In this document: positions 1 through 64,000 of the stretch, piece by piece
How the letters are laid out: each line of letters opens with the position of its first letter
How positions within the stretch are numbered: position 1 is the stretch's first letter
Assembly (NCBI GenBank): GCA_038087875.1
Contig: CM075993.1
Location: forward strand, 10,666,001 to 10,730,000
From: Malacoraja senta
Lineage: Eukaryota
Reading direction: 5' to 3'
Length of the DNA: 64,000 bases
Translations under genes and position numbers: made by a program
Notes under the pieces: model-generated
What the model was told of the DNA's origin: nothing
What the model saw: only the letters and a program-made list of their open reading frames with translations
Databases searched by the model: none

Positions 1-1284
1 TTCTGAAGTCAAGATTAGAAACCCTGGAGGTTACTCGCTGCAGAGTACACTACAAGTCCACTACAAGAAGGCAGCAGCAGTACAGGATTTCCAGGGCTTC
101 AACTCCCTGTGTTAGAATACCACCATTCCCATCACACACATGGTTAAGAAGCTTACAGATGTGAACATTATCTGTGGGGAAATTGTTTTAAAAATCTTGG
201 CTTGGTTATTTGCCATTAAAGCTGCTAATAATTATGCAGAAAACTTCACCTCACTAAACTGAAAGTCATATTGTATTCCTCGCCGCCTTAGGGTGCAGCC
301 AGACAAAGCAGATTAGATGTCAATCCCATCCTGTCTCCATCATACGAGTTTTATCAGTGTATGATTCACGTACAGAAAATTCTGCAATAAATTGGCCTGT
401 AAAACAGTTAAATTTACCAGGCGCAATTTCCCATTAAACCTAAAGCAGATTGGAACAAGTTTCCTCCAGACGTTACACTGGGCAGCCCAGACAATGGAAA
501 CAATGTAGGGCCTAATTACTCTACGAGAAGAAAGTCAGTCTGGTCTGACTCCGAACGCCTTTACACAAAGAAAGTCATCGAAGTCATCTGGGTACACACT
601 AATCCACTTATTCTCCCTCACAAAATAAATACCGCATTCCTGCAACAAAAAAACCCGGCGGTTTATTGAAGTGAAATGCCTGCGTGCATCACAACTTTAT
701 GGATGGTACGTGGCAAAAATGTCAATCCAGTGTGGGGTTACCTTTCAAATAAACACAGGCAATCTACTCCGCACCAAAAACTTCTAAATCCAGCCTCCAG
801 GCAGTCTAATTCAATTGGTCGGAGACTTTTTAGTGGAGCTGCAATCTTGCGTTTTGCCCAGGGGGATAAATCGGGTTAAAGGCAAGAGAAGTGGAGAAAG
901 CATTGGATTTATGTGCAGGATTAAGAGGGAGAATGTGCCAACGTGACCTCGAGTCTGAGCCCCAGGCGCCAGCCACCCACTCCACACAAAGCTCAGAGGC
1001 TCTGTTGAGAAGAGACCTTGTTACACCTCCAATTTTTGTGGTTTTGAATCATATATAAAACAGCTTTTCTGGTGTTTTAGTTGTACACGGTGGGCCGGGA
1101 TCAAGCCTGCCGAGGACCGGCCTTTCCTGGCGCTTTGGCGCCGGGAGAGATGCAGCTGTCGAGCGGAGGGAGCGCTGAAGCGCTGCCCTTTCTTTAAAAA
1201 AAAAAGCACAACACACAATGCAAAGATTACAAAGAGGGAAAGTGCGCCCAAGATATGGAGAGAGCGGAACCGTGCGGCACTCAC

Positions 1285-1374
1285 CGGCACAGCACCAGGA
1301 GGACGGCGACCCGTTGGGGAACTTGGTGGAATCTGGCACGATGCAGACGCTGGTCGCCAAGTGGGGCACTCCAT
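1285..1374 (-). CDS. USP3: Ubiquitin carboxyl-terminal hydrolase 3, coding exon 1 (1-nt deletion in the G run at 1363-1366)
   Basis: Minus strand reads ATG GAG TGC CC(C) CAC TTG GCG ACC AGC GTC TGC ATC GTG CCA GAT TCC ACC AAG TTC CCC AAC GGG TCG CCG TCC TCC TGG TGC TGT GCC G|GTGAGT. With one C restored this is MECPHLATSVCIVPDSTKFPNGSPSSWCCA, matching the recalled human USP3 N-terminus MECPHLSSSVCIAPDSAKFPNGSPSSWCCS. Consensus donor at 1284; adjacency to CA12 fits known synteny. Confidence 0.93.
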
Positions 1375-1780
1375 GTTCAGGGAGCTGGAAAGCGGCAGTC
1401 TCGGTGCAGAGGCTCGGTGTGGAGGAAGGAGGAGGCGGGGGAAGAGGGAGGGGAAGGGGGGCGGGCAGGAAGGGGAGGAGGAGGAGGAGGAGAGCACGGA
1501 ACAGGCGGCCAGCGGGCTCCGCCTCACGACGCCGCCTCCGCCGCCGCCATCTTCTCGGGCCTAGTCCGTGCCTTGCAGCCTGGCCTCATCCCCCGCCCGC
1601 CGGCCTGCCTGCCTGCTGACCGGGGGAACGAGAGAGAGAGAGAGGAAAGGAGGGTGGCTGGATGCAGGCTTTATTGTTAATGGGGATGGAGAGCGAGAGA
1701 CAGAAGGGTCTGACTGCGATTAAGCAGCGACTTTTGGTCGCTGGCCGTTGGTCCCTCGTTAACCGCCGCCCGGCCGGCTG

Positions 1781-2100
1781 GTCTCCGTGGCAACGATTGT
1801 TCCCCCCCCCCCTCGTCTCGCCCCCCTCCCCCAGGTCTCCGTGGCAACGGTTGCCTTCTCTCCCCCCCCCGGTTTCCATGACAACGATTGTTTCTAAGCC
1901 CGTGGCAACGATCCCCCCTCCCCGCCGACAATTTCCATGGCAACGATTGTCTTCCCCACCCCCCCGCCGACAATTTCCATGGCAACGATTGTCTTCCCCT
2001 TTCTCCCCCTCCCCCCCGACAATTTCCATGGCAACGATTGTCTTCCCCTTCCTCCCCCACCCCCCCCCCCCCCCCCGACAATTTCCATGGCAACATTTGC
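1781..2100. repeat. GC-rich minisatellite, 8 units, each with an RFX X-box-like core
   Basis: Recurrent (CCGACA)ATTTCCATGGCAACGATTGT unit with variable C-tracts; cores at 1781, 1835, 1872, 1897, 1931, 1973, 2022 and 2081. Confidence 0.9.
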
Positions 2101-2144
2101 CCCCCCCCCCCTGCTTCCGGCCTCTGGAGATTTGCCCCGGCCAT

Positions 2145-2224
2145 GTGACGTCACGCACCCCCAGACGCCGGTCGGCGTGACGTCACGTACCCCCAGACCC
2201 AGACGCCGGTCGGCGTGACGTCAC
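2145..2224. repeat. Short tandem repeat with three GTGACGTCAC (CRE/ATF) palindromes
   Basis: CCCAGACGCCGGTCGGCGTGACGTCAC is repeated; palindromes at 2145-2154, 2177-2186 and 2215-2224. Confidence 0.9.
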
Positions 2225-3814
2225 AGCGCCGTGAGACTTCCCTAGCGACGGCGAGGCCTAGTCCCGGACCCGCCTCGGATGGTGCCACCACCATGTGAGT
2301 CGTCTCTGCTACTGCTCCCACCCACCCACCCCGGGGTGCTGGTGCTGGGTCTTTGGTGACCAGCCTTAGAGGATGCGACGCACATTCAGGAGGTTATGGC
2401 TGCGGAACAGCTGGGGATACCAGAGGTAGCACCAACTATGCAAGATCTGTACCTCTAGTACCTTGGCAACAGCATCTTGGAGACACAAAAAGCTGGAGTA
2501 ACTCAGCAGGTCAGGCAGCATCTCTGGAGAATAGATGACGTTTCGGGTCGAGACCCTTCTTGACCCATAACGCCACCTATTTCTTTTCTCCAGAGATGCT
2601 GTCTGGCCCGCTGAGCTACTCCAGCTTTTTGTGTCTATCTTCGGTTTAAACCAGCATCTGTAGTTCCTTCCTACACTAGGAGCAGGAGAGGGTTTGACCC
2701 TCAAGCTTACTCCACAAGTCTGATTTCAACTTCACTGTTTTGCCTTATCCCCAATAACCTATTTTCCCCTTTAAGATCTAAAATCTATGTCAGTTGTATG
2801 GGGTAGGGTATTCCAAAGATTCACAGTCCCCGGGCCTGTTAACCTACAAACCTACTGTCTTTAGCATGTGAGAGGAAACCCAAGCAATCCCAGAGAGAAC
2901 ATGCAAACCCGTTCATTATCGGTGACTTCTATATCCTGACATTGTATTCCTAGTTCTAGTTTCCCTTACTCAGAGAAACCCTCTCAAGATCTCACTGATT
3001 TAAACATTCTTTTAAACTCTAAAGAGTAGAGCCGCAATCTAATCCTTTGTTCAAGACCCTTCTTCTCGTGTTATCTCTCTGCCTCTGTATGGGTCAAGTT
3101 CAAGTTCACATTTATTGTCACATGCACCAATTGGTACAGTGAGATTTGAGTTACCATACAGCCACACGAATAAAAAGAACACAATACACGATAGAATTTA
3201 ACATGAACATCCCCACACAGCGGAATCAACGTTTCCCACTGTGAGGGAAGGCAATAAAGTTCAGTCATCTTGCTCTTTGTTCACCCGTGGTCGGGGCCTT
3301 TGAGCCCTCCGCAGTTGTCGCTATGGTGGACTGATGTTCAGGCCCTCTCGCTGGGATGATCGGAGCTCCGGCGGCTAGAAACTCCGCAAGCCACAGCGCC
3401 ACGGTGTTAATCAGCAGGCCCAACACTCTGCAGCTCCAACACGGCGATCCCCGGTAAGGCAACGTCCTGCTCCACAATGTTAATTCAGTGCTGTGCCACT
3501 GCTGAAGCTCTGGCAGGTCTCCGGCAGGAAAGGCCGCGCCAATCCAGATGGTCGGGGGGGGGGGGGGGGGGTGGGAAGATGCGACTCGGAGAAAAGACGC
3601 ATCTCGACCAGGAAGTGAATGGGAAACGGTTTCCCCCTATTCCCCCCCATCCCCCACATAAAAAAGACTTACATGGCAACGAAGACACTCAAAATCGAGC
3701 ACATTCTATCTTTATTAATTTGCTGATCACTTAAATAGACACATTCAGTTAACTCCTATAACTCGCTTTTAATTCACTGTCCTAGGTTTCTACTCAACAT
3801 GATGGGTGCCAAAT

Positions 3815-4110
3815 TTAGTTTAGTTTAGAGATACAGCACGGAAACAGGCCCTTCGGCCCACCAAGTCCGCACCGGCCAACGGTCCCAACACACTCGGGAC
3901 AATTTACATTTATACCAAGCCAATTAACCTACAAACCTGTACGTCTTTGGAATGTTGGAGGAAACCGAAGATCTAGGCGAAAACCCACCCGGTCACGGGG
4001 AGAACGTACAAACTCCGTACAGACAGCACCCGTAGTCGGGAGCAAACCCGGGGCTCTGGAGCTGCAAGCCCTGTAAGGCAGCAACTCCACTACTGCGCCA
4101 CTGTGCCGCC
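3815..4110 (-). mobile_element. tRNA-derived V-SINE (HE1-like), representative copy of about 18-20 in the window
   Basis: tRNA-like head GGCGGCACAGTGGCGCAG with a B-box-like segment, V-domain GGAGTTTGTACGTTCTCCCCGTG...GGTTTCCTCC, CR1-like tail GGGCCGAAGGGCCTGTTTCC and (CTAAA)n end. Other copies near 18160, 21765, 22921, 24133, 24665, 28445, 35590, 38345, 40215, 40963, 53300, 53830, 61505 and 63515. Confidence 0.85.
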
Positions 4111-4364
4111 CAATTGTGTGAGATGCACTGGCCGGGTTCACTGATAAGGTTGGAGTCTTCTCTAAGTTCCAAACTCAAGGTTCTTCTGCTGCAATAGTTG
4201 TTCCCAGGTTGTTGTTCTGATGTGCTTGATGTTTCCTTTATGCACCAATCTTTCAGAATGCTAGGACTACTCAAACCCCAACTAAACCAATCAGACACAA
4301 AGGAGAGTGGAATTGATTGCTCTCGGCAAATTGATAATCCTGACTAAATCTACCTAGGTATTGC

Positions 4365-5295
4365 ACGATACGATAGAACTTTATCCCAGGAGGCAAAACA
4401 CAAAATACATGAAATTAAAGTGACGAGTGGAAAGGCTTGGGGGATGTGCAAAGATTGGGGAAGGGAAGGGGAGTCAGTCTCAGTCTACCCCACGACAGAA
4501 GGGGGAGGAGTTGTAAAGTTTGATAGCCACAGGGAAGAAGGCTTGCATCTTGGTCGGACCAGTCTGTTGCTGAAGGTACTACTCAAGGTGACCAGTGTGT
4601 CATGGAGGGGGTGAGCTGTATTGTCTAAGATTCTCAGTAGTTTGGGGAGCATCCTCCCCACCAAGACCACCACCCATGAATCCAACTCTGCCCCCAGGAC
4701 AGAGCCAGCCTTCCTGATGAGTTTGTTGATCCTATTGGCGTCCGCAGCCTTCGCCCTGCTGTCCCAGCACACAGCAGCGAAGAAGATGGCACTGGCTACC
4801 ACTGATTGCTACAACTTTGGCAGCATCTTACTGCAGACATTGAAGGAGCGGAGCCTTCTCAAAAAGTACAGCCGGCTCTGTCCCTTCTTGCACAGGGCCT
4901 CAGTGTTCCTGGACCAGTCCAGTTTATTGTCCAGGTACACTCCAAGGTATATATACTCCCTGGTAAACCGCATCCACACCATTGATAGAGACAGGGGACA
5001 GGGGTGATCCTCTCCTCCTAAAGTCCACCATAACTCCTTAGTCTTGTTGGTGTTGAGCTGCAGGTGATCCAGCCCACACCACTCAACAAAGTCGTTGACT
5101 ACACATCTGCATTCAGCTTCCCTCCCCTCACTGATGCAGTCCACAATTGCAGAGTCATCTGAAAACTTCTGCAGGAGGGGGAGTTTAATCTGAATTCCAA
5201 GGTGTAGATGGTAAACAGGAAGGGAAAGAGGACCGTCCCTTGTGGGGCCCCTGTGTTGCTCACTACCATGTCCGAGACACAGACATGCACTGTTT
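4365..5295 (-). mobile_element. Rex1/Babar-type non-LTR retrotransposon, 3' fragment with frameshifted RT
   Basis: ORF pieces SNTGAPQGTVLFPFLFTIYT, LQLNTNKTKEL, YLGVYLDNKLDWSRNTEALCKKGQSRLYFLRRLRSFNVCSKML and VASAIFFAAVCW. Confidence 0.8.
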
Positions 5296-8200
5296 TAACC
5301 TCTTATTTACCTCTTATTACCGTAGTAACAGCAAGCCCTTCCATCTGTTGTCGAGGCCTTTGATACCACGGGGGATAGTTCAACATTTCTTATTTCTACA
5401 ATCAAATGATCACTGTTTTGCTTTCAATTTATGAAGCCTGTGAGACTTTTAATCCCTAACAAAAGATAGGATCTGAGAATAATGAGACTGAGAGACTTAT
5501 TTCTTTTCAATTCCATTTTGTTATCTCATGAAGATCTGGTTTTGGTCTGTATCTCACAGTTTAATGGCTGTAGATAGCTTCTCACAACAACTCCCAGTCA
5601 CAATTCTGTGAAAACTTCCATTCAATTGGCATTCTAAAGAATATCACAGACAATTAACTACCCTGTGCAAAACACAAAGTGTGTTGGGCAGCACCTGTGG
5701 AGGAAATGGACAGATGATGTTTCGGGTCGGGACCCTTCTTGATCAGTCTGAAGAACGGACGACCCGAAATGTCGTCTGTCCATTCCTTCCACGGATGTTG
5801 TCTGACCTGCTGAGTTACTCCAGCACTTTGTGTTTTGCTTAAGATTTCAGCCTCAGCAGTCTCTTGTGTGTTAGTCTCAGCAATCCTTGAGTGTGGCCTG
5901 TTCAAATTGAAAACATCATCCAATGGTCTGGAGTGATTATTTTTAACACTTTTCTCACAATGACTTGTTGCTCATGTGAAATTAGCCATCATACTTTGTA
6001 GAGGTTCAGCTGGCAGCTAGAATCATTGCAGTGAAACATCTGAACTGCCACCAAAGCAAGTACGCCCTTTAAAATAAAAAGATCCAAAAATTATGCTCAG
6101 GACAAAAACTATCACCTTCAACCTCTATAACAAACAGATGCTGATTGACGTTACCCCTCTCCAATAACTGTAGAACATAGAGCAGAGCAGCACGGGAACA
6201 GTCCCCTTGGCCCACAATGTCCGTGTCGAACATGATATCACGTTAAACTAATCTCCTGCATCTAAAAGCCTCTTGAATGCCACTACCGCCTCCATTTCCT
6301 GCATATCCATAGCCTATATGAAATAAATGTAGTATTTTCTGTTTGAAAATTTAGTATTGTATTTGACTCGGGTGACGCTCAGACTATATATCTATGCCGA
6401 CAGCAAGAATACCAATTTATGTAACATTACCTGACTGAAAAGATCATCGGAAATACCAGCACTCAGTCACTGCGCTCCTTGTCCAGTCATTCAGCAAGAT
6501 TCAAGAGAGTTTATTGTCATGTGTCCCAGATAGGACAATGAAATTCTTGCTTTGCTTCAGCACAACAGAATATAGAAGGCATGAATACAGAACAAATCAG
6601 TGTGTCCATATACCATTATATAAATATATACACACATGAATAAATAAAAAAGATAAAGTGCAAATAAGCAGATAATGGGCTATTAATGTTCAGAGTTTTG
6701 TTTTTAGTTGAGTTTAATAGCCTGATGGCTGTGGGGAGCAAGATCACGGCAAATCTACCACTTCTGCACCATTTCCCCGTCCAATCCTAATATCCCTTGA
6801 TCCCTTCAATATCCAGAAATCGATAGATCTTTGTTTTGAATTCAGTGATGGCATACGTCTCCACAGTCGTCCAGACTGAGAATTACCAGAATACTGCCTG
6901 CTCTAGGGGGTATTAGCTACAAGAAGAGGTTGGGTTGTTTTCTCTGGAATGCCAGTGGTTGAGGGGAGACCTGATATAAGTATATAACATTGTGAGAGGC
7001 ATAGATAGGGTAGACAGTCAGAACCTATTTCCCAGGGTGCGAATGTCAAGGACTAGAGGGGATAACTTTAAGGTGAGAGGGCAAAGTTTAAAGGAGATGT
7101 TTGCGGGGCAAGTTTATTTTTACACAGAATGCCTGGAATATGCCGCTAGGGATGATAATGGAGACGGATGCAATAGTGGTGTTTGATAGGCACATGGATA
7201 CGGAGGGGCTATGGGTCGTTTGCAGGCAGAGGAGATTAGTTTAAGTTGGTATCATGTTCGGCATAGACATGGGATGAAGTGCCTGTTCTTGTGCTATACT
7301 GTTCTATGCTCTTCTATTGTCTACTGTTCTTCCTGAGTGCAACAGTCATACCTGTACTTGTCTGTTTCAATGTCCTCCTTGCCCATCTACCTCATTCCAT
7401 TCTGTAAACCTGGGATAATCTATTATCTGTGCCCTCATTTATACCATCTTGTTCACCTATCAACCTAGTGCTCAAGAATCCTATTTCTATTATGGTTAAG
7501 CATGATGGTTAAGAACATAAAGCATAGAACAGTGCAGCACAGAAACAGGCCCTTCGGCCCACAATGTCTGTGCCGAACATGATGCCAAGATAAACGTTTA
7601 TCTGCCTGCACATGATCCATATCCCTCTAATCCCTGCGTATCCAATTCAAGACATTGATGTACGTAGGCCATTTGGCCCTTCATGAACCACTGATCTTTT
7701 ATTTCAAAGCCACCTTTCTGCGCTAACCTAATACCCCTCGATTCATTTAATGTCTAAAAAATCAATTTGTCTTGAATATACTCGGCTACTGAGATTCCTC
7801 AGCTCAATTGAGATGTGAATTCCATAGATTCACCACCCTCTTGGTGAAGAAATCTCTTATATCTCAGTCAAATGGGCTGTCTATTTATTTTGAGACTGTT
7901 CCCTGACTTTAATCCCCAACCAGTGGAGATTTTCACCCTTGTATTCAAATCTATCATTGTTCTTGTCCCTCCCTCTCCATAAAATCATGCTTTTGGCCAG
8001 CTGCCTTGATATCATCGGATCTGGCTTACGCCAGAGGATGTTTTGTTTTGTTGAAGGTCTCCTAGAAATGGAAGCTATTGTTGCCTGCCCATAAATATGT
8101 GTGCTTTAGACAGGCAATATCGAGTTAGATTAATTAGGCTGCCTGGGGGAGGGAGTGTTTTGCCTGTGTGACTGCATTAGGGCCTTTGTCATAGCACAGG

Positions 8201-8832
8201 AGAAAGGTTGATAAGAATTAGCAGATGTCCTTTAGCTCCATAAATAAATATGTGGATGTAACGTGGGGGAAGCGGCTGAGAAGTGGCCTGGGACCGTAAT
8301 CTTATGTCAATTAACAAGCCTTTTTTTATACAAGGGAGTCGAGATACTTCCATTCCTGGCCTGGATATTGGGAGCAGATAATTTACAAATTATGAAATTA
8401 TTCCAAAGGAGATGAGCTTGATGAGGATATGGAGTAATTTTCTTTCCAGAATTTATCTCGACGAATACGTGTCTCAGCAGGTTGCTCTGAGTCAGAAAAT
8501 TGTGAGTTCAAGTCCCCACTCCCCCGATATGTAGGCAGACAGTAATAGAGTGGCCCTTCAGCCCACCTTGCCTTCACCGGCCAACATCCCACCAGCCTGC
8601 GCTTGGCCACATATCCCTCCAAACCTATCTATCCATGTTCCTGTCCAACTGTTTCTTAAACATTGGGGTAGTCCCTGCCTTAACTACCTCCTCTGGCAGC
8701 TTGTTCCATAACCCACCACCCTTTGTGTGAAAACGTTACCGCTCAGATTCCTATTAAATCTTTTCCCCTTGAACCTATGTCCTCTGGTCCTCGATTCCCT
8801 TACTCTGGGCAAGAGACTCTGTGCATCTATAT

Positions 8833-9053
8833 TAGACAAAAATGCTGGAGAAACTCAGCGGGTGAGGCAGCATCTATGGAACGAAGGAATAGGTGACGTT
8901 TCGGGTCGAGACCCTTCTTCAGACTGATGAAGGGTCTCGACCCGAAACGTCACCTATTCCTTCGCTCCATAGATGCTGCCTCACCCGCTGAGTTTCTCCT
9001 GCATTTTTGTCTACCTTCGCTTTTTCCAGCATCTGCAGTTCTTTCTTAAAGAG
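8833..9053. mobile_element. Palindromic Penelope-derived short element with back-to-back hammerhead cores and a 14-bp TSD
   Basis: Arms of about 90 bp inverted around 8923. CTGATGA-AGGGT-CTCG-ACCC-GAAAC-GTC at 8924-8951 (+) and a CTGAAGA version at 8895-8922 (-). CTGTGCATCTATAT is duplicated at 8819-8832 and 9054-9067. Confidence 0.8.
8924..8951 (+). ncRNA. Minimal hammerhead ribozyme motif (Penelope-associated type)
   Basis: Conserved CUGAUGA and GAAA boxes flank a GGGU/ACCC stem II. Stem III is reduced to palindromic ACGU ahead of a GUC triplet. Activity is untested. Confidence 0.65.
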
Positions 9054-10535
9054 CTGTGCATCTATATACTTCTTCTTCTTGCGTATGGCGTGCACAGCCT
9101 AAAGTTGTCGGACAACATTCTATTTGATCTTATTTGATTGTGTACGTTGATTGCATTCGTTGAAACAGGGCGGACCACGTGAAGATAGCAATCTTCCACC
9201 CCATCTATATGCTGCTATAATACTAAAGGAGGGTTGTACTGTCAGAAGCACTGTTTTGAAAGTGACATAAAGTTTAGTTTAGTTTAGGGTTACAGCATAG
9301 AAACAGGCCCTTCAGCCCATCATGACCATACCGACCGTTGATCACCCATTCTATGTTAGTCCACCTACTCATCCACTCCACACACACCAGGGGCAATTTA
9401 CAGAGGCCAATTAATCTACAAATCCGCAAGTCTTTGGAATGTGGGAGGAAACCAGGGCACCAGCAGGAAACACACGTATTCACAGGGAGAACGTGCATAT
9501 TGCCTGAGGTCAGGATTGAACCCAGGTACCTGACGCGCCCAACATTTGTAGGTTAATTGGCCTCTGGTTCTAAATTTAGTTTACACTCCCTTGAGTGTAG
9601 GGAGGTGCTGTGACAGTGAATTAGCGCAGCATTAGTGTGAATGGTCGGTGTGGACTGAGTGGGCCGGGGGCCTGTTTCCGTACTGTATCTTTTAAAAAAT
9701 CAGATCCCAATGAGTATTGACATCAAGTTACTCAAATAGTCGCAACCTCTGTCTTTTTGTGCCAAATCCTTTATAATTAAATGATAGGATCATCTCACCA
9801 GATCAAGCTTTGTAAAGAGATTTGCACATTTATGCACTATTAGTTGAAACTGCTTTATGATATTATATGATATTCTGTAATAACACGTTTTGATAATTAA
9901 ATCACAATAAATCAATAGGCCTATAACACAAATTAGATAAGAAAAGAGCCATTGTTGAAAATTCTGTGTAAGATTCTCAACAGTTAAATATCACGACCCT
10001 TTCAAAGCAGAAGAAGATGACAAAAATAGGAGCAGGAGAAGACAATTCAGCCCATTACGTTTGTTCTACCATTAAACCCTATCGTAGCTATTCCTCTTTC
10101 TCGATATCACTTTCCTGCATTCCCTCCCTATCTCTGATATCCACCTGTAGAATGGATCATTCTCCTTCCTAAATAGATGAGGGCCTCAACAGCCCTCGAT
10201 GACAGTAAATTCCAAGATCACAAGAATTACTCTTCATCACAATCTGACAATGTCACATTCATCAAACCACTTTGAGTGCTTATTTTGGTCATGTTTGCTT
10301 CACATATTTCTTTTCAAGTTCACTTGCCCTTTTCTATTTTGTTGACACCTCTGAATGTTTTCTCAAGACCCACTGGACTCTTACGCAACGCAACTCAGCT
10401 CAGAACCACTGATTGGTCTTTCAGTGGCTCTGGTGTTGGCCCCAGTTGTTCTCACCACAAATCCCAATGCAATGCAACCTCCACCTCACCCAGAGCCACC
10501 TCAGGAACAAACTTGACAAAAGGCTAAGCCTGTGA

Positions 10536-11039
10536 TTCATTCCACACAACATGTCACATCACCCCGATCCTGGCCTCTCTCCACTGACTCCCTGTGCAGT
10601 TCCATATAAACTTCAAGATCCTCCTCCATGTCTACAAAGCCCTCAATGGGCTTGCCCCCACCTACATAAAAAGTCTTCTCACCCACCACTCCACCTCCAG
10701 GCCCCTCAGATCGGCCGACTTGGGGTTGCTGAATATCCCACGGTCTAGGCATAAGCTCAGGGGCGACCGCGCCTTTGCGGTTGCAGCCCCTAGACTGGAA
10801 CAGCATCCCCTTTCCCATCAGAACCGCCCCCTCCATCGACTCTTTTAAGTCAAGACTAAAGACTTGTCTATACTCCCAAGCCTTTCCTGACGTCCTCTGA
10901 GTGAGGGCTACATGTATATATGTATGTAGTTTGTTTTGTTGTGCTATTCTTATAACAAATGTAAAGCACTTTGGCTAACGAGAGTTGTTTTTTTAATGTG
11001 CTATATAAATAAATGTGACTTGACTTGACTTGACTTGAC
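10536..11039 (+). mobile_element. L2 LINE 3' end
   Basis: FKILLHVYKALNGLAPTYIKSLL...GDRAFAVAAPRL peptide, an HITPILASLH-coding segment just upstream, and a (GACTT)n tail. Confidence 0.85.
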
Positions 11040-11997
11040 ATGTCTCAATGAGATCAGGAAATGGCTTGAAGTTCTTTCCTTGTGTAAAAATTCATCCAAT
11101 ATGAAACTCTTTCTGTGCAATGTGCAGAGCCTGGTTCGATGCTGTATGTATAAACTATGCTGAACTAAATTGCTGAAGAAATAAGGAACTTCAGATGCTG
11201 GTTTACAAAAAAAGAGACAAAGTGCTGGAGTAACTCAGCAGATCAGGCAGCATCTTTGGAGAATATGAATAGGTGACGTTTCATAAGGTCATAACGAATA
11301 GGAGTAGAGTTAGACCATTCGGCCCATCAAGTCTACTGCCATTCAATCATGGCTGATTTATCTCTCCCTCCTAACCCCATTCTCCTGCCTTCTCCCCATA
11401 ACCGCTGACACCCGTACTAATCAAGAATCTATCTATCTCTGCCCTAAAAATATTCACTAACATGGCCTCTACAGGATTCTGGCGCAAAGAATTCCACAGA
11501 TTCACCACTCCCTGACTAAAGGAATTCCTCCTCGCAACCTCACACAATCTGACAATGTCACATTCATCAAACCATGTGCCTATCTAAGCGCTATTAAATT
11601 TCACTATTGTATCTGCCTCCACCACCAGCACTGGCAATGTGTTCCAGGCCTCCACCACCCTCTGTGTTAAAACTATCTCTGCCTTAAAAATATCCACTGT
11701 GGATATTCTAAACTCCAGCGAGTACAGGCCCAGTGCCGACAAACGCTCATCATAGGTTAACCTACTCATTCCTGGGATCATTCTTGTAAACCTCCTCAGA
11801 TAGGGTTCACAAAATTGCTCAAAATTTCCGAAATGCAGCCTTGCCAGCACCTTATAGAGACTCAACATTACAATGGTGTTTTTGTATGCAAGCCCTCTTG
11901 ACAAGACAATGGGCAGAGATGAAAAATAGGTGTGGTACAAAAGGATTAACGAGTTGCGAATTGTGAAGCCAGAGGAAGAAACTGAACTGTTTATTGT

Positions 11998-12066
11998 ATG
12001 CTGCTCCTTCCTGTCCTACCGTTGACACTGTTGTGCTTGGGACTGATATGTCTGGGTCATGCAGAG
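11998..12066 (+). CDS. Candidate CA12 signal-peptide exon (unconfirmed)
   Basis: ATG-initiated MLLLPVLPLTLLCLGLICLGHAE followed by AG|GTCTGT; hydrophobic core and G-H-A cleavage-like site. It ends in phase 0 and is flanked by repeats. Confidence 0.3.
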
Positions 12067-12179
12067 GTCTGTCTGGCCCTTTAATGGCTGTATAAGGAAA
12101 AACACTGGAATTCTGACCACAAAAGAACAAGATAAAAGATCATCTAAAAAATATTTGTAGGTACAAGATACTACTCGTG

Positions 12180-12990
12180 CTGGCTTACAATAAAGGACAC
12201 AATGAGCTGGTGTGACTCAGCAGGTCAGGCAGCATCTCTGGAGAACATAGAAAGGCAACATGTCTGGTTGGAACCCTTCTTCAGGCTGATTGAAGGGGGG
12301 GGGGGTGCGTGAAAGCTGGAAGAGAAGTGGGGACAGGACAAAGTGACAGGACAACATAGTGGGGGGTGGTGGGGGGGGGGAGGGGGTGTTGTCCAGCAGA
12401 TGGTTGGACAAAGGCCAGAGATGAAAAGGTAAAAAATGTCAGATAAGGATAGAATAAATGTGAAGCTAGAGTAAGGAATATAGGTGGAAGGGGAAAAGGA
12501 GAAATGTTGGCATCTAGGTGGGGCACGGGGAGGAGAGGGGGGATAAAGGTTGGTGGGGGGTGTCTGTAGGCAGGTTAGCTAGAATTGGAGTATTCAGTGT
12601 TCATACCATTAGGTTGTAAGCTAAATAAGCAGAATATGGGATGCTGTTCCTTAATTTTACACGTGGAATGCCTCACTCCAGCAATGCAAGAGGCCCAGGA
12701 CAGAATGGGAATAGGAATCAAAATGCTTAGCAAATCTATCAGGCATTGGCGGACCGGGCGCAAGTGTTGGCGAAACAGTCACCGACTCCATGCTTGGGCT
12801 CGCCCGATGTAAAGGAGGACACATCGGGAACACCAAATGCAGTAGATGAGGTTAGAGGAGGTGCACGTGAACCTCTGTCTCACCTGGAAGGACTGCTGTG
12901 GTCCCTGGATGGAGGTGAGGGAGGAGGTATAGGGGCAGGTGTTACATCTCCTGCAGTTGCAGGGGAAAGTACCTGGGGAGGAGGTGGGTA
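12180..12990 (-). mobile_element. Penelope-like element, 3' fragment with GIY-YIG endonuclease remnant
   Basis: PGTFPCNCRRCNTCPYT...FQVRQRFTCTSSNLIYCIWCSRCVLLYIG, then a pyrimidine-rich UTR and a degenerate hammerhead module near 12257-12285. Confidence 0.85.
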
Positions 12991-13344
12991 AAATGTATAG
13001 AAAGGAACTGCAGATACCGATTTGCTGAGACACTACAGGTTGCAATAAACCATTGAAGGTTTATACCAAAGATAGACACATAGTGGTGGAGTAACTCAGC
13101 ATGCCAGGCAGCAACCCTGGAGAAAAAGGATGACCTGACCAGAAACGCCACCCATCCTTTTTCTCCTTTGTATCTATCCAGGTGGTTATAAATGTTTGCC
13201 TGGGTTCATCAATCACCCACCTGGTGGCACTGTGGATCATGAGCTACCATTCACCCAAAGCGGAGGTCGAATGAGGTCATAAAAAGTAAGGTAGAATTTA
13301 AAGTTTTACGTTAAAGAAAGAAATACTTGCATATCTACATGCTT

Positions 13345-14645
13345 CTTTTGCAACTTGAAGATGCCCCACAGTGAAGGCCATAATACTTTTGTTTTAAGTG
13401 TAACACTGTTGGGATGTAAGCAATGCCATAATGAATTTGTACACATCAACATTGCACAGAGCACCATGATCATTGGTATTGGTTTATTACAGTCAAGTGT
13501 TCTGAGATACAGTGAAAAACGATTGCTTGTCCACAATATCCACATAGTTTGTACCATACATTAGCACATCAAGATGGTGCTGAAGAGAAAGAAACAGAGC
13601 AGGTTATACTGTTACAGCCACGTAAGGTCATAAGTGATAGGAGAAGAATTAGGCCATTCGTCCCATCAAGTCTATTCCCTCCTGACTCCTGCCTTCTCCC
13701 CATAACCTCTAACACCCGTACAAATCAAGAATCTAACTATGTCTTAAAAATATCCACTGACTTTGCCTCCACAGCCTTCTGTGGCAAAGAATTCCACAGA
13801 TTCACCACCCTCTGGCTAAATGCTTTCCCGAGGCAGCATGAAGTATAGGAGAGGTTGATGGGAAGCAGTGTGTAGGACGGAACTGCAGATGCTGATTTAC
13901 ACCGCAGATAGACACAAAAAACTGGAGTAACAGCGGGACAGGCAGCATCTCTGGAGAGAGGGTGATGTTTTGGGTCGAGACCCTTCTTCTTCTGAAGAAG
14001 GTTCTGAAGAAGGGTCTCGACCCGAAACATCACCATTCCTTCTCTCCAGAGAAGCTGCCTGTCCCGCTGTGTTACTCCAGCTTTTTGTGTCTATCTATGA
14101 TGGGATGGTGTTTTTGCGTGATTGACTAGGCTGCTGCTACAACTGTATGCAGTCTCTTGCGGTCCTGCGCAGGGCAGTTGACATACCAAGTTGTGATGAA
14201 TCCCAATAGGATACTTTCTCTGGTGCATCTTTAGATATTGTATCCAATATCTTTGGGGCATGCAGGATTTCCTCTGTCTTCTGAGGAAGTAGAGGCTTTG
14301 ATGGCAGTGTCATCAATATGGTTGGTTGGACAAAGTCAAATTGTTGGTGATATTTAGACGTAGGAACCATCCCACATCAGCACCAGACTGGGATAACCTG
14401 TTTCAGTGATGTTGGTTGAGGAGATTCTCTGAGGCACCAAGAAAAACTCTCCTGCCATACAATTGCATTTCAACTAACATGGCCTTGATTCATCATCGCA
14501 TCTGAAAGATAGCAACTCCCATACCGTTTTGCTCCCTCAGCACGTCATCAAATGCATTAGTCTAGCCTTCTCTGTTCAAATTGTTGGAGGAGCCCCAGTA
14601 TAAACCTATGACAGAGGTAAGAGTGCTGCCTCAGAATCACGGTGA
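13345..14645 (-). mobile_element. Ancient Deu-domain SINE (SacSINE1/AmnSINE-like) split by younger insertions
   Basis: 13380-13470 and 14385-14645 resemble consecutive parts of the shark DeuSINE consensus as recalled (GTGATGTTGGTTGAGG, CATCTGAAAGA, CTCCCTCAG, GAGGTAAGAGTGCT). By-eye match only. Confidence 0.5.
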
Positions 14646-15946
14646 CAGCGGATGACCGACTGACTATTCCTCTGTATGTACTTATGTCAGTGTCGCAGGT
14701 GAGAACTCCACAAGATCATTATCATGAGGCAATGTGGTCGCTGGTGCCATCAATGCAGTGCCTACTCCTGGCCTTACAACAGTCCACCACTCACACTGCT
14801 GTAAACTCTACCTATCGCTGATCTACAGTGTGTGGGAAGGAACTGCAGATGCTGGTTTAAACCGAAGACAGACACAAAGGGCTGGAGTAACTCAGCGGGA
14901 CAGGCAGCATCTCCGGAGAGAAGGAATGGGTGTTGTTTCGGGTTGAGACCCTGCTTCAGGTGATCTACAATGACTCCTGCAGCAGGAACCCTCGGGTTTA
15001 ACCCTCCAATCCTCTTTGGATTGTAGATCAGCATTGAATTTAATCGTTCCGGCAGTGGTGCCTGCACCTTGAGTTGCCAAATTCATTGAACCCTGAAATT
15101 AACTCCTTTGAACCTATCTTTTGTGGCACAGAGGTGGAGCTGTGGACTCACAGATCCAGCGGTCCGGGTTCAATCCTGACCTCTGTTGCTGGAGGGATAA
15201 TACAGGCCATCCCCCAACTCAAAAAGTGGGGGATATATCCCCCCTCCCCCCCCCCTCGCTCTCTCTCTTGGGGCTTAGTCTCTCTCTGGGCCCACCCTCC
15301 CTCCCACCCTCCCTTCCGCTCGGCAGCTAATCACAGCGCTTCGTTCACTGCCCCATATCTCGACTGCGATTGGCCGTTGAGCGGAGTGGAGGGAGGGTTT
15401 TCGGGGGGGCAGTCGGTATCCGCCGCGGCTGGTCGTGGTTTTGCCCAAAGATCTTTGGTTTTGCCGCGCTCACTGTGCGCTTGTCCTGAGATTCTGGATG
15501 TCGGAGGTCCTCAGAAGAAGAGAAAAATATGCCTGCGGGCCGGATAATTTTGTGTTATGAAGCATGTCTCTCCAAAAAAGTGGAGGGGCTGCAGCCCCCC
15601 CAGCCCCCCACGTTCCACAGCCCATGAAATACACGGTTTATAAAATGGAACCCACATGTAACTTTGACAAGAAGTTATCGGCAAGGAGTATGGTTAGGGT
15701 AGAATAGCTGGAAACATAACGTCCGGCATTTTTATTATGTCAAAGTGTTACACATAAATGTTTATCAGCAAACTTGGAACTTCCTTGAATCATTCCTTTC
15801 ATTTTGATCCCTTTGGTTAGTGGCTCCTCAAAGTGTTTCCTTGCTGTCTTCTCATCGCTTCATTGTCAGGACAAAAGAAAATGAGATTATACACAGCAAA
15901 AGTAAATCTAGCAGCCGAGAATGTGACGGAGGGAGGGAGGGAGAGA

Positions 15947-17361
15947 GAAAACGGGGAATTACGGACCAGTTAGTCTAATATCGGTAGTGGGGAAACTGCT
16001 AAAGTCAGTTATTAAAGATGGGATAGCAGCACATTTGGAAAGTGGTGAAATCATTGGACAAAGTCAGCATGGATTTACGAAAGGTAAATCATGTCTGACG
16101 AATCTTATAGAATTTTTCGAGGATGTAACTAGTAGAGTGGATAAGGGAGAACCAGTGGATGTGTTATGTCTGGATTTTCAGAAGGCTTTCGACAAGGTCC
16201 CACATAAGAGATTAGTATACAAACTTAAAGCACACGGTATTGGGGGTTCAGTATTGATGTGGATAGAGAACTGGCTGGCAGACAGGAAGCAAAGAGTAGG
16301 AGTAAACGGGTCCTTTTCAGAATGGCAGGCAGTGACTAGTGGGGTACCACAAAGCTCAGTGCTGGGACCCCAGCTATTTACAATATATATTAATGATTTG
16401 GATGAGGGAATTGAATGCAACATCTCCACGTTTGCGGATGACATAAAGCTGGGGGGCAGTGTCAGCTGTGAGGAGGATGCTTGGAGGCTGCAAGATGACT
16501 TGGATAGGCTGGGTGAGTGGGCAAATGCATGGCAGATGCAGTATAATGTGGATAAATGTGAGGTTATCCACTTTGGTGGCAAAAACAGGAAAGTAGACTA
16601 TTACCTGAATGGTGGCCGATTAGGAAAAGGGGAGATGCAACGAGACCTGGGTGTCATGGTACACCAGTCATTGAAAGTGGGCATGCAGGTGCAGCAGGCA
16701 GTGAAGAAATCGAATGGTATGTTAGCATTCATAACAAAAGGATTTGAGTATAGGAGCAGGGAGGTTCTAATGCAGTTATACAGGGTCTTGGTGAGACCAC
16801 ACCTGGAGTATTGCGCACAGTTTTGGTCTCCAAATCTGAGGAAATACATTCTTGCCATAGAGGGAGTACAGAGAAAGTTCACCAGACTGATTCCTGGGAT
16901 GTCAGGACTTTCATATGAGGAAAGACTGGATAGACTCGGCTTGTACTCGCTGGAATTTAGAAGATTGAGGGGGGATCTTATAGAAACGTACAAAATTCTT
17001 AAGGGGTTGGACTGGCTAGATGCAGGAAGATTGTTCCCGATGTTGGGGAAGTCCAGAACAAGGGGTCACAGTTTAAGGATAAAGGGGAAATCTTTTAGGA
17101 CTGAGATGAGAAAAACATTTTTTACACAGAGAGTGGTGAATCTCTGGAATTCTCTGCCACAGAATGTAGTTGAGGCCAGTTCATTGACTATATTTAAGAG
17201 GGAGTTAGATGTGGCCCTTGTGGCTAAAGGGATCAGGGGGTATGGAGAGAAAGCAGGGACAGGATACTGAGTTGGATGATCAGCCATGATCATATTGAAT
17301 GGCGGTGCAAGCTCGAATGGCCTACTCCTGCACCTATTTTTTATGTTTCTATGTTTCTATG
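15947..17361 (+). mobile_element. CR1 LINE, 5'-truncated, RT domain open (15987-17270)
   Basis: SQHGFTKGKSCLTNL, LDFQKAFDKVPH, GVPQSSVLGP, FADDIKL and RRLRGDLIE motifs; CR1 3' UTR and (TTTCTATG)n tail. Confidence 0.95.
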
Positions 17362-17859
17362 AGGTGTAACAGGGTCTTCTCCCCTTTCTCATCAAGTGTG
17401 AAAATGCATATCTTCAGATTCAGGGATAGTTTCTTCCCAGCTGTTATCCGTCAGCTGAACCATCCTATCATCAACTTGAGAGCGGTCCTAACCTACCATT
17501 TACTTCATTGGAGACCCTCGGACTATCTTTAATCAGACTTTACTGGACTTTATCTTGTACTAAACGTTATTCCCTTTATCCTGTATCTGTACACTGTGGA
17601 CAGCTTGATTGTAATCCTGTATAGTCTTTCCGCTAATTGGATAGCACGCAACAAAAACGCTTTTCACTGTAACTCGATACACGTGACAGTCAACTAAACT
17701 AAGATAAACAATGCCCCTGCCTATCCATTAGCCCTACAAATGCATTGAGCCGGGCTCCTGTATCCCATACACAGGTAAATGGAGCAATGCTTCAGAGACA
17801 GAGAACAAAGTGGAGGAGGGCCCAAGCACAGTACCCGAGGCACCCACCCAGTCCCGAGT

Positions 17860-18150
17860 AATGTAACACCTTGCGAGCAGCAATCTGTAGGATATCAAAC
17901 AGCAAAGTGATAGTCCATGTGGAACATTGGCATGCAACCGCAGGAGGTCCCTTCACCTCTTCCCACCTCCAGAGACACGGCCTTTCCAGGTACGGCGATG
18001 ATTCACTGCATTTGAGATTCACAAGGCGGTCTCTCATCTACAATGGAGAATCCAAAGGCAGATTGGGCTTTTGCTTTGCATCGCTCAATCTGGGCAGTGA
18101 CCCTCAGCATCTGAATGCCTGCCTGCTTAATTCGCCATCCCACTCCCACT
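17860..18150 (+). mobile_element. Highly decayed Penelope GIY-YIG fragment
   Basis: LIYNGESKGRLGFCFA resembles LLYIGETKRRLGDRFA of the better-preserved copies in this window. Confidence 0.55.
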
Positions 18151-19324
18151 CCCACTCCAGGTGGCGCAGCAGTAGACTTGTTGCCTTGCAGCGCCAGAGA
18201 TCCCGGTTTGATCCTGACCACGGGTGCTGTCTGTATGGAGTTTGTACGTTCTCCTTGTGACCCCGTGGGTTTTCTCCGGGTGCTCTGGTTTCCTTCCACA
18301 CTCCAAAGACGTACAGGCTTGTAGATTAATTGGCTTTGGTAAAGATTGTAAATTGTCCCTCGTGTGTAGGATAGTGCTAGTGTATGTGATCGTTGGTCGG
18401 CACAAACTCGGTGGCCCCACTGCATCTTAAAGTTCTTGATTTGCCTACCATGAGGGACTTTGTCAAAAACCTTACTATAATGTAAACAACATCCACTGCT
18501 AGCTACAGGTGCTGTCTGTATGGAGTTTGTCCATTCTCCCCGTATGCCTAGATCCATACATCCATATGCCTATCCAAAAGGGTCTTAAATGCCACAGTTG
18601 TGTCTACCTCCACCACCCCCGACATCGTGCCCCAGGCTCTATCCTCTGTGCATAAAACCTGCCCTGCACATCTCCTTTTGTTGTCAGGAACTGTCCATAA
18701 CGAAGATGCTCTTTCAGTCGGAAGAAGGATTCCGATTCGAAATGTCACCCCTCCTTTTTCTCCAGAGAAGCTGCCTGACCCGCTGAGTTACTCCAGCACT
18801 TTGTGTCTACCTCCCACACATCTGCTTTGCCTGTGCTAAACATGATGCCAAGATAAACTAGTCCTATCTGCCTGCACATGGTATATACCGCTCCATTCCC
18901 TGCAGAATCCATGTGCTTATGTAAAAGCGACTTAAATGCCACTGTTATGGGGAGAAGGCAGGAACGGGGTACTGATTGGGGATGATCAGCCATGATCACA
19001 TTGAATGGCGGTGCTGGCTCGAAGGGCCGAATGGCCTACTCCTGCACCTATTGTCTAAACACCATTGTCGTATCTGACTCCCCCACCACCCACTGTGTAA
19101 AAAAACGTACCATACGCATCTTTAAACCATGCATCCCTCATCTTAAAGCTATGCCCTCTAGTCTTTGACATTTCTACCCTGGGAAAAGGTTCTGACTGTC
19201 TACCCTATCTGAGCCTCTCATAATTGTATGTACAGTTCTTCTTATTGTGCCCCTGCGCTGTGTGCCTGATGTTGCAAGCCCTTGCCACTAGATGGTGGTC
19301 TTTCTCATGTTTAGTTTAGTTTAG

Positions 19325-21577
19325 CTCACTCTGCAGCAACTCCGACATTATAATGAAACCCGCTGATAAGGGAGGTGCCGTGGCAGTCTGGCACGCTGAC
19401 CTCTACCTGGCTGAGGCCAGGCGACAACTCTTGACACCTCCACCTACTTATCCTTGGACCATGATCCCACAGAGGAGCACCAGGCCTTAATCTCAAACAC
19501 CATTACTGATTTCATCACTTCCGGCTGTCTGCCTTCCACAGCCTCCAACCTCATCGTTTCCCAGCCCCACTCAGCCCGATTTTACCTTCTCGCCAAACAC
19601 AACTGCCCTGGCAGACCCATTGTTTCTGCCTGCTCCTGTCCCACGGAAATGATTTCTTCGTACCTCGACTCCATCCTATCCCCGCTGGTCCAATCTCTCC
19701 CGATCTATGTCCAAGATACCTCACACGCCCTTCGTCTCTTTAATGACATCCGCTTTCCGAGCCCCCACTCCCTCATCTTTACTATGGATGTTCAGTCGTT
19801 CTACACCTCCATCCCCCACCAGGAAGGCCTTTAACCCCTCCGTTTCTTCCTCCACCACAGAACCATCCAATTTCCCTCTATTAACTGCGGAGCTGGTCCT
19901 CACCCTCAACAACTTCTCCTTTGACTCCTCCCACTTCCTCCAAGTCCAAGGCGTAGCTACGGGCACCCACATGGGCCCCAGCTATGCCTGCCTCTTTGTA
20001 GGGTACACTGAACAATCCGTGTTCCAGGCGTACATTGGCCCTATCCCCAAACTCTCTCCTGCACCCATGCAGAACTCAAGGACTTCATCAACTTCACCAC
20101 CAATTTTCATCCTGCAAACAAAGTTACTTGGACCATCTCCGACACCTCCCTCCCCTTTCTTGATCTCACCGTCTCCATCACAGGAAATAGACTATTGACT
20201 GACATCTATTACAAACCTGGAGTCTGAAGAAGGGTTTCGGCCCGAAACGTTACCTATTTCCTTCGCTCCATAGATGCTGCTGCACCCGCTGAGTTTCTCC
20301 AGCATTTTTGTGTACCATCTATTACAAACCCACTGACTCCCACAACTATCTCGACTACACTTCTTCCCACCCTGCTTCCTGCAAAGACTCTATCCCCGAC
20401 TCCCAATTCCTCCGTCTACGCCGCATCTGCGCCCAAGATGAGGTGTTCCATACCAGGACATCCGAGATGGCCTCATTCTTTAGGAAACGTGGGCTTCCCC
20501 TCTCCCATCACAGATGAGGCCCTCACTCGTGTCTCCTCGGTACCCCCCAGCCTTGCTCTTGCTCCCCCTCCCCCTAGTCGCAACAGAGACAGAGTCCCCC
20601 TAGTCCTTACCTTCCACCCCATCAGCCGTCGCATACAACAAATAATCCTCCGAAATTTCCGCCACCTCCAACGGGATCCCACCACGAGCCACATTTTCCA
20701 ATCTCCACCCCTTTCCGCCTTCCGCAGAGACCATTCACTCCGCAACTCCCTGGTTAACTCATCCCTTCCCACCCAAACCACCCCCTCCCCAGGTACCTTC
20801 CCCTGCAACCACAGAAGATGCAACACCTGTCCCTGTACCTCCTCCCTCGACCCTGTCCAGGGACCCCGACAGTCCTTTCAGGTTAGGCAGAGGTTCACTT
20901 GCACCTCCTCCAACCTCATCTACTGTATCCATTGTTCAAGATGTGGACTCTTATACATCGGCGAGACCAAACGCAGACTGGGCGATCGTTTCGCGGAACA
21001 TCTTTGCTCAGTCCACTTGAACCAACCAGATCTCCCGGTTGCTGGACACTTTAATTCTCCTTCCCATTCCTACACAGACCTTTCTGTCCTAGGTCCCCTC
21101 CATGGTCATTCCTTCTCTCCAGAGATGCTGCCTGTCCTGCTGAGTTACTCCAGCTTTTTATGTCTAGCTTTAGTTTAGTGAGGCTAAACGCAATTTGGAG
21201 AAACAGCATCTCATATCTCAAAAACAGCATCTCATATTTCGCTTGGGCAGCTGACAGCCCAGTGGTATGAATATTGACCTCTCACTTCAGATAGCCCTGG
21301 CATTCCCTCTCTCTCTATCCTTCCCCCACCCAAGTCGCACTAGCTTCTCATTTTCACCCAACAACAGTTTACAATGGCCTGCTTCCTTTATCGTCATTAC
21401 TTTTTTGCATATCTTTCATTCATTGTTCTTTATCTCTCCACATCGCCGTCTATATCTCTCGTTTCCCTTATCCCTAACCAGTCTGAAGAAGGGTCTCGAC
21501 TCGAAACGTCACCCATTCCTTCTCTCCATAGATGCTGCCTGTCCTGCTGAGTTACTGTAGCTTTTTGTGTCTGTCTT
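19325..21577 (+). mobile_element. Penelope-like retroelement (RT + GIY-YIG, frameshifted) ending in a hammerhead module
   Basis: KPADKGGAV, RPIVSAC, FTMDVQSFYTSIPH, GVATGTHMGPSYACLFVG, YYKPTDSHNYL and CTSSNLIYCIHCSRCGLLYIGETKRRLGDRFAEH motifs; hammerhead core at 21483-21510 at its 3' end. Confidence 0.93.
20218..20315 (+). mobile_element. Solo hammerhead-module insertion inside the Penelope RT, 15-bp TSD
   Basis: CATCTATTACAAACC is duplicated at 20203-20217 and 20316-20330; the insert contains CTGAAGAAGGGTTTCGGCCCGAAACGTT. Confidence 0.88.
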
Positions 21578-22020
21578 TAGTTTAGTTTAGTTTAGTTTAG
21601 TTTAGTTTAATAATAATAATAATACATTTTATTTGTGGGCGCCTATACAAAAGTCTCAAGGACACCTTACAGAATTTAACAAAGAACATATAATCGGAGT
21701 AAAATAAGTTATAAAGACATCACCAATACACAAATTAAAGACAGAATTGAATCCAAAGAGAAGAGATACAGTGCAGAAACAGGCCTTCCGGCCCACCGAG
21801 TCTGCGCCACCAGGCTAGCGATCCCCGCACATTATCCTACACACACTAGGGACAATTTACATTTACACCAAGCCAATTAACCTACAAACCTGTACGTCTT
21901 TGGAGTGTGGGAGGAAACCGAAGATCTCGGCGAAAACCCACGCAGGTCACGGGGAGAACGTAAAAACTCCGTACAGACAGCACCCGTAGTCGGGATCGAA
22001 CCCGGGTGCCGTAAGGCAAC

Positions 22021-22220
22021 NNNNNNNNNNNNNNNNNNNNNNNNNNNNNNNNNNNNNNNNNNNNNNNNNNNNNNNNNNNNNNNNNNNNNNNNNNNNNNNN
22101 NNNNNNNNNNNNNNNNNNNNNNNNNNNNNNNNNNNNNNNNNNNNNNNNNNNNNNNNNNNNNNNNNNNNNNNNNNNNNNNNNNNNNNNNNNNNNNNNNNNN
22201 NNNNNNNNNNNNNNNNNNNN
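22021..22220. other. Assembly gap (200 N)
   Basis: Run of N; true size unknown. Confidence 1.
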
Positions 22221-25016
22221 CAATAGCAAGAATGTCCTTCCACAAATTTGGAGACCAAAACTCCACACAATATTCCAGGTGTGATCTCACTAGGGCCCAG
22301 TACAACTGCAGAAGGACCTCTTGCTCCTATACTCAACTCCTCTTGTTATGAAGGCCACATGCCATTAGCTTTTTTCACTGCCTGCTGTAACTGCTTGCTT
22401 ACTTTCAGTGACTGATGTACAAGGACCCCCAGATCTCGTTGTACTTCACCTTTACCTCAGACTCAGAGGGAGGTGAGAATATATGTTTTTTTGGACAACA
22501 CAATTAGTTGCAAATTCGTTCCAGCTTTCACGGGGATTAGCTCAATCTCTCCATCTTAATAGGCTTCTAAGCGTTTTTGAACAGACTGTATCCTTTGACT
22601 ATTGTGTGTAGGAAGGAACTGCAGATGCTGGTTTACACCGAAGATAGACACAGAATTGTAACTCAGCCGGACAGGCCACTGGAGAAAAGGAATTGGTAAC
22701 ATTTCAGTCAGAAGAAGGGTCTCGACCCGAAATGCCACCTATTCCTTTCTCCAGAGATGCTGCCTGACCCTCTGAGTTACTCCAGCATTTTGTGTCCGTC
22801 CTTTAACTTTTGTTCCTCTCCATTCTTTATTTACTCTCAGTTACAGCTCCGTACAAATTCTGTTCTTGGATTTATTGAATGTGAGTTGAATTTCATAAGA
22901 CAATGTTTTTCTTCATCAGAGTTTAGTTTAGTGATACAGCGCGGAAACAGGCACTTTGCCCACCGAGTCCGCATCGACCAGCGATCCCCGCACACCAACG
23001 CTGTCCCTACACACACGAGGGACAATTTACAATAATACCAAGCCAATTTACCTACAAACCTGCCAGTCTTTAGAGTGTGGGAGGAAACCTTAGATCCTGG
23101 TGAAAACCCACGCAGGTTACGGGGAGAACGTACAAACTCCGTACAGACAGCACCCGTAGACAAGATCGAACCCGAGTCTCTGGCGCTGTAAGGCAGCAAC
23201 TCTACCGCTGCGCCACCGTGCCGCTCCTTATTTGCATTTTCTAAATTAGATTTGAGGATTTACCCGATTACGACCAGAGTGCACAGCCTCAGAATAAAAG
23301 GACGTATCTTAAGAAAGGTGATGGGGAGGAAGTTCATTTAGTCAGAGGGTGGTGAATCTGTGGAATCTTTGCCACGGATGGCTGTGGAGCCAAGTCAATT
23401 TTAAGGCAGAGATTGACAGATTCTTGATTAGTACTGGTGCCAGGGGTTATGGAAGAAGCTATGAGAATGGGGTTAGGAGGGAGAGATAGATCAGCTGTGA
23501 TTGAATGGTGGAGTAGACCTGATGGGCCGAATGGCCGAATTCTGCTCCTATCACTTACGACAGGGTGGTATGACTGCAAAGTTGGCCTGGATACTGCGCT
23601 GGGGTGGAGAGTGGGGAGAGGGAGGTCAGACTGGGGGATTAAAGCATGAGGATAGTAGGCTGGGATCTTAAGTTGTGTGGGAGTGAGTGGATTGTCTGGG
23701 AAATTAAATTACAGAGTGGAAACGGAGTGTGGTTTCTGGAGGTCTCATCCCACGCTGATATCTCTTATGTCCTGGACCACAGAAACTCCCCATGAGCGGA
23801 CAGATCCGGCACGTCTGCAAAACGTTGGGAAAACCGTAGGGAATGAGTTGTCAGAACTGATGGCTGGGATGGGAAACTTGTAATGAAGGATAGTTTCGTT
23901 TAGTCGAGACCCTTCTTCACTTTGTGTCCCTTCCCGACCCAAAATGTCGTCTATCCATTCCCTCCACATATAAGAAGGGTCCCGACCCAAACGTCCATTC
24001 TCTCCACAGATACAGCCTGACCTGCTGTTACTCCAGCACTCTGTGTTTTGATCAAGATTCCAGCATCTGCAGTTCATTGTGACACCACTCACATTCAGTT
24101 GTCGTTAGTAACCTTTGGCACTTTCGCTTCAAGGCGGCACGGTGGCGCAGCGGTAGAGTTGCTGCCTCACAGCGCCAGAGACCCGGGTTCCATCCCGACC
24201 TCTGGCGCTGTCCGTGTGGAGTTTGCACGTTCTCCCCCGTGACCGCGCGAGTTTCCTCCCACAACCTCAAAGACGTGCGGGTTTGTAGGTCTGTAAATTG
24301 CCCCCTAGTGGGTAGGGAGTGGATGTGACAGTGGGATAGCACAGAACTAGGGCCAACAGGTGATCGACTGGTCGGCATGGACTCGATGGGCCGAAGGACC
24401 TATTTCTCTGCTCTATCCCTAAAGCTAAAACTTAAACACTGACATTTGGACTGCTGGCCTACATTCTATCACTGACATTCATGAGAACAAGAGGAGACCA
24501 TTCGGCCCTTCAAAGCCTGTTCTGCCCTTCAATAAAATTGTGGGTGATTTGATCTTTGAGCTCTAGTCTGTATCATGCTTCTACTTTCCCACTGCCTGAA
24601 GAAGGTCTCGACCCAAAACGTCACCTATTCCTTTTCTCCAGAGATGCTGCCTGTCCAGCTGAGTTACAGTGCGGTAACAGGCCCTTCGGCCCACCTAGTC
24701 CGTGCCGACCACACTAACGCTAGTTCTACACACACGAGGGACAATTTACAATTGCCTACAAACCTGTACGTCTTTGGAGTGTGGGAGGAAACCGGAGAAA
24801 ACCCACGCAGGTCGCAGGAAGAAGGTACAAACTCGTACAGACAGCACCCGTGGTCAGGATCAAGCCCGGGTGGGTCTCTGGTGCTGTGAGGCAGCAACTC
24901 TACCGCTGCGACACCGTGCTGAGTTACTCCAGCATATTGTGTCTATCTTCGGTGTAAACCGGCACCTGCTATTCCGTCCTGCACACGAGCGGTACTAACG
25001 TTGTTCTTTCCCCCAG

Positions 25017-25196
25017 GGCCAGAGGGTGAGGACCACCTGGGCCTCCCACTTCCCGCACTGTGGGACAACTCTGCAGTCTCCCATTGACTTCCACTCGGGC
25101 ATCTTCACCTACACCCCTGCCTGGAGCCCATCCAGTTACTGGGATACAACCTGTCCACCACACAAAAGCTCTCGATAACCAACGATGGCCATGCCG
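25017..25196 (+). CDS. CA12: Carbonic anhydrase 12, exon 3 (180 nt; compensating +1/-1 indels)
   Basis: TACTAAC branch point at 24993-24999, CCCCAG acceptor, G|GTAAG donor. Corrected translation (G)PEGEDHWASHFPHCGTTLQSPIDFHSGIFTYTPALEPIQLLGYNLSTTQKLSITNDGHA aligns with human CA12 [26 protein letters not shown]...GYNLS...TNNGHS. Confidence 0.9.
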
Positions 25197-26484
25197 GTAA
25201 GGACAAGGAGACGAGCGTTCTCTCAGAGAGGCATGAATGAATGAATGAATGAATAAATGAGTGAATGAATGTATGAATGAATGCTTTATTGTCACATGTG
25301 AAATTCTTTGCTTGCGCCTCCAAGGTGTTCCATCCATACACAGATAGAATAGGTTTGGAGGGATACAGGCCACACACAGGCGGGTATGCAAAGGGTCACC
25401 ACATCAAGGGCACCGACAAGGTTACGTATCCCACGCCAGGTCCTCCTTTCTTCTAACCCCCCTCACGGCGGCCCCCCCACGCCGCTCCTCCTTTGTTCCC
25501 GGCGGCGCGTAGTCCAACTCCCACGTGGCCCATCCTCGAGCGCCGATCCTCGGCGAAATCTACCCGTTAAAATACATTGCAAATGGAACCAGAGTAACAG
25601 GCATATGGGTCAAATGCTGCCGTTTGATGGTGGGATAGAGTGTACAGTGCCCACATCGGCCAACATGTCCTGGCTAGACTAGTCCCACCTGCCCCGCGTT
25701 TGGTCCATATCCCTCCAAACCGGACCGATCCATGTAAACGTTGGGATAGACCCAGCCTCAACTACATCCTCCGGCAGCTTGTTCCATACCACCCACCACC
25801 CTTTCTGTGAAAATGTTACCCCTCAGATTCCTATTAAATCTTTTCCTATTCATCTTAAACCTAAATCCTCTTGTCCTCGATTCCCCTACTCTGGGCAAGG
25901 GACTCTGTGCATCTACCCGATCTATTCCTATCATGATCTTGTACACCTCTATAAGATCACCTCTTATCCTCCTGCGCTCCAAGGAATAGAGACCCAGCCT
26001 ACTCAACTTCTCCCTATAACCTCGAGTCCTGGCAACATCTTCGTAAATATACTCAGTGTTCCTTCTAAGGAAGCCTTTGGGCTGGGATTGCAGTGTTCCT
26101 GACTGTTTGTCCACAAGGTATGTCCATGGAGCATTTGGACAGGTACATGGAGAGGAAAGGTTGTGGGAGATAGACACAAAATGCTGGAATAACAACGGGT
26201 CAGGCAGCATCTCTGGAGAGAAGGAATGGGGACATTTTGGGTCGAGATCCTTCATTAGATCCGTCACGTCACCTAATCCTTTTCTCCAGAGATGCTGCCT
26301 GACCCGCTGAGGCAATAGGTGAACACAGGCAAGAGAGACTGTTGAAAGGTAGATCTTTGGACAAAGGGCAGAGGTGAAGGCACCAACGTTGTGAGTGATG
26401 TTGTGGTGTTTGATTGCGTTGCTTCTTTGGATGGCTTTGGCTTGTTTTCCGGTGTCACTGACTGCGCCTGTGTGTGTGTTGCAG

Positions 26485-26627
26485 TGAAAGTCACCCTGCC
26501 TCCCACCATGCACATCGTCAGCATGTCTCATCGCTACACCGCCGTGCAGCTCCACCTGCACTGGGGCAGCGAGACGGCGCCCGTGGGGTCTGAACACACC
26601 ATCAGCGGGGTACACTACCCATCGGAG
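26485..26627 (+). CDS. CA12: CA12 exon 4 (143 nt)
   Basis: VKVTLPPTMHIVSMSHRYTAVQLHLHWGSETAPVGSEHTISGVHYPSE, with zinc ligands His94/His96 and Glu106 (CA II numbering); AG/GTAAG junctions. Confidence 0.96.
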
Positions 26628-26985
26628 GTAAGACCCCAGCCCGGCCTCACCCCATTCACTCTATTGCTGCTCTCGAACTTTAATGTGATGGAGGGTCTGG
26701 TGGCACAGCGGTAGAGTTGCTGCCTTACTGCGCCAGAGACACGGGTTCGATCCTGGCCACGGATGCTGTCTGCACGGACCCTGACCCATGACCTGCCAAA
26801 GGGCCTACTTCCGCACTGTCTCTAATATAACAAAAGAAAATGTACGTTTGTACATTTCTAAGTACTTATCAATCTGTGAAGTACCTTTCAAGTGTAATCA
26901 CTTTTGTTTTAACTTAAGGAACATGTCTGTCAATGTAGGTGAGGTGGCATCTAAGTCACTGAAGTCTTACTACACTGGCAAGAGC

Positions 26986-26991
26986 TATCTA

Positions 26992-27074
<83 letters not shown>

Positions 27075-27208
27075 GTCTATCTGTCTATCTGTCTATCTGT
27101 CTATCTGTCTATCTGTCTATCTGTCTATCTGTCTATCTGTCTATCTATCTATCTATCTATCTATCTAATCTATCTAATCTATCTAATCTATCTAATCTAT
27201 CTATCTAT
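26986..27208. repeat. (TCTA)n/(TCTG)n compound microsatellite
   Basis: Direct reading. Confidence 0.97.
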
Positions 27209-28565
27209 ACTATTATTAAAACTCTCATCTTGACCACTTCTGGTTTGCTTTTTTTTTAATTTGCGCAAAAACGGCACCCTATATCACTAGGATTTTTTGC
27301 CAACTTACTCACCGCTCTCCTCTGCTCCAAGTGCACCACGTTTTGTTCCAATCGGTGGAATATTACAAAACTATGAAGGTTTTTTAAATCGTGAGATCAG
27401 CAGATTGGTCTTCTCGCCTGTCAGTCACCATGAAGGTAACGCCTCTTCCGATAAGAGAATAAAATCCCGGAGGCAGGGCTGAGTCCACAAGCCGTGTGGA
27501 GTCGGGGGAAGCCGCTGTGTGGAGCCGGGAGGTGCTGTGTGGTGCCGCAGCCGGTGGCCGCTGAGTGGAGTCCCTCCCCCCACACTCCCCACACCTCCCC
27601 ATCCCCCCTCTCCCCTCCCCCCTTTCCCACTCCCCCTCCCCCAACACCCCCCCTTTACCCCTCCCCATTCTTCCCTCCTTCCCCACCCCACCCCATCCCC
27701 CACACCACCCCATAGAGTTTCACGTTAAGGTCTCATTAAGAGTCAATAGTCAAGAGTGTGTTATCGTCATATGTTCCAGATAGAACAATGAAATTCTTAC
27801 TTGCAGCAGCACAACATAATATGTAAACGATGCAGCCCTCTGTTGGCTCCTCTCCATGAATAATAATAATAATGGATTGGATTTATATAGCGCCTTTCTA
27901 ATACTCAAGGCGCTTATAGCAGCTGGGTCGAATAGTTAAAGGCCTGGATAGAGTGGATGTGGAGTGGGAGAGTCCAGGACTAGAGGTCACAGCCTCAGAA
28001 CTGAAGGACATTCATTTAGGAAGGAGATGAGGAAGAAGTTCTTTAGTCAGAGGGTGGTGAATCTGTGGAATTTTTTGCCACAGGTGGCTGCGGAGGCCAA
28101 GTCAATGGATATTTTTAAGGCAGAGATGGATAGATTCTTGATTAGTACGGGTGTCAGGGGTTATGGGGAGAAGGTGGGTGAATGCGGTTAGGAGGGAGAG
28201 ATAGATCAGTCATGATTGAATGGCGGAGTAGACTTGATGGGCTGAATGGCCTAATTCTGCTCTTATTATGTATGAAGCTGCTCGTTCATTGTTCCACCCT
28301 GTTGTGGTTTCCTCTGTTAGGCTGCTGTAACCGCCCTTGTAGACTTCCGGAAGAAGAGAAATGGTTAGAAGCCATCTTTCCATCCGCACACTCTAATGTT
28401 AGTGCGGGGTCAGTGGAGAACACAGAGAGTTTAGTGTATTTTTTTAGTTACAGATACAGCGCGGTAACAGGCCCTTCGGCCCACCGAGTCCGTGCCGACC
28501 ACTGATCCCCACACACTAACACTATCCTACACACACTAGAGACAATTTACATTTATACCAAGCCA

Positions 28566-28880
28566 ACCTACACCACCCCTCCCCCACAACCCCCACCACC
28601 CAACCCCTCCCCCCCCAACCCCTCCCTCCACACCACCCCCTCCCTCACACCCCCTCCCCGACACCCACCCCCACTCCCCCGCACCACCCCCTCCCCCCCA
28701 CCCCACCCACTCCCCCCACACCACCCCCTCCCCCCAACCCCCAACACCACCCCACTCCCCCGCACCACCCCCCCACCCCACCCCCTCCTTCCGCACCACC
28801 CCCTCCCCCCACACCTCCTCCACACCCCCGTCCTCCACATCCCCCCCTCCCCCACACCCCCCCACCCCCCCACACCCACC
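28566..28880. repeat. C-rich low-complexity expansion replacing the middle of a V-SINE
   Basis: CACCACCCCCTCCCCCC-like units lie between the SINE tail (28445-28570) and the SINE head (28883-28917). Confidence 0.85.
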
Positions 28881-29496
28881 TCAAGGCAGCAACTCTACCG
28901 CTGCGCCACCGTGCCGGCCTATTTTACAGGCTGCCCCCTGCACTGACGCTGCAACCAATGCGGGATTGTGTAGCCAGGGTTGGGATGATGGATGAGCCCA
29001 GGTCCACAGGAGACAATGATACAATGATACTGCATTGTGACGTGTATCGAGGTACAGTGAAATGCTTTGTTTTGTACAAAGCCCAGTAAAATCATACAGC
29101 AGACCTCACCTCGGCAGTACACGAGTGTGACAGAAGTTACAAATGTGACAAGAATTACCACAGTTCATTGAACATTTTTACCTACCCCCCCCCCCCCCCC
29201 CTCCCCTCCTTCTCGGGGGCCCCTCACTGGGTCGCTCTCGACGGCCTCAATGTATCCCAATGTATTCAAGAGAGAGTTAGGTTTAGCTCTTAGGGCTAAC
29301 GGAATCAAGGGCTGTGGGGAGAAAGCAGGAACGGGGAACTGATTCTGGATGATCAGCCATGATCACATTGGCTGGCTCGAAGGGCCGAATGGCCGACTCC
29401 TGCATCTATTGTCTGTGTTTTTATGTCTACCTTGCTGTGGGTCCCTCCTCACACTTACTTCGGGTCGAGACCCTTCTTCAGACTGCAAGTCACGGG

Positions 29497-30120
29497 AAAG
29501 TAAGCATGCAGGTACAGCAGGCAGTGAAGAAAGCGAATGGCATGTTGGCCTTGATAACAAGAGGAATCGAATATAGGAGCAAAGAGGTCCTTATGCAGTT
29601 GTACAGGGCCCTAGTGAGACCACACATGGAGTATTGTGTGCAGTTTTGGTCCCCTAATTTGAGGAAGGACATTCTTGCTATTGACGGAGTGCAGCGTAGG
29701 TTTACAAGGTTATTTCCGGGATGGTGGGACTGTCATATGCTGAGAGAATGGAGCGGCTGGGCATGTACACTCTGGAGTTTAGAAGGAGGAGAGGGGATCT
29801 TATTGAAAGGGGATCTTATTGAAACATATAAGATTATTAAGGGTTTGGACACGCTAGTGGCAGGAAACATGTTCCCGATGTTGGGGAAGTCCAGAACCAG
29901 GGGCCACAGTTTATGAATAAGGAGTAAGCAATTTAGAACGGAGATGAGGAAACACTTTTTCGCACAGAGTGTGGAATTCTCTGCCTCAGAGGGCGGTGGA
30001 GGCCGGTTCTCTGGATGCTTTCTAGAGAGAGCTAGATAGGGCTCTTAAAAATAGCGGAGTCAGGGGATATGGGGAGAAGGCAGGAACGGGGTACTGATTG
30101 GGGATGATCACTGAATGGCA
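29497..30120 (+). mobile_element. CR1 3' fragment
   Basis: KVSMQVQQAVKKANGML...RPHMEYCVQFWSP; frameshifted. Confidence 0.9.
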
Positions 30121-33100
30121 GTGTTGGCTCGAAGGGCCAAATGGCCTACTCCTGCACCTATTATCTATTGTCTATTGTCTATCTCGGAGAAAACCCACGC
30201 AGGTCACGGGGAAGACGTACAAACTCTGGATAGGCAGCACCCGTAGCCGGGATCGAACCTGGGTTGCTGGCGCTGTAAGCGCTATATGGCAGCAACTCTA
30301 CCGCTGCGCCACCGTCCTGCCCTATACTGCAACAGGTCGTTCAGAATCGGGAAAGGAGCAGTAACATTCTTACTTGCCACAACATTAGCGCAACAACAGC
30401 AGAAATAAATATACAGTAAACAATAATCTAATAAATTATCAGTTGTACTAGGTAACCAGACTGTGCTACTGTAAGTCAAAGTACGTAATACTTTGTATAG
30501 CAACCCATACAAACCAAAGTCCACAGGAGTTTGTGAACAAGACAGAATACTTGAGAATGCCTGAGAATAATTCACTCCAGTTCTCGAGCTAGAGGGAGGT
30601 CAGACCTGGGGTGTTGTGTTGAGGGTCACAAGTTCACGTTATAGGGGTAGAATTAGGCCATTCGGCCCATCTACTCTACTCCGCCATTCAATCATGCCTC
30701 CTAATCCCATTTTCCTGCCTTCTCCTTGACACCCGTTCCAATCAAGAATTTGTCCATCTCTGCCTTAAAAAAATATCCACTGACGTGGGTGGGTTACTCC
30801 GGAGCAAGGAGGTATTTGTTGTGGTGGGGGTGTGATCGGCACCGACTGATTGTCAGCCAGGGTGGTGGCTTTTATCCAGTGAAGGGAATTCCCCGTTATG
30901 GGAAAACTGGGACCAAGTTCACAGCCTCAAGACCAGGTGTTGACCATTCAGAGTGGGGATTAGTTCATGTTGATAGGATTAGAAGCAGGCCATTCGGCCC
31001 ATCAAGTCTACTCCGCCATTCAATCATGGCTGATATATCTCTCCCTCCCAACCCCATAGACTTCCTTCACCCATGGGTGGCAGAGGGTTCCTCAGTCCAG
31101 GGAGCTTAGTTTAGTTTAACTCAGCGGGACAGGCAGCATCTCTGGAGAGAAGGAATGGGTGATGTTTCCGGTCGAGACCTCTATTCTCCACCCGAAACGT
31201 CACCCATTCCTTCTCTCCAGAGATGCTGCCTGTCCCGCTGAGTTACTCCAGCTTTTTGTGTCTATCTTCGGTTTAAACCAGCATCTGCAGTTCCTTCTTA
31301 CACATTTCGTTCAGTTTAGTTCAGCGTGGAAACAGGCCCTTCGGCCACCGTGTCCGCACCGACCAGCGATCCCCGCACACGCTAACACTATCCTACACAC
31401 ACTCGGGACGATTGATAATTTTACTGAAGCCAATTAGCCTACAAACCTGTATGTCTTTGGAGTGTGGGACCTCAGTCACTGAATATATCTAACACTCAGA
31501 CCTGTCGATTTTTAGAAGATAGACACAAAATGCTGTAGTAACTCGTCGGGTCAGGCAACCTCTGTGGAGAAAAGGATGCGTGACATTTCGGGTTGAGATT
31601 GGGAAAGATTGGCAAAGATAGGGTAGATAGCCAGAACCATTTTCTCAGGGCCAAAGACTAGGGGGTGATGATTTAAGGTGAGGGGGTGGGGCGAAGTTGA
31701 AAGGATGTGGGACCTCATCCTTGTGTCTCCTTGCCCAATATAAAACATAAAATGATAAAAGGACTGGACAAGCTAGATGCAGGAAAAATGTTCCCAATGT
31801 TGGGCGAGTCCAGAACCAGGGGCCACAGTCTTAGAATAAAGGGGAGGTCATTTAAGACTGAGGTGAGAAAAAAACTTTTTCACCCAGAGAGTTGTGAATT
31901 TATGGAATTCCCTGTCTCAGAGGGCAGTGGAGGCCAAGTCACTGGATGGATTTAAGAGAGAGTTAGATAGAGCTCTAGGGGCTAGTGGAGTCGAGGGATA
32001 TGGGGAGAAGGCAGGCACGGGTTATTGATTGGGGACGATCAGCCATGATCACAATGAATGGCGGTGCTGGCCCGAAGGGCCGAATGGCCTCCTCCTGCAC
32101 ATATTTTCTATGTTTCTATAGATGCTGCCTCACCCGCTGAGTTTCTCCAGCTTTTTTGTCTACCTTCGATTTTTCCAGCATCTGCAGTTCCTTCTTAAAC
32201 TAAATTCTTGATCAAGAACTAATTTCTTGATTGGTGCGGGTGTCAGAGGTTAGGGGGAGAAGTCCGGGGGAATGGGGTTAGGAGGGAGAGATAGATCAGC
32301 CATGAATGAATGGCGGAGTAGACTTGATGGGCCGAATGGCCAAATTCTACTCCTATTCCCTATGACCTTATGAACACCACCATCTGCAGGTTCCACAACC
32401 CAAGGCAAGCAGCATCTTGAGCTGGGAACCCATCAGCGCTCCGTCACCATCACTGGGCGCAGATGTTGGAGCTACTTCCGCAACAGCACAGTGGGGGCAC
32501 CTTCACCGGGACGATGGCACCGGGTCGAGATGGTGGTTCACGGGGCGGTTGGAAATAGGCAATGAACACTGGCCTCGACAGATAATAATTCACCACCCTC
32601 TGACTAAAGAAATTTCTCGTCATCTCCTTCCTAAAAGAATGTCCATTAATTCTGAGGCTATGATCTCTAGTTCTGGACTCTCCCACTAGTGGAAACATCT
32701 ATGGACTCCGAGAGATCTCTTCGATGGTGGGGAGGTCGGTACCTGGGCCGGGCAATGTTTGGTGCTACAGTAACCTCAGCTATGACCTTCTATGAATGGG
32801 TTTGGGAGCACTGTTTTTTTTTGTTGCATTGTTATTCAATTTCATTGGAATATATGTTTATAATCTGTTATCTGTGCGCATTGTGTTTGCAAGTTTGTTA
32901 CGTTCCTGCAATCAAGAATTTCAATGTTCCCTTTGTCGGTGCATATGATGATTAAATATTCTTGATCTCATTAAAACACACAAAATTGCAGAGGGATTAG
33001 ACAGGAACATGCAGGAATACTGTTCCCCCTCAACACAGTTTTGTTTAAGGTAGACAAATGTGCTGGAGTAACTCAGCGGGGCAGACATCATCTCTGAGAG

Positions 33101-33746
33101 AAAAGGAATGGGTGACATTTCGGGTCAAGACCCTTCTTCAGACTAACGCGGAAACAGGCCTTTCGGCCCAACGAGTCCGCACCGGCCAGCAATCCCCGCC
33201 TAGCACCCGTGGTTAGGATCGAACCTTGGTCTCTGGCACTGTGAGGCAGCAACTCTACCACTGCGCCCAATGTCTACAACCAGGGGGTCACAGTCCCAAT
33301 ATAAGGGGCCAGCCATTTGGGGCGAAGATGAAATATATTTTCTTTGTGCAGAGGTGGTGAATCTTTCGATTTCTCTACCCAGCCGCAGTGGAATATGTCC
33401 AAGATATAGAACGATGGATTTTTGGATGTTTTCCCCATCACCACGTGGGTTTTCTCCAGGTGTACGGTTTCCTCCCACACTCCAAAGATGAACAAGTTCG
33501 TAGGTTAATTGGCTTCATTAAATTGAGAATTGTCCCTAGTGTGTAGAATGGTGCTAGTGTACAGGGATTGCTGGCCGGCATGGACTCAGTGGGCCTGTTT
33601 CCACGCTGTATCTCTAAAGACGAAAGTAAAGTCACCTCATGATAAGCTTGAGAAGCTTACTGCCCCATGCTATGATCATTGAATTCTCCAATTTTAAGTA
33701 ACATATTCCTTGCACCTTCTTTCTTTCCTAGTGCCCCTTCTGTAAT

Positions 33747-34380
33747 GAAAGTAAGCATGCAGGTACAGCAGGCAGTGAAGAAAGCGAATGGCATGTTGGC
33801 CTTTATAACAAGAGGAATCGAATACAGGAGCAAAGAGGTCCTTCTGCAGTTGTACAGAGCCCTAGTGAGGCCACACCTGGAGTATTGTGTGCAGTTTTGG
33901 TCCCCTAATTTGAGGAAGGACATTCTTGCTATTGAGGGAGTGCAGCGTAGGTTTACAAGGTTAATTCCCGGGATGGTGGGACTGTCCTATGCTGAGAGAA
34001 TGGAGCGGCTGGGCTTGTACACTCTGGAGTTTAGAAGCTTGAGAGGGGATCTTATTGAAAGGGGATCTTATTGGAACATATAAGATTATTAAGGGTTTGG
34101 ACACGCTAGAGGCAGGAAACATGTTCCCGATGTTGGGGGAGTCCAGAACCAGGGGCCACAGTAAACCATTTAGAACGGAGATGTGGAAACACTTTTTCAC
34201 ACAGAGAGTTGTGAGTCTGTGGAATTCTCCGGTTCTCTGGATACTTTCAAGAGAGAGCTAGATAGGGCTCTTAAAAATAGCAGTCGGGGATATGGGGAGA
34301 AGGCAGGATTGGAGATGATCAGCCATGATCACATTGAAGGGCCGAATGGCCTACTCCTGCACCTATTGTCTATTGTCTAT
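33747..34380 (+). mobile_element. CR1 3' fragment
   Basis: KVSMQVQQAVKKANGMLAFITRGIEYRS...; (CTATTGT)n tail. Confidence 0.9.
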
Positions 34381-36294
34381 TCACCCTCTGCCCTGTATAC
34401 CGATCGCTCCCCCTATCTCACCCCTTTCACATCCCTCCTTTCCCCTTCCACCGCCTTTACATTTCACTCCCCCTCTTCTCGCCTTATCTGCCACCTTAGA
34501 CATTTCCTTCATCTGGTTTATCAGTCTAAAGTTGCCTGCAGGCTCTTGTGTCCAAAGTCCAGCTGCATACCTCCAGCTTTACATTTCACTCTTCCTCTTT
34601 GTCTCCTTTTCACCTCTAGCCTTTGCCACTTACTCCACCCATCTGCAAATCAAACTCACCTCAGCCGTATCCACCTATCACTTGCCAATTTTGTCCCCGT
34701 TTCCCCCCACTTCTCTTCTCCAGCTTTCCCCACCCCTACAATCTGTGTGAAGAAGTGTCCCGGCCCGAAACATCGCCCGTCCATTCCCTCCACAGACACT
34801 GCCTCACCCGCTGAGTTCCTCCAGCACTTTCTGTTTTGTCTCAAGATTCTATCACCTGCGGTTCCCTCTGCCTTCAGCCTGTGGTTGGAGTAGAGGTGTG
34901 GACTGTCCGGTGTGCGTCTAGCTGGCCTTTCAGTAAGCAGGGACAAGGTCTGTGTATGTTGTGCATTGGAAACACTCGGGACTGCTGGTCCATTCCCAAA
35001 AGGTTGACTTGCAAATTGAATCAGTCGTTGGAGATGACTAGACTGTAGACCAGGATGTAACGCTGAGGCTTTATAAGGCACTGGTCAGACCGCATTTGGA
35101 GCATTATGAGCAGTTTTGAGCCCCATATCTGAGGAAGCATATGCTGGAGTTGGAGAGAGTCCAGAGGAGGTTTACGAGAATGATCTTGTGAAGGAATGAG
35201 TGGGTTAACGTATGTTTGACGGCACTGGGCCTGTACTCGCTGCAGTTTAGAAGGATGAGGGGGAACCTCATTGAAACATACCGAATAATGAAAGGCTTGG
35301 ATGTGGAGAGGATGTTTCCACTAGTGGGAGAGACTAGGACCAGAGGCCATATCCTCAGAATTAAAGAGCGTACGCTGAGAAAGATGAGGAGAATTTCTTT
35401 AGTCAGAGGGTGGTGAGTCTGTGGAATTTATTGCCACAGACGGATGTGGAGGGCGAGTCAATGGATATTTTTGGCGGAGATTGACAGATTCTTGATTAGT
35501 AGGGGTGTCAGGGTTTATGCGGAGAAGGCAGGAGAATGGGGTTGAGTGGGAAAGATAGATCAGCCATGATTGAATGTTGGAGTAGACTTTTAGTTTAGTT
35601 TGGAGATACAGTGCGGAAACAGGCCCTTCGGTCCATCGAGTCCATCCCAACCAGTGATCCTCGCACACTTACACACACTAGGGACAATTTACAATTTTAC
35701 CAAACTAATTAGCCTACAAACCTGTGCGTCTTTGGAGTGTGGGAGGAAACCGGAGCACCCGAGAAAACCTACGTGGTCACAGGGAGAACGTACAAACTCT
35801 GTACAGACAGCACCCGTGGTCAGGCTCGAACCCTGGTCTCTGGCGCTGTGATGCGGCAACTCTACCGCTGTGCCACCGTGCCACCGTGCCGCCCACTTGA
35901 TGGGCCGAATAGTCTCATTCTGCTCCTATGTCTGATGAACACCTGAAGAGCAATGTGTTGTATTTATCGAAGACAATGCTGGCGTAACTCAGCGGACAGG
36001 CAGCATCTCTGGAGAGAAGGAATGGGTGACGTTTCGGGTAGAGTTTACATCAATGGACTAAGGAAATACGATCTTCAGTAAACTCTTTCATCTTATATTA
36101 TGGAACCCTGTGAATTACAAACACAGAGCTTACGTCCAGTGACTTCTGAAGAAGGGTCTCGACCCGAAAAGTCACCCATCCCTTCTCTCCATAGATGCTG
36201 CCTGTCCAGCTGAGTTACTCCAGCTTTTTGTGCCTATTTTCGGTTTAAACCAGCATCTTCTTATACACCTCTCCACCGTTACTTCTCCACACAG

Positions 36295-36390
36295 TTGCAC
36301 ATCGTTCACTACAACTCTGAGAAATACGAGAATATATCGGTGGCGTTGGACAAGGCGGATGGGCTGGCCGTGATGGGGATTCTGCTAGAG
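36295..36390 (+). CDS. CA12: CA12 exon 5 (96 nt)
   Basis: LHIVHYNSEKYENISVALDKADGLAVMGILLE, containing the third zinc ligand His119; ACAG/GTATC junctions. Confidence 0.96.
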
Positions 36391-36484
36391 GTATCTGTTC
36401 CGTTTCCATTCCCCTCCCTGCTTCCATACAGATATTAGACTCCATCATTGAGGCAGCTCAGCTAACTTCTCTTCTCTGCTTTAG

Positions 36485-36548
36485 ATCGGGCCCTTCAACG
36501 CTGCCTACGACCAGATCTTTAAGCATTTGAAAGACATTCAGTATAAAG
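36485..36548 (+). CDS. CA12: CA12 exon 6 (64 nt)
   Basis: IGPFNAAYDQIFKHLKDIQYK versus human [25 protein letters not shown]/GTAAG junctions; 94-nt preceding intron. Confidence 0.95.
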
Positions 36549-38629
36549 GTAAGGAGGGCCGGGTTGGAAACTGATCTCCCCAAAGCGAATCCATGCTTGT
36601 TGTCCACTAAGGTCATTTGTAGGAAGGGAAATGCAGATGTTTAATCATAAGATCGTAAGTGATAGGAGTAGAATCAGGCCATTCGGCCCATCAAGTCTAT
36701 TCTGCCATTCAATCATGGCTGATCCATCTATCCCCCCCTAACCCCATTCTCCTGCCTTCTCCCCATAACCTCTGACACCCGTACGAATCAAGAATCTAAT
36801 TTGGTGTGATTTATTAATAATATTAACTATTATCATCCAAATTGTTAGTGTAGAAAACAAATAACATTGCACACCTCCAGATTCAGGGACAGTTTCTTCC
36901 CAGCTGTTATCAGGTACCTAAACCATCCTATCACCAACTGTACTAATCAAGAATCTATCTATCTCTGCCTTAAATATATCCACTGACTTGGCCTCCACAG
37001 CCTTCTGTGGCAAAGAATCCCACAGATTCACCACCCTCTGACTAAAGAAATTCCTTCTCATCTCCTTCCTAAAAGAACGTTCTTTAATTCTGAGGCTATA
37101 ACCTCTAGTCCTAGACTCTCCAACTAGTGGAAACATCCTCTCCACATTCACTCTGTCCAAGCCCTTCACTATTCGGTACGTTTCGATGAGGTCCCCCCTC
37201 ATTCTTCTAAACTCCAGCGAGTGCAGGCCCAGTGCTGACAAACGCTCAAGCCATATACAAGTACAACAGGTAGTGCAAAGAGGCAAATGGCCAGAAGGAA
37301 GGATATAGTGTTACAGCAGAATAGAGTTACAGCTCCGGAAAAAAGTCCAGATTTAAAAAAGATCTCTGTTGTCAAGTTGCATAAAATACCACTTGTTTTA
37401 TCCGCAGAAATGAAGTGTCTTTTCTGAAGATAGACACAAAATGCTGGACTAACTCAGCGGGACAAGCAACATCTTGGAGAGAAGAAATGGGTGACGTTTT
37501 GCGTCGAGACCCTTCTTCAGACCCATAACGTCGCCCATTCCTTCCCTCCAGAGATGCTGCCTGCCCCGCTGAGTTACTCCAGCATTTTGTGTCCATCCTC
37601 CACTCAGCCAACCCTGACCATAATACGATAATTGAGTTGCTTAGAAACCTCATGTGATATAAAGCTACGATATAACATCAAAAAAAGCGTTTCACTGTAC
37701 CTCAGTACACGTGACAATTAACTAAAACTGAACTGGAACAACTGAAAATTGTGCCAATGGGGACAGGGACTAGGGGACTCACACTTACAACATTTCTTTC
37801 CCACAGATAGACACAAAATGCTGGAATAGTAACTCAGGCAGCATCTCACTGAGCTACCCCAGCATATTGTGTCTATCTTTGGTATAAACCAGCATCTGCA
37901 GTTCCTTTTTATTACATTCTTTCCCACAGGATTTTCAAACTTAGTCTCTTGTTTAACAATTATTTTTGTTACTGCAAACTAAAAAATGGGTATAGGTTGT
38001 ACGTTTAACAGATTATTGTTGCAATAGTAGTGATCACTCATCACATACAGCGGCCAGCTTCAGTCAATGATGTCTGATTACTGCAGGGAGGTTACATGGA
38101 AACAATCTAGACTGTTTTTTTCCCAAGCAGCTTTTTTGGTGCTCGTCAATTTCCAAAGTAACTTTTAAATGTGTCTCTAGTTCCCGATGGAAGTTGCATT
38201 ATATCCAATTCACCTCCTGAGTGTCAGAGCAGAACTACCTGCAATTGGTAGCAAGAAAAATGAATAGATGCTGGTTTATGCCAAGACAGACACAAAATGC
38301 TGGAGCAACTCAGCGGGTCAGGCAGCATCCCTGGAGAACACGGATACTGTACAGCGCGGAAACAGGCCCATCGGCCCAATGAGTCCGTGCCGTCCAGCGA
38401 TCCCTGCACACGAACACTAACCTACACACACGAGAGACAATTTGCATCTTTACCGAAGCCAATTAACCTTCAAACCTTTACGTCTTTGGAATGTGGGAGG
38501 AAACTAGAGATCTCAGAGGTCACGGGGCGAACGTACAAACTCCGTATAGACAGCATCTGAGTAACGGCAAGATGTGGACTCAGCACTTCCTGCCTCACCG
38601 CCAGCTGTTCCTGACACCAATGCCTCTAC

Positions 38630-39228
38630 TCCCTGAGAAGGCTTAGGAAGTTCGGCAAGTCCCGAACAACTCTCACCAACTTCTACAGATGCGCCATAGA
38701 AAGCATTTTATCAGGATGCATCACGGCACGGTTTGGGAACGGGCTCCATCCAAGACCGCAAGAAGTTGCAGTGAATTGTGGACGCAGCCCAGACCATCAC
38801 ACAAACCAACCTCCCTTCCATTGACTTCATTTATACCTCACGCTGCCTCGGCAAGGCCAGCAGCATAATCAAGGACGAGTCGCACCCTGGCCACTCCCTC
38901 TTCTCCCCTCTCCCATCAGGCAAAAGGTATAGAATTGTGAAAACTCACACCTCCAGATTCAGGGACAGTTTCTTCCCAGCTGTTATCAGGCAATTGAATC
39001 ATCCTACCACAACCAGAGAGCAGTCCTGAACTACTATCTACCCTCGGACTATTTTTGATCGGACTTTGCTGGCTTAACCTTGCACTAAACGTTATTCCCT
39101 TATCATTTAACTGTACACTGTAAATGGCTCGATTGTAATCATGTATTGTCTTTCTGCTGACTGGTTAGCACGCAACAAAAGCTTTTCACTGTACCTCGTT
39201 ACACGTGACAATAAACTAAACTGAACTG
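38630..39228 (+). mobile_element. Rex/Babar-like LINE 3' end
   Basis: NFYRCAIESIL-coding segment, HPGHSLFSPLPSGKRYR...RFRDSFFPAVIRQLN, and an (AAACT)n-type tail. Confidence 0.8.
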
Positions 39229-39703
39229 AGAAAGCACATCAAGGTCTTTACTTTCTCAGAAGATGGTGGAAATTTGGCATTCCCCAGTGACATTTACCAA
39301 TGTGCATCATAGAAACCATCAGTCTCGACCTGAAACGTCACCCATTCCTTCTCTCCAGAGATGCTGCCTGTCCCGCTGAGTTACTCCAGCTTTTTGTGTC
39401 TATCTTCAGTTTAAACCAGCATCTGCAGTTAGCTTTCTACACATAGAAACCATCCTATCGTGTTAGGAGTCTTACTTACGTATGGTCCGTATATACGAGC
39501 GTTTGGCAGACGGGAGGTACAGCTTTTCACTGTACCTCGGTACACATGACAAAGGTGTAAGTGCATGTGACAAGTGTATGGAACAAGCTGCCAGAGGAGG
39601 TAGTTGAGACTGGGACTTAACCCAACGTTTAAGAAACAGTTAGTCAGGTACATGGATAGGACAAGCTTGGAGGGATATGGACCAAACGCAGGCAGGTGGG
39701 ACT

Positions 39704-39935
39704 AGTGTAGCTGGGACATTGTTGGCCGGTGTGGGCAGGTTGGGCTGAAGGGCCTGTTTCCACACTGTATCACTCTATGACCAGTGTAGCTGGGTCATGT
39801 TGGCCGGTGTGGGCAGGTTGGGCTGAAGGGCCTGTTTCCACACTGTATCACTCTATGACCAGTGTAGCTGGGTCATGTTGGCCGGTGTGGGCAAGTTGGG
39901 CTGAAGGGCCTGTTTCCACACTGTATCACTCTATG
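39704..39935 (+). repeat. Triplicated ~78-bp CR1 3'-end unit
   Basis: AGTGTAGCTGGG...GGGCTGAAGGGCCTGTTTCCACACTGTATCACTCTATG occurs three times, ending about 50 bp before CA12 exon 7. Confidence 0.93.
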
Positions 39936-39985
39936 CCTCTAATACACTAAACTGAAGCGGACATGCCAACGTTGATCTTTTGCAG

Positions 39986-40143
39986 ATCAAAAGATCGTAA
40001 TCCCAGGATTTGATATACATGACCTCCTGCCACGCCGACTGGACAAGTATTTCCGGTACAACGGATCCCTGACCACCCCTCCATGTTATCCCAGTGTGCA
40101 GTGGACAGTGCTGAAGGAGCCAGTGCAGATATCCAGTGAACAG
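39986..40143 (+). CDS. CA12: CA12 exon 7 (158 nt)
   Basis: (D)[60 protein letters not shown] signature with Thr199 and the disulfide Cys. Confidence 0.97.
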
Positions 40144-42261
40144 GTAAATATACCCATTACTCTGGCGTTTCACCGGGTCAGAACCTTTAAGGTTGAGTCC
40201 GCAAAGGTTGCGCGTCACGGTGGTGCAGCGGTAGAGTCGCTACCCCACAGCGCCAGAGACCCGGGTTCCATCCTGACTACGGGTGCTGTCTGTACGGAGT
40301 TTGTACGTTCTACCCCGTGACCTGCGTGGGTTTTCTCCAAGATTTTCGGTTTCCTCCCGCACTCCAAAGACGTACAGGTTTGTAGGTTAATTGGTTCGGT
40401 ATAAGTGTATATTGTACCTAGTGTGTGTAGGATAGTGTTAGTGTGCGGGGATCGCTGGTGGGCGCAGACTCGGGGGGGGGCCTGTTTCCGCGCTGTATCT
40501 CTAAAATAAAAAACGGAACACTCCTTTCCCACTTGGGCTAAGTCCAGGACCTCCCTCCCATTCTCCACACAAATGACAGCAGTTCAAGAAGGCAGCTCTT
40601 AATCACAATCTCAGCAGGGGTGGGCAGTCAATGCTGATGTTGCCAGCAACATACAGAGGCCACAGTGACCTGTGCAACAATCTATGCTGTCACACTAATG
40701 TTCTATCTGATTCCTTAGCTACTCCCTGTCCTGACCTTCTGTTGGGTGTGGACTCACATGTTCACCAGAGGAAGGCTGGAAAAATGTGCTGACGTCATTA
40801 GTTTAAAGGTAATATCTCAGTGATACACTCCGCCCTCCTCCCACACACCCAGCCTGACCACACAAGGATTCCTGGTTTGTAAGGCATGGAAACAGGCCCT
40901 TCATCAACTTCTCATCCATGTCTACCTGAACTAGTCTCATTTTTGGCCCATATCTCTAGACGTTAGAGATACAGCCCAGAAACAGGCCCTTCGGCCCAAC
41001 GAGTCCCCGCTGACCATCGATCGCCCCGTACACCAGCAACTATCCTGCACACACTAGGGACAATCTCTACAATTTTACCAAAGCCAATTAACCTACAAAC
41101 CTGTACGTCTTTGGAATGTGGGAGGAAACTGCAGCACCTGGAGAAAACCCACGCGGTCACGGGGAGAACGTGCAAACTCCGTACAGACAGCACCCGCAGT
41201 CAGGATCGAACCCTGGTCTCTGGCACTGTGAGGCTGCAGCTCTACCGCTGCTCCACCCACCTAAATCTTCCCTACTCATGTCCAAATGTTTATACGTATC
41301 CCCTCCACCACTTCCTCTGGCAGCTCTGTGTGAAAAGGTTGCCCCTCAGGTTCCCTTTAAATCTTTCCCCCTTCAACTTAAAACTATACCCTCTAATGTT
41401 AGACTCCCCTACATTGGGATAGAATCTGTGGCCATTCACCTTATCTCTGCCCCTCATGATCGTGTATTCTTCTGTAAGGTCACCCATCAGCCTCTGACAC
41501 ACTCTCCCAGACTATCCCGCATTATGAGATCATAGACCTATACAGCAAGAGAACAGGCCCTTCGGCCCACCTTGCCCATGCTGACCAAGTTGGTATTCTG
41601 GGCTAGTCCCATTTGCCTGCATTTGCCCATAGCCCTTCCTATCAGAGGGTGGTGGAGGCAGGTTCTCTGGATGCTTTCAAGAGAGAGCTAGATAGGGTTC
41701 TTAAAGATAGCGGAGTCAGGGGATATGGGGAGAAGGCAGGAACGGGGTACTGATTGGGGATGATCAGCCATGATCACATTGAATGGCGGTGCTGGCTCGA
41801 ATGGCCAAATGGCCTACTCCTGCACCTATTGTCTATTGTCTATCCATATATCTGCCCAAATATCTTTTGAAATCATAATTAGATCCACTTTTATAACCTC
41901 CTCTGGCAGCTTGTTCCAGACACAGACTGAGTGAAAAAGTTACCCCTGAAGTCCCCCTGAAACATTTCACCTCTCTGAGAGGATTCCAGTTTTAGAACCT
42001 CCAACCGTGGGGAAAAGACAGTAGGATCATAAGTGATAGGAGCAGTTAGGCCATTCGGCCCATCAAGTCTACTCCACCATTCAATCATGGCTGATCTATC
42101 TCTTCTTCCTAACCCCATTCCCCTGCCTTCTCCCCATAACCGCTGACACCCGCACTAATCAAGAATCTATCTATCTCTGCCTTAAATATATCCACTGACT
42201 TGGCCTTAACAGCAAAGAATTCCACAGATTCACCATCCTCTGGCTAAATAAATTCCTCCTT

Positions 42262-42810
42262 ACAATAGACAATAGGTGCAGCAGCAGGCCATTCGGCCCT
42301 TCGAGCCAGCACCGCCATTCAATGTGATCATGGCTGATCATCCCCAATCAGTACCCCGTTCCTGCCTTCTCCCCATATCCCCTGACTCCGCTATTTTTAA
42401 GAGCCCTATCCAGCTCTCTCTTGAAAGCATCCAGAGAACCTGCCTCCACCGCCCTCTGAGGCAGAGAATTCCACAGACTCACCACTCTCTGTGAGAAAAA
42501 ATGTTTCCTCGTCTCCGTTCTCAATGGCTTAGTCCTTATTCTTAAACTGTAGCCCCTGGTTCTGGACTCCCCCAACATCGGGAACATGTTTCCTGCCTCT
42601 AGCGTGTCCAAGCCCTTAACAATCTTATATGTTTCAATGAGATACCCTCTCATCCTTCTAAACTCCAGAGTGTACAAGCCCAGCTGCTCCATTCTCTCAG
42701 CATATGACAGACCCGCCATCCCGGGAATTAACCTTGTAAACCTACGCTGCACTCCCTCAATAGCAAGAATGTCCTTCCTCAAATTAGGGGACCAAAACTG
42801 CACACAATAC
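42262..42810 (-). mobile_element. CR1 3' fragment
   Basis: QFWSPNLRKDILAIEGVQRRFTRLIPG...GYGEKAGTGY ORF plus 3' UTR. Confidence 0.9.
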
Positions 42811-43289
42811 CTCCTTCCTAAAATAATGTTCTTTAATTCTGAGGCTACGACCTACTGACTCTCCCACTAGTGGAAACATCCTCTCCACATCCACTCTATC
42901 CAAGCCTTTCACTATTCTGTAAGTTTCAATGAGCCCCCCCCCCCCACCCCATTCTTCTAAACTCCAGTGAGTACAGGCCCAGTGCCGACAAACGCTCATA
43001 TGTTAACCCACTCTTTCGTGGATCTTCAAGATCTCTCTGTTCTGCAACGCAATAGACAATAGGTAAACACTCTCCAGTGCTCTACCATTTACTGTGTGAA
43101 TCCTACCCTATTTCGACACACCGAAGTGCAACACCTCACACTTGACACAGTTAAGGGGCTGTCCCACTGCAGCAACCTAATCCGCGAGTTCAGAAGAGTG
43201 TCTTCGACCTTCAAGGTCGAGCGCACTCGCCTGGAAAACCTCGAGCTGGATCGACCGTCAGCAATGAAACTGCGAGCTGGATCGACCGA

Positions 43290-43316
43290 CCACACACATA
43301 CACACACACACACACG

Positions 43317-43400
<84 letters not shown>
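43290..43400. repeat. (CA)n microsatellite inside a probable MITE remnant starting at 43151
   Basis: Direct reading; the upstream TTAAGGGGCTGTCCCACT resembles the terminus type seen at 45890. Confidence 0.9.
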
Positions 43401-43401
<1 letters not shown>

Positions 43402-43799
43402 CGAAAAGGCAGGGGCCAGGGAAAGCGGGGGAGCACTGTCTGAAATTCACACCCGCGATGAAGAGGAAGGTAAAAGACGGCTGCACAGTGTACGGTAAGT
43501 CCTTTAGAGAGCGCGGAGGGGGGGGGGGGAGAGAAGGGGAGAGAGGGAAGGGGGGAGAAGGAGTGGAGACACTTTTAAGAAGCCAGACAACGTTTAATAA
43601 AGTTTAGCGGGCATTTTACCTACCGGTCGGTTTTCCTTGGTCCAGAAAACTCCATTAAAACGTTATCTTGTATTTAACGTTATTCCTTTTATCATGTATC
43701 TGTACACTGTGGACGGCTTGATACATGTGACAATAAACCAAACCCAACCGATCCAGACCAAACGATCTCCTGTAACCACAACTGTTTGATCTGCTGCAG

Positions 43800-43923
43800 C
43801 TTCTCGAGCTAGAGAGTGATCTGTACTACTCCAACAAGGATGAAGGCAATCGAACAGAGATGGTGGACAATTACAGACACGTCCAGGATCTCGGCGAGAG
43901 AGAGGTCTTCATTTCCTTCCAAG
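43800..43923 (+). CDS. CA12: CA12 exon 8 (124 nt)
   Basis: LLELESDLYYSNKDEGNRTEMVDNYRHVQDLGEREVFISFQ; CTGCAG/GTGAG junctions. Confidence 0.95.
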
Positions 43924-44587
43924 GTGAGAGTGCCTCCGGCATTGGGAGCAATAGTGGAGAAGTTCATATGATAGCAACAGAATTAGGCCATTCGGCCCAT
44001 CGAGCATACTCCACCATTCAGTCATGGCTGATCTATCATCCATCTTTCCCTCTCAATCCCATTCTCCTGCCTTCTCCCTATAACCCTTGACATCCTTACA
44101 AATCAGTAAGTGATACAGTGGACAGCTGTAGAGTTGCTGCCTGACAGCACCAGAGACCCACGTTCGACAGGAGGCTGTGGAGGCCAAGTCAATGGATATA
44201 TTTAAGGCAGAGATGGATAGATTCGTGATTAGTACGGGTGTCAGGGGTTATGGAGAAGGCTGGAGAATGGGGTTAGGAGGGAGATATAGATCAGCCATGA
44301 TTGAATTGTGGAGTAGACTAGATGGGCTGAATGGCCTAATTCTGCTCCTATCACGTGATCTTATGATCTTAGATATACGGTTCCTTGCAAGCGGTGGTTC
44401 AGGTGTTCAGGGTGGTGAGGGTGTTTGCCTTCATAGGGTGGGGAATGGTACTGTGTACAATAGGTTGGACATCATGATACAGTCATTGGTGAGCAGGGGG
44501 GGAGTCAGGGCTGTGATGAAGTTGGGGGTGGGGGGGAGTTACGTCATGGACAACCGTCTTCGTGTAACAGTTACGCAATGCAACAGA

Positions 44588-44895
44588 GGCGGCATGGTGG
44601 CACAGCGGTAGAGTTGCTGCCTTACAGCGCCAGAGACCCGGGATCGATCCCGACTACGGGGTGCTGTCTGTACGGAGTTTGTACGTTCTCCCCTTGACCA
44701 CATGGGTTTTCTCCGAGATCTTCAGTTTCCTCCCACACTCCAAAGACGTACAGGTCTGTAGGTCAATTGGCTTGGTATAAGTGTAAATTGTCCCTAGTGG
44801 GTGTAGGATAGTGTTAGTGTGCGGGGATCGCGGGTCAGTGCGATGTGGGCTGAAGGGCCTGATTCTGCGCTGTATCTCTAAACTAAATTAAACTA
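44588..44895 (+). mobile_element. Full-length V-SINE
   Basis: GGCGGCATGGTGGCACAGCGGTAGAG head through the CTCTAAACTAAA tail. Confidence 0.88.
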
Positions 44896-45892
44896 ATCTA
44901 AGAGTTATTTGCATGGGCCTTGGGCAAGGGTGCCGGGGTGTCGTACTGCTGACTGGGCAAGTTTCTCCCAGATCTCACCACGCCAGGTCCCGCCTCAGCC
45001 AGTGAGGCAGATGTTCGGAGTAACGAGGGCAGGGCGTGCCGTCACCAATAACCATCGAAACTTCCGCAGCCCACAGGCCATCAGACATTGACACTCAAAG
45101 CTGTGGGAAAGGACGTTCAGGGAAAACATAGAATGGAATGAAACCTTTCTTGTAAAGCCAGTGTGGTTGCGGCAAGGGGTTGGTGAGGGTGTTGGTAATT
45201 AGTTTCCCAGTAATTGCACCTTGATGTAATTTCTCAATGCAACCTAGTCAATGGGCCTGGATAGAGTGGATGTGGAGAGGATGTTTCCACTGGTGGGAGA
45301 GTCTAGGACTAGAGGGCATAGCCTCAGAATTAAAGGACGTTCTTTTAGGAAGGAGTTGAGGAGGAATTTCTTTAGCCAGAGGGTGGTGAATCTGAGGAAT
45401 TCTGTGGAGGCCAATTCAGTGGATATTTTTAATGCAGAGATAGATAGATAGATTCTTGATTAGTACGGGTGTCGTGGGTTATGGGGAGAAGGCAGGAGAA
45501 TGGGATGAGGAGAGATAGATCAGCCATGATTGAATGGCGGAGTAGACTTGATGGGGCTGAATGGCCTAATTCTACTCCTATCACTTATGATCTTGTGATC
45601 TTATGATCTAATGAATATGTATTGGATGGAATTTGCCCCAAACCCATTGTACCCTAAATTATATTGAATGAGGCCATTTGGCCCATTGAGTCCATGGTGG
45701 CTATCATGCTGATATATTTCAGGACAACACAAGTCTGTTCTCTGAATTCCACAGTAAAGACAGCTGAGGTTTTCATTTAAGACCTCAGCCATCTCCCCGA
45801 CTCCACACGCAGACAGCAACACTGACCCTTAATGGGATCGAGTTAGCTCTTTGCTCTTAGAATACATAGTATCTTTTAGGATTCTCCTTTAA

Positions 45893-46512
45893 AGGCCTGT
45901 CTCACGGGTTTGCGGTCATTGGCGGTGAAACAGGAAGTTTCTACCGCTCGTGGACCGCCAGAGACCGCGGGGTCAGTCCAACGCACACTGCCGGGGCCGT
46001 GCGGTGTAGGTCCCAACACCGCACGGTGCTCACAAAAAAACGACAATGTCGAAAAAACTTTTCCCACCGCACAGCCGCCGCCAGTGAGGCACGAGTGCGG
46101 CACGGGCACCGCCACAGCTGCCGCCAGTGCGGCAGGAGCGCCGTGAGTCCAACTTTCACCGCCACAGCCGCTACCAGTGCGGCACGAGCGCTGCGAGTCC
46201 AACTTTCACCGCCACAGCCACCGCCAGTGAGGCACGTGTGCGGCACGGGCACCGCCACAGCCGCCGCCACAGCGCCGCGATCACCACCAGCACCGCCACA
46301 GCCCCGCGAACCGAAAAGACGTCATCGCGTAGCGCGTCGCGTTGCGCGATGTTGTCATCACCCGACGCCGCAAGCTTGTGGAACCGGCCATACGGAGATC
46401 ACTCGGCCCCCACGCAGCATCCGTGCGGCACTCTCGCGGTTGCCGTGCGGTCCCCTCTTCCGGCGACGCCGCGCTTCACCGCCAATGACCGCAAACCCGT
46501 GAGACAGAGCCT
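45893..46512. mobile_element. Non-autonomous TIR element (PIF/Harbinger-like MITE)
   Basis: Terminal inverted repeats of about 37 bp, AGGC(T)CTGTCTCACGGGTTTGCGGTCATTGGCGGTGAA, flanked by TAA/TTA; GC-rich interior with internal repeats. Confidence 0.85.
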
Positions 46513-46812
46513 TTACCTTATCTTCCAAGGATGCCTCATGTCCCTTTGTAACTATTACTGCACTACTATAGTTTGTTTGTTTTTATTTGTATGTGTGTGC
46601 GTGTATGTATATATATATATATAACTGGTGAGAAGGAACGGGTGACGTTTCGGGACGAGACCCTTCTTCAGTCTGAAGAATGGTCTCGACCCGAAACGTC
46701 ACCCATTCCTTCTCCCCAGAGATGCTGGCTGAACCGCTGAGTTGCTCCAGCTTTTTGTGTCTATCTTTGGTTTAAACCAGCATCTGCAGTTCCTTCCTAC
46801 ACACACACACAA

Positions 46813-46814
<2 letters not shown>

Positions 46815-46908
<94 letters not shown>
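46815..46908. repeat. (TA)n microsatellite
   Basis: Direct reading. Confidence 0.97.
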
Positions 46909-46910
<2 letters not shown>

Positions 46911-47550
46911 GTGTGTGTGTGTGCGTTTGTTTATGTATATATTCCACCACTCACCCATAGCCCCTAACTGCGCAGGCACGGCTCTTACATTCCCGTCCCC
47001 TCCTCTTCACCCCCCCACTTCTCTCCCCTCTCCTCCACTCCATACCTCACCTCTCCCTCCCACTCCTTTTCCCTACCCTCAGTCATTCCCTCCCTCGCCT
47101 CTCCCCTGTCGCACTAAACACAATGTTTAAAAAACATTTCTCCTCCCCTCTCCCATTCCCTCCCTCTCCTTACAACAATGTAACAAATCTCTCATTGCAC
47201 TGGGTGTAACACTGCAGATGGGCAGTTTATGTAAATGAGATCCCATTGTGACACCATAGCTGTAACTGCCAGCAACTGCCGCTGCAGTGTTCAAGTCATT
47301 CTTTCTCAAACTGGATTTTGTAAAGTTGAAAATGTGAATAACTTGTAAAATATAACATCAATCTGAAGGAAACTTGTTGAAAACACACCACAGTACAATT
47401 GTGAGTAAGGTGATGCAAAAATTGTAGGGCTTTTGTGTACCGTATTGGCGTAATTTCAGGATCTCACTCACTCATTCACCCACTCACAGACAGACATCCA
47501 AACAAACAAGATGAGAGTTTTAGTAATATATTTAGATATATGTACGTATA

Positions 47551-49773
47551 CAGGGCTCTCGCTTAACTTTTTTTCCCTGTTGCCAGTCGGGCAACCTTGG
47601 CAGTTTATTAGGTTGCCAAATGACAGTTTAGGTGGTCATTTAAGATGACTTGCATGATGCGTGCGATAATGTGCTCGGACAAAGTGCGTAGTTACCAGTT
47701 GGAATTATACTCAATGAAGCATTCACATATTATTTCTGCTTCAAATAAAGTCACAAACTAAACATATTCACCAATCAAGACATGATATATCCCACAATGA
47801 CATGCAGCAAAATTATAAGACAGTATCTCAACTCTTTTTCCACATTGCAATTAATGCAATTTCTATTAGTTCTTTCCACTTCCAAACAACAATGTGGTTG
47901 GATTATTCAGCGTATGATCAACCTGTGTCAATAAATCCTGGACCATGGTAACATATATGTGTACGTATAGTTGTGAATGTTGCTCATTAAATAACTACAG
48001 TACTGATACTCCATATTAAGAGCATTGATTTGCCGTTAAAATGAATTCTGTAATAACGTGTCAATGGCAGCAGTGACAATCGAACACTGAGGTTTTAATG
48101 TTTCATGTGTTCACAGTTTAATTCATCCATCTTTATGGATTAAAACAAATAATAACATTGGGAATTAAAACACATTTGATTGCATAACATCGTCAATGTC
48201 TGCTCTGAAGACATTTCCAGCACAATAGTGTCAGGGAGGGGGGTGTGTGTGAATCAGAGCGGGGTGGATAGATGGCGGGGGTGGGGGGGGTTAGAAGGTA
48301 TCAGTGCAGAATGGATGGATTGAGGCAGGTGAATTAGTACGTGTTGGTTGGAGTAGGTAAAATTGTGAGGGGAGAGAACCGGGGATGTCAGTGGTGTTGA
48401 ATGGGGGGATCAGTATGGGATGGATGGGGGTAGACAAAAGTGCTGGAGAAACTCAGCGGGTGAGGCAGCATCTATGGAGCGAAGGAAATAGGCAACGTTT
48501 CGGGTCGAGACCCTTCTTCAGATTGTTCCCCCCATTCTTCTTGAATGGGAGGATCAGTACAGGATGGATGGGGGGGAGAACAGCGCAGGATGAATGGGGG
48601 GGAGGGGGTCAGTACAGTGTGGATCGGAGGGTCTGTGCAGGATGAATGGGGGATCACTACAGGATGAATGAGGGGAGGGGGGGAAGGTGCAGGGTAAATG
48701 GAGGGTGGGTCAGTACGGGATGAATGCGTGGATTAGTACAGGATGGATGGGGAATCAGTACAGGATGGATGGGAAAGGGGTAAGTACAGGGTGAATTGGG
48801 GAACCAGTGTACGATGGATGGGGGGGGGGGGTGGTAGCAGAATCAATGCGAGGTGGATAGGGTGATCAGCGCAGGATGAATAGATGGGGGGGGGGTAGAT
48901 GGGGAGGGGAGCACAGGGGATGTCAGTGAGGACTGAATAGAGGCGGGAATGGGGATCAGTGCGGGATGGAGTGGAGGGGTCCCAGACTAAGGGGGTGGAG
49001 GGGGGCGTACGAGAGAGAGAGAGGGGGCGAGGTGGGGAGGAAGGAAGGTCAGCGCTCCTCAGACAACATCGCCCCGCTGCCTTGGCCGTTGGGAACTCCT
49101 CGCCACCGCCTCCCTCCTCCGCCAGCCAACAGCAAGGTGAGGGGCCGAGCGGTGCAGCTCAGAGATCCGATAGCTATAACATCTTTGGTGCAGCTGCTTC
49201 AGACGAGTCGAAGCGAATGACGGGCCCCGCACAGCGACAGCAGCAGCCGCGATAGTGGCTCCGTCTCCTCCTCCTCCCGCCCCCCGCCCACCCTGATAAG
49301 GGCCTCTGCTTGTAAATCCGGTAACGGCGCAAAACAAACCCTCCCGCACTCCGAGGCCTCCCCCTCCCTCCCTCCTCCTGGCCTCGGAGCTTTGGTTTGA
49401 AAGTGCGGTTAGCGGATTTTAAGCAGAGGCCCTTATCAGGGCGGGCGGGGGGCGGGAGGAGGAGGAGATGGAGCCGCTGTCGCTGCCGCGGCCGCTGCTA
49501 CCGCTGGGCGGGGCACGTCATTTGCTCCGACCCTTCCGCACCCCGCACCTAGTATCTTTGCCCCGCACGACAGCCGCCGCCGACACGAGATGTCACGTTC
49601 CTCTTCTCCAGAGATGCTGCCTGACCCGCGGAGTTACTCCAATTTTTTGTGGCTATCTTCGGTACAAACCAGTATCTGGTTGCCAAGCCGGGCAAAATGA
49701 CTCGGTGTTTAGGATGCCCGGCGGCGCTTTGAGTGGTCAGTGGCACCCGGGCAACCTCTAATTTCGAGCCCTG
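47551..49773. mobile_element. hAT-like non-autonomous DNA transposon
   Basis: Termini CAGGGCTC...GAGCCCTG, subterminal GGCAACC/GGTTGCC repeats at both ends, no transposase ORF, AT-rich flanks. No clear 8-bp TSD. Confidence 0.65.
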
Positions 49774-49791
49774 GTATATATAATCTTTGTG

Positions 49792-50182
49792 TCTATATAA
49801 TTATAAGTCTCATCTTGACCACTTCCTGGCTACGCTGTATATTGATTTTATAAAAAACGCTGCCCTATATCGGTGCGTTTTTTGGCCATCTTACTCACAG
49901 TCCTCCTCCGCTGAGCAGGCCCCGAGGATGAAATTTTGTGTGTGTGTGTGTGTGGTCTCAGTGACTGAGCTGCCAGCCCAAGAATTCATTCGGCCCACAA
50001 TGTCCATACTAGCCCTCTGGAAACCAGTGCCTTCGGCCCACAACACCATGTTAGCGCTCCAGAAAGCCTCCCCCCCCCCCCACTGGCTAGCAGTATTGGA
50101 ATTGGTGGAGAGGTGGAATATTGCGTTGGGGGACCAGCCCTCCCGTGTGAACATGGGACCCAACGGGTCCCACTTAGTCTAA
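49792..50182 (+). mobile_element. Helitron-like non-autonomous element
   Basis: 5' TCTATATAATTATAAGTCTCATCTTGACC; 3' hairpin TGGGACCC-AAC-GGGTCCCA (50154-50172) followed by CTAA|T, a CTAG variant. Related 5' ends at about 27203 (+) and 47535 (-). Confidence 0.65.
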
Positions 50183-50937
50183 TATATATAGATATATCTC
50201 AGGAGCATATCTGGATCACGTTTCGGGTCGAGACCCTTCTTCAGACTGAGAACCTCAGTGAAATAACGGCCTGACTTTCAGTGTGAAGAAGTGTCTTCTC
50301 TCCAGGGTAGACAAAAGTGCTGGAGAAACTCAGCGGGTGCAGCAGCATCTATGGAGCAAAGGAAATAGGCAACGTTTCGGGCCGAAACCCTGTCTTCTCT
50401 CCAGAGATGCTGCCTGACCCGCTGAGTTACTCCGGCCCTTTGTGTCTATCTTCAATGTAAACAGTTCCTTGTCGGCCTCACTATAACTGAGTATCTCTAG
50501 GCCTGATGTAGAGTCATAGAGGCATAGAGCACAGAAACAGGCCCTTCAGCCCAACTCATCCATGCCAGCCAAATGAACCAGCCTTCCCTGACCCCGTCAG
50601 CCATGTGCTTCATGGGAACATATTGGCCCTGAACTCTCCCTATCTCTCTTTTTTAAACTTCCCATTTGCCAGACACCCTTTTACCTGCTAACAGCCTCTT
50701 CCAGTCAACCTTGAGAAAGTTCCTGTCTAATGACCTCAGGATTGGCTTTGTCCCAATTCCTCATCTTTTCCATAGCTTTAGTTTACTTTAGTTTAGTTTA
50801 GAGATACAGCACAAAAACAGGCCCTTCGGCCCATCGAGTCCGTGCCGACCAGCGATCCCCACACACTAGCACTATCCGACACGCACTAGGGACAATTTAC
50901 AATTTTACCAAAGCCAATGAACGTACAAACCTGCACG

Positions 50938-51725
50938 TGTAGGAAGGAACTGCAGATGCTGGTTTAAACCCAAGATAGACACAAAAAGCTGGGGTAACTC
51001 AACAGGACAGGAAGCATCTCTGGAGAGAAGGAATGGGTGACGTTTCGGGTCGAGACCCTTCTTCAGACTAGTTAGGGATAAGGGAAACGAGAGATATAGA
51101 TGATGATGTAGAGAGATAAAGAACAATGATAAAGGTAAACATTGTTAGCTGTTTGTTGGGTGAAAACGAGAAGCTGGTGCGACTTGGGTGGGGGAGGGAT
51201 AGAGAGAGAGGGAATGCCGGGCTACCTGAAGAGAGAGAAATCAATATTCATACCACTGGGCTGTAAGCTGCCCAAGCAAAATATGAGATGCTGTTCCTCC
51301 AATTTGCGTTTAGCCTCACTCTGACAATGGAGGAGACAGAGGACAGAAAGGTCTGTGTACGAATGGGAAGGAGAATTAAAGTGTCCAGCAACCGGGAGAT
51401 CAGGTTGGTTCAAGTGGACTGAGCGGAGGTGTTCCGCTAAACGATCGCCCAGTCTGCGTTTGGTCTCGCCGATGTATAAGAGTCCACATCTTGAACAATG
51501 GATACAGTAGATGAGGTTGGAGGAGGAGCAAGTGAACCTCTGCCTAATCTGAAAGGACTGTTGGGGTACCTGGACAGGGTCGAGGGAGGAGGTGTAGGGA
51601 CAGGTGTTGCATCTTCTGCAGTTGCAGGGGAAGGTACCTGGGGAGGGGGTGGGAAGGGATGAGTTAACCAGGGAGTTGCGAGGGAACGGTCTCTGCGGAA
51701 GGCGGAAAGGGATGGAGATGGGAAC
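50938..51725 (-). mobile_element. Penelope-like element 3' part with GIY-YIG and an intact hammerhead core
   Basis: Closely similar to 20700-21570; NQPDLPVAGHFNSPSHS...RKLEEQHLIFCLGSLQPSGMNI; hammerhead at 51039-51066 (-). Confidence 0.9.
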
Positions 51726-52582
51726 ATCATAATCATAATCATACTTTATTAGCCAAGTGTGTTTTGCAACATACGAGGAATTTCATTTGCCAGAGTCATA
51801 CCAATAAAAAGTAACCGAACACACAAAATACATTTTAACATAAACATCCACCACAGTGACTCCTCCACATTCCTCACTGTGATGGAAGGTGAAATAAAGT
51901 TCAAATCTCTTCCCTTCTTTGTTCTCCTGCGGTCGGGGCCCTCGAGCCTTCCGTTGACGGGATGATCTTGGCTCCCGTAGCCGGCGGCATTTGGGCCCTC
52001 GCGTCGGGGCTATCAAGCTCCCGCTGACAAACGCTCATTATAGGTTAACCCACTCATTCCTGGGATCATTCTTGTAAACCTCCTCTGGACCCTCTCCAGA
52101 GCCAGCACATCCTTCCTCAGATATCGTGCCCAAACTTGTTCATAATATTCCAAATGTCGCCGTACCAACGCCTTAAGGATTCCTGGATTCTCTCCCCATT
52201 TAGAAATTAGTTTACGCCTTTATTCCTACTACCAAAATGCATGACTCCAACTTTGCTCCACTACATTCTATCGACCACTTCTCTGCCCACTCCCCCAGCC
52301 TGTCCAAGTCCTTCTGCAGAGTCCATTACCTGCCCCATCACCTATATTTGTATCATCCGCAAACTTGGCCACAAAATCTTCGATCCCCTCGTCCAAATCA
52401 TTAATATACAACGTGACGATGATAGTGCAAGTGTACGGGGTGTTCGCTGGTCGGCACAGATTCGATGGGCCGAAGGGCCAGTTTCAGCACCGTATCTCTA
52501 AAGCCTGGAGCCTAAAGATTAGATTCCATTATAAAATGGTTTTGAATGTACAAATGAATTGTAAATATTGTTTCTCTTTCAG

Positions 52583-52615
52583 AGGCTGTAAATGCGGGGC
52601 AGAGCCTGTCTCCAG
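52583..52615 (+). CDS. CA12: CA12 exon 9 (33-nt juxtamembrane exon)
   Basis: TTTCTCTTTCAG acceptor, CAG|GTAAG donor, symmetric phase 1; (E)AVNAGQSLSP. Same length as the 11-codon exon 9 of human CA12. Confidence 0.85.
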
Positions 52616-54411
52616 GTAAGGAATAAGGTTCCACTGTGTTGTCCAAACTGACAATGTTTCTGTGACACATCTACGCAAGGTGCCAACACATCAATGATCC
52701 TCAGGCCGGGATTTTAGATGAAGATGGGTCTCGACCCGAAACCTCACCTATTCCTTCTCTCCGGAGATGCTGCCTGTCCCACTGAGTTACTCCAGTTGTT
52801 TGTGTCTTATCTTCACATCCCTGTAGGAGCGCTTCCGCCTCGGGAACTGCAGTGCTCTCATCTCGCTGCTGCCCTCGGGCAGAAGGCATAGGAGCCTGAG
52901 GTCCGTGACTTCCAGGTTCAAGAACAACCTCTTCCCAACAACTTGAACACTACACAACACTAACCTCAGCAAGACAGATACAAAAAGCTGGAGTAACTCA
53001 GCGGGTCAGGCAGCTTCTCTGGAGAAAAGTGATAGTTGACATTTCAGATTGGAACCCTTCCAACCCGAATCATCACCTATTCCTTCTCTCCAGAGATGCT
53101 GCCTGTCCTGCTGAATTACTCCACCACTTTGTGCCTATCTTCGGTATAAACCAGCATCTGCAGTTCCTTCCTGCATCGTGACCTCAGTAACTATGATCTT
53201 ACATAGACTGCATCATTTGATGCACGGCCATCTTTGTTTTTGGTGCTATTATGGTTAGCTGGTGTTGTGGTCCTGGATGATCCAACATTATCATTATTTA
53301 GTGGCGGCATATTGGCGCAGCGGGTAGAGCTGCTGCCTCATGGCGCCCAAGACGCATGTTCGATCCTGACCTTGGGTGCTGTCTGCATAGAGCTTGCACG
53401 TTCTCCCTGTGACCGTGTGGGTTTTCTCCAGGTGCTCCGGTTCCCCCCCACATCCCAAAGACGTATAGGTTAATTGGCCCTCTGTAAATTGTCCCCTGGT
53501 GTGTAGGGAGAGGATGAGAAAGTGGGATAGCATAGGACGATCGATGGACGGCATGGACCCGGTGGGCTGAAGGGCCCGGTTCCTTGCGGTATCTCTAAAA
53601 CTAAAACTAAATCTGTATGTGTTATTGTTTATTATGGGCCTGTTAAACTGTAGCAAGTTCAATTTCATTTCCTTCTTCCATTGTTGGTACATTTCACAAT
53701 TAAACTCTGGGCTGTCATGACTCATCTCATGAGAGCCTGCAGGCATAGACTATAGGTGCCGTGCTGGCACCATGATGTAGGGTAGACCAGTGAATCACGG
53801 GTGTCTCTGTGGCTGCTTGCCGTAGTTGAGTTGAGTTTAGTTCAGAGATACAGCGTGGAAACAGGCCCTTTGGCCCAGGTGCCGACCGGTGATCCCCCCC
53901 ACACACACACACTTGGGACAATTTACACTTACACCAAGCCAATTAACCTACAAACCTGTACGTCTTTGGAGTGTGGGAGGAAACCGAAGATCTCAGAGAA
54001 AACCCACGGGGGGAACGTACAAACTCCGTACAGACAGCACTCGTAGTCAGGATTGAACCTGGGACTGTGGCGCTGTGAGGCTGCAACTCTATCGCTGTGT
54101 CACCGTGCCGCCCTGGACACTAGCTACCTTTTAGTTCTCTGAAGTACTTCTCATGTCAAGCGACTGACTGCATTGACATTCTGAGGCGTGCCTTCACCAA
54201 GTACACAGTGTCCTCCCTTGTCCACTGACACAGTGAAGTCCGTGCATGGCATAAGCTCATAAGTGATAGGAGCAGAATTAGGCCATTCGGCCCATCAAGT
54301 CTATTCCGCCATTCAATCATGGCTGATCTATCTTTCCCTCTCAGCCCCATTCTCCTGCCTTCTTCCATAACCCCTGACCCCCGTACTAAGATGCTGCCAC
54401 TTTCTCTGCAG

Positions 54412-54493
54412 GTGTAATCCTGATCATCGCACTCTGCTGCCTATTTGGTGTCGCGATCGCTGTGGCAATCACCATCTTCTTTCTGAAGAAGAG
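54412..54493 (+). CDS. CA12: CA12 exon 10, transmembrane helix (82 nt)
   Basis: (G)VILIIALCCLFGVAIAVAITIFFLKK(R): hydrophobic stretch followed by basic stop-transfer residues; CTGCAG/GTAAG junctions. Confidence 0.92.
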
Positions 54494-55023
54494 GTAAGAT
54501 GTAACGGCGTCATCTTTGTACTCTGGCTCTTGTAGCCGAGCTCCCCTCCTGCCCTCTGCACCTTCGCCATCCCCCACCTGCTCCTCCGCCGTGCCCTCAC
54601 CAGCTCACGGACGCGTCCCTTCCCCAGACCGCTCCATCACCGCCATGGGTCATCCCAAGAGCAGGCTCAGCAGAGGGAGGTGGCCACGGGGTCTGGTTAG
54701 AGGAGCCCCAGGAACGTGAGGCTGCTGCTCCAGTGGTGGGGGGTGCAGGGTGATTGGGGGGGGGGTGTTTGGGGGGTGCAGGGTGGCGGATGGGGGGGTA
54801 AACACAACCAGATCAACTAGAGCGTGCAGGGGGAAGGAAGTGACACGGGCAGCGGGATGGGGAATGAAGGAAGTGACACGGGGCCAGATCTGCAGTTATT
54901 GGTGAGGTTTGAAGGTGAATCTCTGATGGTTTGGGGATGGAGGCGGGAGTGAAGGGTGAGCCGATCTTAGTGAGAGTCTGGATGCAACAGCAGATATCGA
55001 CCAAGCACAGGAACAGGCCCTTT

Positions 55024-57818
55024 AACCAAATAACCATTACAGCACGGAAACAGGCCATCTCGGCCCTTCAAGTCCGTGCCGAACATTTAAAATTAAAAAA
55101 ATAAAATAATGATAAATACTTCCCCCTAGTCCCATCTACCTGCACTCAGACCATAACCCTCCATTCCTTTCCCGTCCATATACCCATCCAATCTATTTTT
55201 AAAGGATAAAATCGAACCAGCCTCCACCACTTCCACTGGAAGCTCATTCCACACAGCTACCACTCTCTGAGTAAAGAAGTTCCCCCTAATGTTACCCCTA
55301 AACTTCTGTCCCTTAATTCTCAAGTCATGTCCCCTTGTTTGAATCTTCCCTACTCTCAATGGAAAAAGCTTATCCACGTCAACTCTGTCTAACCCGCTCA
55401 TAATTTTAAAGACCTCTATCAAGTCCCCTCTTAACCTTCTGCGCTCCAAAGAATAAAGACCTAACTTGTTCAACCTTTCTCTGTAACTTAGTTGCTGAAA
55501 CCCAGGCAACATTCTAGTAAATCTCCTCTGTACTCTCTCTATTTTGTTGACATCCTTCCTATAATTAGGCGACCAAAATTGTACTCCATACTCCAGAATT
55601 GGCCTCACCAATGCCTTGTACAATTTTAACATTACATCCCAACTTCTATATTCAATGCTCTGATTTATAAAGGCCAGCACCCCAAACGCTTTCTTTACCA
55701 CCCTATCTACATGAGATTCCACCTTCAGGGAACTATGCACAGTTATTCCTAGATCCCTCTGTTCAACTGCATTCCTCAATTCTCTACCATTTACCATGTA
55801 CGTCCTATTTTGATTTGTCCTGCTGAGATGTAGCACCTCACATTTATCAGCATTAAACTCCATCTGCCATCTTTCAGCCCACTTTTCCAAATGGCCTAAA
55901 TCTCTCTGTAGACTTTGAAAATCTACTTCATTATTCACCACACCACCTATCTTAGTATCATCTGCATACTTACTAATCCAATTTTCCACACCATCATCCA
56001 GATCATTGATGTACATGACAAACAACAGTGGACCCAACACAGACCCTTGAGGCACCCCACTAGTCACTGGCCTCCAACCTGACAAACAACCATCCACCAT
56101 TACTCTCTGGCATCGCCCATTCAGCCACTGTTGAATCCATCTTGCTACTCCACCATTAATACCCAACAATTGAATCTTCTTAACCAACCTTCCATGAGGA
56201 ACCTTGTCAAAGGCCTTACTGAAGTCCATATAGACAACATCCACTGCTTTACCCTCATCAATTTCCCTAGTAACCTCTTCGAAAAATTCTAGAAGATTAG
56301 TCAAACATGACCTTCCAGGCACAAATCCATGTTGACTGTTCCTAATCAGACCCTGCTTATCCAGATGCTTATATATATTATCTTTAAGTATCCTTTCCAT
56401 TAATTTGCCCACCACTGACGTCAAACTAACAGGTCTATAATTGCTAGGTTTACTCTTAGAACCCTTTTTAAACAACAGAACAACATGCGCAGTACGCCAA
56501 TCCTCCGGCACTATTCCCGTTTCTAATGACATTTGAAATATTTCTGTCATAGCCCCTGCTATTTCTACACTAACTCCCCTAAATATCCTCGGGAATATCC
56601 TGTCAGGACCTGGAGACTTATCCGTTTTCATATTTTTCAAAAGTGTCCGCACCTCCTCTTCTTTGAATCTCATAGTTTCCATTGCTACTCTGCTTGTTTC
56701 CCTTACCTCACATAATTCCATATCCTTCTCCTTGGTGAATACCGAAGAAAAGAAATTGTTCAGTATCTCCCCCATCTCTTTTGGCTCTGCAGATAGCTGT
56801 CCACTCTGACTCTCTAATGGACCAATTTTATTCCTTGTTATCCTTTTGCTATTAATATAGCTGTAGAAACCCTTTGGATTTACTTTCACCTTACTTGCCA
56901 AAGCAACCTCATATCTTCTTTTAGCTTTTCTAATTTCTTTCTTAATATTCTTTTTACATTCTTTATACTCCTCAAGCACCTCATTTACTCCATGCTGCCT
57001 ATAATTATTGTAGATCTCTCTCTTTTTCCGAACCAAGTGTCCAATTTCCCTTGAAAACCATGGCTCTTTCCAATTTTTACTATTTCCTTTCAACCGAACA
57101 GGGACATAAAGATTCTGTACTCTTAAAATTTCACCTTTAAATGTCCTCCATTTCTCTTCTACATCCTTCCCATAAAACAACATGTCCCAATTCACTCCTT
57201 TTAAATCCTTTCGCATCTCCTCAAAGTTAGCCTTTCTCCAATCAAAAATCTCAACCCTAGGTCCAGTTCTGACCCTCTCCATAATTATATTGAAACTAAT
57301 GGTATTGTGATCACTGGACCCGAAGTGCTCCCCGACGCATACCTCCGCCACCTGCCCTGTCTCATTTCCTAACAGGAGGTCCAGCACTGCCCCTTCTCTA
57401 GTAGGTACCTCTATGTATTGCTGCAAAAAACTATCCTGCACACATTTTACAAACTCCAAACCATCCAGCCCTTTTACAGAATGTGTTTCCTAGTCTATGT
57501 GTGGAAAATTGAAATCTCCCACAATCACTACCTTGTGCTTACTACTAATATCTGCTATATCCTTACATATTTGCTCTTCCAATTCTCGCTCCCCATTTGG
57601 CGGTCTATAATACACCCCTATAAGTGTTGCTACACCTTTCCCATTTCTCAGCTCCACCCAAATAGCCTCCCTAGACGAGCCTTCTAATCTATCCTGCCAA
57701 AGCACTGCTGTAATATCTTCCTTGACAAGCAATGCAACACCCCCACCTCTTGCCCCTCCAATTCTATCACCCTTGAAGCAACGAAATCCTGGAATATTTA
57801 GTTTCCAATCACAGCCCT
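55024..57818 (-). mobile_element. Young CR1 LINE with near-complete ORF2 (endonuclease + RT) and one in-frame stop
   Basis: The 777-aa ORF 55126-57459 is in frame with the upstream endonuclease segment (GVYYRPP, GDFNFPHID) across a TAG at 57490-57492; YADD motif intact. Confidence 0.96.
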
Positions 57819-58191
57819 CCTTTGGCCCATAATGTCTGTGTAATACTTGAGGACAGGTTAAATTAATCTCTGCCTGCCCGTGATCCATATCCCTCTATTT
57901 CATAAGTGATAGGAACAGAATAAGGCCATTCGGCCCATCGTCTACTCCACCATTCAATCATGGCTGATCTATCTCTCCTAACCCCATTCTCCTGCCTTCT
58001 CCCCATAACCGCTGACACCCGTACTAATCAAGAATCTATCTATATCTGCCTTAAATATATCCATTGACTTGGCCTGCACAGCCTTCTATGACAATGAATT
58101 CCACAGATTCACCACTCTCTGACAATAGGAATTCCTCCTCGCACATATCCATGTGCCTATCTAAGCACGATTAAATGTCCCTGTTGTATCT

Positions 58192-58300
58192 GCCTCCACC
58201 ACCAGCCCAGGCAATGTGTTCCAGGCCTCCACCACCAGCCCAGGCAATGTGTTCCAGGCCTCCACCACCAGCCCAGGCAATGTGTTCCAGGCCTCCACCA
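58192..58300. repeat. 33-bp tandem triplication within a CR1 fragment
   Basis: GCCTCCACCACCAGCCCAGGCAATGTGTTCCAG x3. Confidence 0.95.
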
Positions 58301-58599
58301 CCCTCTGTGTTAAAACGTGCCCCACACATCTCCATTAAACGTTGCCCTGGGTCCATTTTACCGTGCGGTGAATATTTCCCTCCTCAGCCTCCCTCCCATA
58401 TAAGTGACCGGGAGCTGTTGGAGTGGACAATGTGTGCCGGGCTGGGGTCAGGCAGGGTGTTGCATCGTTCAGCAGCAGCATTAGATTCAGTCTGGCCCAG
58501 ACCAGACACTGGTATTCACTTGGAACAAGCGGCTCAACACTGCCCACTGGTGGAAGAACATCCTCAACACCATTGCAGTTCACAGTCATATTCTGGAGA

Positions 58600-58629
58600 T
58601 CTGTCTCTCTCTCTCTCTCTGTCTCTCTG

Positions 58630-58692
<63 letters not shown>

Positions 58693-58753
58693 GTTTCTCT
58701 CTTTCTGTCTTGCTCTCTCTCTCTCTCTCCCTGTCGCTCCCCCTCTCTCTCTG

Positions 58754-58830
<77 letters not shown>

Positions 58831-58853
58831 GTTTCTCTGTCTCTCTCTCTCTT
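58600..58853. repeat. (CT)n/(CTGT) microsatellite
   Basis: Direct reading. Confidence 0.97.
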
Positions 58854-60929
58854 TCACGATCAGGACCATCTCACCTCTTGAGGACCTCAGTCAGCCAGTC
58901 CCCTGTATTACTGATGTAGAGGAGAGCAGTCCCAGCTCCCCAAACCCCTCCTGCCTGTGCTCTTCATTTGAACATAGAACATAGAACAGTACAGCACAAA
59001 AACAGGCCCTTCAGCCCACAATGTCTCTGCTGGACATGATGCCAAGACAAACTCTTACCTGCCTGCATATATCCCTCTATATCCAAGTGCCTTTTCAAAA
59101 GTCTCTTAAAGATCACTATAGTATCGAGCTCCACCCCGCCCCTGGCAATATGTTCCAGCAACTCATCAGTGTGTGTAAAAAAACTTTCCCCTCTCACCTT
59201 AAAGCTATAACCTCTAGTCTTTGACATTTCCATCCTGGGAAAAAGGTTCTGCTGCCTGTCCAATATTCGCCTCTCATAACATTCTAGATTTCTATCAGGT
59301 CTCCCCACACCGCTGGAGTTCCAGAGAAAACAATCCAAGTCTGTCCAGCCTCTCCCTGTAGCTAATACCGCTTAAAAGACTAATAATGTTAAATAGACAC
59401 AAAAAGCTGGAGTATCTCAGCGGGTCAGGCAGCATCTCTGGAGAAAAGGAATAGGAGACATTTCGGGTGGGAATCTGAAGAAGGGTTCCGAACCAAAACG
59501 TCACCTATTCAATCTCTCCAGAGATGCTGCTTGACCCGCTGAATTACTCCAGCATTTTGTGTCTATCATTGTGTCTACCCCAGCATCTGCAGTTCCTTCC
59601 TACACATCATTCTGGTAAACCTTTTCTGCACGCTCTTCGCAGCCTCCACATCCTTACTGTAATGGGGGCAACCAGAACTGCATGTAATACTCCAGATGCA
59701 ACCTAACCAATGTCGTATGAAGCTGCATCATGAGTTTCTGACTCTTATATACTCAATAGACAATAGACAATAGGTGCAAGAGTAGGCCATTTGGCATCGC
59801 CATTCAATGTGATCATGGCTGATCATCCACAATTCCTGCCTTCTCCCCATATCCCCTGACTCCGCTATTTTTAAGAGCCCTATTTAGCTCTCTCTTGAAA
59901 GCATCCAGAGAACCTGCCTCCACCGCCCTCTGAGGCAGAGAATTCCACAGACTCACCACCCTCTGTGTGAAGAAGTGTTTCCTCGTCTCCGTTCTAAATG
60001 GCTTACTCCTTATTCTTAAACTGTGGCCCCTGGTTCTGGACTCCCCCAACATCGGGAACATGTTTCCTGCCTCTAGCGTGTCCAAGCCCTTAACAATCTC
60101 AATGTCCTGACCCATGAAGGAAAGCACACACGCCTTCTTTATCAATGGTGTCCTTATTGTCATGGGCACCTGGTACAGTGAACATTTTTTTACATACAGC
60201 CCAGCAGGACGACCCCAGTGCATAAACACAATCACCCCGGTCAGCTCAGCGCGTGGCCATTTTGGCGGCATGGTACAGTCCCATCTCCAGCCGGCCACAA
60301 AGGCCCGTTGCAGCTGTCATCTCCATTCCCGCTCGCCCTGTGATCCGATGTCCCTCTCACGCACGGCCATCTTTTCAGACCCCTCTGTCTGAAGACCTCC
60401 CGCAACCGAGCTCGAGGGTGCCGGAGGTAAGACCTTTAGACACATATACAATTCTTAAAGGATTGAACAAGCTAGATGCAGGAACAATGTTGGGGGAGTC
60501 CAGAACCGGGGGTCACTGTTTAAGAATAAGGGGTTTAAGACTCATTTAGGACTGAGATGAGGAAAAACCTTTCCACCCAGAGAGTTGTGAATCTGTGGAA
60601 TTCTCTGCCACAGAAGGCAGTGGAGGCCAATTCACTGGATGTTTTCAAGAGAGAGTTCGATTTAGCTCTTAGGGCCAATGGAATCAAGGGATGTGGGGAG
60701 AAAGCAGGAACGTGGTACTGATTCTGGATGATCAGCTATGAACTTATTGAATAGTTGGAAGGGCCGAATGGCCGACTCCTGCACCTATTTTCTATGTTTC
60801 CATGTTTCTAAGCCCCCCGCCGGTTCTGCTCGCTGTTGTCCAGTGTCCGTGGCGGTGGCGGTCTCGTTCCCGTCCACGTGCGTTGCTGCCCGTTCTTCTC
60901 TGTTCCCAGCTGAATCCTCGTTCCCACAG

Positions 60930-61005
60930 AGCGCGTAAAACGACAGAGGACGGGGGGATGATCTACAAGGCGGCGACGGCGGCAGAGACTCCCGCACAGG
61001 CCTGA
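60930..61005 (+). CDS. CA12: CA12 exon 11, cytoplasmic tail and stop
   Basis: (R)ARKTTEDGGMIYKAATAAETPAQA* versus human [24 protein letters not shown]; CACAG acceptor in the correct phase. Confidence 0.92.
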
Positions 61006-62091
61006 GCCCCTGGCAGCATCTCACGTGGCCACATCACACTAACGAGTCGGGACATCGAGCATCGATACGAGGAGATGTGGCAACAACCTATAGCTGTTTG
61101 CAGTGCAGTGTCATCTGTAGTGTCCTCTCCTGAATCCTGCACATGCGGTTGATTGAAATGTTCTCTTCAAATGACAATGTTTCATGTACTTCTTTTTCCG
61201 TTTCTAAAGCCACTCCTTAAAATGCACTCCTGCCCATTGTAAAAGGGAAATATTCATAGGAGTTTCACATCTGGAATCGTATGAACTGCAGATGTTGGAG
61301 CCTTGAGCAAAACACAAAGTGCTGGGTTACACAACAGGTCAGGCAGCATCTGTGGAGGGATGGAACCGCCTGGTTACTCCAGCACTTTGTATTTTACTTG
61401 ATTCCAGCATCTGCAGTTCCTCGTGCCTCCATCTCACTGCAGAATCCCATCAAGAGATGTCCACATTGAAGAAGTTCTCCTCCTCTCTCTCCAACTGGAG
61501 TTCAGTTTAGTTTAGAAATACAACCTCTAGTTGTCTGGAAACAGACCCTTCGGTCCACGGAGTCCGTGCAGACCAGCGATCCCCACACACTAAACTATCC
61601 TACACAATCTATGGGCAATTTACAATTATACCAAACCAATTAATCTACAAACCTGCGCGTCTTTGGAGTGTGGGAGGAAACCGAAACACCTGGAGAAAAC
61701 CCACGGGGAGAAGGTACAAACTCCGTACAGACAGCACCCATAGTCGGGATCGAACCCGGGCCTCTGGCGCTGCAAGGCAGCAACCCTACCGCTGCGTCAC
61801 CATGCCACACGCTCTCACTGCTCCCCCTCTGTGATTCCTCCTGCTCTCCTGTCCGATCCATGTCCTCCACAGATGCTGCCCGACCCGCTGAGTTTCTCCA
61901 GCACTTTGTGTTTTATTCATGAATTTAATAATATGAGGTGGGACTTTGGTAATTTTACCACCGAGGATATGTCAGATATTTATTCCAAATCCTCAATCTG
62001 AGGTTAAAAGAATTTGGTTCAACAAATTAAAAAGTAAAATGGTGTCTCTCAGTACATTAGACCACAGCTGATAAGCAACAAATTGCAGCAA

Positions 62092-62097
62092 AATAAA
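62092..62097 (+). terminator. Candidate CA12 polyadenylation signal
   Basis: AATAAA followed by GU-rich GTGTGATTTCTGTGTTT; ATTAAA also at 62026. Confidence 0.4.
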
Positions 62098-62668
62098 TGT
62101 AGGAATGTGTGATTTCTGTGTTTACCAGTAGATATTGGTTCCAGTTTGTGCAATACCAGCAATATAACAGTATCGTTTTTGTTTTGGAGGTACACATGGA
62201 AACAGGCCATTCGGCCCAGCGTGTTCATGTCAACCATCGATCACCCATTCACACTAGTTCTATGTTATCCCACTTTCCCATCCACTCCCTACACAATAGG
62301 GGCGATTTACAGAGGGCCAATTAACCAACAAACCCGCATGTCGTTGGGATGTGGGAGAAAACCAGAGCTCCCGAAGGAAACAGAGCATTTGTCGACCCTG
62401 GGCCTGCACTCGCTGGAGTTTAGAAGCATGAGGGGGAACCTCATTGAAACGTACAGAATAGTGAAGGGCTTGGATAGAGTGGATGTGGAGAGGATGTTTC
62501 CACTAGTGGGAAAGTCTAGGCCTGAGAATTAAAAGACGTTCTTTTAGGCAGGAGATGAGGAGGAATTTCTTTAGTCAGAGGGTGGTGAATCTGTGGAATT
62601 GTTTGCCACAGATGGCTGTGGAGGCCAAGTCAGTGGATATATTTAAGGCAGAGATAGATAGATTCTTG

Positions 62669-62862
62669 TGTTAAAGAAGGAACTGCAGATGCTGGAAAAT
62701 CGAAGGTACACAAAAATGCTGGAGAAACTCAGCGGGTGCAGCAGCATCTATGGAGCGAAGGAAATAGGCTGAAGAAGGGTTTCAGCCCGAAACGTTGCCT
62801 ATTTCCTTCGCTCCATAGATGCTGCTGCACCCGCTGAGTTTCTCCAGCATTTTTGTGTACCT
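62669..62862. mobile_element. Palindromic hammerhead-module element inserted in a CR1 fragment, 14-bp TSD
   Basis: TAGATAGATTCTTG is duplicated at 62655-62668 and 62863-62876; inverted arms; CTGAAGA...GAAACGTT core starting at 62769. Confidence 0.88.
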
Positions 62863-64000
62863 TAGATAGATTCTTGATTAGTACAGGTGTCAGGGGTTAT
62901 GGGGAGAAAGCAGGAGACTGGGGTTAGGAGGGAGAGATAGATCAGCTATGATTGAATGGCGGAGTAGACTTGATGGGCCAAATGGTTTAATTCTACTCCT
63001 ATCACTTATGATCTTATGAAACCCACGCGGTCACGGGGAGAACGTGCCAACTCCACCCAGACAGCACCCGGGATCAGGATCGAACCCGGGTCTCTGGCGC
63101 TGTGAGGCAGTGGTTCTACCACTTGAGCCACTGTGCTGCCCATATACATAGTCAGTAGCAATACACGGTACAATTCTTAGATGATTACGCAGGCGCACCT
63201 GACAATATTGAAGGGGCCAATAAAGTGGGCCATTTTGCGATTACCAATAGCCCAAAGCTGTGTCAGCTGCTCATATGTCAAAGATTGGAGTTGAAATGAA
63301 ATGCTGTTGATCTATTTACTTTTTCCTGTAACAGCGAAACATTATTCTGTATCCCAAACTTTTGATGAGTGATTTGTGAATTTTGTAAGGGTCAATTTCC
63401 GATACCTGACCAGCTGTAAACCAGGGGTTGCCTGTATTGTATCATCTTTATATTTAACACGAAAAACATTAAAAAAAATTCTAAAATAGCCACGCAGCCT
63501 GCATGTACTTTCAGGGATACAGCGTGGAAACAGGCCCTTCGGCCCACCGAGTCTGTGCCGACCAGCGATCACCCCGTAACCAAACAATATCCTACACACA
63601 CTAGGGACAATTTACCATTTATACAAGCCTATTAACCTACACACCTGTACGCCTTTGGAGTGTGGGAGGAAACCGGAGCACCCGGAGAAAAACCCGCATG
63701 GTCACAGGGAGAATGTACAAACTCTGTACAGACAGCATACATAGTCGGGATCGAACCCGGGACTCTGGGGCTGTGAGGCAGCAACTCTACCGCTGCGCCA
63801 CCGTGCCGCTGAGCTTTGATTCCTGTTAACACAGGCCAGATTAGTTGTTAATGATTTTAAACTGGCTGAAACGTCACCTATCTACGTCCTCCACAGATGC
63901 TGCCTGATCCACTGAGTTACTCCTGCACTTTGTGGGTTTTTTGGGGGGTAAACCAGCATCTGCAGTTCCTTGTGTCTCAACTGAAACTGGCTGTTTTCCA

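What the first reader, a model, noticed from the sequence alone, without database searches (positions are those of the whole stretch)
2481..63975. High-copy, independently mobile hammerhead-ribozyme mini-element derived from the Penelope 3' end
Seen: a 100-220 bp module (...CTGAAGAAGGGTCTCGACCCGAAACGTCACC...GATGCTGCC...GCTGAGTTACTCCAGC...CAGCATCTGCAGTTCC) recurs roughly 35-40 times, complete or partial, by eye count. It is contiguous with the 3' ends of three Penelope copies (21483, 51039, ~12270). It also occurs alone with clean 14-15 bp TSDs (8833-9053, 20218-20315, 62669-62862). Known: Penelope-like elements carry minimal hammerheads whose short palindromic stem III makes them cleave as dimers. 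Inferred: this is a non-autonomous, retrozyme-like family mobilised in trans by the Penelope RT/GIY-YIG, approaching the V-SINE in abundance. I cannot tell whether it is already catalogued for this taxon.
Basis: partly seen in the sequence, partly recalled or inferred. Interest (0 to 1): 0.75.

Follow-up and report, generated by a model that had tools for sequence, protein, structure and literature searches.

The report
Mass-produced Penelope ribozyme stubs
This shark- or ray-like DNA holds 59 short copies of the ribozyme-bearing end of a Penelope jumping gene, many as back-to-back pairs, which are likely stubs made when its enzyme starts copying inside its own RNA, so they could show how these elements insert.

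Summary
The repeat is real and more abundant than reported: 59 arms at 42 loci, 8.4% of the window. It is the pseudo-LTR piece (minimal hammerhead plus 'tail') of Neptune-type Penelope-like elements (PLEs). Three copies sit on RT/GIY-YIG bodies. Seven of 36 solo loci have exact 10-15 bp target duplications (0 of 300 controls).

Ends are discrete: 5' at 2-3 nt before the ribozyme core, 3' at about +92 or +130, also in raw reads of a coded related genome, where the module is about 50 times deeper than the matching Penelope body.

Copies keep the uncleaved ribozyme and form no tandem arrays, so this is not a retrozyme. Most likely (0.55) they are dead-end stubs: RT starts at either of two internal sites and runs off the RNA's 5' end, from one nick or both. 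Independent propagation from master copies is not shown (0.22). Cleavage was not tested; covariation was not significant.

The parts
19330..21479 (+). 5'-truncated, frameshifted Neptune-type Penelope body (RT, Cys-rich linker, GIY-YIG, UTR), family A; inserted in a TTTAG repeat
   Evidence: RT and GIY-YIG motifs in translation; sequence
21480..21575 (+). Module attached to the body, short 3' end (no tail)
50937..51069 (-). Module with tail (-2 to +130) attached to family A endonuclease fragment 51070-51727; core C3 at 51066, predicted cleavage after 51039
12158..12990 (-). Second Penelope family: endonuclease fragment, about 280-bp UTR and a divergent module (12158-12287)
34380..34874 (+). Type C module (34745-34874) after a UTR-like stretch related to the second family; no ORF
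   Evidence: 33-bp match E 4.6e-4
8819..9067 (.). Head-to-head pair, type B; left arm short, right arm tailed; exact 14-bp duplication; 5-nt near-palindromic centre
62655..62876 (.). Head-to-head pair, type B; left arm tailed and starting at the cleavage site (+29, read by eye), right arm from +1, short; exact 14-bp duplication
20203..20330 (+). Single short arm, type B, nested in the Penelope RT; exact 15-bp duplication
50292..50404 (-). Single short arm, type B, nested inside a type A copy; exact 14-bp duplication (not a true pair)
39308..39454 (+). Single tailed arm from +11; exact 13-bp duplication
37794..37929 (.). Centre-deleted head-to-head pair; exact 13-bp duplication
63859..63993 (+). 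Single tailed arm from +21; 10-bp exact duplication
14819..14972 (-). Single tailed arm (+1 to +130); 12-bp duplication with 1 mismatch
22591..22813 (.). Head-to-head pair; left arm tailed from +21, right arm short from -2; 15-bp duplication with 2 mismatches
2481..2676 (.). Head-to-head pair with junction type J1 (left arm to about -1, right arm from +16, T at +22)
26168..26311 (.). Head-to-head pair, junction J1, right arm truncated
37420..37597 (.). Head-to-head pair, junction J1, both arms short
46625..46802 (.). Head-to-head pair, type A, same kind of centre as 8833-9052; left arm truncated
5666..5872 (.). Head-to-head pair, type C
13000..13180 (.). Degraded head-to-head pair
13870..14096 (.). 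Head-to-head pair; left arm tailed, right arm short; both arms share a variant at +26
31117..31303 (.). Head-to-head pair, left arm truncated at a TTTAG repeat
52970..53178 (.). Head-to-head pair; left short, right tailed; 10-bp duplication with 1 mismatch
59393..59605 (.). Head-to-head pair; left short, right tailed
61275..61428 (.). Degraded head-to-head pair, type C, both arms tailed
11183..61917 (.). Remaining single or partial arms at 11183, 18716, 21107, 23888-24085, 24596, 24917, 29459, 31516, 32120, 33047, 35975, 36145, 38265, 48431, 49590, 50197, 50394, 52719, 61860

Best explanation
The repeat is the hammerhead-plus-tail end piece of Neptune-type Penelope-like retrotransposons, found alone or as back-to-back pairs, and the lone copies are likely dead-end stubs made when the Penelope enzyme starts copying at one of two internal sites of its RNA and runs off the RNA's likely 5' end. 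Steps: (1) shown: the same module sits on RT/GIY-YIG bodies and alone, with 3' ends at about +92 or +130 and 5' ends at -3 to +1; (2) inferred from the Anolis Poseidon in vitro work: the two 3' ends are the two internal RT start sites and the 38 nt between them are the tail; (3) inferred: the 5' end is the end of the template RNA, probably a transcription start in the pseudo-LTR, not the ribozyme cut; (4) inferred: staggered nicks 13-15 bp apart give the duplication; priming from one nick gives a single arm, priming from both gives a head-to-head pair whose two cDNA ends are joined by microhomology or filler; (5) inferred: stubs lack the RNA downstream of the distal start site, so most would not be re-copied; (6) untested: the hammerhead is a passenger that cleaves weakly, if at all, as a protein-assisted dimer.
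For: Discrete ends: 24 of 59 arms reach -2 to +1 (4 of them body-attached; the reference began at -2) and 23 of 59 carry the tail. In raw reads of a coded related organism, 75,752 reads leave the stretch at -2, 37,717 at +130, 18,835 at +95 and 30,397 at +87; module depth 262,077 against 4,385-5,705 in four UTR/endonuclease bins; the top listed joint links -2 to +130 head to tail (89 reads). Exact duplications of 10-15 bp at 7 of 36 solo loci against 0 of 300 shuffled flank pairs. 15 true head-to-head pairs, 0 tail-to-tail. Tail on one arm only in 10 of 12 readable pairs (p 0.019 against a coin toss). In 7 of those 10 the tailed arm is the one with less 5' sequence, which simple cDNA fold-back cannot give (read). 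Centres differ among loci. Three or more sequence types, two on different Penelope UTRs. PMC11167929: both strands cut and extended, two internal RT starts that define the tail, RNA needed to ORF position 172 while the start site given in the text lies at 111-118, cleavage not needed. PMC3846280 and PMC8557442: inverted pseudo-LTR, one-sided 30-40 bp tail and duplication are the normal PLE signature.
Against: No 5'-complete Penelope copy is in the window and no genome was held, so the transcript start and the sequence after +130 were not seen. The in vitro data come from a Poseidon-clade element; this family has the Neptune-type Cys linker. Three loci share one junction and a T at +22 found in no other of 48 arms, which suggests some pairs were copied as a unit. 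Type B (8-9 arms) has no body in the window. None of the 15 joints listed, of 4,420, is head-to-head, so the pairs are shown only in this window. The loose-end consensus at -2 (agreement 0.47) resembles the second family's UTR, so part of the 75,752 reads continue into another Penelope family and the 50:1 ratio applies to family A bodies only. Later deletions in palindrome centres could blur the fold-back test. Most solo loci lack a clear duplication.
Confidence: 0.55

Rival explanations
1. A self-propagating non-autonomous mini-Penelope: some single or head-to-head copies are masters that are transcribed and re-copied in trans by the Penelope protein.
For: Three loci with unrelated flanks (2558, 26258, 37520) share junction J1 and T at +22 (3 of 48 arms). 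About 50-fold excess over family A bodies. Type B is young, has clean duplications and no body in the window. Trans action on pseudo-LTR-flanked DNA (PMC3846280) and non-autonomous Chlamys elements (PMC8557442) are precedents.
Against: The three J1 loci differ at subtype positions +32/+40 between arms, so one master does not fit neatly; J1 also has a 3-nt microhomology and could recur. The other 12 centres are all different in sequence (two share a near-palindromic type). In Anolis, RNA downstream of the start site is required. No promoter was identified.
Confidence: 0.22
2. Ordinary 5' truncation with a strong stop: RT copies normal 3' pseudo-LTRs of long transcripts but stalls or is released just past the hammerhead, for example at a 3' splice site or splicing intermediate at -1/0.
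For: Family A has a pyrimidine tract and CAG right before the core, and the second family also keeps AG there. In D. virilis an intron ends at the 5' end of helix I (PMC4209133; intron in PMC2377424). 15 of 59 arms start at +6 to +21, within or next to stem II, so structure-related stops exist.
Against: The stop is sharp to 1-3 nt and head-to-tail joints use it exactly, as expected for a template end. No strong structure was predicted upstream. Solo copies share no sequence upstream of -3, so no common spliced leader is seen.
Confidence: 0.14
3. A non-LTR retrozyme: monomers cut out by the hammerhead, circularised, and reinserted.
For: Hammerhead motif present; retrozymes derive from PLE pseudo-LTRs and were reported in one chondrichthyan (bioRxiv 10.64898/2026.07.22.740005). 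One arm (62763) starts at the cleavage site.
Against: Units run from -2 to +92/+130, not cut to cut; 1 of 59 arms starts at +29; one partial tandem locus among 42 and no arrays; head-to-tail joints in reads are rare and join -2 to +130; helix I is 2 bp.
Confidence: 0.05
4. A MITE-like DNA transposon derived from a Penelope palindrome.
For: 15 loci are long inverted repeats flanked by duplications.
Against: Single arms also have clean duplications (20203, 39308, 50292, 63859); duplication length varies from 10 to 15 bp; the two ends are unequal (tail on one side); centres vary.
Confidence: 0.02

Closest known systems
Minimal hammerheads of metazoan PLEs, dispersed as single motifs (Cervera and de la Pena 2014, PMC4209133)
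   Same: Core, extra base between positions 9 and 10.1, G10.1-C11.1, palindromic 15.2-16.2 without loop 3; mostly single dispersed motifs, some pairs on opposite strands.
   Different: Helix II is 4 bp and helix I only 2 bp here (4-5 bp in their schistosome motifs, 2 bp in D. virilis). Estimated 270,000-540,000 arms in the read set (assumed genome 2-4 Gb) against about 4,000 (coelacanth) and 9,000 (Xenopus) motifs. They did not describe fixed ends or duplications for solo copies in the parts read.
Canonical EN+ PLE insertion structure (Arkhipova 2013, PMC3846280; Craig 2021, PMC8557442)
   Same: Head-to-head inverted pseudo-LTR, optional 30-40 bp tail on one end, target duplication, occasional solo pseudo-LTR.
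   Different: Here the whole ORF is absent: the insertion is only the two inverted end pieces, or one, and these outnumber bodies (38 of 42 loci). Duplications are 13-15 bp against 8-10 bp in Adineta.
Anolis Poseidon PAc (Frangieh 2024, PMC11167929)
   Same: Hammerhead followed about 90-130 nt later by two preferred 3' ends; AC-rich distal end; uncleaved template.
   Different: Different PLE clade; in PAc the ORF starts at stem II, here no conserved frame was found (blank; type B breaks the frame).
Non-LTR retrozymes (Cervera 2020, PMC7229834; Li 2026 bioRxiv)
   Same: Short, non-coding, type I hammerhead, PLE pseudo-LTR origin, ORF-less.
   Different: Retrozymes are head-to-tail tandem repeats with canonical hammerheads yielding circular monomers; these are dispersed single or inverted units with a minimal hammerhead and ends unrelated to cleavage.
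Non-autonomous Chlamys PLEs such as MRC1 (PMC8557442, passage)
   Same: ORF-less PLE derivatives similar to the ends of autonomous families.
   Different: Those are shown to be active families, often head-to-tail, and the Chlamys/Naiad clade is described as lacking canonical hammerheads; master-copy propagation is not shown here.

Membership tests
PLE minimal hammerhead | Conserved core CUGANGA ... GAAA ... UH | tested here: met
   Majority letters at all core positions; 14 of 22 arms spanning the motif have an intact core, 8 of 22 also 4-bp stem II, pairable 15.2-16.2 and a non-G cleavage base
PLE minimal hammerhead | Extra base between 9 and 10.1, G10.1-C11.1, palindromic stem III without loop | tested here: met
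   features from PMC4209133
PLE minimal hammerhead | Helix I of 4-5 bp | tested here: not met
   Only 2 pairs (73% of cells paired); same length as the D. virilis variant
PLE minimal hammerhead | Compensatory changes | tested here: inconclusive
   3 two-sided changes in 20 pairs, 77 of 500 shuffles as high; stem II 92.8% paired (21 of 59 arms given)
PLE minimal hammerhead | Self-cleavage as a dimer | not testable with these tools
   Cofolding favours another dimer (-21.1) over the hammerhead-type dimer without helix I (-12.7 kcal/mol); no Rfam hammerhead match
EN+ Penelope-like element (Neptune clade) | RT plus C-terminal GIY-YIG upstream of the pseudo-LTR | tested here: met
   Motifs in translation; weak Pfam GIY-YIG E 7.7e-4 below cut-off; homolog P0122 carries RVT_1 and GIY-YIG
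EN+ Penelope-like element (Neptune clade) | Cys-rich motif between RT and endonuclease | tested here: met
   C-x4-C-x2-C before the GIY-YIG in all three bodies; criterion from PMC3846280
EN+ Penelope-like element (Neptune clade) | Placement in an RT phylogeny | not tested
   No named Neptune reference sequences were available
EN+ PLE insertion signature | Inverted head-to-head end, one-sided 30-40 bp tail, target duplication | tested here: met
   15 pairs against 0; 10 of 12 one-sided; 7 of 36 exact duplications against 0 of 300
Non-LTR retrozyme | Head-to-tail tandem units, each with a hammerhead | tested here: not met
   1 partial '++' locus of 42; 89 reads for the top head-to-tail joint against 75,752 ending at -2
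Non-LTR retrozyme | Unit defined cut to cut | tested here: not met
   1 of 59 arms starts at +29 (by eye; automatic starts)
Non-LTR retrozyme | Linear and circular monomer RNA | not testable with these tools
   No raw RNA run was listed
Non-autonomous family with its own masters | Solo copies descend from solo copies | tested here: inconclusive
   Shared junction and T+22 at 3 loci, but arms of mixed subtype
MITE | Equal terminal inverted repeats and fixed short duplication | tested here: not met
   Unequal ends, single arms with duplications, 10-15 bp
SINE | Pol III A and B boxes | tested here: inconclusive
   0 of 59 arms with both, but the control SINE copy also failed the recalled pattern

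The most novel reading that the evidence does not exclude
The head-to-head pair is itself a mobile unit: an ORF-less, palindromic, MITE-shaped retroelement whose two inverted pseudo-LTR ends are both recognised by the Neptune RT/GIY-YIG protein, copied from master palindromes to hundreds of thousands of sites in skate, ray and shark genomes.
Probability: 0.2. Interest if true: 0.75.

Novelty: new variant of a known kind. Interest (0 to 1): 0.48.

Why it matters
How Penelope-like elements form their inverted ends and one-sided tails is stated as open in PMC8557442 and only partly answered in vitro (PMC11167929). These ORF-free insertions are the smallest form of that structure and appear to exist in the hundreds of thousands, so each gives a nick stagger, two start sites and a junction. 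That makes two-nick priming against fold-back, and by-product against master-copy origin, countable from any good elasmobranch assembly. It also means that one of the commonest short repeats of these genomes is Penelope-derived and may be misfiled as a SINE, MITE or miRNA hairpin. The ribozyme itself is of a known kind.

Tried and rejected
Rfam: 0 matches at gathering score in the whole window; only chance hairpin/miRNA matches in 46560-51300. The models do not seem to cover this minimal form, so this is no evidence against it. No own genome held. Pattern scans of viral and metagenome contigs: 0 and 0. Single-strand folding of 8 stretches: z from -1.65 to 0.64, none significant. Covariation not above shuffles. 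Module read as peptide against longer proteins: no hit. No full-length ORF of this family from a named elasmobranch among 18 longer homologs. No RNA holder on record; run X15 is only guessed to be RNA and holds contigs, so it was not used as evidence of expression. Pol III box test failed its control. Three look-ups in earlier findings were empty. Locus 50297-50470 was rejected as a pair (nested insertion with its own duplication). 21107-21178 was set aside as a probable local duplication of 21510-21590. Simple cDNA fold-back as the general source of pairs was rejected because the tail is on the 5'-shorter arm in 7 of 10 discordant pairs. The dimer-cleavage paper PMC5785218 was not held and is known here only through a review passage. 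Repbase and Dfam could not be searched.
Full report
Numbering. +1 is the C of the CUGA core; the predicted cleavage is after +28. An 'arm' is one copy of the module; a locus may hold two.

Setting. The window is likely elasmobranch DNA: the named homologs of the endonuclease come from skates, rays and whale shark. One exon-like stretch matches carbonic anhydrase (26487-26627, E 8e-11). No genome was held, so the evidence is the window, one read-laying run and papers.

Observation. A two-round nhmmer search found 59 arms, with none in the reversed window. They group into 42 loci and cover 5,353 bp, against 31 SINE-like hits covering 6,362 bp. Three arms follow Penelope coding sequence: 21480 (RT and GIY-YIG body from about 19330), 51069 and 12287, the last from a second family with a different UTR; 34745 follows a related UTR-like stretch without ORF. 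All three bodies have C-x4-C-x2-C before the GIY-YIG, the Neptune criterion given in PMC3846280; no tree was built. By best local score the arms split into types A 39, B 9, C 7, E 3, D 1 (one B call, 26258, is a near tie).

Target duplications. I tested 36 solo loci with boundaries set by eye (8 nt slack). Dropped from the 42: four UTR-attached loci, 21107 and 50197; 50297-50470 was replaced by its nested B arm. Exact duplications of 10 bp or more occur at 7 of 36 (10, 13, 13, 14, 14, 14, 15 bp) against 0 of 300 mismatched flank pairs; 12 bp or more with up to 2 mismatches at 10 of 36 against 2 of 300. Both single arms and pairs have them. Most loci have none that I could detect.

Architecture. 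Sixteen loci have a minus arm then a plus arm and none the reverse; one of the 16 is a nested insertion, leaving 15 head-to-head pairs. 3' ends cluster at about +91-95 and +130; 23 of 59 arms carry the tail. Of 15 pairs, 3 have a truncated arm (26168, 31117, 46625); of the other 12, ten have the tail on one arm, one on both, one on neither (read by eye; p 0.019). In 7 of the 10 the tailed arm has less 5' sequence than its partner, in 2 more, and 1 is symmetric. A fold-back copy cannot be longer at its 3' end than its template, so those seven point to separate priming of each arm, unless the centre was later deleted. Arms of a pair tend to be relatives: in 5 pairs each arm is among the other's closest 6%, both B pairs are B/B, but older pairs show no such link (mean rank 0.35 over 15 comparisons including the false pair). 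Centres vary. Two loci of different type (8921, 46670) share a 5-nt near-palindromic centre that two cDNA ends at -2 could anneal through. Three loci (2558, 26258, 37520) share junction J1 and a T at +22 seen in 3 of 48 arms, yet their arms differ at subtype positions; this is unexplained.

5' ends. 24 of 59 arms reach -2 to +1 (4 are UTR-attached, and the reference began at -2), 15 start at +6 to +21, and one (62763, by eye) starts at the cleavage site. Solo copies share nothing upstream of -3.

Reads. I laid 4 of 21 listed runs on 50780-51740 at 85% likeness. X21 is raw genomic reads of a coded organism, not necessarily this species; 1,938 million letters were read. Depth peaks at 262,077 on the module, 117,294 on the SINE piece and 4,385-5,705 in four UTR and endonuclease bins. 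Loose ends pile up at 51069 (-2; 75,752 reads), 50937 (+130; 37,717), 50980 (+87; 30,397, possibly where type B diverges) and 50972 (+95; 18,835); about 10,800 reads cover 51070. The window copy has a private base at -3, so -2 and -3 cannot be told apart. The cleavage site is not among the six X21 rows shown (24 of 5,458 rows shown in all). With an assumed genome of 2-4 Gb (recalled range) this is 270,000-540,000 arms and 5,000-11,000 family A bodies. Against my reading: the loose consensus at -2 resembles the second family's UTR, so some of those reads continue into another Penelope family; and none of the 15 joints shown, of 4,420, is head-to-head. The shown ones include head-to-tail -2/+130 (89 reads) and a tail-to-tail joint (16 reads). 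I do not know whether the tool drops close fold-back joints. The three contig sets show the same ends at -2 and +130 but their depth is no copy number.

Ribozyme. The motif matches the minimal PLE hammerhead of PMC4209133: core, extra base after position 9, G-C closing pair, palindromic stem III without loop. Of 22 arms spanning it, 14 have an intact core and 8 pass all checks. Helix I is 2 bp. On 21 arms, pairing was 88.8% with 3 two-sided changes, not above shuffles (77 of 500). Cofolding prefers a different dimer by about 8 kcal/mol. Rfam gave no hammerhead match. Activity is untested.

Mechanism. PMC11167929 shows for Anolis Poseidon that both strands are cut and extended, that RT starts at two internal sites whose interval is the tail, that RNA to ORF position 172 is needed while the start site given in the text is at 111-118, that 5'-shortened RNA works, and that cleavage is dispensable. 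Applied here (inference): any RNA that begins just before the hammerhead offers start sites about 95 and 130 nt from its 5' end; RT run-off gives exactly the observed units; one nick gives an arm, two nicks a head-to-head pair; and the stubs lack the downstream RNA, so most are dead ends. What sets the 5' end is open: a transcription start fits best, but the site is also a 3' splice-site look-alike, and in D. virilis an intron ends at helix I. Confidence 0.55; self-propagating masters 0.22; strong stop on long RNA 0.14; retrozyme 0.05; MITE 0.02.

Comparison. It works like a canonical PLE insertion stripped of its ORF (PMC3846280, PMC8557442). It is not a non-LTR retrozyme: the tandem and cut-to-cut features were tested and not met (definitions from PMC7229834 and bioRxiv 10.64898/2026.07.22.740005). 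Dispersed single minimal hammerheads, and some opposite-strand pairs, were already reported (PMC4209133), at 4,000-9,000 per vertebrate genome; axolotl retrozyme hammerheads reach 120,000 (section heading).

Novelty. Nine searches listed no paper describing this repeat in elasmobranchs or ORF-less head-to-head units at this scale; the library lacks most subscription papers, and Repbase and Dfam were not searchable, so it may be catalogued. Seen: PMC11167929 parts 1-2 of 4 and a term search of its 3 text supplements (no hits; figures with the second start site not seen); bioRxiv preprint parts 1-3 of 5 (supplements not seen; they may list chondrichthyan families); PMC3846280 parts 1-4 of 5; PMC4209133 parts 1-2 of 4; passages only of PMC8557442, PMC7229834, PMC6765202, PMC2377424; PMC5785218 not held. 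Verdict: new variant of a known kind, interest 0.48.

Noticed in passing
window:51230-51345: In raw reads the last 110-120 nt of the endonuclease ORF are about five times deeper (25,900-27,100) than the UTR and the rest of the endonuclease. Could be cross-family conservation or a short spliced first exon; the stop codon overlaps a possible splice donor.
   Followed up: partly
window:51032-51069: 87 reads show a 38-nt head-to-tail duplication of the hammerhead alone (-2 to +35), a minimal dimer that could be the cleavage-competent form.
   Followed up: no
window:21455-21482: Pyrimidine tract plus CAG immediately before the hammerhead, like a 3' splice site; also fits an initiator-like motif (recalled consensus).
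   Followed up: partly
window:37516-37530 and 2562-2572: At junction J1 the minus strand places six bases before the core that are complementary to +29 to +34, i.e. a possible 6-bp helix I, though the long palindrome would likely compete.
   Followed up: partly
window:46719-46790: The module has two GCTG and two CAGC motifs that can form nested stems; each preferred 3' end lies about 13-16 nt after a CCAGC motif. Possible positioning signal for the two start sites.
   Followed up: partly
window:21107-21190: A module fragment plus TTTAG flank sits inside the endonuclease without duplication and shares variants with 21510-21590; probably a local templated insertion.
   Followed up: partly
window:26487-26627, 36290-36550, 39990-40145, 54410-54495: Exon-like pieces of a carbonic anhydrase gene on the + strand (only the first was tested, Pfam E 8e-11); the last looks like a transmembrane exon. 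Many modules would lie in its introns.
   Followed up: partly
window:55126-57489 and 15927-17270: Long open RT frames (787 and 447 aa, RVT_1) of a likely CR1-type LINE (name recalled); the longer looks little decayed.
   Followed up: no
window:20203-20330, 50292-50404: Type B arms inserted into a Penelope body and into another module; module-to-SINE-tail joints are also among the top joints in reads, suggesting a taste for repeats such as TTTAG.
   Followed up: no
window:22021-22220: A 200-base run of N (assembly gap).
   Followed up: no
window:959-2260: GC-rich stretch with short tandem repeats and a possible first exon on the minus strand near 1380-1550.
   Followed up: no
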